A DNA stretch of 64,000 bases from Ascoidea asiatica JCM 7603 (lineage: Eukaryota > Fungi > Ascomycota): the NCBI GenBank assembly GCA_001600695.1, contig BCKQ01000007.1, positions 391,183-455,182 of the forward strand, given 5' to 3'. The notes beneath the pieces were generated by a model that had not been told where the DNA came from, searched no databases, and worked only from the letters and a program-made list of their open reading frames with translations. A program made the translations under genes and the position numbers. This document shows positions 1-64,000 of this stretch, in pieces (the first letter of the stretch is position 1; each line of letters opens with the position of its first letter).

Positions 1-1
1 T

Positions 2-883
2 TCAGATATTGCTGCAGGTAATTATATGTTAAGACATGAATTATTAGCTCTTCATAGTGCTGAGACTTCAGGTGGTGCTCAATTTTATCCAATGTGTGCT
101 AATTTAGATATTAGCGGTACTGGTACTGCAACCCCAAGTGGTGTTGCATTCCCAGGTGCTTATTCTGCTTCAGATCCAGGTATTTTAGTCAACATTTATA
201 ATGGTTTAAGCACATATACTATTCCAGGTCCAACTGTTTATGGAGGAAGTTCTGCTACTTCTGCAGCTGCTTCAGGTTCTGCTACATCTGCTGCAACCAC
301 TGCTGCTTCATCAGCTTCTGCCACTGCTTCATCTGCTGCCGCAACTTCTGCTGCTGCTTCAACTGCTTCCTCTGTTGCTGAAACCACATCCACTTCTGCT
401 GTTACAGTAGCTGCTGTTGAGTCTTCTTCCGCTGTAACTTCTGCTGCTGAAGTTGAAACATCTGCCAAAGTTGAATCTTCTGCTGCTGTTACCTCTGCTA
501 TTACTTCCGAGGCTGAAGCTGCTAGTTCAACTGAAGCTGCTATTGCTGAATCTTCTGAAGTGGAATCTTATGGTACTAGTGAAGCTGCTGAAACTTCCAT
601 GGGTTCTTTCAGTACTGCTCAAACTTTAACTACTGTTACTAAAGCATCTTCCTCTGCTACTGTTGCTGAAGAAACTACTTCTGCTGCCAGTACTGCTGCT
701 GCTGAAACCGCAGCAACCACTGCATCTGCTACTTCTAGTAGTTCTTCTTCATGTTATTCAAGTTCTGTTGAATTCAACAAATGTCTTGATGCAGTTAATG
801 TATGTATTGCCTCTGCTCAAAAAGCCGGTGGCTATGAAGGTTCAACCTGTGAAACTGAAAGATCATCTTGTCAAATGTGTTAG
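2..883 (+). CDS. AA9 (GH61) lytic polysaccharide monooxygenase, 5'-truncated by the window; Ser/Thr/Ala linker and C-terminal 6-Cys module
   Basis: The frame is open from base 2 (SDIAAGNY precedes the track's Met). [40 protein letters not shown] is the canonical AA9 C-terminal half, including the H-x8-Q-x-Y motif. Confidence 0.9.
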
Positions 884-1044
884 GTTTTTTTTCCTGTTAT
901 TCTGTTCTTTTATAATTTTTAGTTGATATCCATATTATTATTTACTATTCCTTAAATAAATATTCTTTCAATTAAACAATTGCATCAATTGAAACTTTGA
1001 TCGAGTCTTTAACCGAAAACACAAAGAAAGTTCCAGTCACGGGA

Positions 1045-1100
1045 ACGCGTAAAATAAATGTGAACCCTGAAAGAGAAAAAAAAAAATTTCAAAGACGCGT
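1045..1100. promoter_or_regulatory. Two MCB elements (ACGCGT) upstream of NSE1
   Basis: Exact ACGCGT at 1045-1050 and 1095-1100 in an AT-rich background, upstream of an Smc5/6 subunit gene. Confidence 0.6.
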
Positions 1101-1267
1101 CGCCCAAATTTATTAATAGTTGGGAATTGAATTTGATTATTTATGTCAAATTGATTAATTTCAATGAAAATATATATATTTAGTTCTAATATTTTATATA
1201 TTTCATTGCATTTACTTGTGTTCGAGTAAATTTTAATCAATTAATAATCAATCAAGAATTTTCAAAA

Positions 1268-2269
1268 ATGGAATTCGAGTTAGAATTGGATCATAGGCCT
1301 TTATTGCAATATATAATTTCTTCAAAGATTATATCTAAAGTTAAGTTAATTCAATTTCTAAAAAGTTATATAAAACAGCATTATTCAGAAGATGAAGAAC
1401 TATTACATAATATTAGAAAAGAAATGAGATCAAATCATGACTTTTTGTCCGATTTATTAGAACAGACAATTCATAAAATTAATTTATTAATTGAACCAAT
1501 GAAATATGAAGTTAAGAAATTTAAAAATCATTTACATATAATTGAATATGAAGGAAATAGTAATAATAATAATGATGATGATGAAAATAATAACAGAAAT
1601 AAAAGAAATGGAAATTCACGAACTGTTGAATCTGTGATTTATTATGTATTCATAAATAAAGCTATAGATTCACCAGCAAAACTATCAACATATTTTTCTC
1701 CTGAAAATATTGAATTTATAAAAGCTTTAATTGAAGATATTTTCAAAAATAAAAAAGATTCATATTCTATTGGTTCAGTTGATTTATATAAATTATATTC
1801 TTTACATGTTAAAAATAAGCCATTGAGTTCATGTGCAGAATCTTTAAATATTTTAGTTCATAATGGTTGGTTAAATAGAAATGAAATGGAACAATATTAT
1901 CTTTCAAGTAGATCATTAATTGAATTAAAAAATGCATTAATTGATAAATATGGAATAGCGAATGAAAATGATTTTGATAATAGTAATAATGATGAAGATC
2001 AAGGTTTAATTTATCTTTGTAAACTTTGTAAAGATATTTTCACTCAAGGTTATAAATGTTATAATAAAAATTGTAAAATTAGATTTCATAAAGATTGTTT
2101 ATTTAATTATATAAATATTAAAGGAAATTCAAATGAAAATGGATCCATTACTTGTCAATGTCCGAATACAAATTGTGAAGAAATATGGGATTTTAATCAA
2201 ATTGATCCTTCCCAAGAAATTTTTATAAAAAAATCTAATCAAGATGAAGGAAATGAAAGTGAAGATTGA
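1268..2269 (+). CDS. NSE1: Smc5/6 complex subunit Nse1 (winged helix + RING-like domain)
   Basis: N-terminal HRPLLQYIIS; central L..NGWL....YYLSSRSLIEL; C-terminal CKLC..C..C..RFHKDC..CP..C RING variant. Confidence 0.85.
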   Translation: MEFELELDHRPLLQYIISSKIISKVKLIQFLKSYIKQHYSEDEELLHNIRKEMRSNHDFLSDLLEQTIHKINLLIEPMKYEVKKFKNHLHIIEYEGNSNNNNDDDENNNRNKRNGNSRTVESVIYYVFINKAIDSPAKLSTYFSPENIEFIKALIEDIFKNKKDSYSIGSVDLYKLYSLHVKNKPLSSCAESLNILVHNGWLNRNEMEQYYLSSRSLIELKNALIDKYGIANENDFDNSNNDEDQGLIYLCKLCKDIFTQGYKCYNKNCKIRFHKDCLFNYINIKGNSNENGSITCQCPNTNCEEIWDFNQIDPSQEIFIKKSNQDEGNESED

Positions 2270-2464
2270 AACTTTTATAAATTAAATAAAAAGTTTCATT
2301 CAATCATTTCAATATATACAGTATCTTTAGTTCATTTATTCAAATTTTCAAACTTTTGAATTATTTCCATTAGACTTTATTTCAATAATCAAGATTAAAA
2401 TTTTGTTAATTTACATATTCCTTAATATAAAACATTTGTGCTAATTTTTTTAAGAAATTTTCTA

Positions 2465-4063
2465 TCATATTTCATCATCATAATCTTCTTCTTCATCGTC
2501 ATCAGAAATAATATATTCATTTAAAATATCCTGATCATTTTCATTTAAATTGAAATTAATTTCATTATCATTATCACTATAATTTTTAATTTCAAAATTT
2601 TGTAAAATTGGCCATATGAAGTTATTATTATTTTTAGCAGAAGTTGTTGATAATGAAGTTATACAACCATAACATAAATCTATTTCATTTACTGATTCAT
2701 TTTCTTTTTCATTTAATGAGCTATCAGGTAATACATCCTTAAAAGACTCTAAATAATTTTGATAATTTGATAATTCTTCTTCAGTTTCAGGTTTAATTGG
2801 ATCATTTACAGTGATTTTATTTAGGAATTCTTTTGCATTATCATATAATATTGAATTACAAATCATACATGTTTTTACTTTGTTATTAGTATCGATATTA
2901 TTATTATTATTATTATTACTATTATTATTTGTAGATAATTTATTTTTTGGATTTGATAATTTAAAACCAGTTCTGACAACAGTTGAAACAACAGTTGAAT
3001 AACCACTTTTTTCAATATTATTGAAATATTGAGTAACTAATTGATCTATTGACATATTTTTAATTAATTGATTATTTTTAATTGAATTTAAATTTATTAA
3101 ATTTTGATTGAATTTTTTAAAATAAATTAAATATTTATCCAAATTTTTAAAATTAAAATAATTTTCAATTTCAAAATTTAAAATATCTTGTAATGGATAT
3201 AAAATTTGAAATTTGAAATTATCATTAAAATTACTTAAGTTGGTGAAATTTGATTTATAATTTCTATAATTATTGTTTAAAAATTTGAAAATTTCACTTG
3301 ATCTACCTTTTGAAATAAGTGATAAAATTTTTGTTGATAATAAAGACATTGAATGGTAAAGAGTAATTGTATCACAGTTAAATAAAATTGCTATTAATTG
3401 TATTGAATTGAAATTAATTGTATCAAGTAAATCATTTTTAGTTGTGATATCTTTAATATTAGATAATAATGAATCAATCGATTTTCTATTAGATTTTTCA
3501 GTTGATGTGTTATAATCAAATTGATAAGAAGAGAAATCATTTAGATCTAATTTAATTTTTTTCAAATTCTTTGAATTATTTAGATTCATAAAAAAATCTA
3601 AATTCAAAGATTTAAATTTTAAGAAATTTATAAGATTTGGATTATTAATTTTAATTTGATTGAAGAAAAGATTGAAATCATTGATAATTGTATTATTTTT
3701 ATTATAATATAAAATAACAATATAAATATTGAAACCAATTTTTCCATTATGTAAATTAAATTGTTCATTTAATAAGTTTAATAATAAATCTAATAAAGAT
3801 AAAGATTCTTTGATATGATTATCAAATATTATAGGTAATAAAATATTTATATTATTATTATCATTTTTATAATTAACTTTAAATTTTTCATCAATCATTA
3901 TCTTTCTTTGTTTGCCAGTGATGAATCTAATAAAACAATCTTTACAAAAAAGTTCTTTTCTTGATTTTATTAATGAATTTTGTTTTTTACATCTTGAACA
4001 AATGGGATTATTATCTGGATTTTCCTGATCTAGAAGTTCATTTTCTTTATTTGACTTATCCAT
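2465..4063 (-). CDS. NCS2: Cytoplasmic tRNA 2-thiolation protein 2 (Ncs2/Ctu2)
   Basis: CSRCK..SRKELFCKDCFIRFITGKQRK; KILSLISKGR; YPLQDI; VVSTVVRTGFKL; CMIC..LCYGC. Confidence 0.88.
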   Translation of the reverse strand: MDKSNKENELLDQENPDNNPICSRCKKQNSLIKSRKELFCKDCFIRFITGKQRKIMIDEKFKVNYKNDNNNINILLPIIFDNHIKESLSLLDLLLNLLNEQFNLHNGKIGFNIYIVILYYNKNNTIINDFNLFFNQIKINNPNLINFLKFKSLNLDFFMNLNNSKNLKKIKLDLNDFSSYQFDYNTSTEKSNRKSIDSLLSNIKDITTKNDLLDTINFNSIQLIAILFNCDTITLYHSMSLLSTKILSLISKGRSSEIFKFLNNNYRNYKSNFTNLSNFNDNFKFQILYPLQDILNFEIENYFNFKNLDKYLIYFKKFNQNLINLNSIKNNQLIKNMSIDQLVTQYFNNIEKSGYSTVVSTVVRTGFKLSNPKNKLSTNNNSNNNNNNNIDTNNKVKTCMICNSILYDNAKEFLNKITVNDPIKPETEEELSNYQNYLESFKDVLPDSSLNEKENESVNEIDLCYGCITSLSTTSAKNNNNFIWPILQNFEIKNYSDNDNEINFNLNENDQDILNEYIISDDDEEEDYDDEI

Positions 4064-4416
4064 TGTTGGTTATCCTTTTCTAATGTAATTCAAATTAACA
4101 ATCTTTTCATAGATTGATGAAATATTTCAAGTATTTCAATTATTTCTTTCAGTGATAAAAAAATAAAAATTTAAAAAAGTTAAAAACAAAAGGAATCCGT
4201 GTGATATCCGGTGTTCCGCCCAGTTCCATTTTCAGGATTTTAATATATTATATCCGTGTACATCCTTGTTTTTTTTAATTTTCCGCGGTGACAAGGCCTT
4301 TTCGCGTCGTATTTTTCTCTGATTCCAAACTTAAGATTTCCAGCGTTAACGTTACAAGAGCCATTTGATAAACAATCGAGCATTGAAATAAATGAAAAAG
4401 ATGAAATATTTATTAG

Positions 4417-4472
4417 TTTATCAATTATCATTTATCAATTATCATTTATCAATTATCATTTATCAATTATCA
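4417..4472 (+). repeat. Tandem repeat, 4 x TTTATCAATTATCA (14 bp)
   Basis: Four exact consecutive copies in the NCS2/CAX4 divergent intergenic region. Confidence 0.85.
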
Positions 4473-4610
4473 AAATAAATAATCATCAAGAAGTAAATCA
4501 ATCAATGATCAATTGATCAAGAATATATTAGAAATAGATTAAGAATAATTTTGGTGAAAGAAGGGAAAGAAGTGAATAAGCGCGGTATAAATTTGAATTA
4601 AATAAAAACA

Positions 4611-5390
4611 ATGTCAACAATAATTGAATCAACTAAAACAATAACATCAAAAATAATTGAAACAACAACAAATTCAATAATAAGTACAAATATTGGATAT
4701 ATACCAATACCATTTGATGAAACATATATTTTATATAATCCAGAAGATTTATTATCATTAATATGTGTATTTTTTTCATTATTACCAATATTAATATTAG
4801 TTTTTTATTTTTCATGGTTTTTAATGACAAGAGAATTTGAAAGTTGTTTAATGGCATTTGGACAAATTTTAAATAATTTAATAAATTATATTTTAAAAAA
4901 TTATTTTAAACATGAAAGACCAAATTTTTTAAATAATTTTGAAAATTTACCAATATTATTAAATGAATTTGGTATGCCAAGTGCTCATTCTCAATTTATG
5001 GGTTTTTTTACAAGTTATTTAATTTTAAGAATTTTTTTACAATTTAAAAATTTTAATAATTTTGAAAAAATTTTTATAAATTTAATTTTAATTTTTTTAA
5101 GTTTTATGACTGGATTTTCAAGAATTTATCTTTATTATCATTATAAAAATCAAGTAATAATTGGATTATTAATTGGTTATATAATCGGAATAATATATTT
5201 TTTAATAATTTCAATATTAAGAGATTATGGTATAATTAAATTTATATTAAAAAATTTTAAAATTTTTAAAATTTTTTATATTAAAGATACATTTTTTGAT
5301 AATTATGGAAAAAGTTTAAAATTTGAACATGAGATTTGGATGAATAAAAAGGATCTTATTGATGAATATGATCTTAAGAAATTGTACTAA
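4611..5390 (+). CDS. CAX4: Dolichyl-diphosphate phosphatase (PAP2 family)
   Basis: IPFDETYILYNPED; K..FKHERP; FGMPSAHSQFMGF; SRIYLYYH; hydrophobic helices. Confidence 0.9.
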   Translation: MSTIIESTKTITSKIIETTTNSIISTNIGYIPIPFDETYILYNPEDLLSLICVFFSLLPILILVFYFSWFLMTREFESCLMAFGQILNNLINYILKNYFKHERPNFLNNFENLPILLNEFGMPSAHSQFMGFFTSYLILRIFLQFKNFNNFEKIFINLILIFLSFMTGFSRIYLYYHYKNQVIIGLLIGYIIGIIYFLIISILRDYGIIKFILKNFKIFKIFYIKDTFFDNYGKSLKFEHEIWMNKKDLIDEYDLKKLY

Positions 5391-5534
5391 CTAAGTATGT
5401 AGTTTAATCTCAATTAGCTATTTATTATCTATTTATTATCTATTTATCATCTATTAATTTATTTATCTATTTAAATCTTTCTATATATGTATGTATGTAT
5501 ATATGTATGTATATATGTATGTATGAATATGTAA

Positions 5535-6617
5535 TTAAGCATCTTTTTTAGAATCTGCATTAGAATCTTCAATGGAATCATCAATTGGATCATATTGTTT
5601 AAATAAAGTATTAAAAAATGCTCTATAATGAGTTTTAGAGCCAATATTATCAATATTTAAAATTTCTTCATTTGATAAATTAAAATCCTTTATATTTAAA
5701 AGTTCATCCATTCTTTTTGGATTTGAAGTTTGAGTTAAAGGTTTTATACCTTTTTGAATAATATATTTGATTAAAATTTGAGTATTTGATTTATTATATT
5801 TTTTAAATAAATTTTTATTTAAATAAATAATTAATTCATCATTATTTGAAAATTTTGGATAATATAAAGGTATTAAACTACCAAAAGATTGAATAAAAAT
5901 ATTATTATTTTGACAAAATTTTACAACATCAGTTGATTGATTTTGTAAATATGGATTAAATTCAATTTGATTTAAAATTGGTTTAAAATTTTTAAAATTT
6001 TTTAAAATTAATTCAATTTTATCAATTGTAAAAGAAGCTAAACCAATATATCTTACTTTTTTATCTTTAATTAATTTTTCCATTTGATACCAATATTTTA
6101 AAATATCAGAATCTGAAAACCCAGGATTAATCCAATGAATTAAATATAAATCAATATAATCTAGATTTAAAAGTTTAAGAGATTTTAAACATGCTTCATA
6201 TGGACCACTTGGAGTTCTTGGAGATCTTGGAGCAAAACCAGGATCCCATTTATCAGTTATCCATAATTCATTTCTATTTAATTTAAAATTATCAATTTGA
6301 ATTTCATTATTAATTTGATTTTTATTTATTAGAATTTTTGGACCAGTAGTTAAACCATTTAATAAAATATCATTTAAAACATAATTTAATTCATCATGAG
6401 TATTATAACATTCTGCAGAATCAATTAATCTAAAACCTTTTTTTAAAGATAATTTTAATGAATTAATAATTTTAAAATCTAAATTTGAATTAATTTTTAA
6501 ATTTGATTTTTCTTCATTTTTTGATCTTTTTGTTCTTGATAATTTTGTACCAATTCCAAAACCTGGAACTGGAATATTTTCAATTGATATTAAATTTTCA
6601 TTTTCATTAAAAGTCAT
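5535..6617 (-). CDS. Aldo-keto reductase (NADPH-dependent, YDL124W-like)
   Basis: GFGIGT; IDSAECY; ITDKW; YIDLYLIHW (D/Y/K/H tetrad); NQIEFNPYLQ. Confidence 0.85.
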   Translation of the reverse strand: MTFNENENLISIENIPVPGFGIGTKLSRTKRSKNEEKSNLKINSNLDFKIINSLKLSLKKGFRLIDSAECYNTHDELNYVLNDILLNGLTTGPKILINKNQINNEIQIDNFKLNRNELWITDKWDPGFAPRSPRTPSGPYEACLKSLKLLNLDYIDLYLIHWINPGFSDSDILKYWYQMEKLIKDKKVRYIGLASFTIDKIELILKNFKNFKPILNQIEFNPYLQNQSTDVVKFCQNNNIFIQSFGSLIPLYYPKFSNNDELIIYLNKNLFKKYNKSNTQILIKYIIQKGIKPLTQTSNPKRMDELLNIKDFNLSNEEILNIDNIGSKTHYRAFFNTLFKQYDPIDDSIEDSNADSKKDA

Positions 6618-7110
6618 TTTTTATTATTTAAGATTATTTAAGATTATTTAAGATTATTTATCTATGGTGTTGTAATTAGAATTTGAATTTGACTTAGAAT
6701 TGAAATCAATGGGATATATAAAGAAATTGAGATTCAGAAAAATAGAACATGAGGAAATGAATTGTATTTATATGATAAGATGATTATTAATGAATTTGTC
6801 GGAAATTGAAATAGGGCGGTATCGGCACTTGAATTAGAACTAAAAAGAAAAAGAATATTAAAACAAGTTCGAAATAAAGAGAAGTTGAGAAGATAACAAA
6901 TTCAAAGGAAGAAAGAATATTTAGAGTATTTAGAATAAAAACAGAATTAGGAAGGCAATGAAGTTGTGAGTAATGAAAAGAGTGAGTAATAGGCTAAAGT
7001 CGGTGTTGGTGCTGAGAGTGAGTAATGTGGGCTTGTCTCGGGGGCTCAATGCGATGGACTGAAAGGAGAACCGGAGTGCTGGTCTCTCCGGGAAAATAAA
7101 ATAAAATTGA

Positions 7111-7618
7111 TTAGTCAGCACCCACAGTGACGGTAGCAGCAGAAGGAGGTACTAGTGTGAGGAAGGAGGCAGGCAGATGCAAACCTATCCAAATCAGGAA
7201 AAAGAACAACAAACAGCAACTCAGTAAACTGGAGCACATAAACACACCGGGAACAACGCACCGGCGCGTGGAACAACATGGATAAGCCCGAAGTTTCGGT
7301 CGCTGGAAAGTTTGCAATTCTCCGAGGCACACAGATCCAGAGCTTCCATAGCAACCAAACAGCGACAGCGTGGCACCAGAAGCGCAGTGTTGCTCAGGTG
7401 TGGCGCTGAGCGAAGATGTGTGGCTTATTGGAAGTCCTCGGTCTGTTTGCTGCCAGCGGTGATAGCCGGTGTAGTCTGGAAGCAGTCTGGAACTAGTCTG
7501 CTAGCGGAAACCGGCAGGGAGCGTTCTTACTAATTGAGCCTGCGACTGGAAGAGATCCCGAGTTCCGTTGCTTTTTGACTTGCTTTCTACGTTCGGCATT
7601 ACTAATACATTTTAGTCA
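7111..7618. promoter_or_regulatory. Cluster of Yap1-type response elements in the AKR/ABC-transporter divergent promoter
   Basis: TTAGTCA at 7111 and 7612; TTACTAA at 7527 and 7599; within or at the edge of a locally GC-rich island. Confidence 0.5.
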
Positions 7619-8028
7619 TAATAATCTTAAAAATCATCGTATTTTTATCTTCTTATCGCTTAATCAATCCATCAAGTATCTGTTTCTCTTTTTCTCTTTT
7701 TCTCTGTTTATTTACTGTTGACAATTGGAAAATTTCTATTGAATTCCATCTAATTTCATGAAATTTATCTCATTGAAAAATTATTTTTTTATTTAAAATT
7801 AATATAAATATCATTTAAATTATCTTCTTTTTAAAAATTTTATTTTCTTCTTTTATATTCACTTCTAGTCTTTTTCTTTATCTTTATCTTTATCTTAATC
7901 TTTATCGTATTCTTTTAATTAATATTTTTATATACTAATTACTTATTATTTAATACTTAATACCCTATATCATTCATTTATAAGCATATTGTATATTAAT
8001 ATTATTAATAATAATAATAATATCTATT

Positions 8029-11000
8029 ATGGAAAAAGATAGAAATCAATCTTCAGATGCAGAATCTGTTGAAAATTTTTATGGTGAAAATTTTCAAAAT
8101 AATGATCATCATCAAATAAATGATACAAATGATTTAGTTAGAACTATAACTTCAAATCAAAATAATAATCATGAAGGTGATCAAATTCTTGAAAGATTAT
8201 CAAGTATTGCAAGAACTTTATCAAATAAATTAAATCAAAATGATATTAAACAAGTTTGGGATAATACTCCATTAGCAAAACAATTAAATGAATTATTTTC
8301 TCCTGATCAAGGTATTAGACATACTGGTGTAACTTTTAAAAATATTTCAACTCAAGGTCTTAATTCTGATTCTGGTTTTGCACCAACTGTATTAGATTTA
8401 ATAAAACCAAATTTTAATAAAATTTTAAATTTTAAATCAAATAATAAAAAAAATTCAAAAGATATTATTCAAAATATTAATGGTATTGTTAAAGCTGGTG
8501 AAATGCTTTTAGTTTTAGGTAGACCAGGTTCTGGTTGTTCAACTTTTTTAAAAACAATTTCTGGTAATTTATCTCAATATTTAGGTACAAATGGTGAAAT
8601 TAAATATGATGGTTTATCACAAAATTCAATGTTAAAAAATTTTAAATCTGAAATAATTTATAATCCTGAATTAGATTCTCATTTTCCTCATTTAACTGTA
8701 AATCAAACTTTAAATTTTGCAATTGCTTGTAAAATTCCAAATAAAAGAGTTAATAATATTTCTAAAAATGATTATATTAAAACTTATAATTCAATTTTAT
8801 CAACCGTTTTTGGTTTAGATCATGTTTTAAATACAAAAGTTGGTAATGATTATGTTAGAGGTGTCTCAGGTGGTCAAAGAAAAAGAGTTTCAATTGCTGA
8901 AGCTTTAGGTTGTCGTGCTTCAATTTATTGTTGGGATAATGCAACTAGAGGTTTAGATGCTTCAACTGCTTTAGAATATGCTCAAGCTATAAGAGTTTCA
9001 ACAAATTTACTTAAAAAATGTGCTTTAGTTACAATTTATCAAGCTGGTGAAAATATTTATCAAACTTTTGATAAAGTTACAATCTTATATGAAGGTCATC
9101 AAGTTTATTTTGGTAATGTTGAAAATGCTGTTGATTATTTTATTAATATGGGTTTTGAAAAACCTTCAAGACAATCAAGTGCAGAATTTTTAACTGCTGT
9201 TACTGATCCAAAAGGTAGATCTCCAAGACCAGGTTTTGAAAATAAAGTTCCAAAAAATGTAATAGAATTTGAAAATTATTGGTTAAATTCAATTGAATTT
9301 AAAAATTTAATTAATGAAATTGATGATTATAATAATAATATTGTTTCTGAAGATCAAACAAAAAAATTATTTCATGATTCAATTTCTTCTGAAAAATCAA
9401 AAGGTCAAAGAACAAATTCTCAATATACAATTAATATTATTGAACAATTTAAATTATGTACAATTCGTGGTTTTCAACGAGTTATCGGTGATAAAGCTTA
9501 TACAATCACTCAAGTTGTTGCAAATGTTGTTCAATCTTTAATTATTGGTTCTTTATTTTTTAATCTTGGTAATAGTACAAGTACTGCTTATTCAAGAGGG
9601 GGTGTAATGTTTTTCTCTGTTTTACATTTTACTTTCATGGGTATTGCTGAAGTTTCAAATTCTTTTCAAAATAGACCAATTTTATTAAAACATAAAGGTT
9701 ATACTTTATATCATCCTGCTGCAGAATCTATAGCTGCAGTTTTAACTGATATGCCAACAAAATTATTAACAATTATTGCATTTTCTTTAGTATTATATTT
9801 CCTTGTAAATTTAAATAGACATCCAGGTAATTTCTTTTTTTTCATTTTATTTTTATTTATAAATTGTTCTGTTACTGCTGGTATGTTTAGTTCAATTTCT
9901 GCTTTTTCAAAAACTATCTCAACTGCAAATTCAATTGCAGGTATTTGTATGTTAGCAATTGTTATATATACTGGTTATGTAATTCAAAGAGCTAATATGC
10001 ATTGGTGTTTTAAATGGTTATCTTATATTAATCCAGTAACTTATGGTTTTGAAGCTTTAATTGCAAATGAATTTCATGGTAAACAAATGAAATGTGATTC
10101 AATTGTACCTTCAGGTTCTGCTTATGATAGTATTTCAAATATTTATAAAACTTGTGCTTCAACTGGTGCAAAAGTTAATCAAATTATTGTTTCTGGTGAT
10201 GATTATATTAAAGAATCTTATGGTTATTCATATTCTCATGCTTGGAGAAATTTAGGTATTGCTATTGGTTTTTGGATTTTTTTTATACTTTTAGCTGCTT
10301 TTGGTATTGAAATTTTAGATGAAGGTAAAGGTGGAGGTGAAAAACTTTTATTTATTAAAACAAAAGATAGTAATATTGATATTGAAAAAGGTTCAGAATC
10401 TGATATAACTAATGAAAAAAATGATGATACTCCTATAGATGGTTTACAAGCAAAAGATATATTTTCTTGGAAAAATGTTCATTATGTTATACCAACAAAA
10501 GATGGTAAAAAAATTAAATTATTAGATAATGTTCAGGGTTATGTAAAACCTGGTACTTTAACTGCTTTAATGGGTGAATCTGGTGCTGGTAAAACAACTT
10601 TATTAAATGTTTTATCACAACGTATTTCATTTGGTGTAATTACTGGTGATATGTTAGTTAATGGTAGACATTTAGATTCTTCATTTCAAAGATCAACTGG
10701 TTATGTTCAACAACAAGATTTACATATTTCTGAATTAACTGTTAGAGAATCTTTACAATTTGCTGCAAGACTTAGAAGACCTGCAAGTGTTCCTGATGAA
10801 GAAAAATTAGATTATGTTGAAACTGTAATTGATTTATTATCAATGTCTTCTTATGCAAATGCTGTTGTTGGTGTTTCTGGTGTTGGTTTAAATGTTGAAC
10901 AAAGAAAAAAATTATCAATTGGTGTTGAATTAGTTGCAAAACCTTCTTTATTACTTTTCCTTGATGAACCAACTTCTGGTTTAGATTCTCAATCTTCTTG

Positions 11001-12387
11001 GGCTATTGTTCAATTAATGAGAAAATTAGCTAATTCTGGTCAATCAATTCTTTGTACTATTCATCAACCTTCTGCAACTTTATTTGAACAATTTGATCGT
11101 TTATTATTATTAAGAAAAGGTGGTCAAACTGTTTATTTTGGTGATATTGGTAAGAATTCAAGTACTTTAATCAATTATTTTGTTGCTAATGGTGGTAGAG
11201 AATGTTTAAAGAGTGAAAATCCAGCTGAATATATTCTTGAAGTTATTGGTGCAGGTGCAACAGCTGATGCAACTGAAAATTGGAATGAAAAATGGCTTAA
11301 CTCTAATGAATGTAAAAATACTGATATTGAAATTGAAAAAATTAATCAAGAACAATTAGCTAAACCTGTTACTGAATCGAACGCTGAATTACACAAAACT
11401 TTTGCTGCACCATATTCAACTCAATTGAAATATGTTATTCGTCGTACTGCTACACAATTTTGGCGTGATCCAACTTATATTAGTTCTAAATTTGTTTTAT
11501 TAATATTTGGTGGTTTATTTATTGGATGGACTTTCTTTAATCTTAAAAACAGTCTTTCTGGTATGCAAAATGCTGTTTTTGCTGTTTTTATGTCTATTGC
11601 TATTTCTTCTCCATTAATTAATCAAATTCAAGAAAGAGCAATTGCTTCTAGAGATTTATTCGAAGTTAGAGAAAGTGCAAGTAACACTTTCCACTGGTCA
11701 ACATTAATTATAGCTCAATACTTAATTGAAATACCATATAGTCTTGTTGGTGGTGCTGTTTTTTACTTATGTTATTATTTCACTTTAAGAGCTGACACTT
11801 CTGCTCAATATGCTGGATTCTTTTATTTAATTTATGGTGTCGTTTTCCAAATTTATTATGTTTCATATGGTTTATGGATTGTTTATGTTAGTCCTGATTT
11901 ACCATCTGCTTCAATTATTACTAATTTATTATTCTCTTTTATGTTAAGTTTCTGTGGTGTTTTACAAATGCCAAGTTTAATGCCTGGATTCTGGACTTTT
12001 ATGTATAAAGTTTCTCCATATACTTATTACGTTCAAGCTCTTGTTTCTACTGTTGTTCATAATGTTAAAGTTGAATGTAGAGAATCTGAATTAACTTATT
12101 TTAATCCTCCAAGTGGACAAACATGTGGTGATTATACTGAAACATTCATTAGTACTGCTGGTGGTTATATTTCAAACCCAGAAGCAACCACAAATTGTGG
12201 TTATTGCTCTTATAAGACTGGTGATGATTTTGTATCTAATTTCAATATTAAATATAGTACAAGATGGAGAAATTTTGGTCTTTTCTGGGTTTATATTTGC
12301 TTTAACATATTTGCAATGTTATCTTGTTATTGGGCTTTTAGAGTTAAAAAGTTTAAATTCAATTTATTCAAAAAGAAAAGTGATTAA
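8029..12387 (+). CDS. SNQ2: PDR-family ABC multidrug transporter, Snq2-like
   Basis: GRPGSGCST; VSGGQRKRVSIAE; CWDNATRGLD; GESGAGKTT; LNVEQRKKLSIGVEL; (NBD-TMD)2 topology. Confidence 0.85.
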   Translation: MEKDRNQSSDAESVENFYGENFQNNDHHQINDTNDLVRTITSNQNNNHEGDQILERLSSIARTLSNKLNQNDIKQVWDNTPLAKQLNELFSPDQGIRHTGVTFKNISTQGLNSDSGFAPTVLDLIKPNFNKILNFKSNNKKNSKDIIQNINGIVKAGEMLLVLGRPGSGCSTFLKTISGNLSQYLGTNGEIKYDGLSQNSMLKNFKSEIIYNPELDSHFPHLTVNQTLNFAIACKIPNKRVNNISKNDYIKTYNSILSTVFGLDHVLNTKVGNDYVRGVSGGQRKRVSIAEALGCRASIYCWDNATRGLDASTALEYAQAIRVSTNLLKKCALVTIYQAGENIYQTFDKVTILYEGHQVYFGNVENAVDYFINMGFEKPSRQSSAEFLTAVTDPKGRSPRPGFENKVPKNVIEFENYWLNSIEFKNLINEIDDYNNNIVSEDQTKKLFHDSISSEKSKGQRTNSQYTINIIEQFKLCTIRGFQRVIGDKAYTITQVVANVVQSLIIGSLFFNLGNSTSTAYSRGGVMFFSVLHFTFMGIAEVSNSFQNRPILLKHKGYTLYHPAAESIAAVLTDMPTKLLTIIAFSLVLYFLVNLNRHPGNFFFFILFLFINCSVTAGMFSSISAFSKTISTANSIAGICMLAIVIYTGYVIQRANMHWCFKWLSYINPVTYGFEALIANEFHGKQMKCDSIVPSGSAYDSISNIYKTCASTGAKVNQIIVSGDDYIKESYGYSYSHAWRNLGIAIGFWIFFILLAAFGIEILDEGKGGGEKLLFIKTKDSNIDIEKGSESDITNEKNDDTPIDGLQAKDIFSWKNVHYVIPTKDGKKIKLLDNVQGYVKPGTLTALMGESGAGKTTLLNVLSQRISFGVITGDMLVNGRHLDSSFQRSTGYVQQQDLHISELTVRESLQFAARLRRPASVPDEEKLDYVETVIDLLSMSSYANAVVGVSGVGLNVEQRKKLSIGVELVAKPSLLLFLDEPTSGLDSQSSWAIVQLMRKLANSGQSILCTIHQPSATLFEQFDRLLLLRKGGQTVYFGDIGKNSSTLINYFVANGGRECLKSENPAEYILEVIGAGATADATENWNEKWLNSNECKNTDIEIEKINQEQLAKPVTESNAELHKTFAAPYSTQLKYVIRRTATQFWRDPTYISSKFVLLIFGGLFIGWTFFNLKNSLSGMQNAVFAVFMSIAISSPLINQIQERAIASRDLFEVRESASNTFHWSTLIIAQYLIEIPYSLVGGAVFYLCYYFTLRADTSAQYAGFFYLIYGVVFQIYYVSYGLWIVYVSPDLPSASIITNLLFSFMLSFCGVLQMPSLMPGFWTFMYKVSPYTYYVQALVSTVVHNVKVECRESELTYFNPPSGQTCGDYTETFISTAGGYISNPEATTNCGYCSYKTGDDFVSNFNIKYSTRWRNFGLFWVYICFNIFAMLSCYWAFRVKKFKFNLFKKKSD

Positions 12388-12878
12388 CTGAAAGTTCTGT
12401 TTTAAAATTTTGTTAAATTATTTTTCTCTTTTTATATTCCATCCCATTCCCATTTGCATTAGAAATTATTATTTCAATTACTTTTTATTTTTTTTTTTTT
12501 TTATTCTCAACCTATTTTTTGGATCAACTACATCGATCAAGCTATTCCCCTCTTTATATTTTTAGTCAACTACATTATCCCATCCTAAAATTTTTTATTC
12601 AGTTTTATTATTAGACTTAAATTTTTTTATATATTTACTTCATTTCAATATTCTTTTCCCAAACATCATTTAATATATCCTAAATTTTATCTCTTTTTTT
12701 TTCAAATAATTAATCAATAAACATTCTATTAAAGGTTCTAAATTTCGAAGAGAAAACTCACTTGTTGTTAACGATATAGTACTGTAAAATAATTTAAATC
12801 AAAAAGTTTTATAGAAAAAAGTTAAAGAGATAAGAAAAAAAAAAAGTAATCAATGAATTGCTTTCATAATTTGAAAAA

Positions 12879-14636
12879 TCATTCATCAATGTTATAACCA
12901 TATTTTTTGAGAAATTTTATCCTTAATTTTTCACCGAAAAAAACATTAAGATAAAGACAGATGAAACCAAACCATAAAACAAAAGCACTTATAGTACAAG
13001 ACCAACCAATTCCAATATTTTTGATTGAAGTTAAAGTAGTTGCAGAACCAATACCACCAGCAATAAACCTAACACAATAATTACCTCCAACAGCATCACC
13101 ACCTAATTGAGGCATTGAATCAACACAATAAGCATTAATTGAAGGAAAAATACAAGTTTGAGAAAATCCATTTAAGAACATCATTATGATTGGCAAAGCC
13201 ATTCCACCTTTTTTAAAATGTAAAGACCAGCCATATATTAACATTGTAGCTGGATTTATAATCCCAAAGGGTATAAGAGTTGATCTTAATCTATCTTCAG
13301 GAATATTTTCACCTTTTCTTTTGATATAGGATTTTAACATAAAATCTGCATATTTTCCACCAATAAAAGAACCAATAAAGTAGCCAAACCCTGGAGCTAA
13401 ATAAAATAAAGCACCAAATATTGGAGAAGTTAAATTAAATCTTGGATCAACAACATATCTGATTGGAGTTAATAAATTATACATATTATAAGTTAATGAA
13501 GAAGATGCAATTCCTGCCAAAATCAAATTTGGATATTTTAAAGATAAACAAATTCTAAAAGGATTAAACCAAATCCAAATAAATTTTTTATCTGAGTTTG
13601 TATCTTTAATTAGTTTTTGCATTTTGGTTTGTTTTGAAGTTTCTTCTAAGAAAAAAAAACTCAATAAAAATACAAAAGCTCCTAAACCTGCTAATAAATA
13701 AAAAATAACTCTCCAAGAAGTATAATTCACAATTATACCACCGATAACAGGACCAAGAGCAGGTCCAACTTGGGAACCTGATAAGGTCCAACCCATACCA
13801 TTACCTCTTTGAGTTGGATCATAAACGTCAGCAATTATTTGAGCACCAACTGAGAAAAAAGCAGTACCAAAAATTGCAGTTGAAGCTCTGAATACATAAA
13901 ACATTGCTAAATTTTGAGAAACTGCAACTAATATTGAAGAAACTGAATAAAAAAAAATACAAATATTAAATACAGGTCTTCTACCATATAAATCACTTAT
14001 TGGAGACCAAATGCATGGAGAAACAGCCATCATAAAACAATAAACACCATTTGAAAGATTCATTATTGTTCCAGAAGTATTGAATCTTTCTGCAATTATT
14101 GAAATTGCAGGTAAAAAAGCTAGAGAAGACATTGGTGATAAAAATGCAGAAATTGCAGCAATGAATACAAATAAACTTTTTTTTTTATCTGAAAATCTAT
14201 TCCAATTTTCTTCATTTGATAAAGTGTGATCTGTAATAACTGAATCGAGATTTTGATTATTTGATATTGGTAAAGATTGAATTTTTGATATTGCATTATC
14301 AGTTAATTGATTATTAATTATTGGTATTTCTGGAGATGTTAGGATCGAAGTTACTCTTTCTAGATTATTTGACTTGTTTGATTTGTTTGATTTATAAGAT
14401 CTATTTGACTTATGAGATCTATTTGTATAAGTTTGTTTAATTTGATAAGAATTTTCGTTAATGTTATCATTATGTAAAGAAATTGGAAATTCTTTATTAC
14501 TTTTATTAATTTTTTCATTATTATCATATTTTTCACTATCCTCTTTATCACTAATATTATTATTGTCAACTGAATTATTTGAACTTATATCAGAATCATT
14601 TTGGTAGTTATTTTGATTTTTAATAATTTTTGACAT
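12879..14636 (-). CDS. MFS DHA1 drug:H+ antiporter (Qdr/Dtr1-related)
   Basis: About 12 TM helices; SPISDLYGRRP motif A; GPALGPVIGG motif C; PEDRL. The track start at 14654 is TTG; the first ATG is at 14636. Confidence 0.85.
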   Translation of the reverse strand: MSKIIKNQNNYQNDSDISSNNSVDNNNISDKEDSEKYDNNEKINKSNKEFPISLHNDNINENSYQIKQTYTNRSHKSNRSYKSNKSNKSNNLERVTSILTSPEIPIINNQLTDNAISKIQSLPISNNQNLDSVITDHTLSNEENWNRFSDKKKSLFVFIAAISAFLSPMSSLAFLPAISIIAERFNTSGTIMNLSNGVYCFMMAVSPCIWSPISDLYGRRPVFNICIFFYSVSSILVAVSQNLAMFYVFRASTAIFGTAFFSVGAQIIADVYDPTQRGNGMGWTLSGSQVGPALGPVIGGIIVNYTSWRVIFYLLAGLGAFVFLLSFFFLEETSKQTKMQKLIKDTNSDKKFIWIWFNPFRICLSLKYPNLILAGIASSSLTYNMYNLLTPIRYVVDPRFNLTSPIFGALFYLAPGFGYFIGSFIGGKYADFMLKSYIKRKGENIPEDRLRSTLIPFGIINPATMLIYGWSLHFKKGGMALPIIMMFLNGFSQTCIFPSINAYCVDSMPQLGGDAVGGNYCVRFIAGGIGSATTLTSIKNIGIGWSCTISAFVLWFGFICLYLNVFFGEKLRIKFLKKYGYNIDE

Positions 14637-17459
14637 TTTTGAAATGTAAATCAAAATATTTTGATTTTTATATTTAAAGTATTAAATATTTAAATGATTA
14701 TAGTAACTATTTTCTTCAATTATAAATAAGATTTGATTTGTTATATTTTACTTTGAGTATATTTACAATATATATCTGTATATATAAGTTAGTGAAAATA
14801 CATAAATAATGAATAATAAAAATTTTTTTTTCTTCTATTTTTTTTTCTGATAAATGTTTATTGAAAGACTAGGACAAAAATAGCCAGTAGATTTATGAAA
14901 ATTAGTCGAGTCACCGATAAAGTGAAAATTGAAGTAAATAAAGACTATTATTAAAATTTCGGAAGATAAGAAAACTTGAAGAAATAATAAAAATTTTTAA
15001 TCTTCATTTTAATTATGGATATAATAAGGATTTGATACGGATTTAATGCTCATTTCTTAGCTATATATATCTTTTGAATTACTCATGATTTATATTCATT
15101 TAATTTTTTTCAATTCATCTTTATTTTATTTCTATTATTGAATATTTTTCTTATATAATTTCTCATCAATTGTTTTTGAATGAGATGAATTGTTGTGAAT
15201 TTTCAAGTAATAAAATCTAAATGGACCAAGATTTCTATGCCAATAAAAGTATATTTTGGATATTTTCGGGAAAATGCCAAGGATTGTTAAGTACCCGCGA
15301 CCGTTGAAACGATTTCCCAGAAAAAGGTCGAGTCCCAATTTATCTTAGTAAAATCGAGATTTGATTGAATCTTAATCAAATCTTAAATGAATCTTAATTG
15401 AACCTAAATTGAATTTGGCCTGTCTCGGAGAAGCATTCCCGCACCCGAAACAGGAGAAAAAGAAAATACAAAAGTGAAAAATAAGAAAAAAAGTCACGGG
15501 TCAAAATATAATATAATGTGACAGTTTGATTACGTCATATATGACTAATTTTTTAAAAAATTTAATTGCATGTGCTATCACTCTCCAATGAATGGCAACC
15601 AAATCACATGTTGTGTTGGTCGGATTTCACGCGCTTTTATGGGCGCCGCAAAAAATAAGATGCGCGGCGTGCTGGTTTGCGGCGTGTTTGCAGAAATCTT
15701 GGGCGTGTTTTTAAGCTCCGTGCTAACTTGATTTAACATTACGAATACTCTAGTGCTTTTCGTAAAGAAGGTGGTTAGTGTGGCGGGTGAGTTTTTGCTA
15801 CCCGGAGTTCATGAACTCTTCTTTCAGCAGCCAAACAAGCCAGAAGCCTATTATTTTCCTTCTAGCTGGGAAGTGTATAAACACACCTTTATGATTGGAA
15901 CAAATTGGAATAGTTAATTGTTTGAGATCATTACCAATTGCTAAAATTTACTTAGTAATCAGTGAATCTATTCTAATTTTAAAAATAGGCAAAACACGAA
16001 AAATATGATTCATTATGATTGAAAATAGGTGTTGAAAAGGTCTATTTTTGAATATTTTTTCAATTTAATCTTCACTCAGGGAAAACATAACCCAGCTTTA
16101 AAGGAATTGCTTTATGTTATTGATAACCTAACAGTTTTCAAGTTTAATAACATATCATATCATATCATACCATACCATACCATCCTAGAGCATACCTTAC
16201 AATTATGTACTTGGCTCACCATAATTAGTCTGGCCAGCCGACAATTATGAGGATAACCTTCTTGCCAATGGAAAATATTTATTAAATTCAATCGAGTCTG
16301 CCTTAATAAAACGATTTAGATTAGTAAGTGTCGGCACTCTACCAGAGATTGGAAACCCTCACTGTGCTATACCTTCTTAAACGCGACATTCTCACCTGGG
16401 CTGGAGTGTCTTTATCGCCACACAGCACACAGCACACCACAACAGCGCTGCAAGTAAAACACTGCAACACATTTTGTCTGGCTACGCGCGCTATAATAAA
16501 TATCACCAGCCACATACTTACCATTATGTGATGTTTATAATTATAAAACGCACACTATACCTATGCCACACACATAATACCTTTTAAATGCGCGCATTAC
16601 CCATTAAATGATCGAGCGTTTGAAGTTGAAGCTGAACAACAGGCAAAACGTTAACGTTTGAGGTCCTACATATTCTTAAGATAATATTAATACGTAACGA
16701 ATATTGAATATTGAATATTAAATATTGAATATATCAAATATATTGTTAAGTAATTATTATCAAATATATCTTTAAATATATTATCAAGCTTCAAATATTA
16801 AGAACTGTTTAGTGTCAACTATTATCAAATATATCATCATCTTCAAATAGTGTTGTATTTTCATCATCCAATTACTTAAATCAATTCAATCAAACATATT
16901 TGATCTCCTTCATTATTCCTAATCAACTTGTTAATAAACTTATTAATGTTCACCGTATTTTACAGCTAATCTAACAAGAATAACATTAAAAATAACAATA
17001 AGAATAACAATAAGAATAATAATTTTAATAATTATATATGTTTAATATCTGTAGCTAAGCTCTTTACCATTTATATAACTAATCAGCCAATTAGTTAATT
17101 ATTCAGTTCAAGTAATTTACTACGAATATATCAAATATCTTCCAATCTCTCAATTTTCCATCTTTACGTCAAAAATTATTATTCATAAATAAGTTAATAT
17201 TCAAACCCTTTTATTTTCTTCAATTTCTCTTCATATTTCTTATATCTTATTTAACTGTCATAGTTTTATTATTCATATTTCAAATCACATATTACATATT
17301 ACACAATTCATACTCACTATTTCTTATCACATTCATTTATTTATTTTTATATTCATCTATCATTTAGCTAATTCTTTCATTACCAATATATCCTATCCTA
17401 TATTTGCTATCATATCATCTAAATAAATAATTCAATTATATTATCAATAATCTAATATA

Positions 17460-20400
17460 ATGTCTTTATCTGCCACCGCTTCAAATTTTGATACTTCTTT
17501 TTCAAACCCAGGGCCAGCTCCAAAACCTCCAACAAATCAAAATCAACAATCTCAATCTCAAAATATAAATCAAAATCAAATTAAAAATAATCCATACAAT
17601 ATCAATCCTTCAAGACCTGCTCCAAGACCTCCACTATTAAGAAATTTAAACTCTCAAGCTTCAATTCAATCTTTACCTCAATCTCAAAATCAATCAAAAT
17701 TAAAACAAAAACAAAAGCCAAGTTTAAAATCTCGTTTATCCTCTTTAAATACTAGTTTGACGAATAATAATAGTAATAATATTAACAATAGTAGTAATAA
17801 TGCTAGTAATGGTAATAATAAAAGTCCCAGCAATATTGATCTGCCTTTTATAAATTCAAAAACTTTATCGATCTCAAACATGAATTTAGGTCCATTATCA
17901 CCTTCATCTCAAACTTTTCTAATAACTCCATTATCTTCTTCAATTATAAATCAAGGTTATATTTATTTAAAAGAGGATGGTATATTATTCTCAAAATGGT
18001 CAAAAAAATTCTTAATCTTAACTAAAAATGACTTAATTTTTTATAAATTAGGTAAATCAAATTCAAATAATTCAAACAATAATTCAATAACTTTAAAAAT
18101 TCAAAATATTTCAAATCCAAATATTAATAATATTAATGATGGTAAAGCTGATGGTATAGATTATTTTAATAATGATTCTTTAATTACTTTAAAATTAAAA
18201 GTTTCTTTAATCAAAAAATTAATTAAAAATAATTTAAAACCATTTTGTTTTGAATTAATTACTTCTCAATCTTTAAATAATAATAACAGTTCCAATAATA
18301 ATAATAATAGTAATTCAAATACTAATTTCGAAAAATCCTTTTATATATCTTGTAAATCAGATAAAGAATTAAATTCATGGATTGAAAAAATAAATAATTC
18401 AACAAGACATTCAAATTCTTCAAATAGTACAAGAGGCTCAAGTAATTCTTTATCTCAAAATTCTTCTTTTACAACTATTTCCTCGAATAATTCTTCTAGT
18501 GTTTCACGACCAACTAATTTTGCTCATAAAGTTCATGTAGGTTTCGATCCAAATTCAGGTAATTTGATAGGTTTACCTGATACTTGGAAAAAATTATTAA
18601 AAACTTCAAAAATAACAAATGAAGATATGGCAAAAGATCCAACCGCTGTTATTGAAGCTTTAGAATTTTATTCTGAAATAAATACAGATAAATCTTCTAA
18701 TTCTCAAAATGATATTGCTTTAAAACCATTCAATTTAAAAAACAAAACTTCCACTTTAAATTTACAAGAAAATTCAAGTTCAAGTACAATTAACAATAAC
18801 AATAATAGTAATAATAATAATAATAATATAAACGCAAATAATCAAGTTCCAAACTCTTTAAATTCTGGTAAAATACTTAATGCTAAATTGAATGAATGGA
18901 GTAAGCCTCCAACCTCTCAAAATCAAATTCAAAATCCAAAATTAGATAATTTTACACCTTCAAGAAGAGCTCCTGCTCCTCCAAAACTAAATAATGGACC
19001 TCTGAAAATACCACAACTGCAAAATCCTAATTCAAATACACCTCCATACTTAAGATCCAAAAAATCTCAAAATAATTTAATGAATATTAAACCAAATACT
19101 TCATCTAATAATATTGATATAAATAATTTTACAGAAGATGGGTTAATTCCAATGAGAAATGCGCCAGCACCCCCACAGCAACTGCCTATTAAAAATTATA
19201 AACAACAACCTAATGATAATGCCATACCACCAAGGGCTGATTTAAAACAACAACAAAATTTGGGAGTATCAAATCATTTCCCAAAACAACCTTCAGGTTC
19301 AAGTATATCGCAACAAAAACCACAGTATAAACAGCAACAACAGAACCAATACTCTCAAAATCAATATAATAATAATAGTATGAACCCATACAATAAACAA
19401 AAACAAGATGAATATAATTCACCCTCGAATTTAGCTCCAACTAATCCATTAAAAATAAATTTCAAGGATAAGCAACAAACTCAAAATGTACAAGATACTT
19501 CAAATAAAATGGATCAATTACATTTACATAATAATAATGCTAATAAAATTGAAGATCCTCAACCTCCAAAAGTTCAAGCACCTAAATTAAAACCATTACA
19601 CACAGTAAATAAAAGTCAAGATCGTTTAAATAACAATGAGGGTATGAATGTAAATAAACAGAATGGACAAGTTCCAGTGCAGAATCAGCTACAACCAAAA
19701 CAATTTCAACAACAACAACAACAACAACAGCAGCAACAACAACAAATGAAAGGTCATCAACATCAGAATGCAACTAATCCTCCAGTTGTTCCAACCAAGG
19801 ATAAACATCCTCTTAATAAAGTTCGAAAGCAAGATACTAAAAGAATGTCACAAATGGATAAAGAGGAAATTATGACTAAATTAAGATCAGTTGTTATTAA
19901 TACAGATCCAAAACCATATTTCCGTATGATTGAAAGAGTTGGACAAGGTGCATCAGGTAGTGTTTATCTTGCAACATCTTTGAAAAGAAAAGGTGCAAAA
20001 GTTGCAGTAAAACAAATGAATTTAATGGAACAACCAAGATTAGAATTGATTGTTAATGAAATTTTAGTTATGAAAGATTCTCAGCATAAAAATATTGTCA
20101 ATTTTCTTGAAGCATATCTTAGAGGTAAATCTGAATTATGGATTGTTATGGAATATATGGAAGGTGGATCATTAACAGATGTTATTGAAAAAAATGAATT
20201 ATTAAATGAGCAACAAATTGCAGCTATATGTCTAGAAACAACAAAAGGTTTACAACATTTACATCAAAGACATATTATTCATCGTGATATTAAATCAGAT
20301 AATGTTTTATTAGATGCACGAGGTAATGTTAAAATTACTGATTTTGGATATTGTGCAAAATTAACTCAACAAAGAAATAAAAGAGCAACAATGGTTGGTA

Positions 20401-20825
20401 CTCCATATTGGATGGCACCAGAAGTTGTTAAACAAAAGGAATATGATGAAAAAATTGATGTATGGTCATTAGGTATTATGACTATAGAAATGATTGAAGG
20501 TGAACCACCATATTTAAATGAAGAACCAATTAGAGCATTATTTTTAATTGCTACAACAGGTACACCAAAATTAAAAAATCCAAAAGCATTAAGTGATGGA
20601 ATTAAAAAATTTTTATCAATTTGTTTATGTGTTGATGTATCATTTAGAGCAAGTTGTGAAGAATTATTAAAACATGATTTTTTAAAATCAGCATGTCCAG
20701 TATCAGGACTTGCTCCATTATTAGAATTTAAAAGAGAAGAAAAAATTCAAAAACAACAGAGGATGATGGAAAAAGAAAATCAAAATCAACAATATCATAA
20801 TCAACAACCAAATCAAAATTATTGA
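17460..20825 (+). CDS. CLA4: PAK kinase Cla4 (PH + CRIB + kinase)
   Basis: PH domain (GYIYLKEDG..WSKKFL); CRIB VSRPTNFAHKVHVGFDP; kinase GQGASG, HRDIKSDN, DFG, KRATMVGTPYWMAPE. Confidence 0.93.
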   Translation: MSLSATASNFDTSFSNPGPAPKPPTNQNQQSQSQNINQNQIKNNPYNINPSRPAPRPPLLRNLNSQASIQSLPQSQNQSKLKQKQKPSLKSRLSSLNTSLTNNNSNNINNSSNNASNGNNKSPSNIDLPFINSKTLSISNMNLGPLSPSSQTFLITPLSSSIINQGYIYLKEDGILFSKWSKKFLILTKNDLIFYKLGKSNSNNSNNNSITLKIQNISNPNINNINDGKADGIDYFNNDSLITLKLKVSLIKKLIKNNLKPFCFELITSQSLNNNNSSNNNNNSNSNTNFEKSFYISCKSDKELNSWIEKINNSTRHSNSSNSTRGSSNSLSQNSSFTTISSNNSSSVSRPTNFAHKVHVGFDPNSGNLIGLPDTWKKLLKTSKITNEDMAKDPTAVIEALEFYSEINTDKSSNSQNDIALKPFNLKNKTSTLNLQENSSSSTINNNNNSNNNNNNINANNQVPNSLNSGKILNAKLNEWSKPPTSQNQIQNPKLDNFTPSRRAPAPPKLNNGPLKIPQLQNPNSNTPPYLRSKKSQNNLMNIKPNTSSNNIDINNFTEDGLIPMRNAPAPPQQLPIKNYKQQPNDNAIPPRADLKQQQNLGVSNHFPKQPSGSSISQQKPQYKQQQQNQYSQNQYNNNSMNPYNKQKQDEYNSPSNLAPTNPLKINFKDKQQTQNVQDTSNKMDQLHLHNNNANKIEDPQPPKVQAPKLKPLHTVNKSQDRLNNNEGMNVNKQNGQVPVQNQLQPKQFQQQQQQQQQQQQQMKGHQHQNATNPPVVPTKDKHPLNKVRKQDTKRMSQMDKEEIMTKLRSVVINTDPKPYFRMIERVGQGASGSVYLATSLKRKGAKVAVKQMNLMEQPRLELIVNEILVMKDSQHKNIVNFLEAYLRGKSELWIVMEYMEGGSLTDVIEKNELLNEQQIAAICLETTKGLQHLHQRHIIHRDIKSDNVLLDARGNVKITDFGYCAKLTQQRNKRATMVGTPYWMAPEVVKQKEYDEKIDVWSLGIMTIEMIEGEPPYLNEEPIRALFLIATTGTPKLKNPKALSDGIKKFLSICLCVDVSFRASCEELLKHDFLKSACPVSGLAPLLEFKREEKIQKQQRMMEKENQNQQYHNQQPNQNY

Positions 20826-21344
20826 GTAGACAAATAACTAACTTCATTAATGATCGGAAAGAAAAAAAAGTTTGTAAAAAGAAATCACAAGGAACAGATC
20901 CAAAAAGTAGTGATAATATTATTATTTAACATGTTTACTTTTAATTTTTTTATCTTAAATTTTTTCAATTTTTTCAATTTTTCAAATCCTTTATTATTTT
21001 TCTTTAGGTTTGTTTCAGATTTTTATTTTTTATTTTTTATTTATTTACTTTTTTTTTTCTTTTGTTAGTTTTATTTATTTCCCTATTGTTAAATTTGTTT
21101 TTTTTTGTTAATAATTATTTATTTCATAATTACACTAATATTATATATACATATGTATATTGAGTGTTTTTTTTTTTCTACTTTCAATTTATTTTTTTTA
21201 ATCAATTTCAATTTCATTCATTTATTATAATAATAATAATAATAATAATTAGAAACACTTCTCGGATTTTAGTATATGCACATAAAAACAAAAAAAATAA
21301 GAAAAAAAAAGAAAAAAGAAAAAAGAAAAGAAAAAAGAAAAAAG

Positions 21345-21377
<33 letters not shown>

Positions 21378-21732
21378 ATTTATTTTGTTTTGTTTGTTTA
21401 TTGGTAACTTATTATTGGTAATTTGCTTATCTAAAATATGATTTAATGATTTATATATATATACAGTATATGAGATATGGAAATTTAATCAAATAGACTT
21501 TTTTAAATCCTGTTAAATTTTTATCAAATAATTTTTTGTTTCTTAAACATTTCTTTTTAAATTAATAATTCTTTATAATTTCTCTTTCTCTCTTTCAAAT
21601 TTATTAATTTTTATTGAATTTTTTTTTCTCTTCTTTTAATTTTTTGATATAATTTATATATAGTTATTGTGTTTTTATCATATTATACTGCTATTAGTGA
21701 ATAATAAATTTTACTTTAATTTAAATTTAGTA

Positions 21733-21751
21733 ACTGAGACCACTTTTGTGG
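21733..21751 (-). repeat. Dispersed 19-bp element, copy A
   Basis: ACTGAGACCACTTTTGTGG is the exact reverse complement of 44166-44184. Confidence 0.85.
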
Positions 21752-21830
21752 ATGAATGAAAACACAGTTTTGGTTACTTTTTCAATTAAAAAGTAAAAAG
21801 CACAAAGAAAAAAGGAAAAAAAAAAAAAGT

Positions 21831-21901
21831 TGCGTAAGCCCGGAATTGAACCGGGGGCCCAACGATGGCAACGTTGAATTTTACCACTAAACCACTTACG
21901 C
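21831..21901 (-). tRNA. tRNA-Gly(GCC)
   Basis: Reverse complement GCGTAAGTGGTTTAGTGGTAAAATTCAACGTTGCCATCGTTGGGCCCCCGGTTCAATTCCGGGCTTACGCA; forms a cloverleaf; T-run downstream. Confidence 0.96.
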
Positions 21902-22206
21902 TTACATGACTCAAGGATGAGAACAAATTTTCACAACTTAAGGGAAGGTTTTTTGAAATAGATTTTTTTTTTTTTTATTTTGGAATTTTTTAGTGATAAA
22001 AGTAATTATTGTCTCATTAATGGATATAAAAGTCAATAAATTAATTGAATAAATAATAGAATTTCTGTTTCTTCGTAGCAAATTGGTTAAAAATAAAGAA
22101 AATGCGAGAAATATGTGATAAAAAATTGAAAAAAAAAGAACTAAAATATTCAAAAAATGATATCTAAACGAATACCAAAAAGCAAAGCGAGTAGCACAAA
22201 AAAGGA

Positions 22207-22278
22207 CTCCGCGACGGGGAATTGAACCCCGGTCTGCCACGCGACAAGCGGCAATTCTAGCCACTAAACTATCACGGA
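22207..22278 (-). tRNA. tRNA-Asp(GTC)
   Basis: Reverse complement TCCGTGATAGTTTAGTGGCTAGAATTGCCGCTTGTCGCGTGGCAGACCGGGGTTCAATTCCCCGTCGCGGAG; T6 terminator follows. Confidence 0.96.
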
Positions 22279-22869
22279 TTTTTCTTGTATTTTCTTGTAA
22301 AAATATTTTTCAAACATTCATTAGTTCAAAAGTAGTAGTACAAAATCAAGATTGAACCCTTTAAAACCATCCATTTATTTTTTATTTCTTTTTAGTGTGA
22401 TAAATTGAAGTGTAGGGATGAAAAAGTAAAAAAAACCCTAAAAAAAAGAAAGAAACCACGACTTTCAAATACTTCTTCTGGTTGGAATATAATCGATTGA
22501 GTTGGTCGTGAAGCTAAGCCAAATTCTGAGCCTTTTACGATTGAAGTGTGTACATTAATTGGTGTTTTTTTAACCCGCAATCCACATCAATACCTGTGAT
22601 TCGTGGAGTGCCCCAAACAAAAAGTACAAAAAAGTCCCGCGCATAACTGGCACAACGCTAAAGCCAAGAATCCAGGCCAAGAAAAGCGTAACCCGTAATT
22701 TCACCTTCCATCAAATCCACGGGTCACCAGCCACGATACACTAACAGTTTTAGTTCCGGGAAGCCTTTGCGTTTTTCAATCTAGACCCCCAGTTCCGGTC
22801 AACTCTTCCTCTCACTTCCGGGAAATTCCTGATGCAATTGTGTACTTGCCCGATTAGGTGTTCAATGAT

Positions 22870-22893
22870 CTAAAGTGAATATATTCACTTTAG
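22870..22893. repeat. Perfect 24-bp palindrome
   Basis: CTAAAGTGAATATATTCACTTTAG equals its own reverse complement. Confidence 0.8.
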
Positions 22894-23739
22894 TTATTCT
22901 AAGCATTGCTTTCACCAGTACAAATCTGTAGCTGTGCTAAATATACGGGCTCATCCATCGATATTAAATTTGAAAAAGACCATTTAGTAATTTTATTCAA
23001 ATAAAATCAAATCAATATATTCAAATACAAATTTTAAAGTATCTTTATTGTTTTTTAAGTAAAAGAATTCAATGAACAATGTTCAATCATTAGATTACTT
23101 GGCTGTGATCTAAATATCTTATTCGATCTCTTTGTATGGGCTATTCTTATTCTTCTGCGTTTTTGTAATAATTATACAGTAGTGTTTTGTAGCGTTGGGG
23201 AATTTTACTGTAATGTGGTTCCTATCATGCCATGCATTTTATACACTGATTTAAAAACAAAAGCAATATTTCCAAATTTCACTTTTAATTTCAAATTCTA
23301 CTTGACTTTTTTGACTTTTTTTTTTCTATTTTACTGGTTAAATTTGACGATCCGAAAACAGAAACCATATTTTACTATTAGTAGATAATCTAATTATCAT
23401 AATCTCATATAATATCTTATAATATCTTATAATATTATATAATTTTTATATTTATTATCATTAATTATATGTGGCGTATTTTATAAGCTAATTTTTCATT
23501 GATTTTTATAATCATTTATTCCATTATCAATACTATTTTTTTTTATATAGAATTTTTTACTCTATTGTAATTTGTATCATTTTATTCTAAAATATTTCTT
23601 TATCAACTAATAATCATTAATTATATTTTGTAAATCATTTCATATTACTTTATTTCAATTTCTAAATTTACAAATTATTAGATATTTTATAAAATACCCA
23701 TTTAATCAATCCTAGATTATAAATTCTATTATATATAAA

Positions 23740-25119
23740 ATGTCTACTAATATAGATTCTTATAATCATAATTATTCTCCTATTCAAAATGAAATTTTAA
23801 ATCATTCAATTATAAATAATGTTCAACTTGAAAAACAAATGAAAATTCTTCAACATAAAATTCAAATTATTGAAAATGATCAACAACTATTAGAAAAACA
23901 AGTTAAAAAAAAATTTGCAGGAATTAAAGATACTAATTTATTGTCAATTATTAATTCAAATAATAATAATAATCAAATTATTCAACCTGCTGATTTAAAT
24001 TTAAAAACTTATTCTTCATTATCTGGTCATAATGAAGAAATTCAATGTATTACTTGGGCAAGAGATTCAAAACATCTTTTAACTGCAGATGTAGCTCATA
24101 GAATGTTATATTGGGATGCAACTTCTGGTTTTAAATTATGTATAATGCGTTTAAATCCAACTGAATATACGATGTCTTCTGCGATTTCTCCAGATTCAAG
24201 ATTAGTTGCTTCTGGTTCTTTAGATAATAAATGTTCTGTATTTAGATTACCTGATTTCAATTTTTTATACTCCCATAATGTTTCAAATAATATTAATAAT
24301 AAAGAACCAAATGGAAACTCTATTCAATTAAAAAATTTAATGACTCCTTCAATATTAACTGTTTTAAAATTTAAAGATAATCAAGGTTCAATATCTTCTT
24401 GTCATTTTATTGATAATAATTCTTTATTAAATTCTTCTGCAAAAAAAATATCTCTTTGGGATTTAAATAAAAGTATAGCAAAAGTTGAATATGAAGAAAA
24501 TATATCTGAAATTTTATCTTTAGAAACAAATTTTGAAAATCCGAATCCTTCAAATGAAAATAAAAATTTATTCATTGCAGGTGGTATACGAAGTTCTGTA
24601 AGAATATATGATTATAGAATAGAGAATGCAATTTTAAAACATAAAATACCTGGAGACAAAGATCCTCATAATCAAAGAAGATTTTATAATGATGTAACTG
24701 CTGTTAAATTTTTACCAAATGATAATTATTATGCTGTTGGAACTTCAACAAGAGAAGTATATATATATGATTTAAGAGTTGGACCTGTTGAATTACAAAA
24801 ATTCACAACTCCTGATGAATATAAACCAAGAAATACAATGAATGATTATAATATAAGTTATGGTGGAAATGGAAGTCCTTCAATACTCACTCTTTCTTCT
24901 GATTTCGATGATGATGGAATCATGGATATCAATTTCAGTAATTCTGGAAGATTAATGTTTACTTCTGTAGATAATATTGGTGGTTTAATCTGGGATATAT
25001 TCACTGGAAAAGTAATTCAGCAGTTGCCAACCACTCGTCATATGAGAATCAGTCCTGATGGTCTTGGTTTAGCTGCAGATACAAATAAAAATGCTGTAAA
25101 TATTTGGGCTCCATCATAA
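23740..25119 (+). CDS. Heterotrimeric G-protein beta subunit-like WD40 protein (divergent Ste4-like)
   Basis: N-terminal coiled coil; LSGH..I..WARDSKHLL..WDATSG.K; AISP..LVASGSLDN; YDLR; FSNSGRLMF; ISPDGL. Many canonical residues are altered. Confidence 0.78.
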   Translation: MSTNIDSYNHNYSPIQNEILNHSIINNVQLEKQMKILQHKIQIIENDQQLLEKQVKKKFAGIKDTNLLSIINSNNNNNQIIQPADLNLKTYSSLSGHNEEIQCITWARDSKHLLTADVAHRMLYWDATSGFKLCIMRLNPTEYTMSSAISPDSRLVASGSLDNKCSVFRLPDFNFLYSHNVSNNINNKEPNGNSIQLKNLMTPSILTVLKFKDNQGSISSCHFIDNNSLLNSSAKKISLWDLNKSIAKVEYEENISEILSLETNFENPNPSNENKNLFIAGGIRSSVRIYDYRIENAILKHKIPGDKDPHNQRRFYNDVTAVKFLPNDNYYAVGTSTREVYIYDLRVGPVELQKFTTPDEYKPRNTMNDYNISYGGNGSPSILTLSSDFDDDGIMDINFSNSGRLMFTSVDNIGGLIWDIFTGKVIQQLPTTRHMRISPDGLGLAADTNKNAVNIWAPS

Positions 25120-25453
25120 TTGTTACCTTAATTTTTATTTTTATTTTTATTTTTGTTAACTTTTACTGTTTTTTTATTGTCTGTTGTTCACTAACTTCAT
25201 TGAGTTTCCTTGTCTTTTTTTTATTATTCAAAAGTATAATTATTAATCATTTTCTTTTCTTGAAATGCCTGTTTGCTCTTTCTTTCTTTCTTTCAATTTT
25301 TTTTCTATTGTTTTCTACATTTTCTTCTTTTTTTTGAGATTAATTTAGTTTTTACATAGGATATCTACAGTAATTTACTTCCACGAATGTTTTTTTTTTC
25401 TTATTTCACGTTAAATCATTTATTGTATGTATTTATTTTTTAATTTTTTTTTT

Positions 25454-26842
25454 TCAAATCTTATATTGCTGATAATCCCTTTCTTCTAACTGTCCATTGA
25501 AAAATTTTTCTAATTTTGTACAAATTTTACTATAATATTGATTTTTTATATTATATGTTCTACAATTTTTAAGAATTAATTTCACATCAGAAACAAATTG
25601 TTCAAATTTTTCATAAATTCCATTTTCTAATTTTTCTTCCATTGTTGAAAAATCCATTGGTTCTTTAATTATTGAAAAATACCCAGGAGCTTCTTTTTCT
25701 GTAACTGGAGCTAAAAATGGTCCAGAAACTGGATGACTTTGTAATTCTGCTAAAATATCTTCCATATGTTCATAAAATGAACCTTTTTTAGGTTTTTGTG
25801 CTAAATTATCCATTTCTAAAGTCCATCCAGTTTCTTTAAGTCCAGGAATTAACATTGGATCAATTTTTGCATTTGGATTATCTTTAAAGATTTTTAAACC
25901 AGGTCTAATAATATTTGAAGAATTTTTATGATTCATAGATTTAATTTTTTGTTCAATTGCCATTTTTTGTAATACTAAAATCTTTTGAGAATCAAGATAT
26001 CTAATTTTTGGAACAATTGTACATTGCATAAGTTTTACACCTTCATAATTTTTTATATATCCATCCCATAATTTTTTATCTAAAGTAACTTTTTTAGTAA
26101 AACCTTGTTTTTGAAAATAACCAACAGCAGAATTATCAGCACAAGTTAAAATATGTTTAATTTTTGTTCTGGAAGTGATATAATCTTTTAAATGATTCAT
26201 TAATAAAGCTCCATCACCTCTTCTTTGAGCTGTAGATGAAACTGCACAAAATGCAATTTCTGCAAAACCTTTTGATTCAAATGGTCTATATGTTATTCCA
26301 CCAAATACTTCCAATTGTTTTCTTATTAAAGCTATAGATATATGATTTTTATCGTAAATCAATCTTGATATATATTGAGGAGGCATTTCAGGTAATTGTT
26401 TATGAAATACATTTTTAAGACCAGTGATAATCTTCAAACTTTCTTCAGAATCATCATTATTTACAACTTTGAATTCTATATCACCTTTTTTTTCTTCAAC
26501 CACTGCTACTTTTTCATTAAAACTATAAATATTCTTACCAGGAAGTTTTACATTATAAGTAACTGAAATGTTTTGAGGATCATCAGATTTTACTTCTTCT
26601 ATTTCAATTTTATTATAAAGTGGATTTTTATCTAATAATGTATCTTTTTTTTTTAATTCAAGTGATTCACTTAACTTATCTTCTTCTTTATCTTTGATTT
26701 TATTACTATCATATTTGAAATCAGATTTTATTCCAGTTTTATTTTCTTCATTATTGATTTTTTTTTCAATTTTTAGTTTTTTATTTGAAATTTCTTCATT
26801 GATTAATGATTCATCCTCAATTTCTCTTTTGATATGATGCAT
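25454..26842 (-). CDS. GCN5: Gcn5-type histone acetyltransferase (GNAT + bromodomain), divergent
   Basis: IEFKVVNND; KQLPEMP; GGITYRPF; FAEIAFCA; LMNHLKDY; GYFQKQGF; bromodomain PF..PV..Y..IIKEPMD..NCRTYN. May be a paralog rather than the ortholog. Confidence 0.8.
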   Translation of the reverse strand: MHHIKREIEDESLINEEISNKKLKIEKKINNEENKTGIKSDFKYDSNKIKDKEEDKLSESLELKKKDTLLDKNPLYNKIEIEEVKSDDPQNISVTYNVKLPGKNIYSFNEKVAVVEEKKGDIEFKVVNNDDSEESLKIITGLKNVFHKQLPEMPPQYISRLIYDKNHISIALIRKQLEVFGGITYRPFESKGFAEIAFCAVSSTAQRRGDGALLMNHLKDYITSRTKIKHILTCADNSAVGYFQKQGFTKKVTLDKKLWDGYIKNYEGVKLMQCTIVPKIRYLDSQKILVLQKMAIEQKIKSMNHKNSSNIIRPGLKIFKDNPNAKIDPMLIPGLKETGWTLEMDNLAQKPKKGSFYEHMEDILAELQSHPVSGPFLAPVTEKEAPGYFSIIKEPMDFSTMEEKLENGIYEKFEQFVSDVKLILKNCRTYNIKNQYYSKICTKLEKFFNGQLEERDYQQYKI

Positions 26843-26987
26843 TTACTCTAGACTCAGATTAAACAATCACAGCTACTTAAAAGACTTTTGATAAACAGAT
26901 TATAATGATTTTATAAAACAACTTGATTCAAAGCAAATTCAATTCATTTATGAGATTGTTGGCTGACAGTGCTGCTTTTTTATCGTG

Positions 26988-27319
26988 ATTTTGTGACGTT
27001 CAAATTCTTTTTTGCAGGCAAATTTTTTTTTTATATGGCGAAATTTGAAACTCTCTGAGGTTCTGAGAAACTTCACAGCCTTAAAGGATGATTTATTTTT
27101 ACAAAATTGAGCATTATAAAGAAGAGTGATAAATCCATGAAAAGTAAAAAAGAACAAGTATTTCATATAACTTATCAAATGGTTTATATTAGTTATTGAT
27201 GAAGTCTGAGCAATATAGTGTATATAATATAATACAGTGTACAAGACGTTGCTTATATAACTTATATAAACAGACACAAACCAAATTCAAAAAACTAACT
27301 ACATCTCCATGCCACAAAT
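26988..27319. promoter_or_regulatory. MSE-like (Ndt80/Sum1) sites upstream of the GCN5-like gene
   Basis: GTCACAAAAT (minus strand, 26988-26997); GACACAAA (27273-27280); GCCACAAAT (27311-27319). Confidence 0.45.
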
Positions 27320-27677
27320 GAGTAATCAAAATAAGTGGAAAATGGAATCGATTGAGATATTATATAAAACTGTAAATAAAAACCATAAAATTAAAAGTCA
27401 AATGAAACAAACTAAGAAAACATAAGCCCTAAAGAAAGTATTGAATTAATAAAGAAAAATAAAGAAAAAAATAAAATATAACAAATCTCAAAAACCCTTA
27501 GAATTCTTGAAAAAATATATTAAAACACAAAGATAAATAAAACAGAAATAAGAAATAACAACTATCATTTAGCTGATTTTAATAATACAAAAAAACTAAC
27601 CCAATTGAAAAATTTTATAAAGAAAGAAAACAAAATTAAAAGAAAAGAAAAAAGATAAAAAGGGATTATTAGTAAAA

Positions 27678-29567
27678 TTACCAATCTTCTACAAACAAAC
27701 CAACTTTAGCTTTTGGGTCTGGTTTCAGACTATCCAATTTATTATCAAGTACATCATTTGCATTATCAGAAGTTGAAATATTTTTATTTAATTCTTTATT
27801 TGTATTTACATCTTTTATTTCATTTTCTAAATTATTCTCGATAATATTATTAGTTGGAGATTCAACATTTATTGAAGATTCATCTTGGATTGGAATTTTA
27901 GGCATAACTAATTCTTTATAATCTTCCAATTCTTTTCTTAATTTTGCAGATAATTTATTTTCTTCTAAATCATATTCATTTAGAATTTTTGATTTTTCAT
28001 TATCTAAAGTAATTTTCAATTCTTTTTCTTCAATTTTTAAATTTTTTAGAATTAATTGATTTTCATTTAATATTGATTTTTTTTCATCAATTAAATTATT
28101 AATTTTTAAATTTTTTTCATTTTTTAAATTTAAAATTTCTAATTTTTTTGATTTTTTATCATCTTTTTTTTCTTCTTTTAATAGATTTGAAATTCTAATT
28201 TGTTCTTGTTTTAATCTTAATTTTTCTTCTTTAATTAATCTTTGTTCTTCATTATATTGAAAATCTAATTTTTTTTGAGTATTAACTCTTTCATTAATAT
28301 CATTTAAAATTGGATTAACATTTTTTAAAGCCATATTATTAATTTCATCATGAGATAAATATAAACCAGCACCAATATCAATTTTATTTTTATTTGGATT
28401 TGAATTTCTTTCTTTTGCTAAATCCATTGCAACTTTAATTGCATGTGCATTTAATTCTGGATTACCAAAAATATAATTAGTTGAATGATCTTTATTAATA
28501 TTATTAATTCTTTCTTTTGCTAAAATTTCAGCTTGAATTAAAACAGAATTATTAAGTTTTGAATATTTATAAATATCAGAATTATCTTTTTTAATATTTT
28601 TAGTTGCATGAATTGCACTACTTTTAATATGATTATCAATATTATCATTAGAGTTTGTTGAAAAATTAGTTTGTAAACCAGTTCTATAATTAGTTTTTGG
28701 AGTTGATAATCTTTGATTTAAAGAAACATCAGCTTTTGAAAGAGCTTTTTGATGTAAAGTATTAATATTATAATTACTACTATCATTGATTATTGATTTG
28801 GCATTTGATGTTGAAGTTGAAGAAGATGATGAATATGATGAAGATTTATTAAGATTTGAAAAAGATTTAGCAGCATTTAAAGCACCTAAAGAATTTGAAG
28901 AAGATGGTTTTTGATTTTTTAATAAATTTTGATGAATTCTAATTTGATTATTTAAAGATTTAACAGAATTTAATCTTGCTTTAATTGCAGCATTTTCAGC
29001 ACCATAAAAATAATTTATATTTTCATTTGAATTTTCATTATTTATATTTGAATTTGGATCCCATTTAATAGGAATTTTAGTATTATGTTTTGCATTAATT
29101 GCAGCAGAAGAAGATAAGAAATTATCAGGATCAATTGAATTTATATAATTTGAATTTGAATTTATTGTAGAAGTTGAATTTGTATTTGAATTTCTTACAG
29201 CAGAATTTGAAGCATTTGAAGCTTGAATTGAAGAATTTTTATCAATTTTATATGGTTTAAAATTATTATTTAAATTTTTTGGAATTGAATTAATTGCAGA
29301 TAAAGCAGCAAAATTTGTACTTTTTTTATCTGGTAAACCAATTGTTGGTTTATCAGGATTATTATAAATACCATATTTTAAATTTGATTGATAAATTGCA
29401 GCTTTTGATAAATTTTTACTATTATTTTTATAATTTGGATTATTTATAATTGAAATATTATTATTATTATTATTTGAAGAGACTGAAGATGTTGATGTTG
29501 ATGATGATATTGGTAATTTTGAAAAATCTATTGGATTTAAATTTGAATGTGATTTTAATTCAGACAT
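27678..29567 (-). CDS. EIS1: Eisosome protein Eis1-like
   Basis: LSKAAIYQSNLKYGIY; IDIGAGLYLSHDEINNMA.K.V.PIL.DI.ER eisosome motif; coiled coil; C-terminal GLFVE. Confidence 0.72.
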   Translation of the reverse strand: MSELKSHSNLNPIDFSKLPISSSTSTSSVSSNNNNNNISIINNPNYKNNSKNLSKAAIYQSNLKYGIYNNPDKPTIGLPDKKSTNFAALSAINSIPKNLNNNFKPYKIDKNSSIQASNASNSAVRNSNTNSTSTINSNSNYINSIDPDNFLSSSAAINAKHNTKIPIKWDPNSNINNENSNENINYFYGAENAAIKARLNSVKSLNNQIRIHQNLLKNQKPSSSNSLGALNAAKSFSNLNKSSSYSSSSSTSTSNAKSIINDSSNYNINTLHQKALSKADVSLNQRLSTPKTNYRTGLQTNFSTNSNDNIDNHIKSSAIHATKNIKKDNSDIYKYSKLNNSVLIQAEILAKERINNINKDHSTNYIFGNPELNAHAIKVAMDLAKERNSNPNKNKIDIGAGLYLSHDEINNMALKNVNPILNDINERVNTQKKLDFQYNEEQRLIKEEKLRLKQEQIRISNLLKEEKKDDKKSKKLEILNLKNEKNLKINNLIDEKKSILNENQLILKNLKIEEKELKITLDNEKSKILNEYDLEENKLSAKLRKELEDYKELVMPKIPIQDESSINVESPTNNIIENNLENEIKDVNTNKELNKNISTSDNANDVLDNKLDSLKPDPKAKVGLFVEDW

Positions 29568-30645
29568 TTTTGAAAATGTTTATTATGATTTATTATTATT
29601 GATAGATAAGGATTGATAAGGATCGATAAGGAATATAAGTAATTTGAATAATTGAATAATTGAATGAATGGGGAACGAATAAAAGAATAAAACCTTTTGA
29701 TATTTGATTCAAGTTCTTTTTCAAGTAAGTTATTTGAATACTCAATTGATTAATATAATAAAATAAAATAAAGGAATTGATTTGAATAAAATATAATATA
29801 ATATATAAATTACTTCAATTCAATAAATACTAAATGAGTATTAAATTTGAGTATTAAATTCAAAATATATTTGCTGGATGAGTCTGGAACTGGAGCTGGG
29901 AAATGAAACGAGCGAAAGCAACTTCAGTTCGCAAACACAGGAACACGCGGCTGCGGAAACACATCCAGGCACGGATTATATAGTCATGTGACATTGCTAA
30001 CGTATGTTACATAACTCGAGTTACGTAACGTCAAAAAAAAAGGAAAACAACCAGCACCTGGAAAATGACCAAAACGCAGGTGCAACGCAAGTCAAAGGTG
30101 TTTACGCAAGTCTGCAGCGCGCAATTTCATGACAAGAACCGAGCAATCCGAGCTAGTAAAAAAGGAAATACCCTCGAGCTGCTATTTCCAAAACCGGGAA
30201 ATGCGGCTGGTGCTATTATTACTGTAACTATTATTTTGATTATAATCACTGCACGTGCTGTGTTATTTAATAAAGTCATAAGTCCGCCATTATTTCCTCT
30301 TCTGACACACACGCAGCTTCGAAGATTCACAAGAAGCAAAAAAATCACTTTTTATTCAAACTCCATCACAAGTGAAAAGCTTTTTAAATCTTCTCACAGG
30401 TCAAAAATCCAATTAACCTCTCAAAGTTATAAAACTTCATTCAGTTTCTATTAATCTATCTAAGCAAAAAATGAAAAAAAAATGAAAATAATCAAAGATA
30501 AATTGAAAATAATTAGCATTTGAAACTTTATAGCAAACCACACTGGAAAAAATAAACAAAGAAGAAGAGAACGAAGAAAAAACAAATCATATTTATCAAA
30601 ATCATGGAGTCAAAAAAATATATTACCAAATTAGTTATAGCTAAC

Positions 30646-32553
30646 TTAATTTGAGAAAAAACTTAAAAATTCTTCATCATTTTCATATTCACTTAAAAAT
30701 GCACCTAAACTACCTAAATAACTTTCATGTCTTAAAAAATATGCTTTTTTATTACCATTTGACCAAAATTTAATTGCATATGTTAAAGTTCTAATAGTAA
30801 TTAAATGATTTCTAATATAACTACCTGCAAAAAATATTTTTTTTAAATTATGTTTTTCTGCTAATAAATATGATATTTGTCCAATATTATTTGAAATTCC
30901 AAATAATAATGATTTTGAAATATCTTCTTGTTTAAATTTACTTAATCTATTGAATTGTGTTAATGATGGATATATATTTTCTTCTTTTCTATGATGTTCA
31001 TCTTCATCATCATCTTCATCCTCTTCATCATCCACTTCTTCGTCTTGTCCTTTATCTATTTCATTATTCATTTTGTTATTTGTATTTGAATATTTATCAA
31101 GATTAGATATTGAACTAGATATTGAATTTGTATCAATATCAAAATCATCAAAATTACTTGTACTATCCGTATTCAAATTTAAGCTCATACTAGTATTCAT
31201 ATTTATACCACTATTCATATTCATATTCATATTCATATTTTTATATTTAATATCATTTCCAATACTTATATCATTATTTATATTCATATTACCTTTTGAA
31301 TTGTTTTTTTTATTACTTTTTGACATCACCGGTATATTTTCTTTATTTAAAGTATTAATAGTAGTATTATTTTTATTATCATCATCATTATCATCATTCA
31401 ATTTACCAGTAACTTTTTTAAAAACTTTACCAAAACTTGAAGCAATAGTTGTTGATTTTAAACCAATTTTATTATAATCTGTACCATAAATATCTCCAAC
31501 TAACATATCAACATTTTCATTATTACCTTCTGAAGCCATTAATAACATATCATCATAACTTTTTGCATTTGTTAATAATGATAAAAGTCCCCATAATGTA
31601 CCTCCACCAATTGATGAACCTCCAATTCTAATAAATTCAGTTGGTGATGTAACTTTAATCATTGAAACTCCAGATCCTATATTACATAATAAATATGGAT
31701 AAATTGATTCATTTTCTTCTTCAAGAGAAATTTTTTTAAGTTCTTTTAAATTTTTTTCATTAAAAAAACTATTTGCATTTGAATTTAAATTATCATCATA
31801 AATAAAAATTTCTTTTGGTATATTATTAATTAAAAAATTTAATCCATATATTAAGCATTTCATTTCATCTGCAGCTTTTAAATATGGCTTAAAATCTTTA
31901 TCTTTATCATTATCATTATCTTTATCTTTATCTTTATCATTATCATTATCGTTTTTGATTTCATTGAATTGTTTTAATTGTAATTCTTCACATAATTTAT
32001 TACTAAATTTTATTGCACCACCACCAGTTGCAATAACATTAACATTATTATTTATAAATATATTACTATTACTATTACTACTGTCACTGTTATTATCATT
32101 TTGATTGTTAACTTGTTGAATTAATTTTTTTAAATAGTTCACAAAATCATCAATTCTTTCAGTTTCGATTTTATAAAATTTCAATCTACCACCACCATTA
32201 TTGTTATTATTATTATTTAACTCAATATTCAAATCAGAATTTGAATTAGAGTTTGAATTGGAACTTGAATTAGAATTTGAATTTGATTGAGTTTTATAAA
32301 AATGAACAACTTTAGCTAATGAACCTCCGATATCAATAGCAATATGATGAATATTATTAGATTGAAATGGTAAAATTATATCCTTTGGTCTTCTTATTTT
32401 AATCTTCTGTTTCAGAATTGATTTACTCTTGTTTCTTTTTACTTTACTTAAATTGACTCCAGTATTATTAGTGGAATTGTTATTATGATGATCGAGAATA
32501 TAGGCACCTTGAACATTGAACTCGTGAGTTTCAGAAGAACTTGAATTAGACAT
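30646..32553 (-). CDS. CAB1: Pantothenate kinase (type II / Fumble)
   Basis: AIDIGGSLAK; ATGGGA; YPYLLCNIGSGVS; GGSSIGGGTLWGL; FLRHESYLGSLGAF; long Asn/Asp insertions. Confidence 0.93.
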   Translation of the reverse strand: MSNSSSSETHEFNVQGAYILDHHNNNSTNNTGVNLSKVKRNKSKSILKQKIKIRRPKDIILPFQSNNIHHIAIDIGGSLAKVVHFYKTQSNSNSNSSSNSNSNSNSDLNIELNNNNNNNGGGRLKFYKIETERIDDFVNYLKKLIQQVNNQNDNNSDSSNSNSNIFINNNVNVIATGGGAIKFSNKLCEELQLKQFNEIKNDNDNDKDKDKDNDNDKDKDFKPYLKAADEMKCLIYGLNFLINNIPKEIFIYDDNLNSNANSFFNEKNLKELKKISLEEENESIYPYLLCNIGSGVSMIKVTSPTEFIRIGGSSIGGGTLWGLLSLLTNAKSYDDMLLMASEGNNENVDMLVGDIYGTDYNKIGLKSTTIASSFGKVFKKVTGKLNDDNDDDNKNNTTINTLNKENIPVMSKSNKKNNSKGNMNINNDISIGNDIKYKNMNMNMNMNSGINMNTSMSLNLNTDSTSNFDDFDIDTNSISSSISNLDKYSNTNNKMNNEIDKGQDEEVDDEEDEDDDEDEHHRKEENIYPSLTQFNRLSKFKQEDISKSLLFGISNNIGQISYLLAEKHNLKKIFFAGSYIRNHLITIRTLTYAIKFWSNGNKKAYFLRHESYLGSLGAFLSEYENDEEFLSFFSN

Positions 32554-33360
32554 TATTATTACTATTATTATGAATTGAAACAGAGTCTTTATTACTGAAT
32601 TTGATTATGAAAATGAATATATGATGGAATTAAGTTAAAAGGCGAGAGAATTGTCTTTATTTATTTATTTTCTAAAAGTATTTCTAAATGTATTTCTAAA
32701 TATATTCTTAATTATATCAATCAATGGCAAATCACTGGCTTATCTGTAGTCTATGGGAATAAATAAATATCTAACTCAATTGCAGTTCAATGAAAACAAA
32801 CTATGACTCAAAATCAATCGCTCCTCAAATAGAACTCAAACCCAACTGATTCTAACTATCTTAATTTGTTATTTAATTATATATTTATTTGATTATATTT
32901 ATATATTTATATATTTATTTGATTCTTTCTTTCTTTGCTGCTCTCATTGCCTTCTCTCTCTCTCTCTCTTCTTTCTTCTCTTTGCCTGGGAACGACCGTT
33001 TTCGTCTTGGTCTTCGTTTCGTTTTCCCTGCCACGGCCCAACACCCACCAATTCCACTTTTGCTTCCTTCGGCCCTGCCTTAAAAACTCACCCACAAAAA
33101 ACTCGGTTTTGCCTGTTTTTTGATCGTTTCGATGATGCTGATGGTTTTGATGGTTTTGATGAATTAAAAAGATTAAGAAACTGTCAAATAAACTGCAAAT
33201 TGCCTACTGAAAAGTTGTTCATTACAAATTATTATTCATATTCATTATAGATTATATACATATTGCTTGACATATATGTATATTTATATAGATATAGAGA
33301 GATATAGAAATAGAGGTAGAGAAATAGAGAAGTACTGAAAAAAAATTATGTAATTTCAAA

Positions 33361-34355
33361 TCATCGATCAAATTCTGCTTTTATAACTTTGGAAAATGGA
33401 GAAAAATTATGCATAGTTGGTGTATTTGGTAATGAATTATCTGCAACATCTGAATTGGATCCTCGATTTACTAAATGTTGTAATCTTTTTTGCAATTGAG
33501 AATTCAGTAAAGATAATTTTCCAACTTCATTTTCAAGAAATTTTATTCTATCTCCTGCATTTTTAATTTCTTTTTCATTTTTATCTTTCAAATTTCTTAA
33601 AGCTTCTCTTAATGCATTTCTTTGTTCTTCTAAAGAATTTGAATTTTTATTAATAATTTTAATTTTTAATTGTTCATTTTCAAATTTTAATAATTTAATT
33701 TTTTCTAAATTTAAATTTAATTTATTTTGAATTAAATTATTATTACTATTTAACATAACATTCTCATTTTTTAATTTTATAACTTGATTTAATTTTAATT
33801 CTTCATTTTCATTATTCAATTCAGATATTTTAACCATTAATTCTGGTCTTTCAATATTTAAATTCATAATTTTTTCATTTAATTGATTAATAATTTGATT
33901 TTTTTCATTAATTTCATCATTCAATTCACTTCTTTCATATGATTTATTTATATTATTTGGTGGTATTGTTCCATTTTGCCATAATAATACATGTTCTTCA
34001 GAAATATATCTTTTTTTTCTTTCATTATTTAATTCTTCTGAAATTTTACTAATTTCAATAGATTTTTCTCGAATTTTATCTTCATATTCAATTTTTATAC
34101 CCTCAATTTCATTATATTCATTTTTATTTCCTTTTTGATTTCCATTAATATTTTTAGAACTAGTTTGTGATGTATAACCTAATTTACTTTTTCTTAATTC
34201 ATTTTCAAGTTGTAATTCTCTTTTAATACTTTCACTTAATTCTTTACTTAATAATTGAACTTGTCCCATTAATGATGAATTAGCTTCCATTATTCCTAAT
34301 TGATCAACTGTTAACTCCAATGTATCCATAATTATAGATTTTCTATTACTACTAC

Positions 34356-34400
<45 letters not shown>

Positions 34401-35914
34401 TTTGATTATTTCTTTGATTATTGCTTTCATTATGAATATTACTAACATTATTACTATTAAGAATATTAGAATTCTTATAATCATCAATAATATTCTTATC
34501 ATTGGAAATATTCTTATTAGTAAAGTTATTCTTATCAGCCTGTTTACTTGAAATATCACTACCGGAGCTTATACTAATTGCATTATTTCCATAATATGAT
34601 GAAACTTCTGATTTCAGATTATTATGACCATTACTAAAACCATTATCATTATTATCATCTCTATTATTACCTGATCCAGAATTTGGATCAAGAGAATTTG
34701 AAACTTCTTTCAAATTAAAGTTAGAAGTTTGATCTTCATTAGATACTTTACTTATAATCTTATTATAACTAGTATTATCATTTTCACTTAATAATTCCAA
34801 TTCAATTTTATCATTTATTTTATCAAATGTATCTCCAATTGAAAGTGCTGATACTCTTTTATCTGGTTTCAAAATATACTTATTCTTCATTCTATTATTA
34901 TAATCATTAATATTCTCACCTAATCTATCAAATGTTTTAGGTTGTTCAATATTGAAATTATTTGAATTATTTACATTTTCTTCATTATTGTTATTACTAT
35001 TATTATTGATAGATTCTTGATTTCTACTTGGTTTTGGATCCAATGAAACGACTTGAACAGGTGAAGACAATTGCTCAAGTACAAAATTTGAATTTGCATT
35101 TGTATTTGTTCCTGAGTTTGAATTCAAATTTTCTTTTTCAGATTCATTACTTTTCAGTGATGAAGGAGGTGATGCCATATATGGACCAAATATTTTAACT
35201 CCATCGGAATTATTTTTAATATTAGTTTTTTTCTTATTAAATAAACCAATTGGGCTCTTAACAACATTTTGGTCTTCAGATGAATAAATCTTTTCATTTT
35301 TATGATATCTTTCTTCAGTATTTAAAACTTGATTATCATTATTATTTTCTGAATTCGTATTTACTGTAGGACTTGGAGGAACAATTTCAAAAACATTATT
35401 ATTAAGTCGAATTTTTCCATTTTTTTCTAATTCTGTTTCTTTTTTACCTTTATTTTTTTTCCATGACATTTTTTTAAAAAAACCTCCGCTTGGGGTTTTT
35501 TTGCCTTTACTATTACTTTTAGTTAATTCCGAAGAGGAAGTGGAAACTTTTTTGATTTGTAATGGTGAATTACTTACTTTATTACCTCCATTACCACCTG
35601 AAGAAAATGATAATCTTTGAGCATGAAAACCTGACTTTGGAGTTCTTTGGGCATCATCACTATGATTACTAATTCTATTAAAAAAACCTTTAGATTTTCT
35701 TCGAGTTTTATTAATTGGAGAAGCTGAACTTGAAAATGAACCAGGGGTATTAAATGATGAATCAAATTCATCTTGATACGTCACAGGTGTTTTTGCTCTC
35801 AGAGACTCATGCATTTCAGGAGAATTGCTTTCACGATTATAATTATTAGGTCCATCATAGTAATTCAGTTCAGGTTTACTACCATTGATATCCTTTACAA
35901 TATTGCTATTCATA

Positions 35915-36012
<98 letters not shown>

Positions 36013-37880
36013 GAAATTCATACTATTCATATTCATATTATCATTATTTATTTGGTTAGTATTCATATTATTATTAATGGTACTACTCATATTATTATTT
36101 TTATTTGTATTAAAAGTATTGGGATCTTTTTTATTCTGAACAGAAAATTGTGAGGCTGTATAAAAAGCTTCACTGGGTATTGAATCGTCTTCATTTTTTG
36201 AATTACTTCCGAAAGTTGAATAAATTTGATCTGACTTAGCATTATTATAACCAACTATTTCCGAGACTGCTGAATCGTTAGAAAAATGATTTGACAGGGA
36301 GTTTTTGTTTTGAGAATTATCTTTCTCTGCTTCGAATGTGGCTTTTGTAACAAAAGGTATATCAGTGAAAACTTTATCATCGGCAGTTGTATCAAGCTTA
36401 TTATTAAAATCAGAAGATTGTGATCCTAAATTGGTATATAAGTTTTTGTTATTCAAAGGCAGAGGAGGTTTCCTATTTGAGATATTTGTATTGGAAACTT
36501 TTTCTGGTGGAGGTGGTTTTCTTCCTTTTTTACTAGGAGAAGAAGACTGCAGAGCAGTGAGAGCAGTGTCGTTATTGTTTAACAGTGATTGTGGAGATAC
36601 ACCTTTTCCAGAAACACTTGATACTGTAGACTGTGGTGCAGAACTTTCTATATTTCTACCTGATCCAATATTACTTGAATTATCCTCGCTACTTGCACTA
36701 TCATCGAAGTCGAGTTTTTGAACATGAAGATTTACATTTTTATTAAAGTCGATAAAATCAACATTTATTGGACTTTGCAGAATTGGATTATCAGGAGGCA
36801 GAGATGGTAATATCTTCATTTTGATATTTTGATCAGAATATTCGGAAACAGATGATTTAATCGGAGAAAGTTCATATCTAGAAATTTCCTGTTTTTCAGT
36901 TTCATCAGATTCTTGAGTTTTGGTTTGATATTTTGATATTCTAAAATCTACTGGAGTGGTTATCTTCTTGGGTGTTGGTGGAATATATTCAATTTCTTGA
37001 GGTACAACATTATCTGTTCCTGAAGTTTTATCATTGATGAATTGAGGTTTATTAGTATTAGAGCCATCTTGTTGAAAAGAATTTGTTTCAAACTCTGAAA
37101 TAGAAAGTGATTCTTCTTTATGAGTAGGAAGAGATGACCTCTTTTTGGATGGAGATTTAAACCCATTCAGATCAGCTAATTTTCTATTTTCAGGGCTAAA
37201 ATTACTATTATAATTTGATGTTTGAGCTTTTGAGTAGATGGATTCAACTTCATCTATACTTTCCAAACTTTCCTGCATAATTATATTTGTACTACTACCT
37301 GATCTGTTGAAAGAATGCAAGTTGTTAGCACTATTTGAATTATAATTTGGGTTATTATTATAAACATTATTTTGAGGAGCACTTTGGAAGTTATTTTGAG
37401 GAGTATTCTGAAAATTATTTTGAGGAATATTTTGAAAATTATTTTGTGAATTATTTTGCAAATTATTTTGTGAATTATTCTGTAAATTATTCTGTAGATT
37501 ATTCTGTGAATTATTCTGTGAACTTATTGGAGATTGATTTGAGTTATTGAACTGATTATTATATTGATTGAAAGAAGGGGTTGGAACTGTAGCTGGAGCT
37601 TGAGTAAGGGGTGGACTTGTAATTGATGGTAGATTATTCATTGGCTGTTTATTAGGTAACATATTTGAGTTATTCGATTGAATTTGTGAATTATTAATAG
37701 GTTGATGATTTATATTTTCATCGTTTTTAATTTCATTTGATCCTTCTTTATCATTTAATAAAACTTCATTTGATAAACTGGATCTTTGAACAGGTAAATT
37801 GTTTAATTTTGAATTTGATCTTGAACTTATCAAAGGAGGAGATTTTACAGTAGGTTTTTGTTTTTGCTTTTGCTGTTTCA

Positions 37881-37940
<60 letters not shown>

Positions 37941-39216
37941 GAGGAGAAAAATTATTAAAATTCTGTAATTGAGGTGAAGAACGTTGAGGTATCATTCTTC
38001 TTGGATTATTTGTTAAACTCATTGATCTTGGACCATTTTGATTCATATTCATACTATTTGAAGTTAAAGACATTGATCTTGGACCATTTGGATTCATTGG
38101 CATATTCATTTGTTGAAATCTATTTGGAGGTACTTGACCTGGTGGACCCAAGACCATTCTTTGTTGACCTGGTGGACCCTGTGGGCCTGGTGGACCTTTT
38201 TGAAATTGTCTTGGAGGATTACCAAACGGTATTGGAGGTTTCATATTTGGTGGTAATCTTGAAGACATATTAGTTAAAGACATAGATCTTGGACCATTAC
38301 CAGCTTGTTGAGGGTTGAAACCTTGATTTGGAAAAGATCTATAACCACTTGGAGCCATTTGCATTGGATGACCTTGAAATTGAGGATTTGGAGGGACTCC
38401 AGGGGGAACTCCAGGAGGAACTCCAGGAGGAAAATTTTGAGGAGGAGGATATCCATTCATACCCATTCCCATATTCATGTTCATATTTGAAGTTAAAGAC
38501 ATTGCTCTTGGAGGTTGTTGATTTTGTTGTTTAGCCAAATTTCTTAATAATGCTTTTTTTTGATTTGTTTTTGCTTTTCTATAGTCTTTACCTGTTAATT
38601 TATTAGATTGCATATCAGTTTGTAAAGTTGGAATAACAGGAGCAGTATCAGACATTAAAGATGGGTTTCTTAAAGAATTTAAACCAGTAAAACTTATTTC
38701 AGGAGTAGTAGCATAATCAAAATCTTTTCCATCGTCATCATCATCATCTCCGCCGCCACCACCACCACTTTTACCACCTTTTTTGAATTGGTTATGAATT
38801 GGAAAATTGTGATTACCATTGCTAGGATTATGATTTATATGAAATGCATTTCTTATACTTGTAAAAGAACCAGTTCTTGGTTGAGAATTAAAGGAATTAT
38901 TACGTATATTACCAGTTTGAGCTAAGAAATCAGTTGTATTTTGTAAAGATAAAGAAGAAGCATTTGGTAAAGTATTTGATCTTGAGCCTGGATTTAAGAA
39001 TGGTGCCGAACCATTTGGAGAATTGAAACCATTTGGTGGACCTTGATTAAGATATGGTTGTTGTTGTTGAGAAGGTGGAATTACACCCGGAGGATAAAAT
39101 TCACCATGTGTTGTATTTATTGGAGCTTCAAAAGTTAAATCTATATTACTTTCATTTAATAATTTATCTCTTGCAGAAGGTTTTTTCAATCTATGAGATG
39201 AAGGAATTGCATCCAT
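33361..39216 (-). CDS. Large, mostly disordered protein with repeated PR(A/S)MSLT motifs and a C-terminal coiled coil (tentatively Epo1/YMR124W-like)
   Basis: 1951-aa ORF; TAPVIPTL..YRK; four PR(A/S)MSLT repeats; about 300-aa terminal coiled coil. The family assignment is from memory and tentative. Confidence 0.6.
35914..36012 (-). repeat. Coding (AAT)n microsatellite, 33 Asn
   Basis: Near-pure ATT run on the + strand within the 1951-aa ORF. Confidence 0.9.
37882..37941 (-). repeat. Coding (CAA)20 microsatellite, poly-Gln
   Basis: Pure TTG run on the + strand. Confidence 0.9.
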
Positions 39217-41518
39217 GATTATATTAATATATTTTTATCAAATGGAATTTGAATGAAATTTGAAGTATATATTGGAATGTAATGGAGTAAATTGAAATGA
39301 ATTGAAATTTTATTAAATTAAAATGAAATGAATTGAATTGAATTGAGATGAAATGAAGTGAGATGCAATAAGTATATTATAAATGATTAAAATTTCTAAT
39401 GAGATGAATTGTTTTTTTTTTTTTTTTCATTGAATGAAACATATGATATTGATCATAATATCAATAAGATATAATAGTTATGTAAATAAAATAAATGAAA
39501 AATAATATGTGAGTTAAAGAAGAAGAATAGTAATAGTAATAGGAATAGTAATATTATTATTATTATTATTATTCTTATATTAATAGTATGAAACCAAGTT
39601 TACTAGTGTAATAAATAAGCTACTTGTAATACGAGTGTAATGTATTGATATAAATATTACACTGCAGTAGTGGAATTAGTATTGTTATGATGAATAGATT
39701 TTATTAATAGCTACACTAGTCACAGTAGTACTATTATAATTAGTAGATCTTTTACTTGGATAGACTTTTTTCTTAAATTACTTCTTGATATTCCCTTTAG
39801 TTATTAAAATGTTAATAATAATAAAAATAATAATAATAACTACTTTCTTATTTAATAAAGAAGTTATTCAAAGTAATGAAAAAAGAAAAGAGAGAAATAA
39901 AAAGAAGATTCAAGGAGAGTTAAATTTTAAAAAATTGAAAGATTCCGGTAAAAATTTACCAAATTTAAATATCAGTATGAAAAGTTGTAGAAGATGTCAG
40001 AGACGACAATGCTTTTTTTTTAAAATTAATTATCTAAGTTGATTAATTGATTGTCCCTTGGCAAATAAGTGGTATGGGATAATATTAAGACACAATTTTA
40101 CATTAAAAAGCTAATAAAAAAAAAGCTATTTAGAGAAAGTTTTTAAATTTATTGAAAGATCAAATGAAAAATTGAGTGAAACTTGACTTGATATTTTAAT
40201 ATTACTTTATTTTAATAGTAATAGTTAGTTTATTAATTTTAAAATGGTTTATTTTTTTTTGGTAATTTCACTTTATTTGATATTTCACTTTATTTGAGAT
40301 TTATTTCAGTCCAGATTTCACCTGAGATTTCGCTAGAGATTTCACTGCAGACCAAATTTGGACTGAATTTTGAAGAAAAAATGAGAAAAGTGAGCGGTTA
40401 CGTAAGCATACAACACCAGCCACCAAAATCTCCCTAAAAAACCTACAGCAGCTTAATGCATCAAAACACAGATTTAACACAGTACCTTTAGACTGGTCCT
40501 GCGTTGCCAAGGCGGAAACGGAATCTCCGGAAAGATAATTATCAACGTGGCTGGTGAAAATATATTTGACCAGCCACTTTGATGGCTCGGAAGTGTTTTA
40601 GAAAAACTATTTCCTCTTCATGAGACATGAAGAGGATCCAGAAAACTGGTTTCCGAAAACATTGAATCCATTTAATTGGCGCTAGTTTAGCTACAATTGA
40701 ATTAAAATATTATACTGTGGATTGCTTATAAAAGAACCAATCCACAAGACAGATGCATGCACTATATATTTTATGTCCCTGCCCTAAAATAAAAATAAAA
40801 ATAAAAACCCACGGCACGTGAAACTTCAATCTCGCTCACGTGCCGTTTACATCCGCGTGTTCCATTTCTCGTTCCGCAAAACAATCCCAAAACAATCCTA
40901 GAGAAAAAACCAAAAAAAGACCTGAGCCAGAGCCAAAACCACAGCCAAAGGCAAAAAACGTGAGGAAACTGAAAACTGGCGCTGAATTTGAATTCACGCT
41001 TTGATCTTTTCCTGATTTTGTTCACTCTTTCACTTCCAGAGAAGAGAATCCCACCTTTTGAATTCAAAATATAATTTATATCATTATATTACATTTATTT
41101 CACCTATTTTACTTACTTCACTTATTTCAATTATACTTCAATTCTTCTTTTATTTTATATTTTATATATTCATATATTCATATATTATTCAATATATAAT
41201 TCTGTTTATAATTCAATTTATTTTTTAATTATATTCTAAAGATCATAAATTTCCTCCTATATCTATTATTTTGTTTTAGCTTATCTTAAATTCTAAAGGA
41301 TATTTCAATATATAAAATATATTCAAAAAACTTTATCTAAAGATTACATTAAAAATCTTTTCTTAAAAGTTTCATTCAAAAGTTTTATTTACTATTTTTA
41401 TTTAAAAGTTTCATTAAAAAACTTCATTTAATAAGTTTCATTTTTTTTTTTTTTTTTTTTTTATAAATTAATAAATTAATAAATTAATATCAAAATATCA
41501 AAATATATATAATTAATA

Positions 41519-43618
41519 ATGTCTTCAACAACTTCATCTTCTAATTCATCTTCATCAGAACCTTCTTTATCATCCTCATTATCTTCTACTTCTACTTCTA
41601 ATTCTTCTGCTATAACTTCCAATTCAAATTCTCTTGAAAATTCTGATATTATTTCAACTCAATTATTTTGTAAAACTGCAAAAACAATACAGATTATAAA
41701 AACTAATCCAAATTATAATTCAAATATAATTTTAGATAATACAATTTCAAATACAACCAATACAAATAAACAACAACCTTCTTCTTCTTCAACTTTAATA
41801 ATTAGAGCTTCTGCTTATTCTCCAAATGGTTCTTATTTTGCTTATACTCAAGAAAAATCTGTTTATATTATAAATCCATCAAATTTAAAATTATATTTAA
41901 AATTAAATTTTAATAATGATGTTTTTGATATTTCTTTTTCTCCAAAATCAACTTATATTTCAATTTGGGAAAAACCAATAAAAGAATCAATTATTCAAAA
42001 TGATTCAGGTAATTGGTTAAATAATGTTTCAATTTATAATTTAAATTTAAATATAAAAATTGCAAGTTATTTAAATATTAATCAATATGGTTGGAAACCA
42101 CAATTTACTTCTGATGAAAATTTTTTAATAAAATCAAATAATAAATTAAATACTCAAATAAATTTTTATGAATTAAATTTAAATCATAATACAATTTTAA
42201 ATCTTGATAAAAAACCATATGTTTCATTAATTTCAAAAAATAAAATTTCTAATTTTTTAGTTTCTCCTGGTCAAAATCCAACAATTGCAATTTTTTTATC
42301 TGAATTTAATTCAAAACCTGCTTGTGTTAAAATTTTTCAAATTAATAAAAATTTAGATTTTAATAAACCAATTTCTTTTAAAACTTTTTTTAAAGCTGAA
42401 AAATGTCAATTAAAATGGAATTCATTAGGTACTTCTTTATTAGCTTTAGCTTCAACTGATGTTGATTCTTCAAATAAATCTTATTATGGTGAAACAAATT
42501 TATATTTATTAGGTATTGCAGGTTCAACTTCAACAACTTCTTTAAGAATTTCTTTAGATAGAGAAGGTCCAATTCATGATTTTAATTGGTCTCCAAGTTC
42601 AAGAGAATTTGGTGTTATTTATGGTTATATGCCAAGTAAAACTGCATTTTTTGATTCAAGAGGTAATTTATTACATCAATTAAATCAATCACCAAAAAAT
42701 ACAATTTTATTTTCACCTCATGCAAAATTTGTTTTAGTTGCAGGTTTTGGTAATTTACAAGGTACTGTTGATATTTATGATCGTCAACAAAAATTTAAAT
42801 TAATTACAACTTTTAAAGCTGAAAATACTTCAGTTTGTCAATGGTCACCAGATGGTAAATATATTTTAACTGCAACAACTTCACCAAGATTAAGAGTTGA
42901 TAATGGTTTAAAAATTTGGTATGTTAATGGTAAATTAATTTATATAAAAGAATTTAAAGAATTATTATCTGTTAATTGGAGACCACAATCTATTGAATTA
43001 TTTCCACCAATTAAAAAAGTTTTAGAATCTTCAAATATTCCAATTGAAGATGAATCTGTTAAACTTTATCATATTAATCATCCAATTAAAAAACCATCAA
43101 ATGGTAATAATTCTTCAAAACCAAAAGGTGCTTATGTTCCACCTCATGCAAGAAATAATTCAAGTAGATCAACTCCAACATCTTTATATCAAAAAGAATT
43201 AGAAAAAAATTTAAGTAATAGTATTGCTATAAGTAATTTTAAACCAGGACCAAAGAAAATTCCTGGAGCCCCAGAACCTGCAGAATCTAAATCAGCTTCA
43301 AAGAATCGTAGAAGAAGAGAAAGAAAACAGCAACAACAACAACAAGATGATGAAAAATCTAAAACAAGTGCAAGTAATGGAAATAATAATAATAATGATG
43401 ATGAAGAAGAAAGAGATAGTAATGGATTTGTAATTGGAGGAGTTCAATCATTTGAAGAAAAAAAAATTCGTAATTTATTAAAAAAATTAAGAGCTATTGA
43501 AACTTTAAAAATGAAACAAGCAGGTGGTGAAACTTTAGAAGATACACAAGTTTTAAAAATTAAAACAGAAACTAAAGTGAGGGCAGAATTAGAAGAATTT
43601 GGTTGGACAGGAAATTAA
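41519..43618 (+). CDS. Translation initiation factor eIF2A (YGR054W-like)
   Basis: TDVDSSNKSYYGETNLYLL; GPIHDFNWSP; VIYGYMP; AGFGNLQG; ATTSPRLRVDNG; GAYVPPHAR; KKIRNLLKKLRAIE. Confidence 0.92.
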   Translation: MSSTTSSSNSSSSEPSLSSSLSSTSTSNSSAITSNSNSLENSDIISTQLFCKTAKTIQIIKTNPNYNSNIILDNTISNTTNTNKQQPSSSSTLIIRASAYSPNGSYFAYTQEKSVYIINPSNLKLYLKLNFNNDVFDISFSPKSTYISIWEKPIKESIIQNDSGNWLNNVSIYNLNLNIKIASYLNINQYGWKPQFTSDENFLIKSNNKLNTQINFYELNLNHNTILNLDKKPYVSLISKNKISNFLVSPGQNPTIAIFLSEFNSKPACVKIFQINKNLDFNKPISFKTFFKAEKCQLKWNSLGTSLLALASTDVDSSNKSYYGETNLYLLGIAGSTSTTSLRISLDREGPIHDFNWSPSSREFGVIYGYMPSKTAFFDSRGNLLHQLNQSPKNTILFSPHAKFVLVAGFGNLQGTVDIYDRQQKFKLITTFKAENTSVCQWSPDGKYILTATTSPRLRVDNGLKIWYVNGKLIYIKEFKELLSVNWRPQSIELFPPIKKVLESSNIPIEDESVKLYHINHPIKKPSNGNNSSKPKGAYVPPHARNNSSRSTPTSLYQKELEKNLSNSIAISNFKPGPKKIPGAPEPAESKSASKNRRRRERKQQQQQQDDEKSKTSASNGNNNNNDDEEERDSNGFVIGGVQSFEEKKIRNLLKKLRAIETLKMKQAGGETLEDTQVLKIKTETKVRAELEEFGWTGN

Positions 43619-44165
43619 TTGAATTATTTATTCATTATTTGATTTAATCTAATCTTTTAATTCATTCATACATATAACCTATATACATTCTGTATATATA
43701 TATAATTATTCTATATCATTAATTTAGTCATTCTTTAGTCATTTTTTTATTTTGTTATCTGTTTAAATGTTGTTATTTTTATAAATTTTTATCAATTTTT
43801 ATCAATTTTTATCAATTTTAAAAATTTTATAGTCATTTTTTCATTTTATTTAGATTTTTATGATTAATTCATTTCTCTTTTTTAAAATTTCATTTTTATT
43901 AGGATATTGATTTCTTTAAAAAAAAAAAAGGGGAAAAATGAGAATATTCAATAACAATAGCTATTCATCTGAGATTCAAATTCCGTTTGTAATCCATATT
44001 ATCGAATAGTCAATCGTATTTATCATTAATAATAGATGATTTGATCTCTAACCAGAGTAAAGTAACTTTATGATTATTTTTGAATTCCAAATTGGGAAGT
44101 TTTAAAATTGATTTGTATCATTTACCACATTAATTTAATCAATGATCAAAATTGAAATTTCAAAC

Positions 44166-44184
44166 CCACAAAAGTGGTCTCAGT
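44166..44184 (+). repeat. Dispersed 19-bp element, copy B
   Basis: CCACAAAAGTGGTCTCAGT, an exact inverted match to 21733-21751. Confidence 0.85.
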
Positions 44185-44204
44185 AATTTATTTATTAAAT
44201 TATA

Positions 44205-44329
44205 CCGGGTAACCAGTAGTGTTTTTGCTTTTAACTGTTTTGGGCCGTGTTGTGACTGCGATATTTAATAGTTGCGTATATCTTGTTCTGTAAGCGTAAT
44301 CATAAGACCATTATATATTTATCACGTGA
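44205..44329. promoter_or_regulatory. RPL26 promoter: Reb1-type and Cbf1-type sites
   Basis: CCGGGTAA at 44205-44212; TCACGTGA at 44322-44329. Confidence 0.5.
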
Positions 44330-44648
44330 AGAGCACAAACTCTCACGATGAAGTTGCTTTTTGTTTGTTCGGCTGACTACGCGGGCAGAGCTTCTTTTAG
44401 CTGTTCTGCTTACGCTCTGATTACGTGATTGCTTTCTGAACCTTTTCAAGGAAGAGTTTTATTCCAGTGAATATTGAATATGGAATATTGAGCATTGAAT
44501 ATGGAAGAGTGAATGAAGGTGGAATATGAAATATTGAATATTGGATATTGGATATTGAATATATTAAAGAATTTATGATAAATTTTGAATTTTAACACCA
44601 AATAATAACAGTGATAATAATAATAATAATAATAATAATATACTAAAA

Positions 44649-45618
44649 ATGAAGATCAGTCAAGGTATGTTGAATTATAAAAAATGTGAATGATAGAATT
44701 AAAATAGGTCATATTCTAAAGATATATTATATTCAAATTAAAAAATTAAATAATGAGAAATGTAGAAGAAATTAAAGGAATTTATATTAAGTTAATAAGA
44801 AAAGTTATTTGGATTTTTCAATTTTAAATTTATCTTCTAATGAAAATGAATCAAAAGTTTTCAGGACTGTATTTAAAAGCACTATATAATAAATCGAAAA
44901 GGAAATTGAAAAAGTACCATTCGAAATCTTAAATGGATATAAAGTTCTTGAAGTTTTTTCAAAATTGGCTATTGATTTGAAACTTATCAATAATAGGTTA
45001 TCAAAAATGTTAAATTAATCATATTTCAAGTTCTTTTCGAATTTCTTTTAGAGATTTCATAAAAATAATGAATACATTATTACTAAACAATACAAAGAAT
45101 CATTATAAGAACTACAGGAATATTAATATGAATTAAAATATCATAATACCTTTTTACATACTCTTTCAATGACATTCATTTCAAATAATTAATAAAATCT
45201 CATCAAAAACTAACAATTTTTTTTTTTTTTTTTCCAATTTTTTATTAAAATAGACGTTTCAAGTTCTAGAAGAAAAGCTAGAAAAGCTTATTTCACAGCA
45301 CCATCTTCAATTAGAAGAAAATTATTATCTGCTCCATTATCAAAAGAATTACGTGAAGAATATGGTATTAAATCTTTACCAATTAGAAAAGATGATGAAG
45401 TTAAAGTTGTTAGAGGTTCAAAAAAAGGTCAAGAAGGTAAAATTTCTTCAGTTTATAGATTAAAATTTGGTGTTCAAATTACTAAATTAACAAGAGAAAA
45501 AGCAAATGGTGCTTCTGTTCCATTAAATATTCATCCTTCAAAAGTTGTTATTACTAAATTACATTTAGATAAAGATAGAAAAGCTTTAATTGTTAAAAAA
45601 GGTGGTAAATCTGAATAA
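44649..45618 (+). CDS. RPL26: 60S ribosomal protein L26 (uL24), 2 exons: 44649-44664 and 45254-45618
   Basis: Exon 1 ATGAAGATCAGTCAAG|GTATGT; acceptor TAG at 45253. The spliced product is [64 protein letters not shown] (126 aa). Confidence 0.95.
44665..45253 (+). other. Spliceosomal intron of RPL26 (589 nt)
   Basis: GTATGT donor; AACTAAC branch point at 45208-45214; poly-T tract; TAG acceptor. Confidence 0.92.
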
Positions 45619-46086
45619 ATATTAAATTATTAAATAATTATTAACTAATCAATCAAATAAATCAATTTTTATATCTATTTGTAGTTAAATAAAATAAAAT
45701 AAAATCTTATTTATTGAAAATAAATGTAATAATGTATTCTAATTTCAAGTTCTTTTTTAATCTAAAATACTAATTTGTAAGTCTTTCTTTCAACTCTTGA
45801 TCATTTCTACATTATTTTGATAATTATAGTACATTTATTTAAAATTATTTATTTTTTAAACAGAAAAAGAGAAAAAAGAAAATAAAAAATGATTGAAAAA
45901 CAAAAATAAAAAAAACTTAATGAAATAAATAATAAAAAATGTTTAAAAAGTATATGAAAATGTATTTTATTGTAATTTACTGTATTTGAATGAAATGAAA
46001 TGTTTTTCCCACTTTGTTTTGTTTCATTTTGTTTATATGATAATTGATATGCTATAGAAATTGATTTTTTAATAAAATATTTAAAA

Positions 46087-46986
46087 TTAAAACTTTTTTC
46101 TCATTTTTTGAACTTTTTTATATTGACCTCTACCACTATTTTGAGTTTGTTGAATTTCAGAATATTTTCTCTTGAAATATGATTTTTTATCATTGTCTAA
46201 CATTATTTCTTGTAATAAAGATCTTGATTTGATTTTTTTATTTGGATTTAAATTTAAATTAATATTTGAATCAATAATTGTACCCATTTGAAAAAATTTT
46301 GGAATTTGCCATTTATCTTTTTTATAAAATCTTTTTGGATCTAAAGCATTTCTTTGTTGTAATAAAATTAAATCTCTTTTAATATCTTTTGTAATTTCAG
46401 GTTTTGACATATTAAACCATTGATCACCAGAATCGTTTGGATCCATTTTTAATTTCTTTTTCTCAGATTTGGTTAATGGTTTTCCTAAATTATTTTTGGA
46501 ATTTTGAATTTCTTTTGTTTTTTTAATATTTTCATTAATATCTTTTTTTGCCATAATTAAATAATCTTTTTCTCCAAAAGTTTTATCATAATGACGTTTT
46601 TCTAAGGTTGAAATTAAAAGTTTTTTAGGTAATGAATTTATTGAATTTTGAATTGAACTTAATGAATCTTTTTCCAATGTTAAAGAATTGGAACTTGCAT
46701 TTGAATTATTTGAATTAATATTTGTTTTTAATAAACTAAATAAATCATCCATTTGTAAATTATTGAAATCTTCTGCATTACTTGTATTTATCAAATTATT
46801 ATTCATTGAAGAAACAGTTGTAGTAGTTATAGAAGATTGAGTATCAGAATCTTCACTTTGATGAGCATAGCTTGTTATTGATTCTGTAGTTGACTCTATG
46901 GTTGAAGAATCAGATAAAACAGCAGAAGCAGCAGCAGCAGCAGAATTGATAGAATCCTGAGTAGCAGATTCTTGGAATGTCAGCAT
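46087..46986 (-). CDS. FCF2: rRNA-processing protein Fcf2
   Basis: WFNMSKPEIT..KRDL..R.ALDPKRFYKK..PKFFQMGTII..YFKRKYSEIQ..SG. Confidence 0.88.
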   Translation of the reverse strand: MLTFQESATQDSINSAAAAASAVLSDSSTIESTTESITSYAHQSEDSDTQSSITTTTVSSMNNNLINTSNAEDFNNLQMDDLFSLLKTNINSNNSNASSNSLTLEKDSLSSIQNSINSLPKKLLISTLEKRHYDKTFGEKDYLIMAKKDINENIKKTKEIQNSKNNLGKPLTKSEKKKLKMDPNDSGDQWFNMSKPEITKDIKRDLILLQQRNALDPKRFYKKDKWQIPKFFQMGTIIDSNINLNLNPNKKIKSRSLLQEIMLDNDKKSYFKRKYSEIQQTQNSGRGQYKKVQKMRKKF

Positions 46987-47218
46987 ATCGTTTATATATC
47001 AACACTTGAATAAAGCAATTAGGAAATAAATCTATCTGGAAATAATATAATAAATAATACAATAAACTACTTCTTCTGTTTCCTTCTCGTTGCTTTTCGA
47101 TCCCTCTGCTGAAAAAGACTTGCACTTTTCTACGCTTTTCTCGCTTTGGAGTCTTCGCAGTCTCAGCAACGTTCTTTTTTGAGGAAATAAAATAAAATAA
47201 TTTTTTTTTATTAGAGAC

Positions 47219-47238
47219 TCACGTGATGAATGCTCATC
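47219..47238 (-). promoter_or_regulatory. Cbf1-type site and PAC motif upstream of FCF2
   Basis: TCACGTGA at 47219-47226; GCTCATC (GATGAGC on the minus strand) at 47232-47238; fits a ribosome-biogenesis gene. Confidence 0.5.
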
Positions 47239-47491
47239 CACAACATGTTTATTTAAGGGTACGAGGCGCAGTTAAATGATGGCTGGTGATTTTGAAATAA
47301 GGACTCCCCCAGAACTGGCTTTGAATTGAATATAAATATAAAACTAACAGTCAAATTTTTATACTACTTTTGATATTTAAAACAACAGTTTCTTATATAC
47401 TGTATATATATAGTTATAGAAAGTGAAATGAATTAAAATAAATTAAAAGGTCTATGAAAAGAACAAGAATTGAACAAGATCACAAATATTA

Positions 47492-48915
47492 TCAATATTT
47501 TTTTTCAGTATTATTAAACAGTCTACTATACTCCAACCATTTTGAATAAATTTCTTCTTCAGTAAATCTTACATGTTTTGATCTATAAAATAGTTTTTCT
47601 TTTTTTTGAAATATCATAATGTCATAAGCTTCACTCGCATAATTTTTCACTATATTCTCATAAAATTCTCCACATTTTTTACAAAAATCTAGTGATCCTG
47701 AATATCCCATCATCCATTTAAGAGGATTTGATCTATTACATTGAGTACATCTTGCTATAGAACCATTTTTAAGTCTAGACTTTTTCATTTTTGTTTTGGA
47801 TCTTAATCCGAAATTTGGATCATCAGGAGTTTTTTTGCTTGTACTAGGAAGAATAAACTTTAAATACTTTGGTTCAGGTTGGGAATAATCTGATGTGGAA
47901 TGAAAAGGTTGACAATAATTAGAAATCTTAGGGAAAGTATTGAAATATTGATTATAAGCATTATTTGTATTATTGTTAAACATTGGATTTATATTTGAAG
48001 GTTGTGTAGTGGAATTTATTGGTAATGTTTTCTCAACTGTTTCTGACTTTAATTCATAATTTATAGGACATTGTGGATGATTAATCGGTTCAGAAATGCT
48101 TTGATGTTGTTGTTGTTGTTGTTTTTGATCAAAAAACTGGCCATTGATAGAAACACATTTTTTTTTCACTTTTGATAAATCTGTATTATTATCGGTTTTA
48201 AATTTATAATTATTTTGAAGTGTAGATATTGGGTGAGCAATAGAAATATCATTTTTAGCAAGCACAGGATTTATTGAAGAATCATTAGATTGAACTTTTT
48301 CTTCTTTTTCTTCTTTTTCTTTACCTTTATTTTTAATTTTAGTTTTAGTTTTAGTTTCATTTTCCTTTTTAGTTATTCCAATATATTTTGGAGGTAAAAT
48401 ATTTTTTTTAGTTATAAGATAATTTTTTAAACTATATTTAGAACTACTAATAATTTTTTTATTAGAATTAAAATCAAAATGATGTAATAACGTACTTATT
48501 TGAGTAGTTTTAAAGGTAGGAGCTAAAGGTGGTGGTATAGCTTTGAAATAATTTAAATTTTTAAATATTGTAGTATTAGGATTATTTATTTGATTTATTA
48601 GTATATTATTATCAATATTATTATTAATAATAATATTATTATTATTATTATTAATATTATTATTATTATTATTAATATTATTATTATAAGAATTATCATT
48701 ATTATAAGTATTACTATTATAAAAATTATCATTATTATAAATATTACTAGCATAAATATTATTATTATCAATTCTATCTTGTTTTATAAATTGTACATCA
48801 GAATTATCAGACTTACCAGACTTATCAGATTCTTCAGATTCCTCAGATTCATTGGATTCATTGGATTCATTGGATTCATCAGATTGAGGCTCAAGAGTGT
48901 TATTGATAACATGAC

Positions 48916-48960
<45 letters not shown>

Positions 48961-49480
48961 GATAATAGTTATAATCATAGTTATTCCCATAGTTATTATC
49001 AATAGAATTTGAGATTGAATTAGATGCTGAAGAAATATTTTGATTATTTAATAATTGAGAAGAAGTACCAACACTATCTCTAAGTTGATTTGTAGGAATT
49101 ATAAAGTTTTCTTGATTATAATTATCTATGTTGAATTGATTAATTTGATATGGTTGATAATATTGATTATGTTGATTATATTCATCATATTGATCAAACT
49201 GATTAGATATATCAAATTGATTTGTTTGATAAGAAAAAGCATTTTCAGTATTTTCAGTATTTTCAATATTTTCAATATTTCGATAAGGTTGATTATTTTG
49301 AAAAGTTAAAACTGGAACAGGAACTGGAGCAGAAGCAGGAGATAAATAATGAGAATTATTTAAATTATTAGGTACTTGAGTTATACTTTGTTGATTTGAA
49401 TAATTGAAATTTTGTTTAGATGAGTAATTTATTTTATTATTTTGATTTATATATTGATTTTTATAATTATTTTGTTCCAT
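47492..49480 (-). CDS. Asn/Gln/Tyr-rich protein with a degenerate C-terminal GATA-type zinc finger
   Basis: CTQC-x18-CKKCGEFY with W and G at the canonical positions; the rest is low complexity. Confidence 0.65.
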
Positions 49481-50212
49481 TTTTTTTCAAATAAAAAACT
49501 AAAAAATATGCAAATAACATATTTTATTAGCAAGAATTTAAGTAAATTAATTTAAATAAAAGAATTTGATATTTTTTTAACAATTGAATTTTTTTTTTTA
49601 TTATTTAAGATGTTGAATTAACCAAATTAAAAGAATAAAAGGCTTTCCTAATATATATTTTTTGAATAATAAATAGAATACTCTACTTTTTCAATAAGGA
49701 TATAGTATATACTAGTAATATGATATTCCATTGACAATACTTCATTGTATCAGCTATAAACAAAGATCATGTTGATTCAGTAGTGGGTTTTAAAAAACAT
49801 AGCTGTGAATTAATCTCATTAACATTGTTGTATATATTGGATTTAGTCTTTGGTCTTTGTTTTCATTCAAACCACAAAAGAAAATAAGTGAAGAATTGGA
49901 GAGAATAGCCCATTTTAGTTACTTTTCTATTCCTAAAGAGAGTGGTCTCTTATTGAATAAGAATGAAAGAATCATTTATTTACAGTACTCTATCTTAAAG
50001 GATTCACTCTGTCTTATCCAATTCTGGGTTTGATTCATCATTTCAATACTTCCAAAATATGAATTTATCAATAATTATTTATCAGTAAATTATTGTATTT
50101 TATCAACTATTGTTTATTTTTATACGTATTTAACTTTTGCCGACAAATTCGGTTACTGTCAAACAATAAAAATAAAAAAAAAAAAATAAGTAAGTAAGAA
50201 AGAAAAAAAGGA

Positions 50213-50286
50213 TGGTCCCTAGCAGGATCGAACTGCTGATCCCCGCGTTATTAGCACGATGCCTTAACCAACTGGGCCAAGGGACC
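50213..50286 (-). tRNA. tRNA-Ile(AAT)
   Basis: Reverse complement GGTCCCTTGGCCCAGTTGGTTAAGGCATCGTGCTAATAACGCGGGGATCAGCAGTTCGATCCTGCTAGGGACCA; T-run downstream. Confidence 0.96.
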
Positions 50287-51020
50287 TTTCCTGTTGGAAA
50301 CAGTTATTTTACAATTTCTTGTTCACTACAGATAAACACCACTCTAGGACACATTTTCTGTCCCTGGATGTCCTGTATATATAATTGTTTTGTCTCTGAT
50401 TACATCAGCACCCACTCCCATGGCTCCTTCCCCGGCTCTTTGTCTGCTTCGTCTCTCTCGAACTCCCAGAACATTCGCTTTGAACATTCGCATCAAACTT
50501 TTGTATTTACTTTCCCAGTCAATTCTGGGCTCGAGGTTTACCAGCAATCTTGACTGGAGTTTTGCTTTGATTCCACTCCAAATTTTAGGTTAGGGTCTAA
50601 AGGCTTAGCGTATTTCATCTTTTAGAGCAACTAGTTTCACTTCCTAAATTTTCACCTGTTTTTAGTCAATTCATGCTTAAATTCATGAAAAAACTAAAAA
50701 AGAATGCTTGTTTTATTCCATATTATATTTGCTATTCCATTCAATTCTATAGATTCTATCAATTGATTATGTTTTACATAATATTTACATAATGTTTACA
50801 TAATGTTTACATCATTTGTAATTAAAATATTTATTTAATTCTGATAATTTAAATCAGTCCTGTTTTGTTGTTTTTCTTTTCTATTTTTTCTTCAAAAGGA
50901 AAGTAAAATATATATTCTTTTTTTTTTTTCTTCTTTTTATTATTATTTGAATCTACATACTTTAAAAAATTCAAATAGTTATAGAATACTTTTAATATAC
51001 CTTATATATAAAATTTAAAA

Positions 51021-52670
51021 ATGGAATATAATAGACCAGCTGTAGAAGTACCTTCTCAATCCAATCAAAATAATAATCAAGAGAATTCTCAAGAGAATAA
51101 TTATTCTCAAAAACAACAATCAAATTCAAAAAATTATAATAATAATCAAAATTTACAACCAAATAATAGTTCAAAAGATAGTGGTAGTCAAAATTATAAT
51201 GATAATAATGATAATAATAACTATGAAAAACCAATAAATTCAGAAAATTTTGAAGAATCTTTTAAAACAAAAAATAAATTTCATGATATTCCATTCACTA
51301 TTTTTTTTTTACTTGTTTTATCTGGTTTTATTGCAATTTCAATTATTACTTTAAGATCTTATTCAAAAACTTATTCATTTCAAGGTAATAGTATTTATGA
51401 TTCTTCAAATTCTTCATCTTTAGATACAAATGCTGTAATTTGTTTAATTTTTGTAACTGTTATTGCATTAATTTTTGCAATTTTAACAATGATTCTTGCA
51501 AGATCTTATCCAAAAAAATTTATAATTATTGGTTTAATTACAAATATTATTTTTTCAATTGGTACTGCAATTGCATATTTTATTATGAAATATTGGTCCG
51601 CAGCTATAGTTTTTTTAATATTTGGTTTATTTTCTGCTTGGATTTATTGGAGTTGGAGAAGTAGAATTCCATTATCTGCAACAATTTTAACAATAATTAT
51701 TAATGTAATGAAAGATCATCCAATAGTTTTATGGATTTCATTTTTAGGTGCTTTAATATCTTCTGCTTTTGCAGTATTATTATCAACAACAATTGTTGCA
51801 ACTTATATAAAATATGATAATAAATCAAATAATCCTGGTTGTTCAGTATCTGGTGGTTCATGTTCAAATGCAAAATTAATTGGAATTTTAGTTTTTATAA
51901 TTTTTTCAGGTTATTATATTTCTGAAGTTATAAAAAATATAATTCATTCAACAATTTCTGGAATTTATGGAACTTGGTATTACCTTTCAAAATCTGATCA
52001 AGGTTATCCAAAACATCCTGCTTTAGGTGCATTTAAAAGAATAATTTTATATTCTTTTGGTTCAATTTGTTTTGGATCTTTAATTGTTGCAATTATTGAA
52101 AGTTTTAGACAATTAATTAATATTGCAAAACAAAATGCAATTAATACTGGTGATAATTTTTCTGCAATTTTTTTATGTTGTTTAGATTTATTAATTGGTA
52201 TAATTCAATGGATTGCAAGATATTTTAATCATTATGCTTATTCATATATTGCTTTATATGGTGGTTCATATATTAATGCTGCAAAAAATACTTGGAAATT
52301 AACAAAAATCAAAGGTATTGATGCTTTAATTAATGATTCTTTAATTGGTACTTCATTATCAATGTTTTCATTATTTAATGGTTATATTACATGTTTATTT
52401 ACATTTTTATGGTTAAGATTAACAAAACCAAATTATAATAATTCAAATAGTTTTTATTTACCTTTAATGGCATTTTCTTTTTTAATTAGTGGACAAATTA
52501 TGTTAATTACAACAACTGTTATTACTAGTGGTACAAGTACTTTTTTCATTTCTTTAGCAAAAGATCCTGAAGTTTTCAAATCTTCTTATCCAAATGAATT
52601 TGATCAAATTTTTAAAAATTATCCTCAAGTTATGAATAAATTAATGGATACTCATGCAGAAGCTGTTTGA
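51021..52670 (+). CDS. PNS1: Choline-transporter-like (CTL) membrane protein Pns1
   Basis: KFHDIPF; RSRIPLS; SFGSICFGSLIVA; FNHYAYSYIALYG..Y..AAK.TW; GIDALIND. Confidence 0.9.
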   Translation: MEYNRPAVEVPSQSNQNNNQENSQENNYSQKQQSNSKNYNNNQNLQPNNSSKDSGSQNYNDNNDNNNYEKPINSENFEESFKTKNKFHDIPFTIFFLLVLSGFIAISIITLRSYSKTYSFQGNSIYDSSNSSSLDTNAVICLIFVTVIALIFAILTMILARSYPKKFIIIGLITNIIFSIGTAIAYFIMKYWSAAIVFLIFGLFSAWIYWSWRSRIPLSATILTIIINVMKDHPIVLWISFLGALISSAFAVLLSTTIVATYIKYDNKSNNPGCSVSGGSCSNAKLIGILVFIIFSGYYISEVIKNIIHSTISGIYGTWYYLSKSDQGYPKHPALGAFKRIILYSFGSICFGSLIVAIIESFRQLINIAKQNAINTGDNFSAIFLCCLDLLIGIIQWIARYFNHYAYSYIALYGGSYINAAKNTWKLTKIKGIDALINDSLIGTSLSMFSLFNGYITCLFTFLWLRLTKPNYNNSNSFYLPLMAFSFLISGQIMLITTTVITSGTSTFFISLAKDPEVFKSSYPNEFDQIFKNYPQVMNKLMDTHAEAV

Positions 52671-52787
52671 AATTTACCTTATTTATCTTTTTATTCTATA
52701 TCTATTTATATACAGTATATTAATATATATTTATTCTATAATAAATTACCTTTACATTAATATTAATATTAATAAATTTAACAACAC

Positions 52788-52806
52788 CCACAAAGACGGT
52801 CTCAGT
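52788..52806 (+). repeat. Dispersed 19-bp element, variant copy C
   Basis: CCACAAAGACGGTCTCAGT, 16/19 identical to copies A and B. Confidence 0.7.
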
Positions 52807-53341
52807 GCAACTTTAATACAATTACAGGACTTGTCCTATATTCAAAATAATATATAGGACAGACCTGCCTCAAACCACCGCCAAATGCAGCACTTCACCA
52901 AATTCACCAAATTCACCAAATTCATCAAATTCTGCTGTTTTTGCAGTTTTTGCTGCTTTTGCGATTTTGTTTCCAGTTCCACTGTTTTTTTAGTTCTGTG
53001 TCAGAGCACTTAGATTTGAAGATGACTTTCTCTTCATATGCTGGAAAGAGAAAAAAGTTGGGGAAATTGGCAACTTTATAAGTGAGTGCTCTTGAAAATG
53101 TTGATTCAAAATATATTTCAATCAGTAACTAAAAATTACCATAATTAAAATATTTCATTATTATTATCATTATTATTATTATTATTATTATTAAAAAGAT
53201 AATTGTGTCAATAAAAATAATTCTTTTTTGTTAAAGTCCTCAAGAAAAATAAAAAGTTGCTATCAAAAATTCAAATATTTACTCTATTGTTATTTTCTTT
53301 TCAAAAAGTAATAAAAATCAATCATCCAATTCAAAATTAAA

Positions 53342-54322
53342 ATGACTCCTTGTACAGCTAATAGTAATTCCAATAATTCAAATTTTTTAAATGATAGGTT
53401 CAAAAATTCTTCTTCAATGGTTAAATATAATTCTACTGTTAAAATGATGAAAGGCTCACCTTTATCAAATAATAATAAATTAACTGATTCAACTAATACC
53501 AATTACAATAAAAGTGAACCTGTTTCACCAAAAGATACAAAAGCTAAATTCTATTCATATGAACAGCTTATTCCAAGTTCTTCCAATGAAAAGAATTCTT
53601 TTAAGAAAAGAACTGTTCGTTTTTATTTTCCAAAAAAATTTGAAAAAGGTTCTGTAATTTTTACATCTGAAAATTCAGATTTTGATGATTATGAACAAAA
53701 AAAAGAACAAGAAAAAAAAAAGAAAAATGGAAAATTAGAAGAAAATGAAGAAGAATCTGAATCTGAATATGAATCTGGATTAGAATTTCTTCCAAATTGG
53801 CAAAGTGATACAGATAATAAGAAATTTCTTCATCCTAATTATGATAGTAGTTGTGATTCTCTTTCTCAATCTTTATATGATGGTTCTGATAATCAATCAA
53901 ATTCAGCTGTTGATTCAATTGAATTTATTGATGCTCTTATTGAATCAAATAATAAAAAAAAATCATTAAATTTTAAAGGTACAAGTAGTAACAATATTAA
54001 TAATAATAGTCAAAACCAGAATCAAAATCAAAATCAAAATAAAAATAAAAATAAAAATAAAAATAAAAATAAAACTAGTGATTATATTCCAAATCTTTTT
54101 TCATTAAATATTCCAAAAACAAATGATTATAATTTTTTTCAAAATTTAAATGAATCTTTATTAAGAAAAATTCCAAATTTACCTTCAAATGATAATTTAA
54201 GTAACAAATTGAATAATAAATTAAATAATAATTTGGAGATTAATAAGAATAATAATAATAAAAAAAGACCAATTGATTCAATTTCTTTAACTTATTCAAA
54301 AGATAAAAGACGTAAACTTTAA
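53342..54322 (+). CDS. Hypothetical low-complexity protein
   Basis: 326-aa ATG-initiated ORF with host-like codon use; no recognisable domain. Confidence 0.6.
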   Translation: MTPCTANSNSNNSNFLNDRFKNSSSMVKYNSTVKMMKGSPLSNNNKLTDSTNTNYNKSEPVSPKDTKAKFYSYEQLIPSSSNEKNSFKKRTVRFYFPKKFEKGSVIFTSENSDFDDYEQKKEQEKKKKNGKLEENEEESESEYESGLEFLPNWQSDTDNKKFLHPNYDSSCDSLSQSLYDGSDNQSNSAVDSIEFIDALIESNNKKKSLNFKGTSSNNINNNSQNQNQNQNQNKNKNKNKNKNKTSDYIPNLFSLNIPKTNDYNFFQNLNESLLRKIPNLPSNDNLSNKLNNKLNNNLEINKNNNNKKRPIDSISLTYSKDKRRKL

Positions 54323-54631
54323 TACATAATTTATCTAAATTTTAAGTATAGAAAGCATTTTAAATTTTTTCCATTTTTCTTTAATCATTTTATAGATATT
54401 CAACCCCATTTCCTTTTCAACCTTTTTATTATTATTATTAAAAAAAATAAAAACATAGCAAACAAATAACAAATATTGAAATGAAATGAATATATAGTCA
54501 AAAGTAAAAAAAAGCTGTGATAATGATTTTGATCAACAATTAACCCTTTTTTTTTGACCCGTTATAATTACATACATATAATAAACATACAATTTTTTTT
54601 TTTTTTTTTATTTTATTTAATATTTTTGTAA

Positions 54632-56617
54632 TTATTTTTTTCTTTCTTTCATTGCTTCTCTTGCTATACTTCTAGCTTCTTCAATTTCATTAGAAGTTCC
54701 TTGAGTTAAATCGCTTGCATATTTATAAGCTTGATCCCAATTTTTATTTTTTAATTCATATTTTGCAAGCCAAAGTTTGGATTTACAAATTTCATCTGTT
54801 ATACCATATTCACCTTCTTTTAAACATAATTTCATATAAATTACTGCATTTGGTATATCTTTAATTTCTTGATATAAAATTGCTAATTTATATAAAATTA
54901 TTGGATCCATATCAGATATTGATAAAACTCTTCTATATGATTTTATACTTTCATTATATTTATGTAATTTTTCATAACAATTACCTAAAGCTTGCCACAT
55001 TCTTTTATCTAAAGGATTTAAAGCACATGCTTTTTGATAATAATATAATGAATATAAATGCATATCTAAAACTTCATAAGCTTGACCTAAACCATACCAA
55101 GCTTTAAAATCTTTATTATTTGTATCAACAGCTCTTCTATAACTTTCAATTGCTGCATGACTATTTTTTAATTCAACAAATTCATGACCCATTAAAGTCC
55201 AAGCTGATAAACATGATCTATTTAATGTTAAAGCTCTTCTATAATACATTATTGCTTTTTCATGTTCAAATTTTAATGAATAATAATTTGCTATAATACA
55301 ACAAGTTTCTGGTCTAAATTTATCAATTGAAGAAGCTAATTGAGCTAAATATGATAATTTTGCATTTTTTTCCATAACATATAAAATATTTGAATAAATA
55401 TCTAAATCATCTAATCTAAAAGGATCATTTAATAAAATATTATCAAAAATTCTTTCAGATTCTTGATAATCTAAATGATGATAAGATATTAAAGCATTTT
55501 GAATTTGAATAAAAGAAAATTTTGGAAAAATATTATTTAAAAAATTCAATTCTTTAATTAATAAAAAATTTTGTTGAAAAAATTCTTGATGAATAACAAC
55601 AGAAAAAAAATTTATCATAATATTTTTATTATTTAATTTAATTTGTTTTAAAAATTTTTTTGATAAATTCGAATTTGTTGAAATATTATTTGGATTAAAA
55701 TTTATAAACCGATTTAAAAATGCTAAAGCTTCATCAAATGAAGAAATACTTGAAATTAATTCTTGCCAACATGACCAATTATATGGATATAATAATAAAG
55801 ATTTATATAAAGATTCTTGAGCTGAAGTTTTATTTTTTTGTTTTAATAATGTAATTCCATTAAGATAATATATAAAAGGATTTAAATATTCTTCATTTTT
55901 TTTATCTATTTTTTTATCTTTATTTTTTTTCTCAATTTTATTATTATTTATCTCATTATTTATGTCTTTAATTGAATCTTTACTTTTATTATTTTTACTA
56001 TTCTTATCATTATTATTGATATTATTATTGTCATTATCATTGTCATTATCATTATCATTATCATTTTCAATATCTATTTTGTCTTTATCAAGTTCAGTAT
56101 CATTTTCATTATCATGTTCATTTAATTCAATATAATTATCAATTTCTTTCAAAATTAAAGGTAAAGATAAATTTTGAGCAATTGAATCTTGTTGACCTAA
56201 AACACCTTCAGTATCTTCTTCTTTCTTTTTCTCCCCAGAAAGATACATTGAATATAATTTAATGAATAAAGATAAAGAAGATTTTGATTTTTTTAAAATA
56301 TTAAAACATCTTGAAAATTCTTTACAATCAAAATATGATTTTGCTAACATTATTTTATCCATTTCTTTTAAGAAAAAAGGATTTGATTGATAATTGGATA
56401 TACTAAATGAGTTTAAACTGGTATTAGAGCCTACTGTTGTTGTTGTTGTTGTTTCTATTAAATTTGATTCATTTTCAATTTCAACTAATCCATTCAAAGC
56501 TTCTGCAGACCATTTAGCGCTGGAATAAAGACATAAAAAAGATAAAGTTGTGAAAGATTCTCTGAGTTCGTGTCTAATTGGAAGTAGGTCTTCTTCTTTT
56601 ATATTTGATAGATTCAT
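54632..56617 (-). CDS. CDC23: Anaphase-promoting complex subunit Cdc23 (APC8)
   Basis: SAKWSAEAL; AKSYFDCKEF; DKFRPETCCIIANYYS; AWTLMGHEFVELKN; TPR array. Confidence 0.95.
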   Translation of the reverse strand: MNLSNIKEEDLLPIRHELRESFTTLSFLCLYSSAKWSAEALNGLVEIENESNLIETTTTTTVGSNTSLNSFSISNYQSNPFFLKEMDKIMLAKSYFDCKEFSRCFNILKKSKSSLSLFIKLYSMYLSGEKKKEEDTEGVLGQQDSIAQNLSLPLILKEIDNYIELNEHDNENDTELDKDKIDIENDNDNDNDNDNDNNNINNNDKNSKNNKSKDSIKDINNEINNNKIEKKNKDKKIDKKNEEYLNPFIYYLNGITLLKQKNKTSAQESLYKSLLLYPYNWSCWQELISSISSFDEALAFLNRFINFNPNNISTNSNLSKKFLKQIKLNNKNIMINFFSVVIHQEFFQQNFLLIKELNFLNNIFPKFSFIQIQNALISYHHLDYQESERIFDNILLNDPFRLDDLDIYSNILYVMEKNAKLSYLAQLASSIDKFRPETCCIIANYYSLKFEHEKAIMYYRRALTLNRSCLSAWTLMGHEFVELKNSHAAIESYRRAVDTNNKDFKAWYGLGQAYEVLDMHLYSLYYYQKACALNPLDKRMWQALGNCYEKLHKYNESIKSYRRVLSISDMDPIILYKLAILYQEIKDIPNAVIYMKLCLKEGEYGITDEICKSKLWLAKYELKNKNWDQAYKYASDLTQGTSNEIEEARSIAREAMKERKK

Positions 56618-56746
56618 TATGCAACAGTTATTATATTAATTGTATCCAAATCCAATTCCATTCATGATTACTCAATTTCTTTTATTTCTTCTTGTTGTTC
56701 TTCTTCTCTTCTTCTTGGACCTTGTTTTGTTTTGAATTAGATTCAT

Positions 56747-56799
56747 GTAAACACTCAGCAGGCAGAAACTGTAAACACTGTCGTAAATGCCGTTACCCT
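56747..56799. promoter_or_regulatory. Forkhead-type and Reb1-type sites upstream of CDC23
   Basis: GTAAACA at 56747 and 56771; TTACCCT at 56793. Confidence 0.35.
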
Positions 56800-56981
56800 C
56801 CCGCTGTTATTAATTTGATTGAAACCCTTTCCTGTTGTTAAAAGTGTATTGGAAGATGAAATTATATTGAAAAAAAAAAGTATATTAAACATTAAACAAA
56901 TACAGAATGAAACAAAGAAACAAAGAAACTAAATAGTAAAGAGATTATAAGTGAATTAGGAAGTATTTATATACAATATAA

Positions 56982-58367
56982 TTAAAATCCATGGTTTTTC
57001 TTACCCCAACCTTTTGCAATCATTGATTTTTCTAAATTTTCCCAAAACCATTCTGCAATTTGTTTATCTTTAAATCTTAAATCTCTATCTAATTGAACTT
57101 TTTCAACATTCCATTTATTAACTTTTTCAGGTATAATTTCACCATTATAATTAAAGTAATAACCTTTAATTTTTGAGAAAAGTATATTCGGATCAGACCA
57201 TAAATAAGTTTTAAATTGCCACTCTTGACCAGTTGTAAAAATTGCAACAACTCTATCCCAATATTCTATTTTAGTAAAAAGATCAGTTGAATTAACAACC
57301 ATAAATTTTAATTTTCCTAAAACTTTTGAAGTTCTTTGAATTTTAAGTAAATTTAAATGACTTGAATTTGTAATATCAGGTATTTGAAATTTTCCATTTT
57401 CTAAAAATTCTTTAATATTTAACATTGTAATTAATGCAGTTGAAGATGGTGAAATAATTATAATTGGTGTTATTCTTTTATTATTATTTTTATTTATTGT
57501 TAATCTTGATGAAGATGTTGATGATGATAATAATGATGATCCTGGTATTGATGTTGAGCCAGGTTTATTTATTGATGATGTATTTGATTTTATAAAGGAA
57601 TTTGAATTAGATGAACCTCTATTTGATGAATAATGATCTTTTAATTGAGAAATAATTTTAATTTCTACATCTTTTGTAAGATAATTAAAATTGATTAATT
57701 TTGAACCATGAAGATATGTATTATGATCAATTAAACTTCTTTCATTTGATAAAACTTTTTGTAAAAAATCATTATCAATACTATTACTATTATTATTATT
57801 ATAACTTAAATTTTTACTATTACTATAACTAGTGGTACTAGTAATACTATTCAAAGTATTATTATTTAAATCATTATTTAATGATAAATTACTATCATTA
57901 TTATTATTATTATTATTATTTGTTTGACTAGACTGTTGCAGTGATTGACTATTATCAGTTGTACTTGAATTTTCAATTAATTGAAAAGAAGATAAATCAT
58001 TTGATTTACCATTTAAATAAGAATTTAATTGAGATCTTTGATGAAATGATAAAGTTGTAATTTTTTTGAATTGAGAATCTTTAAAATAATCAGAACCTAA
58101 AGAATTTTGATGTAAAAAGCATTGAATAATTGATTGAAAATTAATTTTTGAATTAATATTATTAATATCTGAATATAAATTAGTTTTTATAAAAATATTA
58201 AATAATTTATACTTTAATTTATCATTTGAATTATAAATTTTTATAGAATCAATATCTTCAGTTAATTCTTTTGAAATTAAATTAGTATCTTTTGAAGAAA
58301 TTAATTCAAATCCATAATTTTTAATAATTGAATTACGAAATAAATCTACTGCATTTTCTTCTGACAT
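56982..58367 (-). CDS. CDC73: Paf1 complex subunit Cdc73
   Basis: ERSLIDHN..L.GSK; PIIIISPS.TALITM.NIK.FLE.G; YWDRVVAIFTTGQEWQFK. Confidence 0.92.
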   Translation of the reverse strand: MSEENAVDLFRNSIIKNYGFELISSKDTNLISKELTEDIDSIKIYNSNDKLKYKLFNIFIKTNLYSDINNINSKINFQSIIQCFLHQNSLGSDYFKDSQFKKITTLSFHQRSQLNSYLNGKSNDLSSFQLIENSSTTDNSQSLQQSSQTNNNNNNNNDSNLSLNNDLNNNTLNSITSTTSYSNSKNLSYNNNNSNSIDNDFLQKVLSNERSLIDHNTYLHGSKLINFNYLTKDVEIKIISQLKDHYSSNRGSSNSNSFIKSNTSSINKPGSTSIPGSSLLSSSTSSSRLTINKNNNKRITPIIIISPSSTALITMLNIKEFLENGKFQIPDITNSSHLNLLKIQRTSKVLGKLKFMVVNSTDLFTKIEYWDRVVAIFTTGQEWQFKTYLWSDPNILFSKIKGYYFNYNGEIIPEKVNKWNVEKVQLDRDLRFKDKQIAEWFWENLEKSMIAKGWGKKNHGF

Positions 58368-58782
58368 TTTTTAGATTGTTATTTGATACTAATCTTTATT
58401 GAATATTTATGATTATTTATCAGTTTCTAATCAAAAGATTAATAAATTAATAGAGCAATAAACTAATATTTATTTTCGAGAGTTCACTCAGTTGTTTGTT
58501 ATCTACTTGAATGAAAAACAAAAACCGGAAAGCACGTGCCAGTTTGTATAACTATTTGGTCGGAATACTAAATGTATCAGTGTAAAAGGAAATAATTAAA
58601 AAAATACAGTAATAAATAGTCAGGTGATACCGTCGGAAATACATTTATAATAATATTAATTATGATCTATTTAAATAAATAATTGATTTATTGAGTTTTC
58701 TATCTATTTATTAATCTATTTGATTGGATTGATAATTGAATTATATAAATTATAATTTGAAAGTATTATTAATATTTGATGG

Positions 58783-59739
58783 CTATTCTAATTCAGATAA
58801 ATATTTTTCAGCATCTAAAGCAGCCATACAACCAGAACCAGCACTTGTAATTGCTTGTCTATATCTTTTATCTTGAACATCACCAGCTGCAAATACACCA
58901 ACAACATTAGTTAATGAAGAACCTGGAATTGTTTTAATATAACCATCTTGATCAGTATTAATTTGATTTTCAAAGATTTTAGTTGCAGGAGTATGACCAA
59001 TAGCATAAAATAAACCATTAGCTTCAAGAGTTTTAATTTCATCTAATTTTGTATTTTTAATTTTTAAATTTGTTAAAAAATTTCCATCACCATTTGCTTC
59101 TAAAGTTATAGTATTAAATAAAACTTCAATTTTTGAATTTGATAAAGCTCTTTTTTGCATTACAGTTGAAGCTCTTAGATGATCTTTTCTAACAATTAAA
59201 TAAACTTTTGAACCATATTTTGTTAAAAATAAAGCTTCTTCACAAGCAGAATCTCCACCACCAATTACAACTAAAGGTTTATTTCTAAAAATTGGTACAG
59301 CACCATCACAAACAGCACATGCACTTATACCTTTTTGCCAATATTTTTCTTCACCAGGTAAATGTAATCTTTTTGCAGAAGCACCAGTTGCAATAATTAT
59401 TGAATCTGTTAATATTGGAGTTTCTGGATCCCATTCAGAATACAATTTAAATGGTTTTTCACTTAAATCAACTTTTGAAATAGTTTCAGTTATAATTTCA
59501 GTACCAAATTTTATACTTTGTTTTCTCATATTATCCATTAATTCAGAACCATTAAGACCTTCTGGAAAACCAGGAAAATTTTCAATTTCTGTTGTTGTTG
59601 TTAATTGTCCACCAGCTGCAATTCCATTTGCTAAAAAACCTTCATATAAAACTGGAGACATTTCTGCTCTTGCTAAATAAATAGCAGCAGTATGAGCTGC
59701 AGGACCAGAACCAATTATTGTTACTTTATTATGAACCAT
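58783..59739 (-). CDS. TRR1: Thioredoxin reductase
   Basis: [14 protein letters not shown]; GGQLTTTT; SACAVCDG; [10 protein letters not shown]; [19 protein letters not shown]. Confidence 0.96.
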
Positions 59740-60832
59740 TTTATTATTTTTATTATTATTATTATTATTAATTGTAGAATAATTTAATTTATTAGTTGTA
59801 TTATTAATTATATTACTGTTATTGTTATTGTTATTATTTGAATAAGAATAAATTAAAGGAAAAGATAAAAAAGATAAATGATTGTAATTTGAAGAAGGAT
59901 TAAACTTCTTAAATATAAAATTATTAAACTTAAAAGGTGAAATTTTAAAAATTTTGAAATAAGGATAATTAATTTACACTTGATAATATTATTAGTAAGA
60001 ATAAAGTTCTATAAATTATTACTTTTTTTTAACTTATAAAATATATTTATCGATTACTTATTTATAATTAATATTCTGGATTCTAGTTTAAATTAAATTG
60101 AATTGAAATTAAATGAGATTGAAAGAGATTGAATTAGAATATAATTTGAAATGAAATAAATGAATCCAGGTCTGGATATCTTACCTAAAAGCGTTAACAC
60201 TGTTTTTACTCGAGGCCCCATAATTAATAATTCCATTATAAATACGATTAAATGCCATTATCATTATAAATCAGTGCAATTCTGGCCAAAAGCAAAAAAA
60301 AAGACCCGAGAGAGCCCTACAATAAACCCCGGAACCGGAACTCCGTCAGTTTTAGGGCTCTGTTACTAACTGATCCACCCAATTCCCATTTAGTGTTTAA
60401 TGTGGCGTGTAATAACCTCTTAAGTCAGGCTGTGCTTTGGACCCCGTTAAACACGGGGTTTACCATTCTTTCCACGTGCATATCTTTTTCTTGAGCATGC
60501 ATGCCTGAAACAAAAAACAGACAATAACAACAAGAATAACAATAATAACAATAGTAACAATTGTTGTTAACGCCAGCTCTCAAATCAACGTTTATTTGGC
60601 CATATTCGATATTGATCAAATTAAACCAGATGGAAATAACCTGAAATAACTTGAAATAACTTGAAATAAAATATATCAAATAACACTGTTTAATTCAATT
60701 CAATTATACATCACTTACAGATCAATTATAGATTCAATCAAGTTAGCTTAAGTACTTATTATCATTCTTTTTATTCGCTATTTCAAAGGAACAATAATGC
60801 TCTTTATTTCCTATTAATTGTTCAAAATTTAA

Positions 60833-63736
60833 ATGTTTCCTGTAAACAATTCAATTGTAACTTCTTTAAATATTGCTGATAATCAAATAAAATTAAATTC
60901 AATAATGTCTGAAGTTAATAATTCAAATACTATAGTTCCAATAAAGTCAATTGATTCAACTAAATCTACCAAATCAACAAAGTCAAATAAGTCAAATAAG
61001 TCAAATAAATCAATTAAATCAAATAAGTCTGCAGACATAAAAATTTCAAGACTATCTGCTGTCAAAACTAATAGCATTCTATCAATTTCTCAAGATTCAA
61101 TTTACTTTGAAACCGCTGATGAAGATGAAGGAGAGCTGGAAGTTGAAGCAGAAGATGAAGTTGAAATTGAAATCGATGATAAAAAGAATTTTTTAAAAGA
61201 TGAAAAGAATTTGAATGATGAAAAGGATCTGAATAAAATTGAAAATACTACAACTTTAAATGAAACAAATTCTTCGATAAATTCAGTAAATAATAATGTA
61301 TTGAATATATCTGATAATGATATAAGTAGTACTAGTGCAAATAGTAATATCTCAAAACCTGATACAATCATTAAATCCCAAGATCTTGATATTAATAAAG
61401 ACGAAGATAACATCAAAGATAAAGACAAAGAAGAAGATGAAGATAAAGATTATATAATTGAAAAATATCAAAATGATTTAAAATTAAAAACAAATGAATT
61501 AGTTAATTTAAATTTAAAATTAGATAATTTAACTCAAGAAAATATTAAATTAAATCTTAAAAATAAAACTTTATCAAATGATTTAAAATTTGAAAAAAAT
61601 TTATCTCAAAAATTAGAAAATGAAATTTCTGGTTTATCAAAAGAAATTGAAGATCTTTCAAGTTCTTTATTTAATGAAGCAAATAATATGGTAAAATTTG
61701 AAAAATTTGAAAAATTTAAAATTGAAAAAAAAAATTTAATTTTAATTAATCAAATTAATGAAAAAAATAATTTATTAAATTTATATAAAGATCAATTAAA
61801 TGATTTAAAAAAAATGTTAAATGATTTAATAATTTCTGAAAAAAAATTAAAAATTAATGAAAAAAGAAGAAGTGCAGCTTTAATTAATCATTCAAGACAT
61901 ACTTCTCTTTATTTACCAAATTCTCCAATTTCTCAATTTAATTCAATTTCATCTAATTCAAAAGATAATAATTTAAAAGATAATTTAAATCAAATGTTAC
62001 AAAATAATATAAATAATGACCAATCTTCTTTAAATGATCCTTCAAATAAATCTAAATCTTCAAAATCTTCAATTGAAAAATCAAATGATAAATCAAAAGA
62101 TTTGAATGAAGATACTTTATATCAATTAAATTCAAATTCTGATATTAATTCAAATATAATCTCAAATACCACCACCATTCATAATAATTATAATAATAAC
62201 AACAATTATAGTAAAATAATGTCAAATAATTTAAATAATTTAGAAAAAATTGCAAATAATTTATCAATTGATAATATTATTTATTCTCCAACTGTTCAAG
62301 CAATAAGATATGATTTAAAAAATTTTAAATATTTCATGAATTTTTTAAATTATATTGAATTATCTAAAAAATTAGATAATTTTAATAATATTAAAAATAA
62401 TTATAATGATTTTAAAGAAACTAAATTTTTTAAAAAAATTTTAAATGAAGATATTGAACCAACTTTAAGATTAGATGAAGCTCCTGGAATTTCCTGGCTT
62501 CAAAAAAAAACTGTTATAAATTCAATGATGAATGGTAAAGTTATTATTGAACCAATTAACTCTTTATTTAATAATAATAATAACATCACCAGCCATAGCA
62601 CTGAACCCTGTTCACTTTGTGGTGAAGATAGAAATAGTAAACCAGAATATTCAAGACTTTATATTCTAAAAATTTATACCACTAAAAAAAATAAAAAAGT
62701 TAATTCTTCAAATGTAACTTCTCCTGTAAAACCTCCAAATTCAAATACTGGCTTTTTTTCCTCATTAATAAAAAGATCAAGTTCTTCAAATAATATTACA
62801 AACATTCAAAATAATAAATATTTAAAAATCAATAATTCAAATTTATCTATAACTAAATCAATCTCAAATTCAATCACTAATTCTTCTGATATTAATAGTA
62901 TTAATAATATCAGTGATAATAATAATAATGATGAAATAGTCACTACTGAAGTTATCACTAATGAATTTCCACTTTGTAATTATTGTTTAAATCGAATCAG
63001 AAATGTTTGTGAATTATTTGCTTTTTTCAGATCAATTAAAAATGGTATTTGGGGTAAAAAAATTACTTCCAATCAATTTCTATTAAAAAAATGTTGGATT
63101 GAATGCTGTAGATTAAGATCAAAAATATTTTGGAGTAGAATTGGAATTTATGAATCAAATTTAAATAATATTATTGATAATAAAGATTTTGATGAATTTC
63201 AAATTAATTCAAAAGTTAATTATTTTGATGATTATATTTCAAAAGATAATGACAATAATGGCGATGATGAAGTTGAAATTAATGAAGATGATATAGATTT
63301 AATTGTCAGTAATGAAATTCAAAAATTTAATCTAAATAATAATGATAGTCATTTGAAAATTAACTTAAATCAATCACATTCTTCTTCGAATTCAATCTCA
63401 AATTCAATCTCTAAGTCAAATATGAGTTCAACATCAAATCTACACTCTTCATCAAATATAACTACATCATCGGATACAAATTCACTATTGAATACTATCA
63501 ATGATACATCCTCCAAAGATGATATTCATTCAGAACTTGAAAAAAATGATGTTTCAAAATCAAGCTCTGAGAATGAATCTTCAAATTCAAATATTTCAAA
63601 ATCTAAAGAATTACCTGATATTCCTGATACACTGACTCCTAAAATAGCACAGAGTAGTCAAATCACAGATATTCCAATAACTCCTAAAACCCCTCAAACT
63701 CCTCAAACTCCTCAAATTACGATTGAAAGTAATTAG
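60833..63736 (+). CDS. SEC2: Rab GEF Sec2
   Basis: Coiled coil with EIEDLSSSLFNEANNMV; EDIEPTLRLD.APG.SW; CSLCGE..R; LCNYCLNRIRNVCE; LRSKIFWSRIG. Confidence 0.9.
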   Translation: MFPVNNSIVTSLNIADNQIKLNSIMSEVNNSNTIVPIKSIDSTKSTKSTKSNKSNKSNKSIKSNKSADIKISRLSAVKTNSILSISQDSIYFETADEDEGELEVEAEDEVEIEIDDKKNFLKDEKNLNDEKDLNKIENTTTLNETNSSINSVNNNVLNISDNDISSTSANSNISKPDTIIKSQDLDINKDEDNIKDKDKEEDEDKDYIIEKYQNDLKLKTNELVNLNLKLDNLTQENIKLNLKNKTLSNDLKFEKNLSQKLENEISGLSKEIEDLSSSLFNEANNMVKFEKFEKFKIEKKNLILINQINEKNNLLNLYKDQLNDLKKMLNDLIISEKKLKINEKRRSAALINHSRHTSLYLPNSPISQFNSISSNSKDNNLKDNLNQMLQNNINNDQSSLNDPSNKSKSSKSSIEKSNDKSKDLNEDTLYQLNSNSDINSNIISNTTTIHNNYNNNNNYSKIMSNNLNNLEKIANNLSIDNIIYSPTVQAIRYDLKNFKYFMNFLNYIELSKKLDNFNNIKNNYNDFKETKFFKKILNEDIEPTLRLDEAPGISWLQKKTVINSMMNGKVIIEPINSLFNNNNNITSHSTEPCSLCGEDRNSKPEYSRLYILKIYTTKKNKKVNSSNVTSPVKPPNSNTGFFSSLIKRSSSSNNITNIQNNKYLKINNSNLSITKSISNSITNSSDINSINNISDNNNNDEIVTTEVITNEFPLCNYCLNRIRNVCELFAFFRSIKNGIWGKKITSNQFLLKKCWIECCRLRSKIFWSRIGIYESNLNNIIDNKDFDEFQINSKVNYFDDYISKDNDNNGDDEVEINEDDIDLIVSNEIQKFNLNNNDSHLKINLNQSHSSSNSISNSISKSNMSSTSNLHSSSNITTSSDTNSLLNTINDTSSKDDIHSELEKNDVSKSSSENESSNSNISKSKELPDIPDTLTPKIAQSSQITDIPITPKTPQTPQTPQITIESN

Positions 63737-64000
63737 TTGTACAGCTTAGTATTTTTTTCTCAATTTCAGCTCAGTTAACTTTCTTAAATTTTTTTCCGTA
63801 TCTACTCCTTTCTTAATTAATTAATACTTTTTTTTTTCTTTTGATAACCATAATTTCAAGGATGCTTCTATTAACTTTTTGACTTTCATTTATATCTTAA
63901 ATACATACAGAAAATGTCTTTTTTTATATAATTAATACTGCTCGTCTTTGTTTCTTTTAATTCATTTTTTGGTGCATGTTTTGTTCTTGCTAAGTGTTTT

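What the first reader, a model, noticed from the sequence alone, without database searches (positions are those of the whole stretch)
21733..52806. Unexplained dispersed 19-bp intergenic element CCACAAAAGTGGTCTCAGT: candidate lineage-specific origin, insulator or general-regulator site
Seen: exact copies at 21733-21751 (minus) and 44166-44184 (plus), and a 16/19 copy at 52788-52806. The motif is complex and about 47% GC in an extremely AT-rich background, so chance recurrence is very unlikely. All three copies lie in the gap after the 3' end of a + strand gene (CLA4, eIF2A, PNS1), where AT-rich terminator DNA gives way to a tRNA gene or a GC-richer promoter. The variant keeps both arms (CCACAAA and GGTCTCAGT) and changes only the 3-bp middle, as a bipartite protein-binding site would. 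It is longer than typical yeast TF sites and matches none I recognise, although the left arm resembles an MSE core. Inference: a species-specific ARS/ORC consensus, a roadblock/insulator factor site, or an interstitial telomere-repeat unit.
Basis: partly seen in the sequence, partly recalled or inferred. Interest (0 to 1): 0.8.

Follow-up and report, generated by a model that had tools for sequence, protein, structure and literature searches.

The report
Unknown promoter-border motif in Ascoidea yeast
This yeast has about 500 copies of a 20-base DNA motif that sits at the upstream edge of gene promoters and matches no yeast factor site we could identify, so it is probably the binding site of a lineage-specific general promoter-organising protein.

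Summary
The three copies are real, but the 19-mer is one variant of a common, degenerate two-part motif, AGAY-CCRYA-N4-YGGTCTC. The core has 564 genome-wide matches against 42 for the reversed control, with fixed spacing. All 32 copies examined are intergenic and their flanks are unrelated. The window holds five copies, not three. The genome is very probably Ascoidea asiatica.

Sites occur in divergent and tandem gaps and rarely in convergent ones. They take either orientation, form head-to-tail clusters, and mark the step from AT-rich terminator DNA (23% GC) to the GC-richer promoter island (37%, p=0.003).

Best reading: the site of a general regulatory factor (0.7). An origin consensus is possible (0.12); telomere-repeat and transposon readings are not supported. 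The binder is unknown. The left nine bases resemble part of a Rap1 site, the genome has two Rap1-domain genes, and canonical Rap1 sites are barely enriched. No copy was found in 80 kb of partly syntenic A. rubescens DNA (suggestive, P≈0.1). Other readers of this scan noted the same motif elsewhere in this genome. There is no functional data.

The parts
21736..21755 (-).
   Evidence: PWM 23.8 bits
44162..44181 (+). Motif copy at the upstream edge of the RPL26 promoter island, about 465 bp before the ATG
   Evidence: 25.5 bits
52784..52803 (+). Motif copy 117 bp after the PNS1-like stop, at the upstream edge of the promoter island of ORF 53342-54322
   Evidence: 26.6 bits
7067..7086 (+).
   Evidence: (25.0 bits)
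40634..40653 (+). Additional motif copy (GGTTTC variant) in the divergent promoter upstream of eIF2A
   Evidence: 21.1 bits
44206..44212 (+). Reb1-like CGGGTAA site 25 bp downstream of the motif; also present in the A. rubescens RPL26 promoter
   Evidence: identity of the factor from own knowledge
44251..44258 (+). Homol-D/Rrn7-like TGTGACTG; also present in the A. rubescens RPL26 promoter
   Evidence: identity from own knowledge
44322..44329 (+). Cbf1-like E-box TCACGTGA in the RPL26 promoter
   Evidence: identity from own knowledge
44649..45618 (+). RPL26 (uL24) gene, not in the ORF list: exon 1 44649-44664, intron 44665-45253 (GTATGT, AACTAAC, TAG), exon 2 45254-45618
   Evidence: exon 2 matches Pfam Ribosomal_L26 at E 1e-37 and is 88% identical to A. 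rubescens uL24; splicing inferred from sequence
21831..21901 (-). tRNA-Gly(GCC), its 3' end about 80 bp from the motif copy

Best explanation
The element is the binding site (consensus AGAY-CCRYA-N4-YGGTCTC, about 23 bits) of an abundant sequence-specific general regulatory factor of this Ascoidea lineage, working like Abf1/Rap1/Reb1. It binds in either orientation at the upstream border of a few hundred functionally unrelated promoters. There it would keep the promoter island open for other activators and, as a likely side effect, block read-through from the upstream gene. SHOWN: motif, copy number, fixed spacing, intergenic location, promoter-side polarity, orientation independence, clustering, diverse targets. 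INFERRED: protein binding, nucleosome exclusion, activation, roadblock. The binder is not identified; my split within this model is a diverged Rap1 paralogue (alone or with a partner) about 30%, another or new factor about 70%.
For: 564 matches vs 42 reversed control; CCRTA sub-class 104 vs 2; 262 vs 4. Spacer of 5 in 88 of the first 100 hits when 2-9 was allowed. All 32 examined copies lie outside recognisable coding ORFs although 66% of the window is coding. Gap classes of 29 loci: 16 tandem, 8 divergent, 4 promoter-side only, 1 convergent. In the 16 tandem gaps GC is 0.23 on the terminator side and 0.37 on the promoter side (Wilcoxon p=0.003), with the motif pointing 8:8 with or against the gene. 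Close pairs under 200 bp are enriched (5 vs 1.3 on C1, p=0.01) and 14 of 15 are in the same orientation (p=0.001). Targets are unrelated: RPL26, HSP20, RIB3, a proteasome subunit, NSR1-like, HNT2-like, hexokinase, a bZIP gene. The motif sits beside Reb1-, Homol-D- and Cbf1-like sites at RPL26. GRFs are known to act as transcription roadblocks (PMC5052057).
Against: No functional data: no RNA runs were found, and no binding, chromatin or reporter data exist here. Not conserved in the orthologous A. rubescens RPL26 or eIF2A promoters, so conservation gives no support. The gap-class counts alone do not beat a 'long intergenic DNA' model, because convergent gaps are only about 9% of intergenic length in the window. 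Site density (1 per 36 kb) equals a typical origin density. Context rests on 29 loci out of about 500.
Confidence: 0.7

Rival explanations
1. The motif is the ORC(-Cdc6) recognition sequence, i.e. a GC-containing replication-origin consensus of this lineage.
For: About 520 sites over background in 20.3 Mb, one per 36 kb, close to the 556 origins of Y. lipolytica, whose origins are also enriched in intergenic/promoter DNA and have a long gapped consensus (10.64898/2026.03.10.710760). Some copies lie near tRNA genes.
Against: Spacing on C1 is no more even than random (CV 1.15 vs 0.98; gaps of 258, 205 and 148 kb), though weaker sites may be missed. Clusters are head-to-tail (14 of 15), whereas helicase loading is expected to use inverted sites (own knowledge). 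No clear T-rich/A-rich asymmetry around the motif, unlike Y. lipolytica early origins. Local polarity follows gene direction, not motif direction. No resemblance to the S. cerevisiae or Y. lipolytica consensus. On C1 no listed tRNA lies within 2.7 kb of a site.
Confidence: 0.12
2. A dedicated terminator/insulator site that works at gene 3' ends and has no activating role.
For: In 12 of 16 tandem gaps the site is nearer the upstream stop than the downstream ATG (30-300 bp from the stop in most). The copy at 21736 lies between two 3' ends (CLA4-like gene and tRNA-Gly).
Against: Only 1 of 29 loci is in a convergent gap, where 3' ends concentrate, and 8 are in divergent promoters with no nearby 3' end. 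No orientation bias relative to incoming transcription (8:8).
Confidence: 0.08
3. The site of a condition-specific transcription factor or factor pair (for example a dimer on CCR-N6-YGG, or two adjacent factors) rather than a constitutive chromatin organiser.
For: Clusters of 2-4 copies in single promoters are typical of UAS elements; the core is pseudo-palindromic.
Against: About 500 sites in front of unrelated housekeeping and stress genes; the consistent position at the island border suggests an architectural role.
Confidence: 0.07
4. Interstitial telomere repeat or transposon/MITE/LTR remnant.
For: The left part resembles yeast telomeric Rap1 half-sites (PMC6510891, PMC4416457).
Against: The four spacer bases and all flanks are unrelated between copies (mean flank identity 29%); no tandem arrays or pile-up at contig starts in the listed hits for C1-C28; spacing inside clusters varies (27-192 bp).
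Confidence: 0.03

Closest known systems
Rap1 binding site (KRTGTRYGGGTGT; C. albicans GGTGT-NN-GGATG; H. polymorpha Rap1A/Rap1B sites)
   Same: The left nine positions read TRYGGRT(C>G)T on the other strand, matching Rap1 positions 9' to 1' except that G2' is mostly C (match frequencies .65/.20/.56/.72/1/1/.78/.80/.90 against ACAYCCRYA). Similar placement upstream of a ribosomal protein gene. Two Rap1-DBD genes in the genome, as in methylotrophic yeasts (PMC6510891).
   Different: The second (Myb2) half-site is absent: those four positions are free. The most invariant part, YGGTCTC, lies outside the 13-bp Rap1 footprint and in inverted orientation. The canonical motif CAYCCRYACAY is barely enriched (30 vs 18).
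Abf1 site (RTCRY-N5-ACG; from own knowledge)
   Same: Two-part, fixed gap, contains CRY followed by about 5 free bases; hundreds of promoter sites with unrelated targets.
   Different: Right half is YGGTCTC, not ACG. No BAF1_ABF1 match in the genome (that search had no positive control).
General regulatory factors as a class (Reb1, Abf1, Rap1, Tbf1, Cbf1)
   Same: Abundant, orientation-independent, promoter-border sites; co-occurrence with other such sites; a potential roadblock role (PMC5052057).
   Different: The sequence matches none of them. Reb1- and Cbf1-type sites exist separately in the same promoters.
Yeast origin consensus sequences (S. cerevisiae ACS; Y. lipolytica ORC-Cdc6 motif)
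   Same: Similar number and density, intergenic, long gapped motif.
   Different: No sequence resemblance, no flanking A/T skew, random-like spacing, head-to-tail clusters.
Ndt80 MSE (gNCRCAAAW) and Rme1 element (GTACCWCAAAA) (from own knowledge)
   Same: A subset of copies contains CCACAAAA or GTACCACAAAA.
   Different: The A-run is not required (position 6 is A, G or T), the upstream G of the MSE is nearly absent (5 of 100), and neither includes the invariant GGTCTC.

Membership tests
General regulatory factor site | Hundreds of copies, far above chance, outside coding DNA | tested here: met
   564 vs 42; 32 of 32 intergenic
General regulatory factor site | Promoter-associated, orientation-independent, unrelated target genes | tested here: met
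   28 of 29 loci in gaps containing a promoter; GC step follows gene direction, p=0.003; 8:8 orientation; targets
General regulatory factor site | Bound in vivo; creates a nucleosome-depleted region; needed for expression | not testable with these tools
   no RNA, ChIP or MNase data for this organism
Rap1 site | Myb1 half-site plus linker (TRYGGGTGT-like) | tested here: inconclusive
   8 of 9 positions agree in a degenerate way, but position -3 is G 53% / C 20% where Rap1 has C; the resemblance was noticed after the fact
Rap1 site | Second half-site (KRTGT/GGTGT) in direct orientation, 7-8 bp centre to centre | tested here: not met
   positions 6-9 are variable and mostly A/T; definition from PMC4416457
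Rap1 site | Rap1 protein present in the genome | tested here: met
   two PF09197 matches over the cut-off: C8:74867-75190 and C2:1676925-1677209; sequences could not be read
Abf1 site | RTCRY-N5-ACG and an ABF1 gene | tested here: not met
   right half differs; no PF04684 match (no positive control)
ARS/ORC consensus | Roughly even genome-wide spacing at origin-like density | tested here: inconclusive
   density fits (1 per 36 kb) but CV 1.15 and gaps up to 258 kb on C1; degenerate sites may be missed
ARS/ORC consensus | A/T asymmetry tied to motif orientation | tested here: not met
   no clear skew in 26 oriented loci; small sample
ARS/ORC consensus | ARS activity, ORC/MCM binding | not testable with these tools
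   needs experiment
Telomere repeat unit | Invariant unit in tandem arrays at chromosome ends | tested here: inconclusive
   variable spacer and no arrays among listed hits; contig ends could not be fetched and no published Ascoidea repeat was found
LTR/MITE fragment | Homology extending into the flanks | tested here: not met
   flank identity mean 0.29, maximum 0.45 over 300 pairs
Grainyhead/CP2 site | CP2 gene and AACCGGTT-type consensus | tested here: not met
   no PF04516 candidate (no positive control); positions 6-9 too variable

The most novel reading that the evidence does not exclude
Since the split from A. rubescens, a new general regulatory factor arose in this lineage, either a neofunctionalised Rap1 paralogue that kept one half-site and gained an inverted GGTCTC contact or a domesticated transposon-derived Myb/SANT protein, and its 20-bp site was gained at roughly 500 promoters. 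That would be a genome-wide replacement of promoter architecture by a factor with a specificity not described in yeasts.
Probability: 0.3. Interest if true: 0.7.

Novelty: new member of a known kind. Interest (0 to 1): 0.5.

Why it matters
Turnover of general regulatory factors between yeast lineages is known, but usually among the same few proteins (Rap1, Tbf1, Cbf1, Reb1, Abf1, Mcm1, Rrn7). A long, high-information site at about 500 promoters that matches none of them, and may be missing from the sister species, gives a directly testable case of how a new pioneer-type specificity arises and spreads. The duplicated Rap1 is a concrete first candidate. If the sites proved to be origins, this would be another independently evolved sequence-specific origin code. 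I found no paper describing the motif, but the search was limited to open full text and short-motif searching is weak.

Tried and rejected
Longer (about 55 bp) shared element between copies 1 and 2, suggested by another reader: flank identity 26%, below average. Apparent absence of the motif from contigs C5 and C9: it disappeared with the CCRTA sub-class (4 and 6 hits). Non-coding RNA: Rfam finds only three tRNAs in the window. Abf1 and CP2/Grainyhead families: no match, no positive control. Canonical Rap1 motif: 30 vs 18. Relatives: no core match in Saccharomycopsis crataegensis (22 kb), two other yeast loci (12 and 22 kb) or A. rubescens (80.6 kb). ORF 53342-54322: no homologue found (blind to longer or shorter kin). 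Fold prediction of a Myb/SANT-like candidate (L030): pLDDT 44, unusable, so no fold search. Literature searches for the motif, Ascoidea telomeres and Ascoidea GRFs gave nothing relevant. The sigma-70 scan is irrelevant to a yeast. RPL26 was searched by exon 2 only, by reference; the joined model was not searched. The costly representative search was not used.
Full report
OBSERVATION. The window is 24.9% GC. The flanking genes are a PAK kinase, eIF2A and a PNS1-like transporter, and tRNA-Gly ends about 80 bp from the first copy.

ORGANISM. The assembly has 20.31 Mb in 71 contigs. The published Ascoidea asiatica assembly has 71 records (PMC6041473). The best RPL26 hit is A. rubescens (88%), and gene order eIF2A-RPL26-FCF2-CDC23 is shared with A. 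rubescens. The genome is therefore very probably A. asiatica (inference).

THE REAL UNIT. CCACA-N5-GGTCTC with one mismatch gives 514 hits against 54 for the reversed pattern, and CCNNA-N4-YGGTYTC gives 564 against 42. With a spacer of 2-9 allowed, 88 of the first 100 hits have 5. Hand tallies of 100 listed hits each give position 3 A49/G29/T12/C10, position 4 C46/T34/A11/G9 and position 14 about C77/T23. The four bases upstream are A72 (C excluded by the pattern), G53/C20, A56/T28 and T39/C33/A23. The consensus is AGAY-CCRYA-N4-YGGTCTC with a weak A-G/T-T tail, about 23 bits. The identity of the two 19-mers does not extend into the flanks (26% against a mean of 29%), so there is no repeat family or transposon remnant.

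CONTEXT. All 32 core copies in the sequence I could read lie outside recognisable coding ORFs, while 66% of the window is coding. Of 29 loci, 16 are in tandem gaps, 8 in divergent gaps, 4 upstream of a gene with nothing visible within 1.5 kb on the other side, and 1 in a convergent gap. The window itself has 10 tandem, 6 divergent and 6 convergent gaps (plus RPL26), so a model tied to 3' ends would put about half of the non-divergent sites in convergent gaps; 1 of 17 is seen. In tandem gaps oriented by gene direction, GC is 0.23 in the 100 bp on the terminator side and 0.37 in the 200 bp on the promoter side (p=0.003), whichever way the motif points (8:8).

The copy at 44166 looked as if it lay between convergent genes, but an intron-containing RPL26 starts at 44649 (only exon 2 was searched, by reference, and the joined model was left out). 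Its promoter runs motif, CGGGTAA (Reb1-like), TGTGACTG (Homol-D-like), TCACGTGA (Cbf1-like) (factor names from own knowledge). Other neighbours are functionally unrelated. Sites cluster: 5 pairs under 200 bp on C1 against 1.3 expected, and 14 of 15 close pairs across the listings are head-to-tail. After merging clusters, spacing on C1 is random-like (CV 1.15), with gaps of 258, 205 and 148 kb.

RELATIVES. I walked 80.6 kb of the A. rubescens scaffold that carries orthologues of several window genes. It has no core match, against five in the window; at the genome-average density P(0) is about 0.11. The orthologous RPL26 promoter keeps CGGGTAA and TGTGACTG but not the motif. The orthologous eIF2A divergent promoter has one sequence matching the left 16 positions but not the TCTC end; it could be a variant site or chance. 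Three other yeast loci (56 kb) have none. Lineage specificity is suggested, not established.

MECHANISM. The simplest model is a general regulatory factor. An abundant protein with two DNA-reading modules one helical turn apart binds at the upstream edge of the promoter island, keeps it accessible, and incidentally blocks Pol II coming from the upstream gene, as shown for Reb1, Rap1 and Abf1 in S. cerevisiae (PMC5052057). The sequence properties are shown; binding and function are inferred.

THE BINDER. No Abf1 or CP2 match was found (no positive controls). There are two Rap1 DNA-binding-domain genes, whereas PMC6510891 reported Rap1 duplication only in methylotrophs, and canonical Rap1 sites are barely enriched (30 vs 18). 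The left nine bases read TRYGGRT(C>G)T on the other strand, close to the Myb1 half and linker of the Rap1 consensus (PMC4416457, PMC6510891). However, the Myb2 half-site is missing, and the strongest part, GGTCTC, is outside the Rap1 footprint and inverted, though it is 4 of 5 identical to the GGTGT half-site. So this is not a canonical Rap1 site; a diverged paralogue is a lead at about 30% within the model. Other readers proposed Harbinger-like Myb/SANT proteins as binders. One Myb/SANT-like ORF carries the motif 263 bp upstream of its start (L030; Atlas score 0.85, a lead only; fold unusable), which one of 500 sites could do by chance.

RIVALS. Origin consensus (0.12): the number fits the 556 origins of Y. 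lipolytica, but spacing, cluster orientation, missing A/T skew and gene-linked polarity do not. Terminator-only site (0.08). Condition-specific factor (0.07). Telomere or transposon remnant (0.03); contig ends could not be read.

LIMITS. No RNA runs are on record. Base tallies were made by hand from the first 100 listed hits, which cover contigs C1-C3.

VERDICT. This is a real, abundant, apparently undescribed promoter-border motif. It is most likely a new member of a known kind, a general-regulatory-factor site, with an unidentified binder. Several first-stage readers of this scan noted the same motif elsewhere in this genome; that is not independent evidence. Interest 0.5.

Noticed in passing
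   Followed up: yes
G000 C8:74867-75190 (+) and C2:1676925-1677209 (-): Two Rap1 DNA-binding-domain genes (open frames of 988 and 750 aa). PMC6510891 reported Rap1 duplication only in methylotrophic yeasts.
   Followed up: partly
L030:515-1237 (-): 241-aa ORF with no Pfam hit whose Atlas features lean to Myb/SANT-like (MADF) families (0.85); motif copies 263 bp upstream and 370 bp downstream.
   Followed up: partly
window 47492-54322: Block absent between FCF2 and CDC23 in A. rubescens: an Asn-rich 662-aa ORF with a C-terminal Cys-x2-Cys...Cys-x2-Cys (GATA-like) pattern and no Pfam hit, tRNA-Ile, PNS1-like gene and an orphan 326-aa ORF.
   Followed up: partly
loci L009-L036, within 250 bp of the motif: TTACRTAA occurs at 0.57 per kb near the motif against 0.15 per kb further away (the far set includes coding DNA), so it may be a second common promoter element.
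   Followed up: partly
L041:7344-7365 (A. rubescens, eIF2A divergent promoter): Sequence matching the left 16 positions of the motif but with a different 3' end, next to a Cbf1-type E-box; possible sister-species variant of the site.
   Followed up: partly
G000 C5 and C9: None of the 63 tRNA genes scored lies on these two large contigs (that list is a lower bound).
   Followed up: no
G000 C13:91995-92118 and 111238-111361: An identical pair of motif copies appears twice in inverted orientation, suggesting a local inverted duplication.
   Followed up: no
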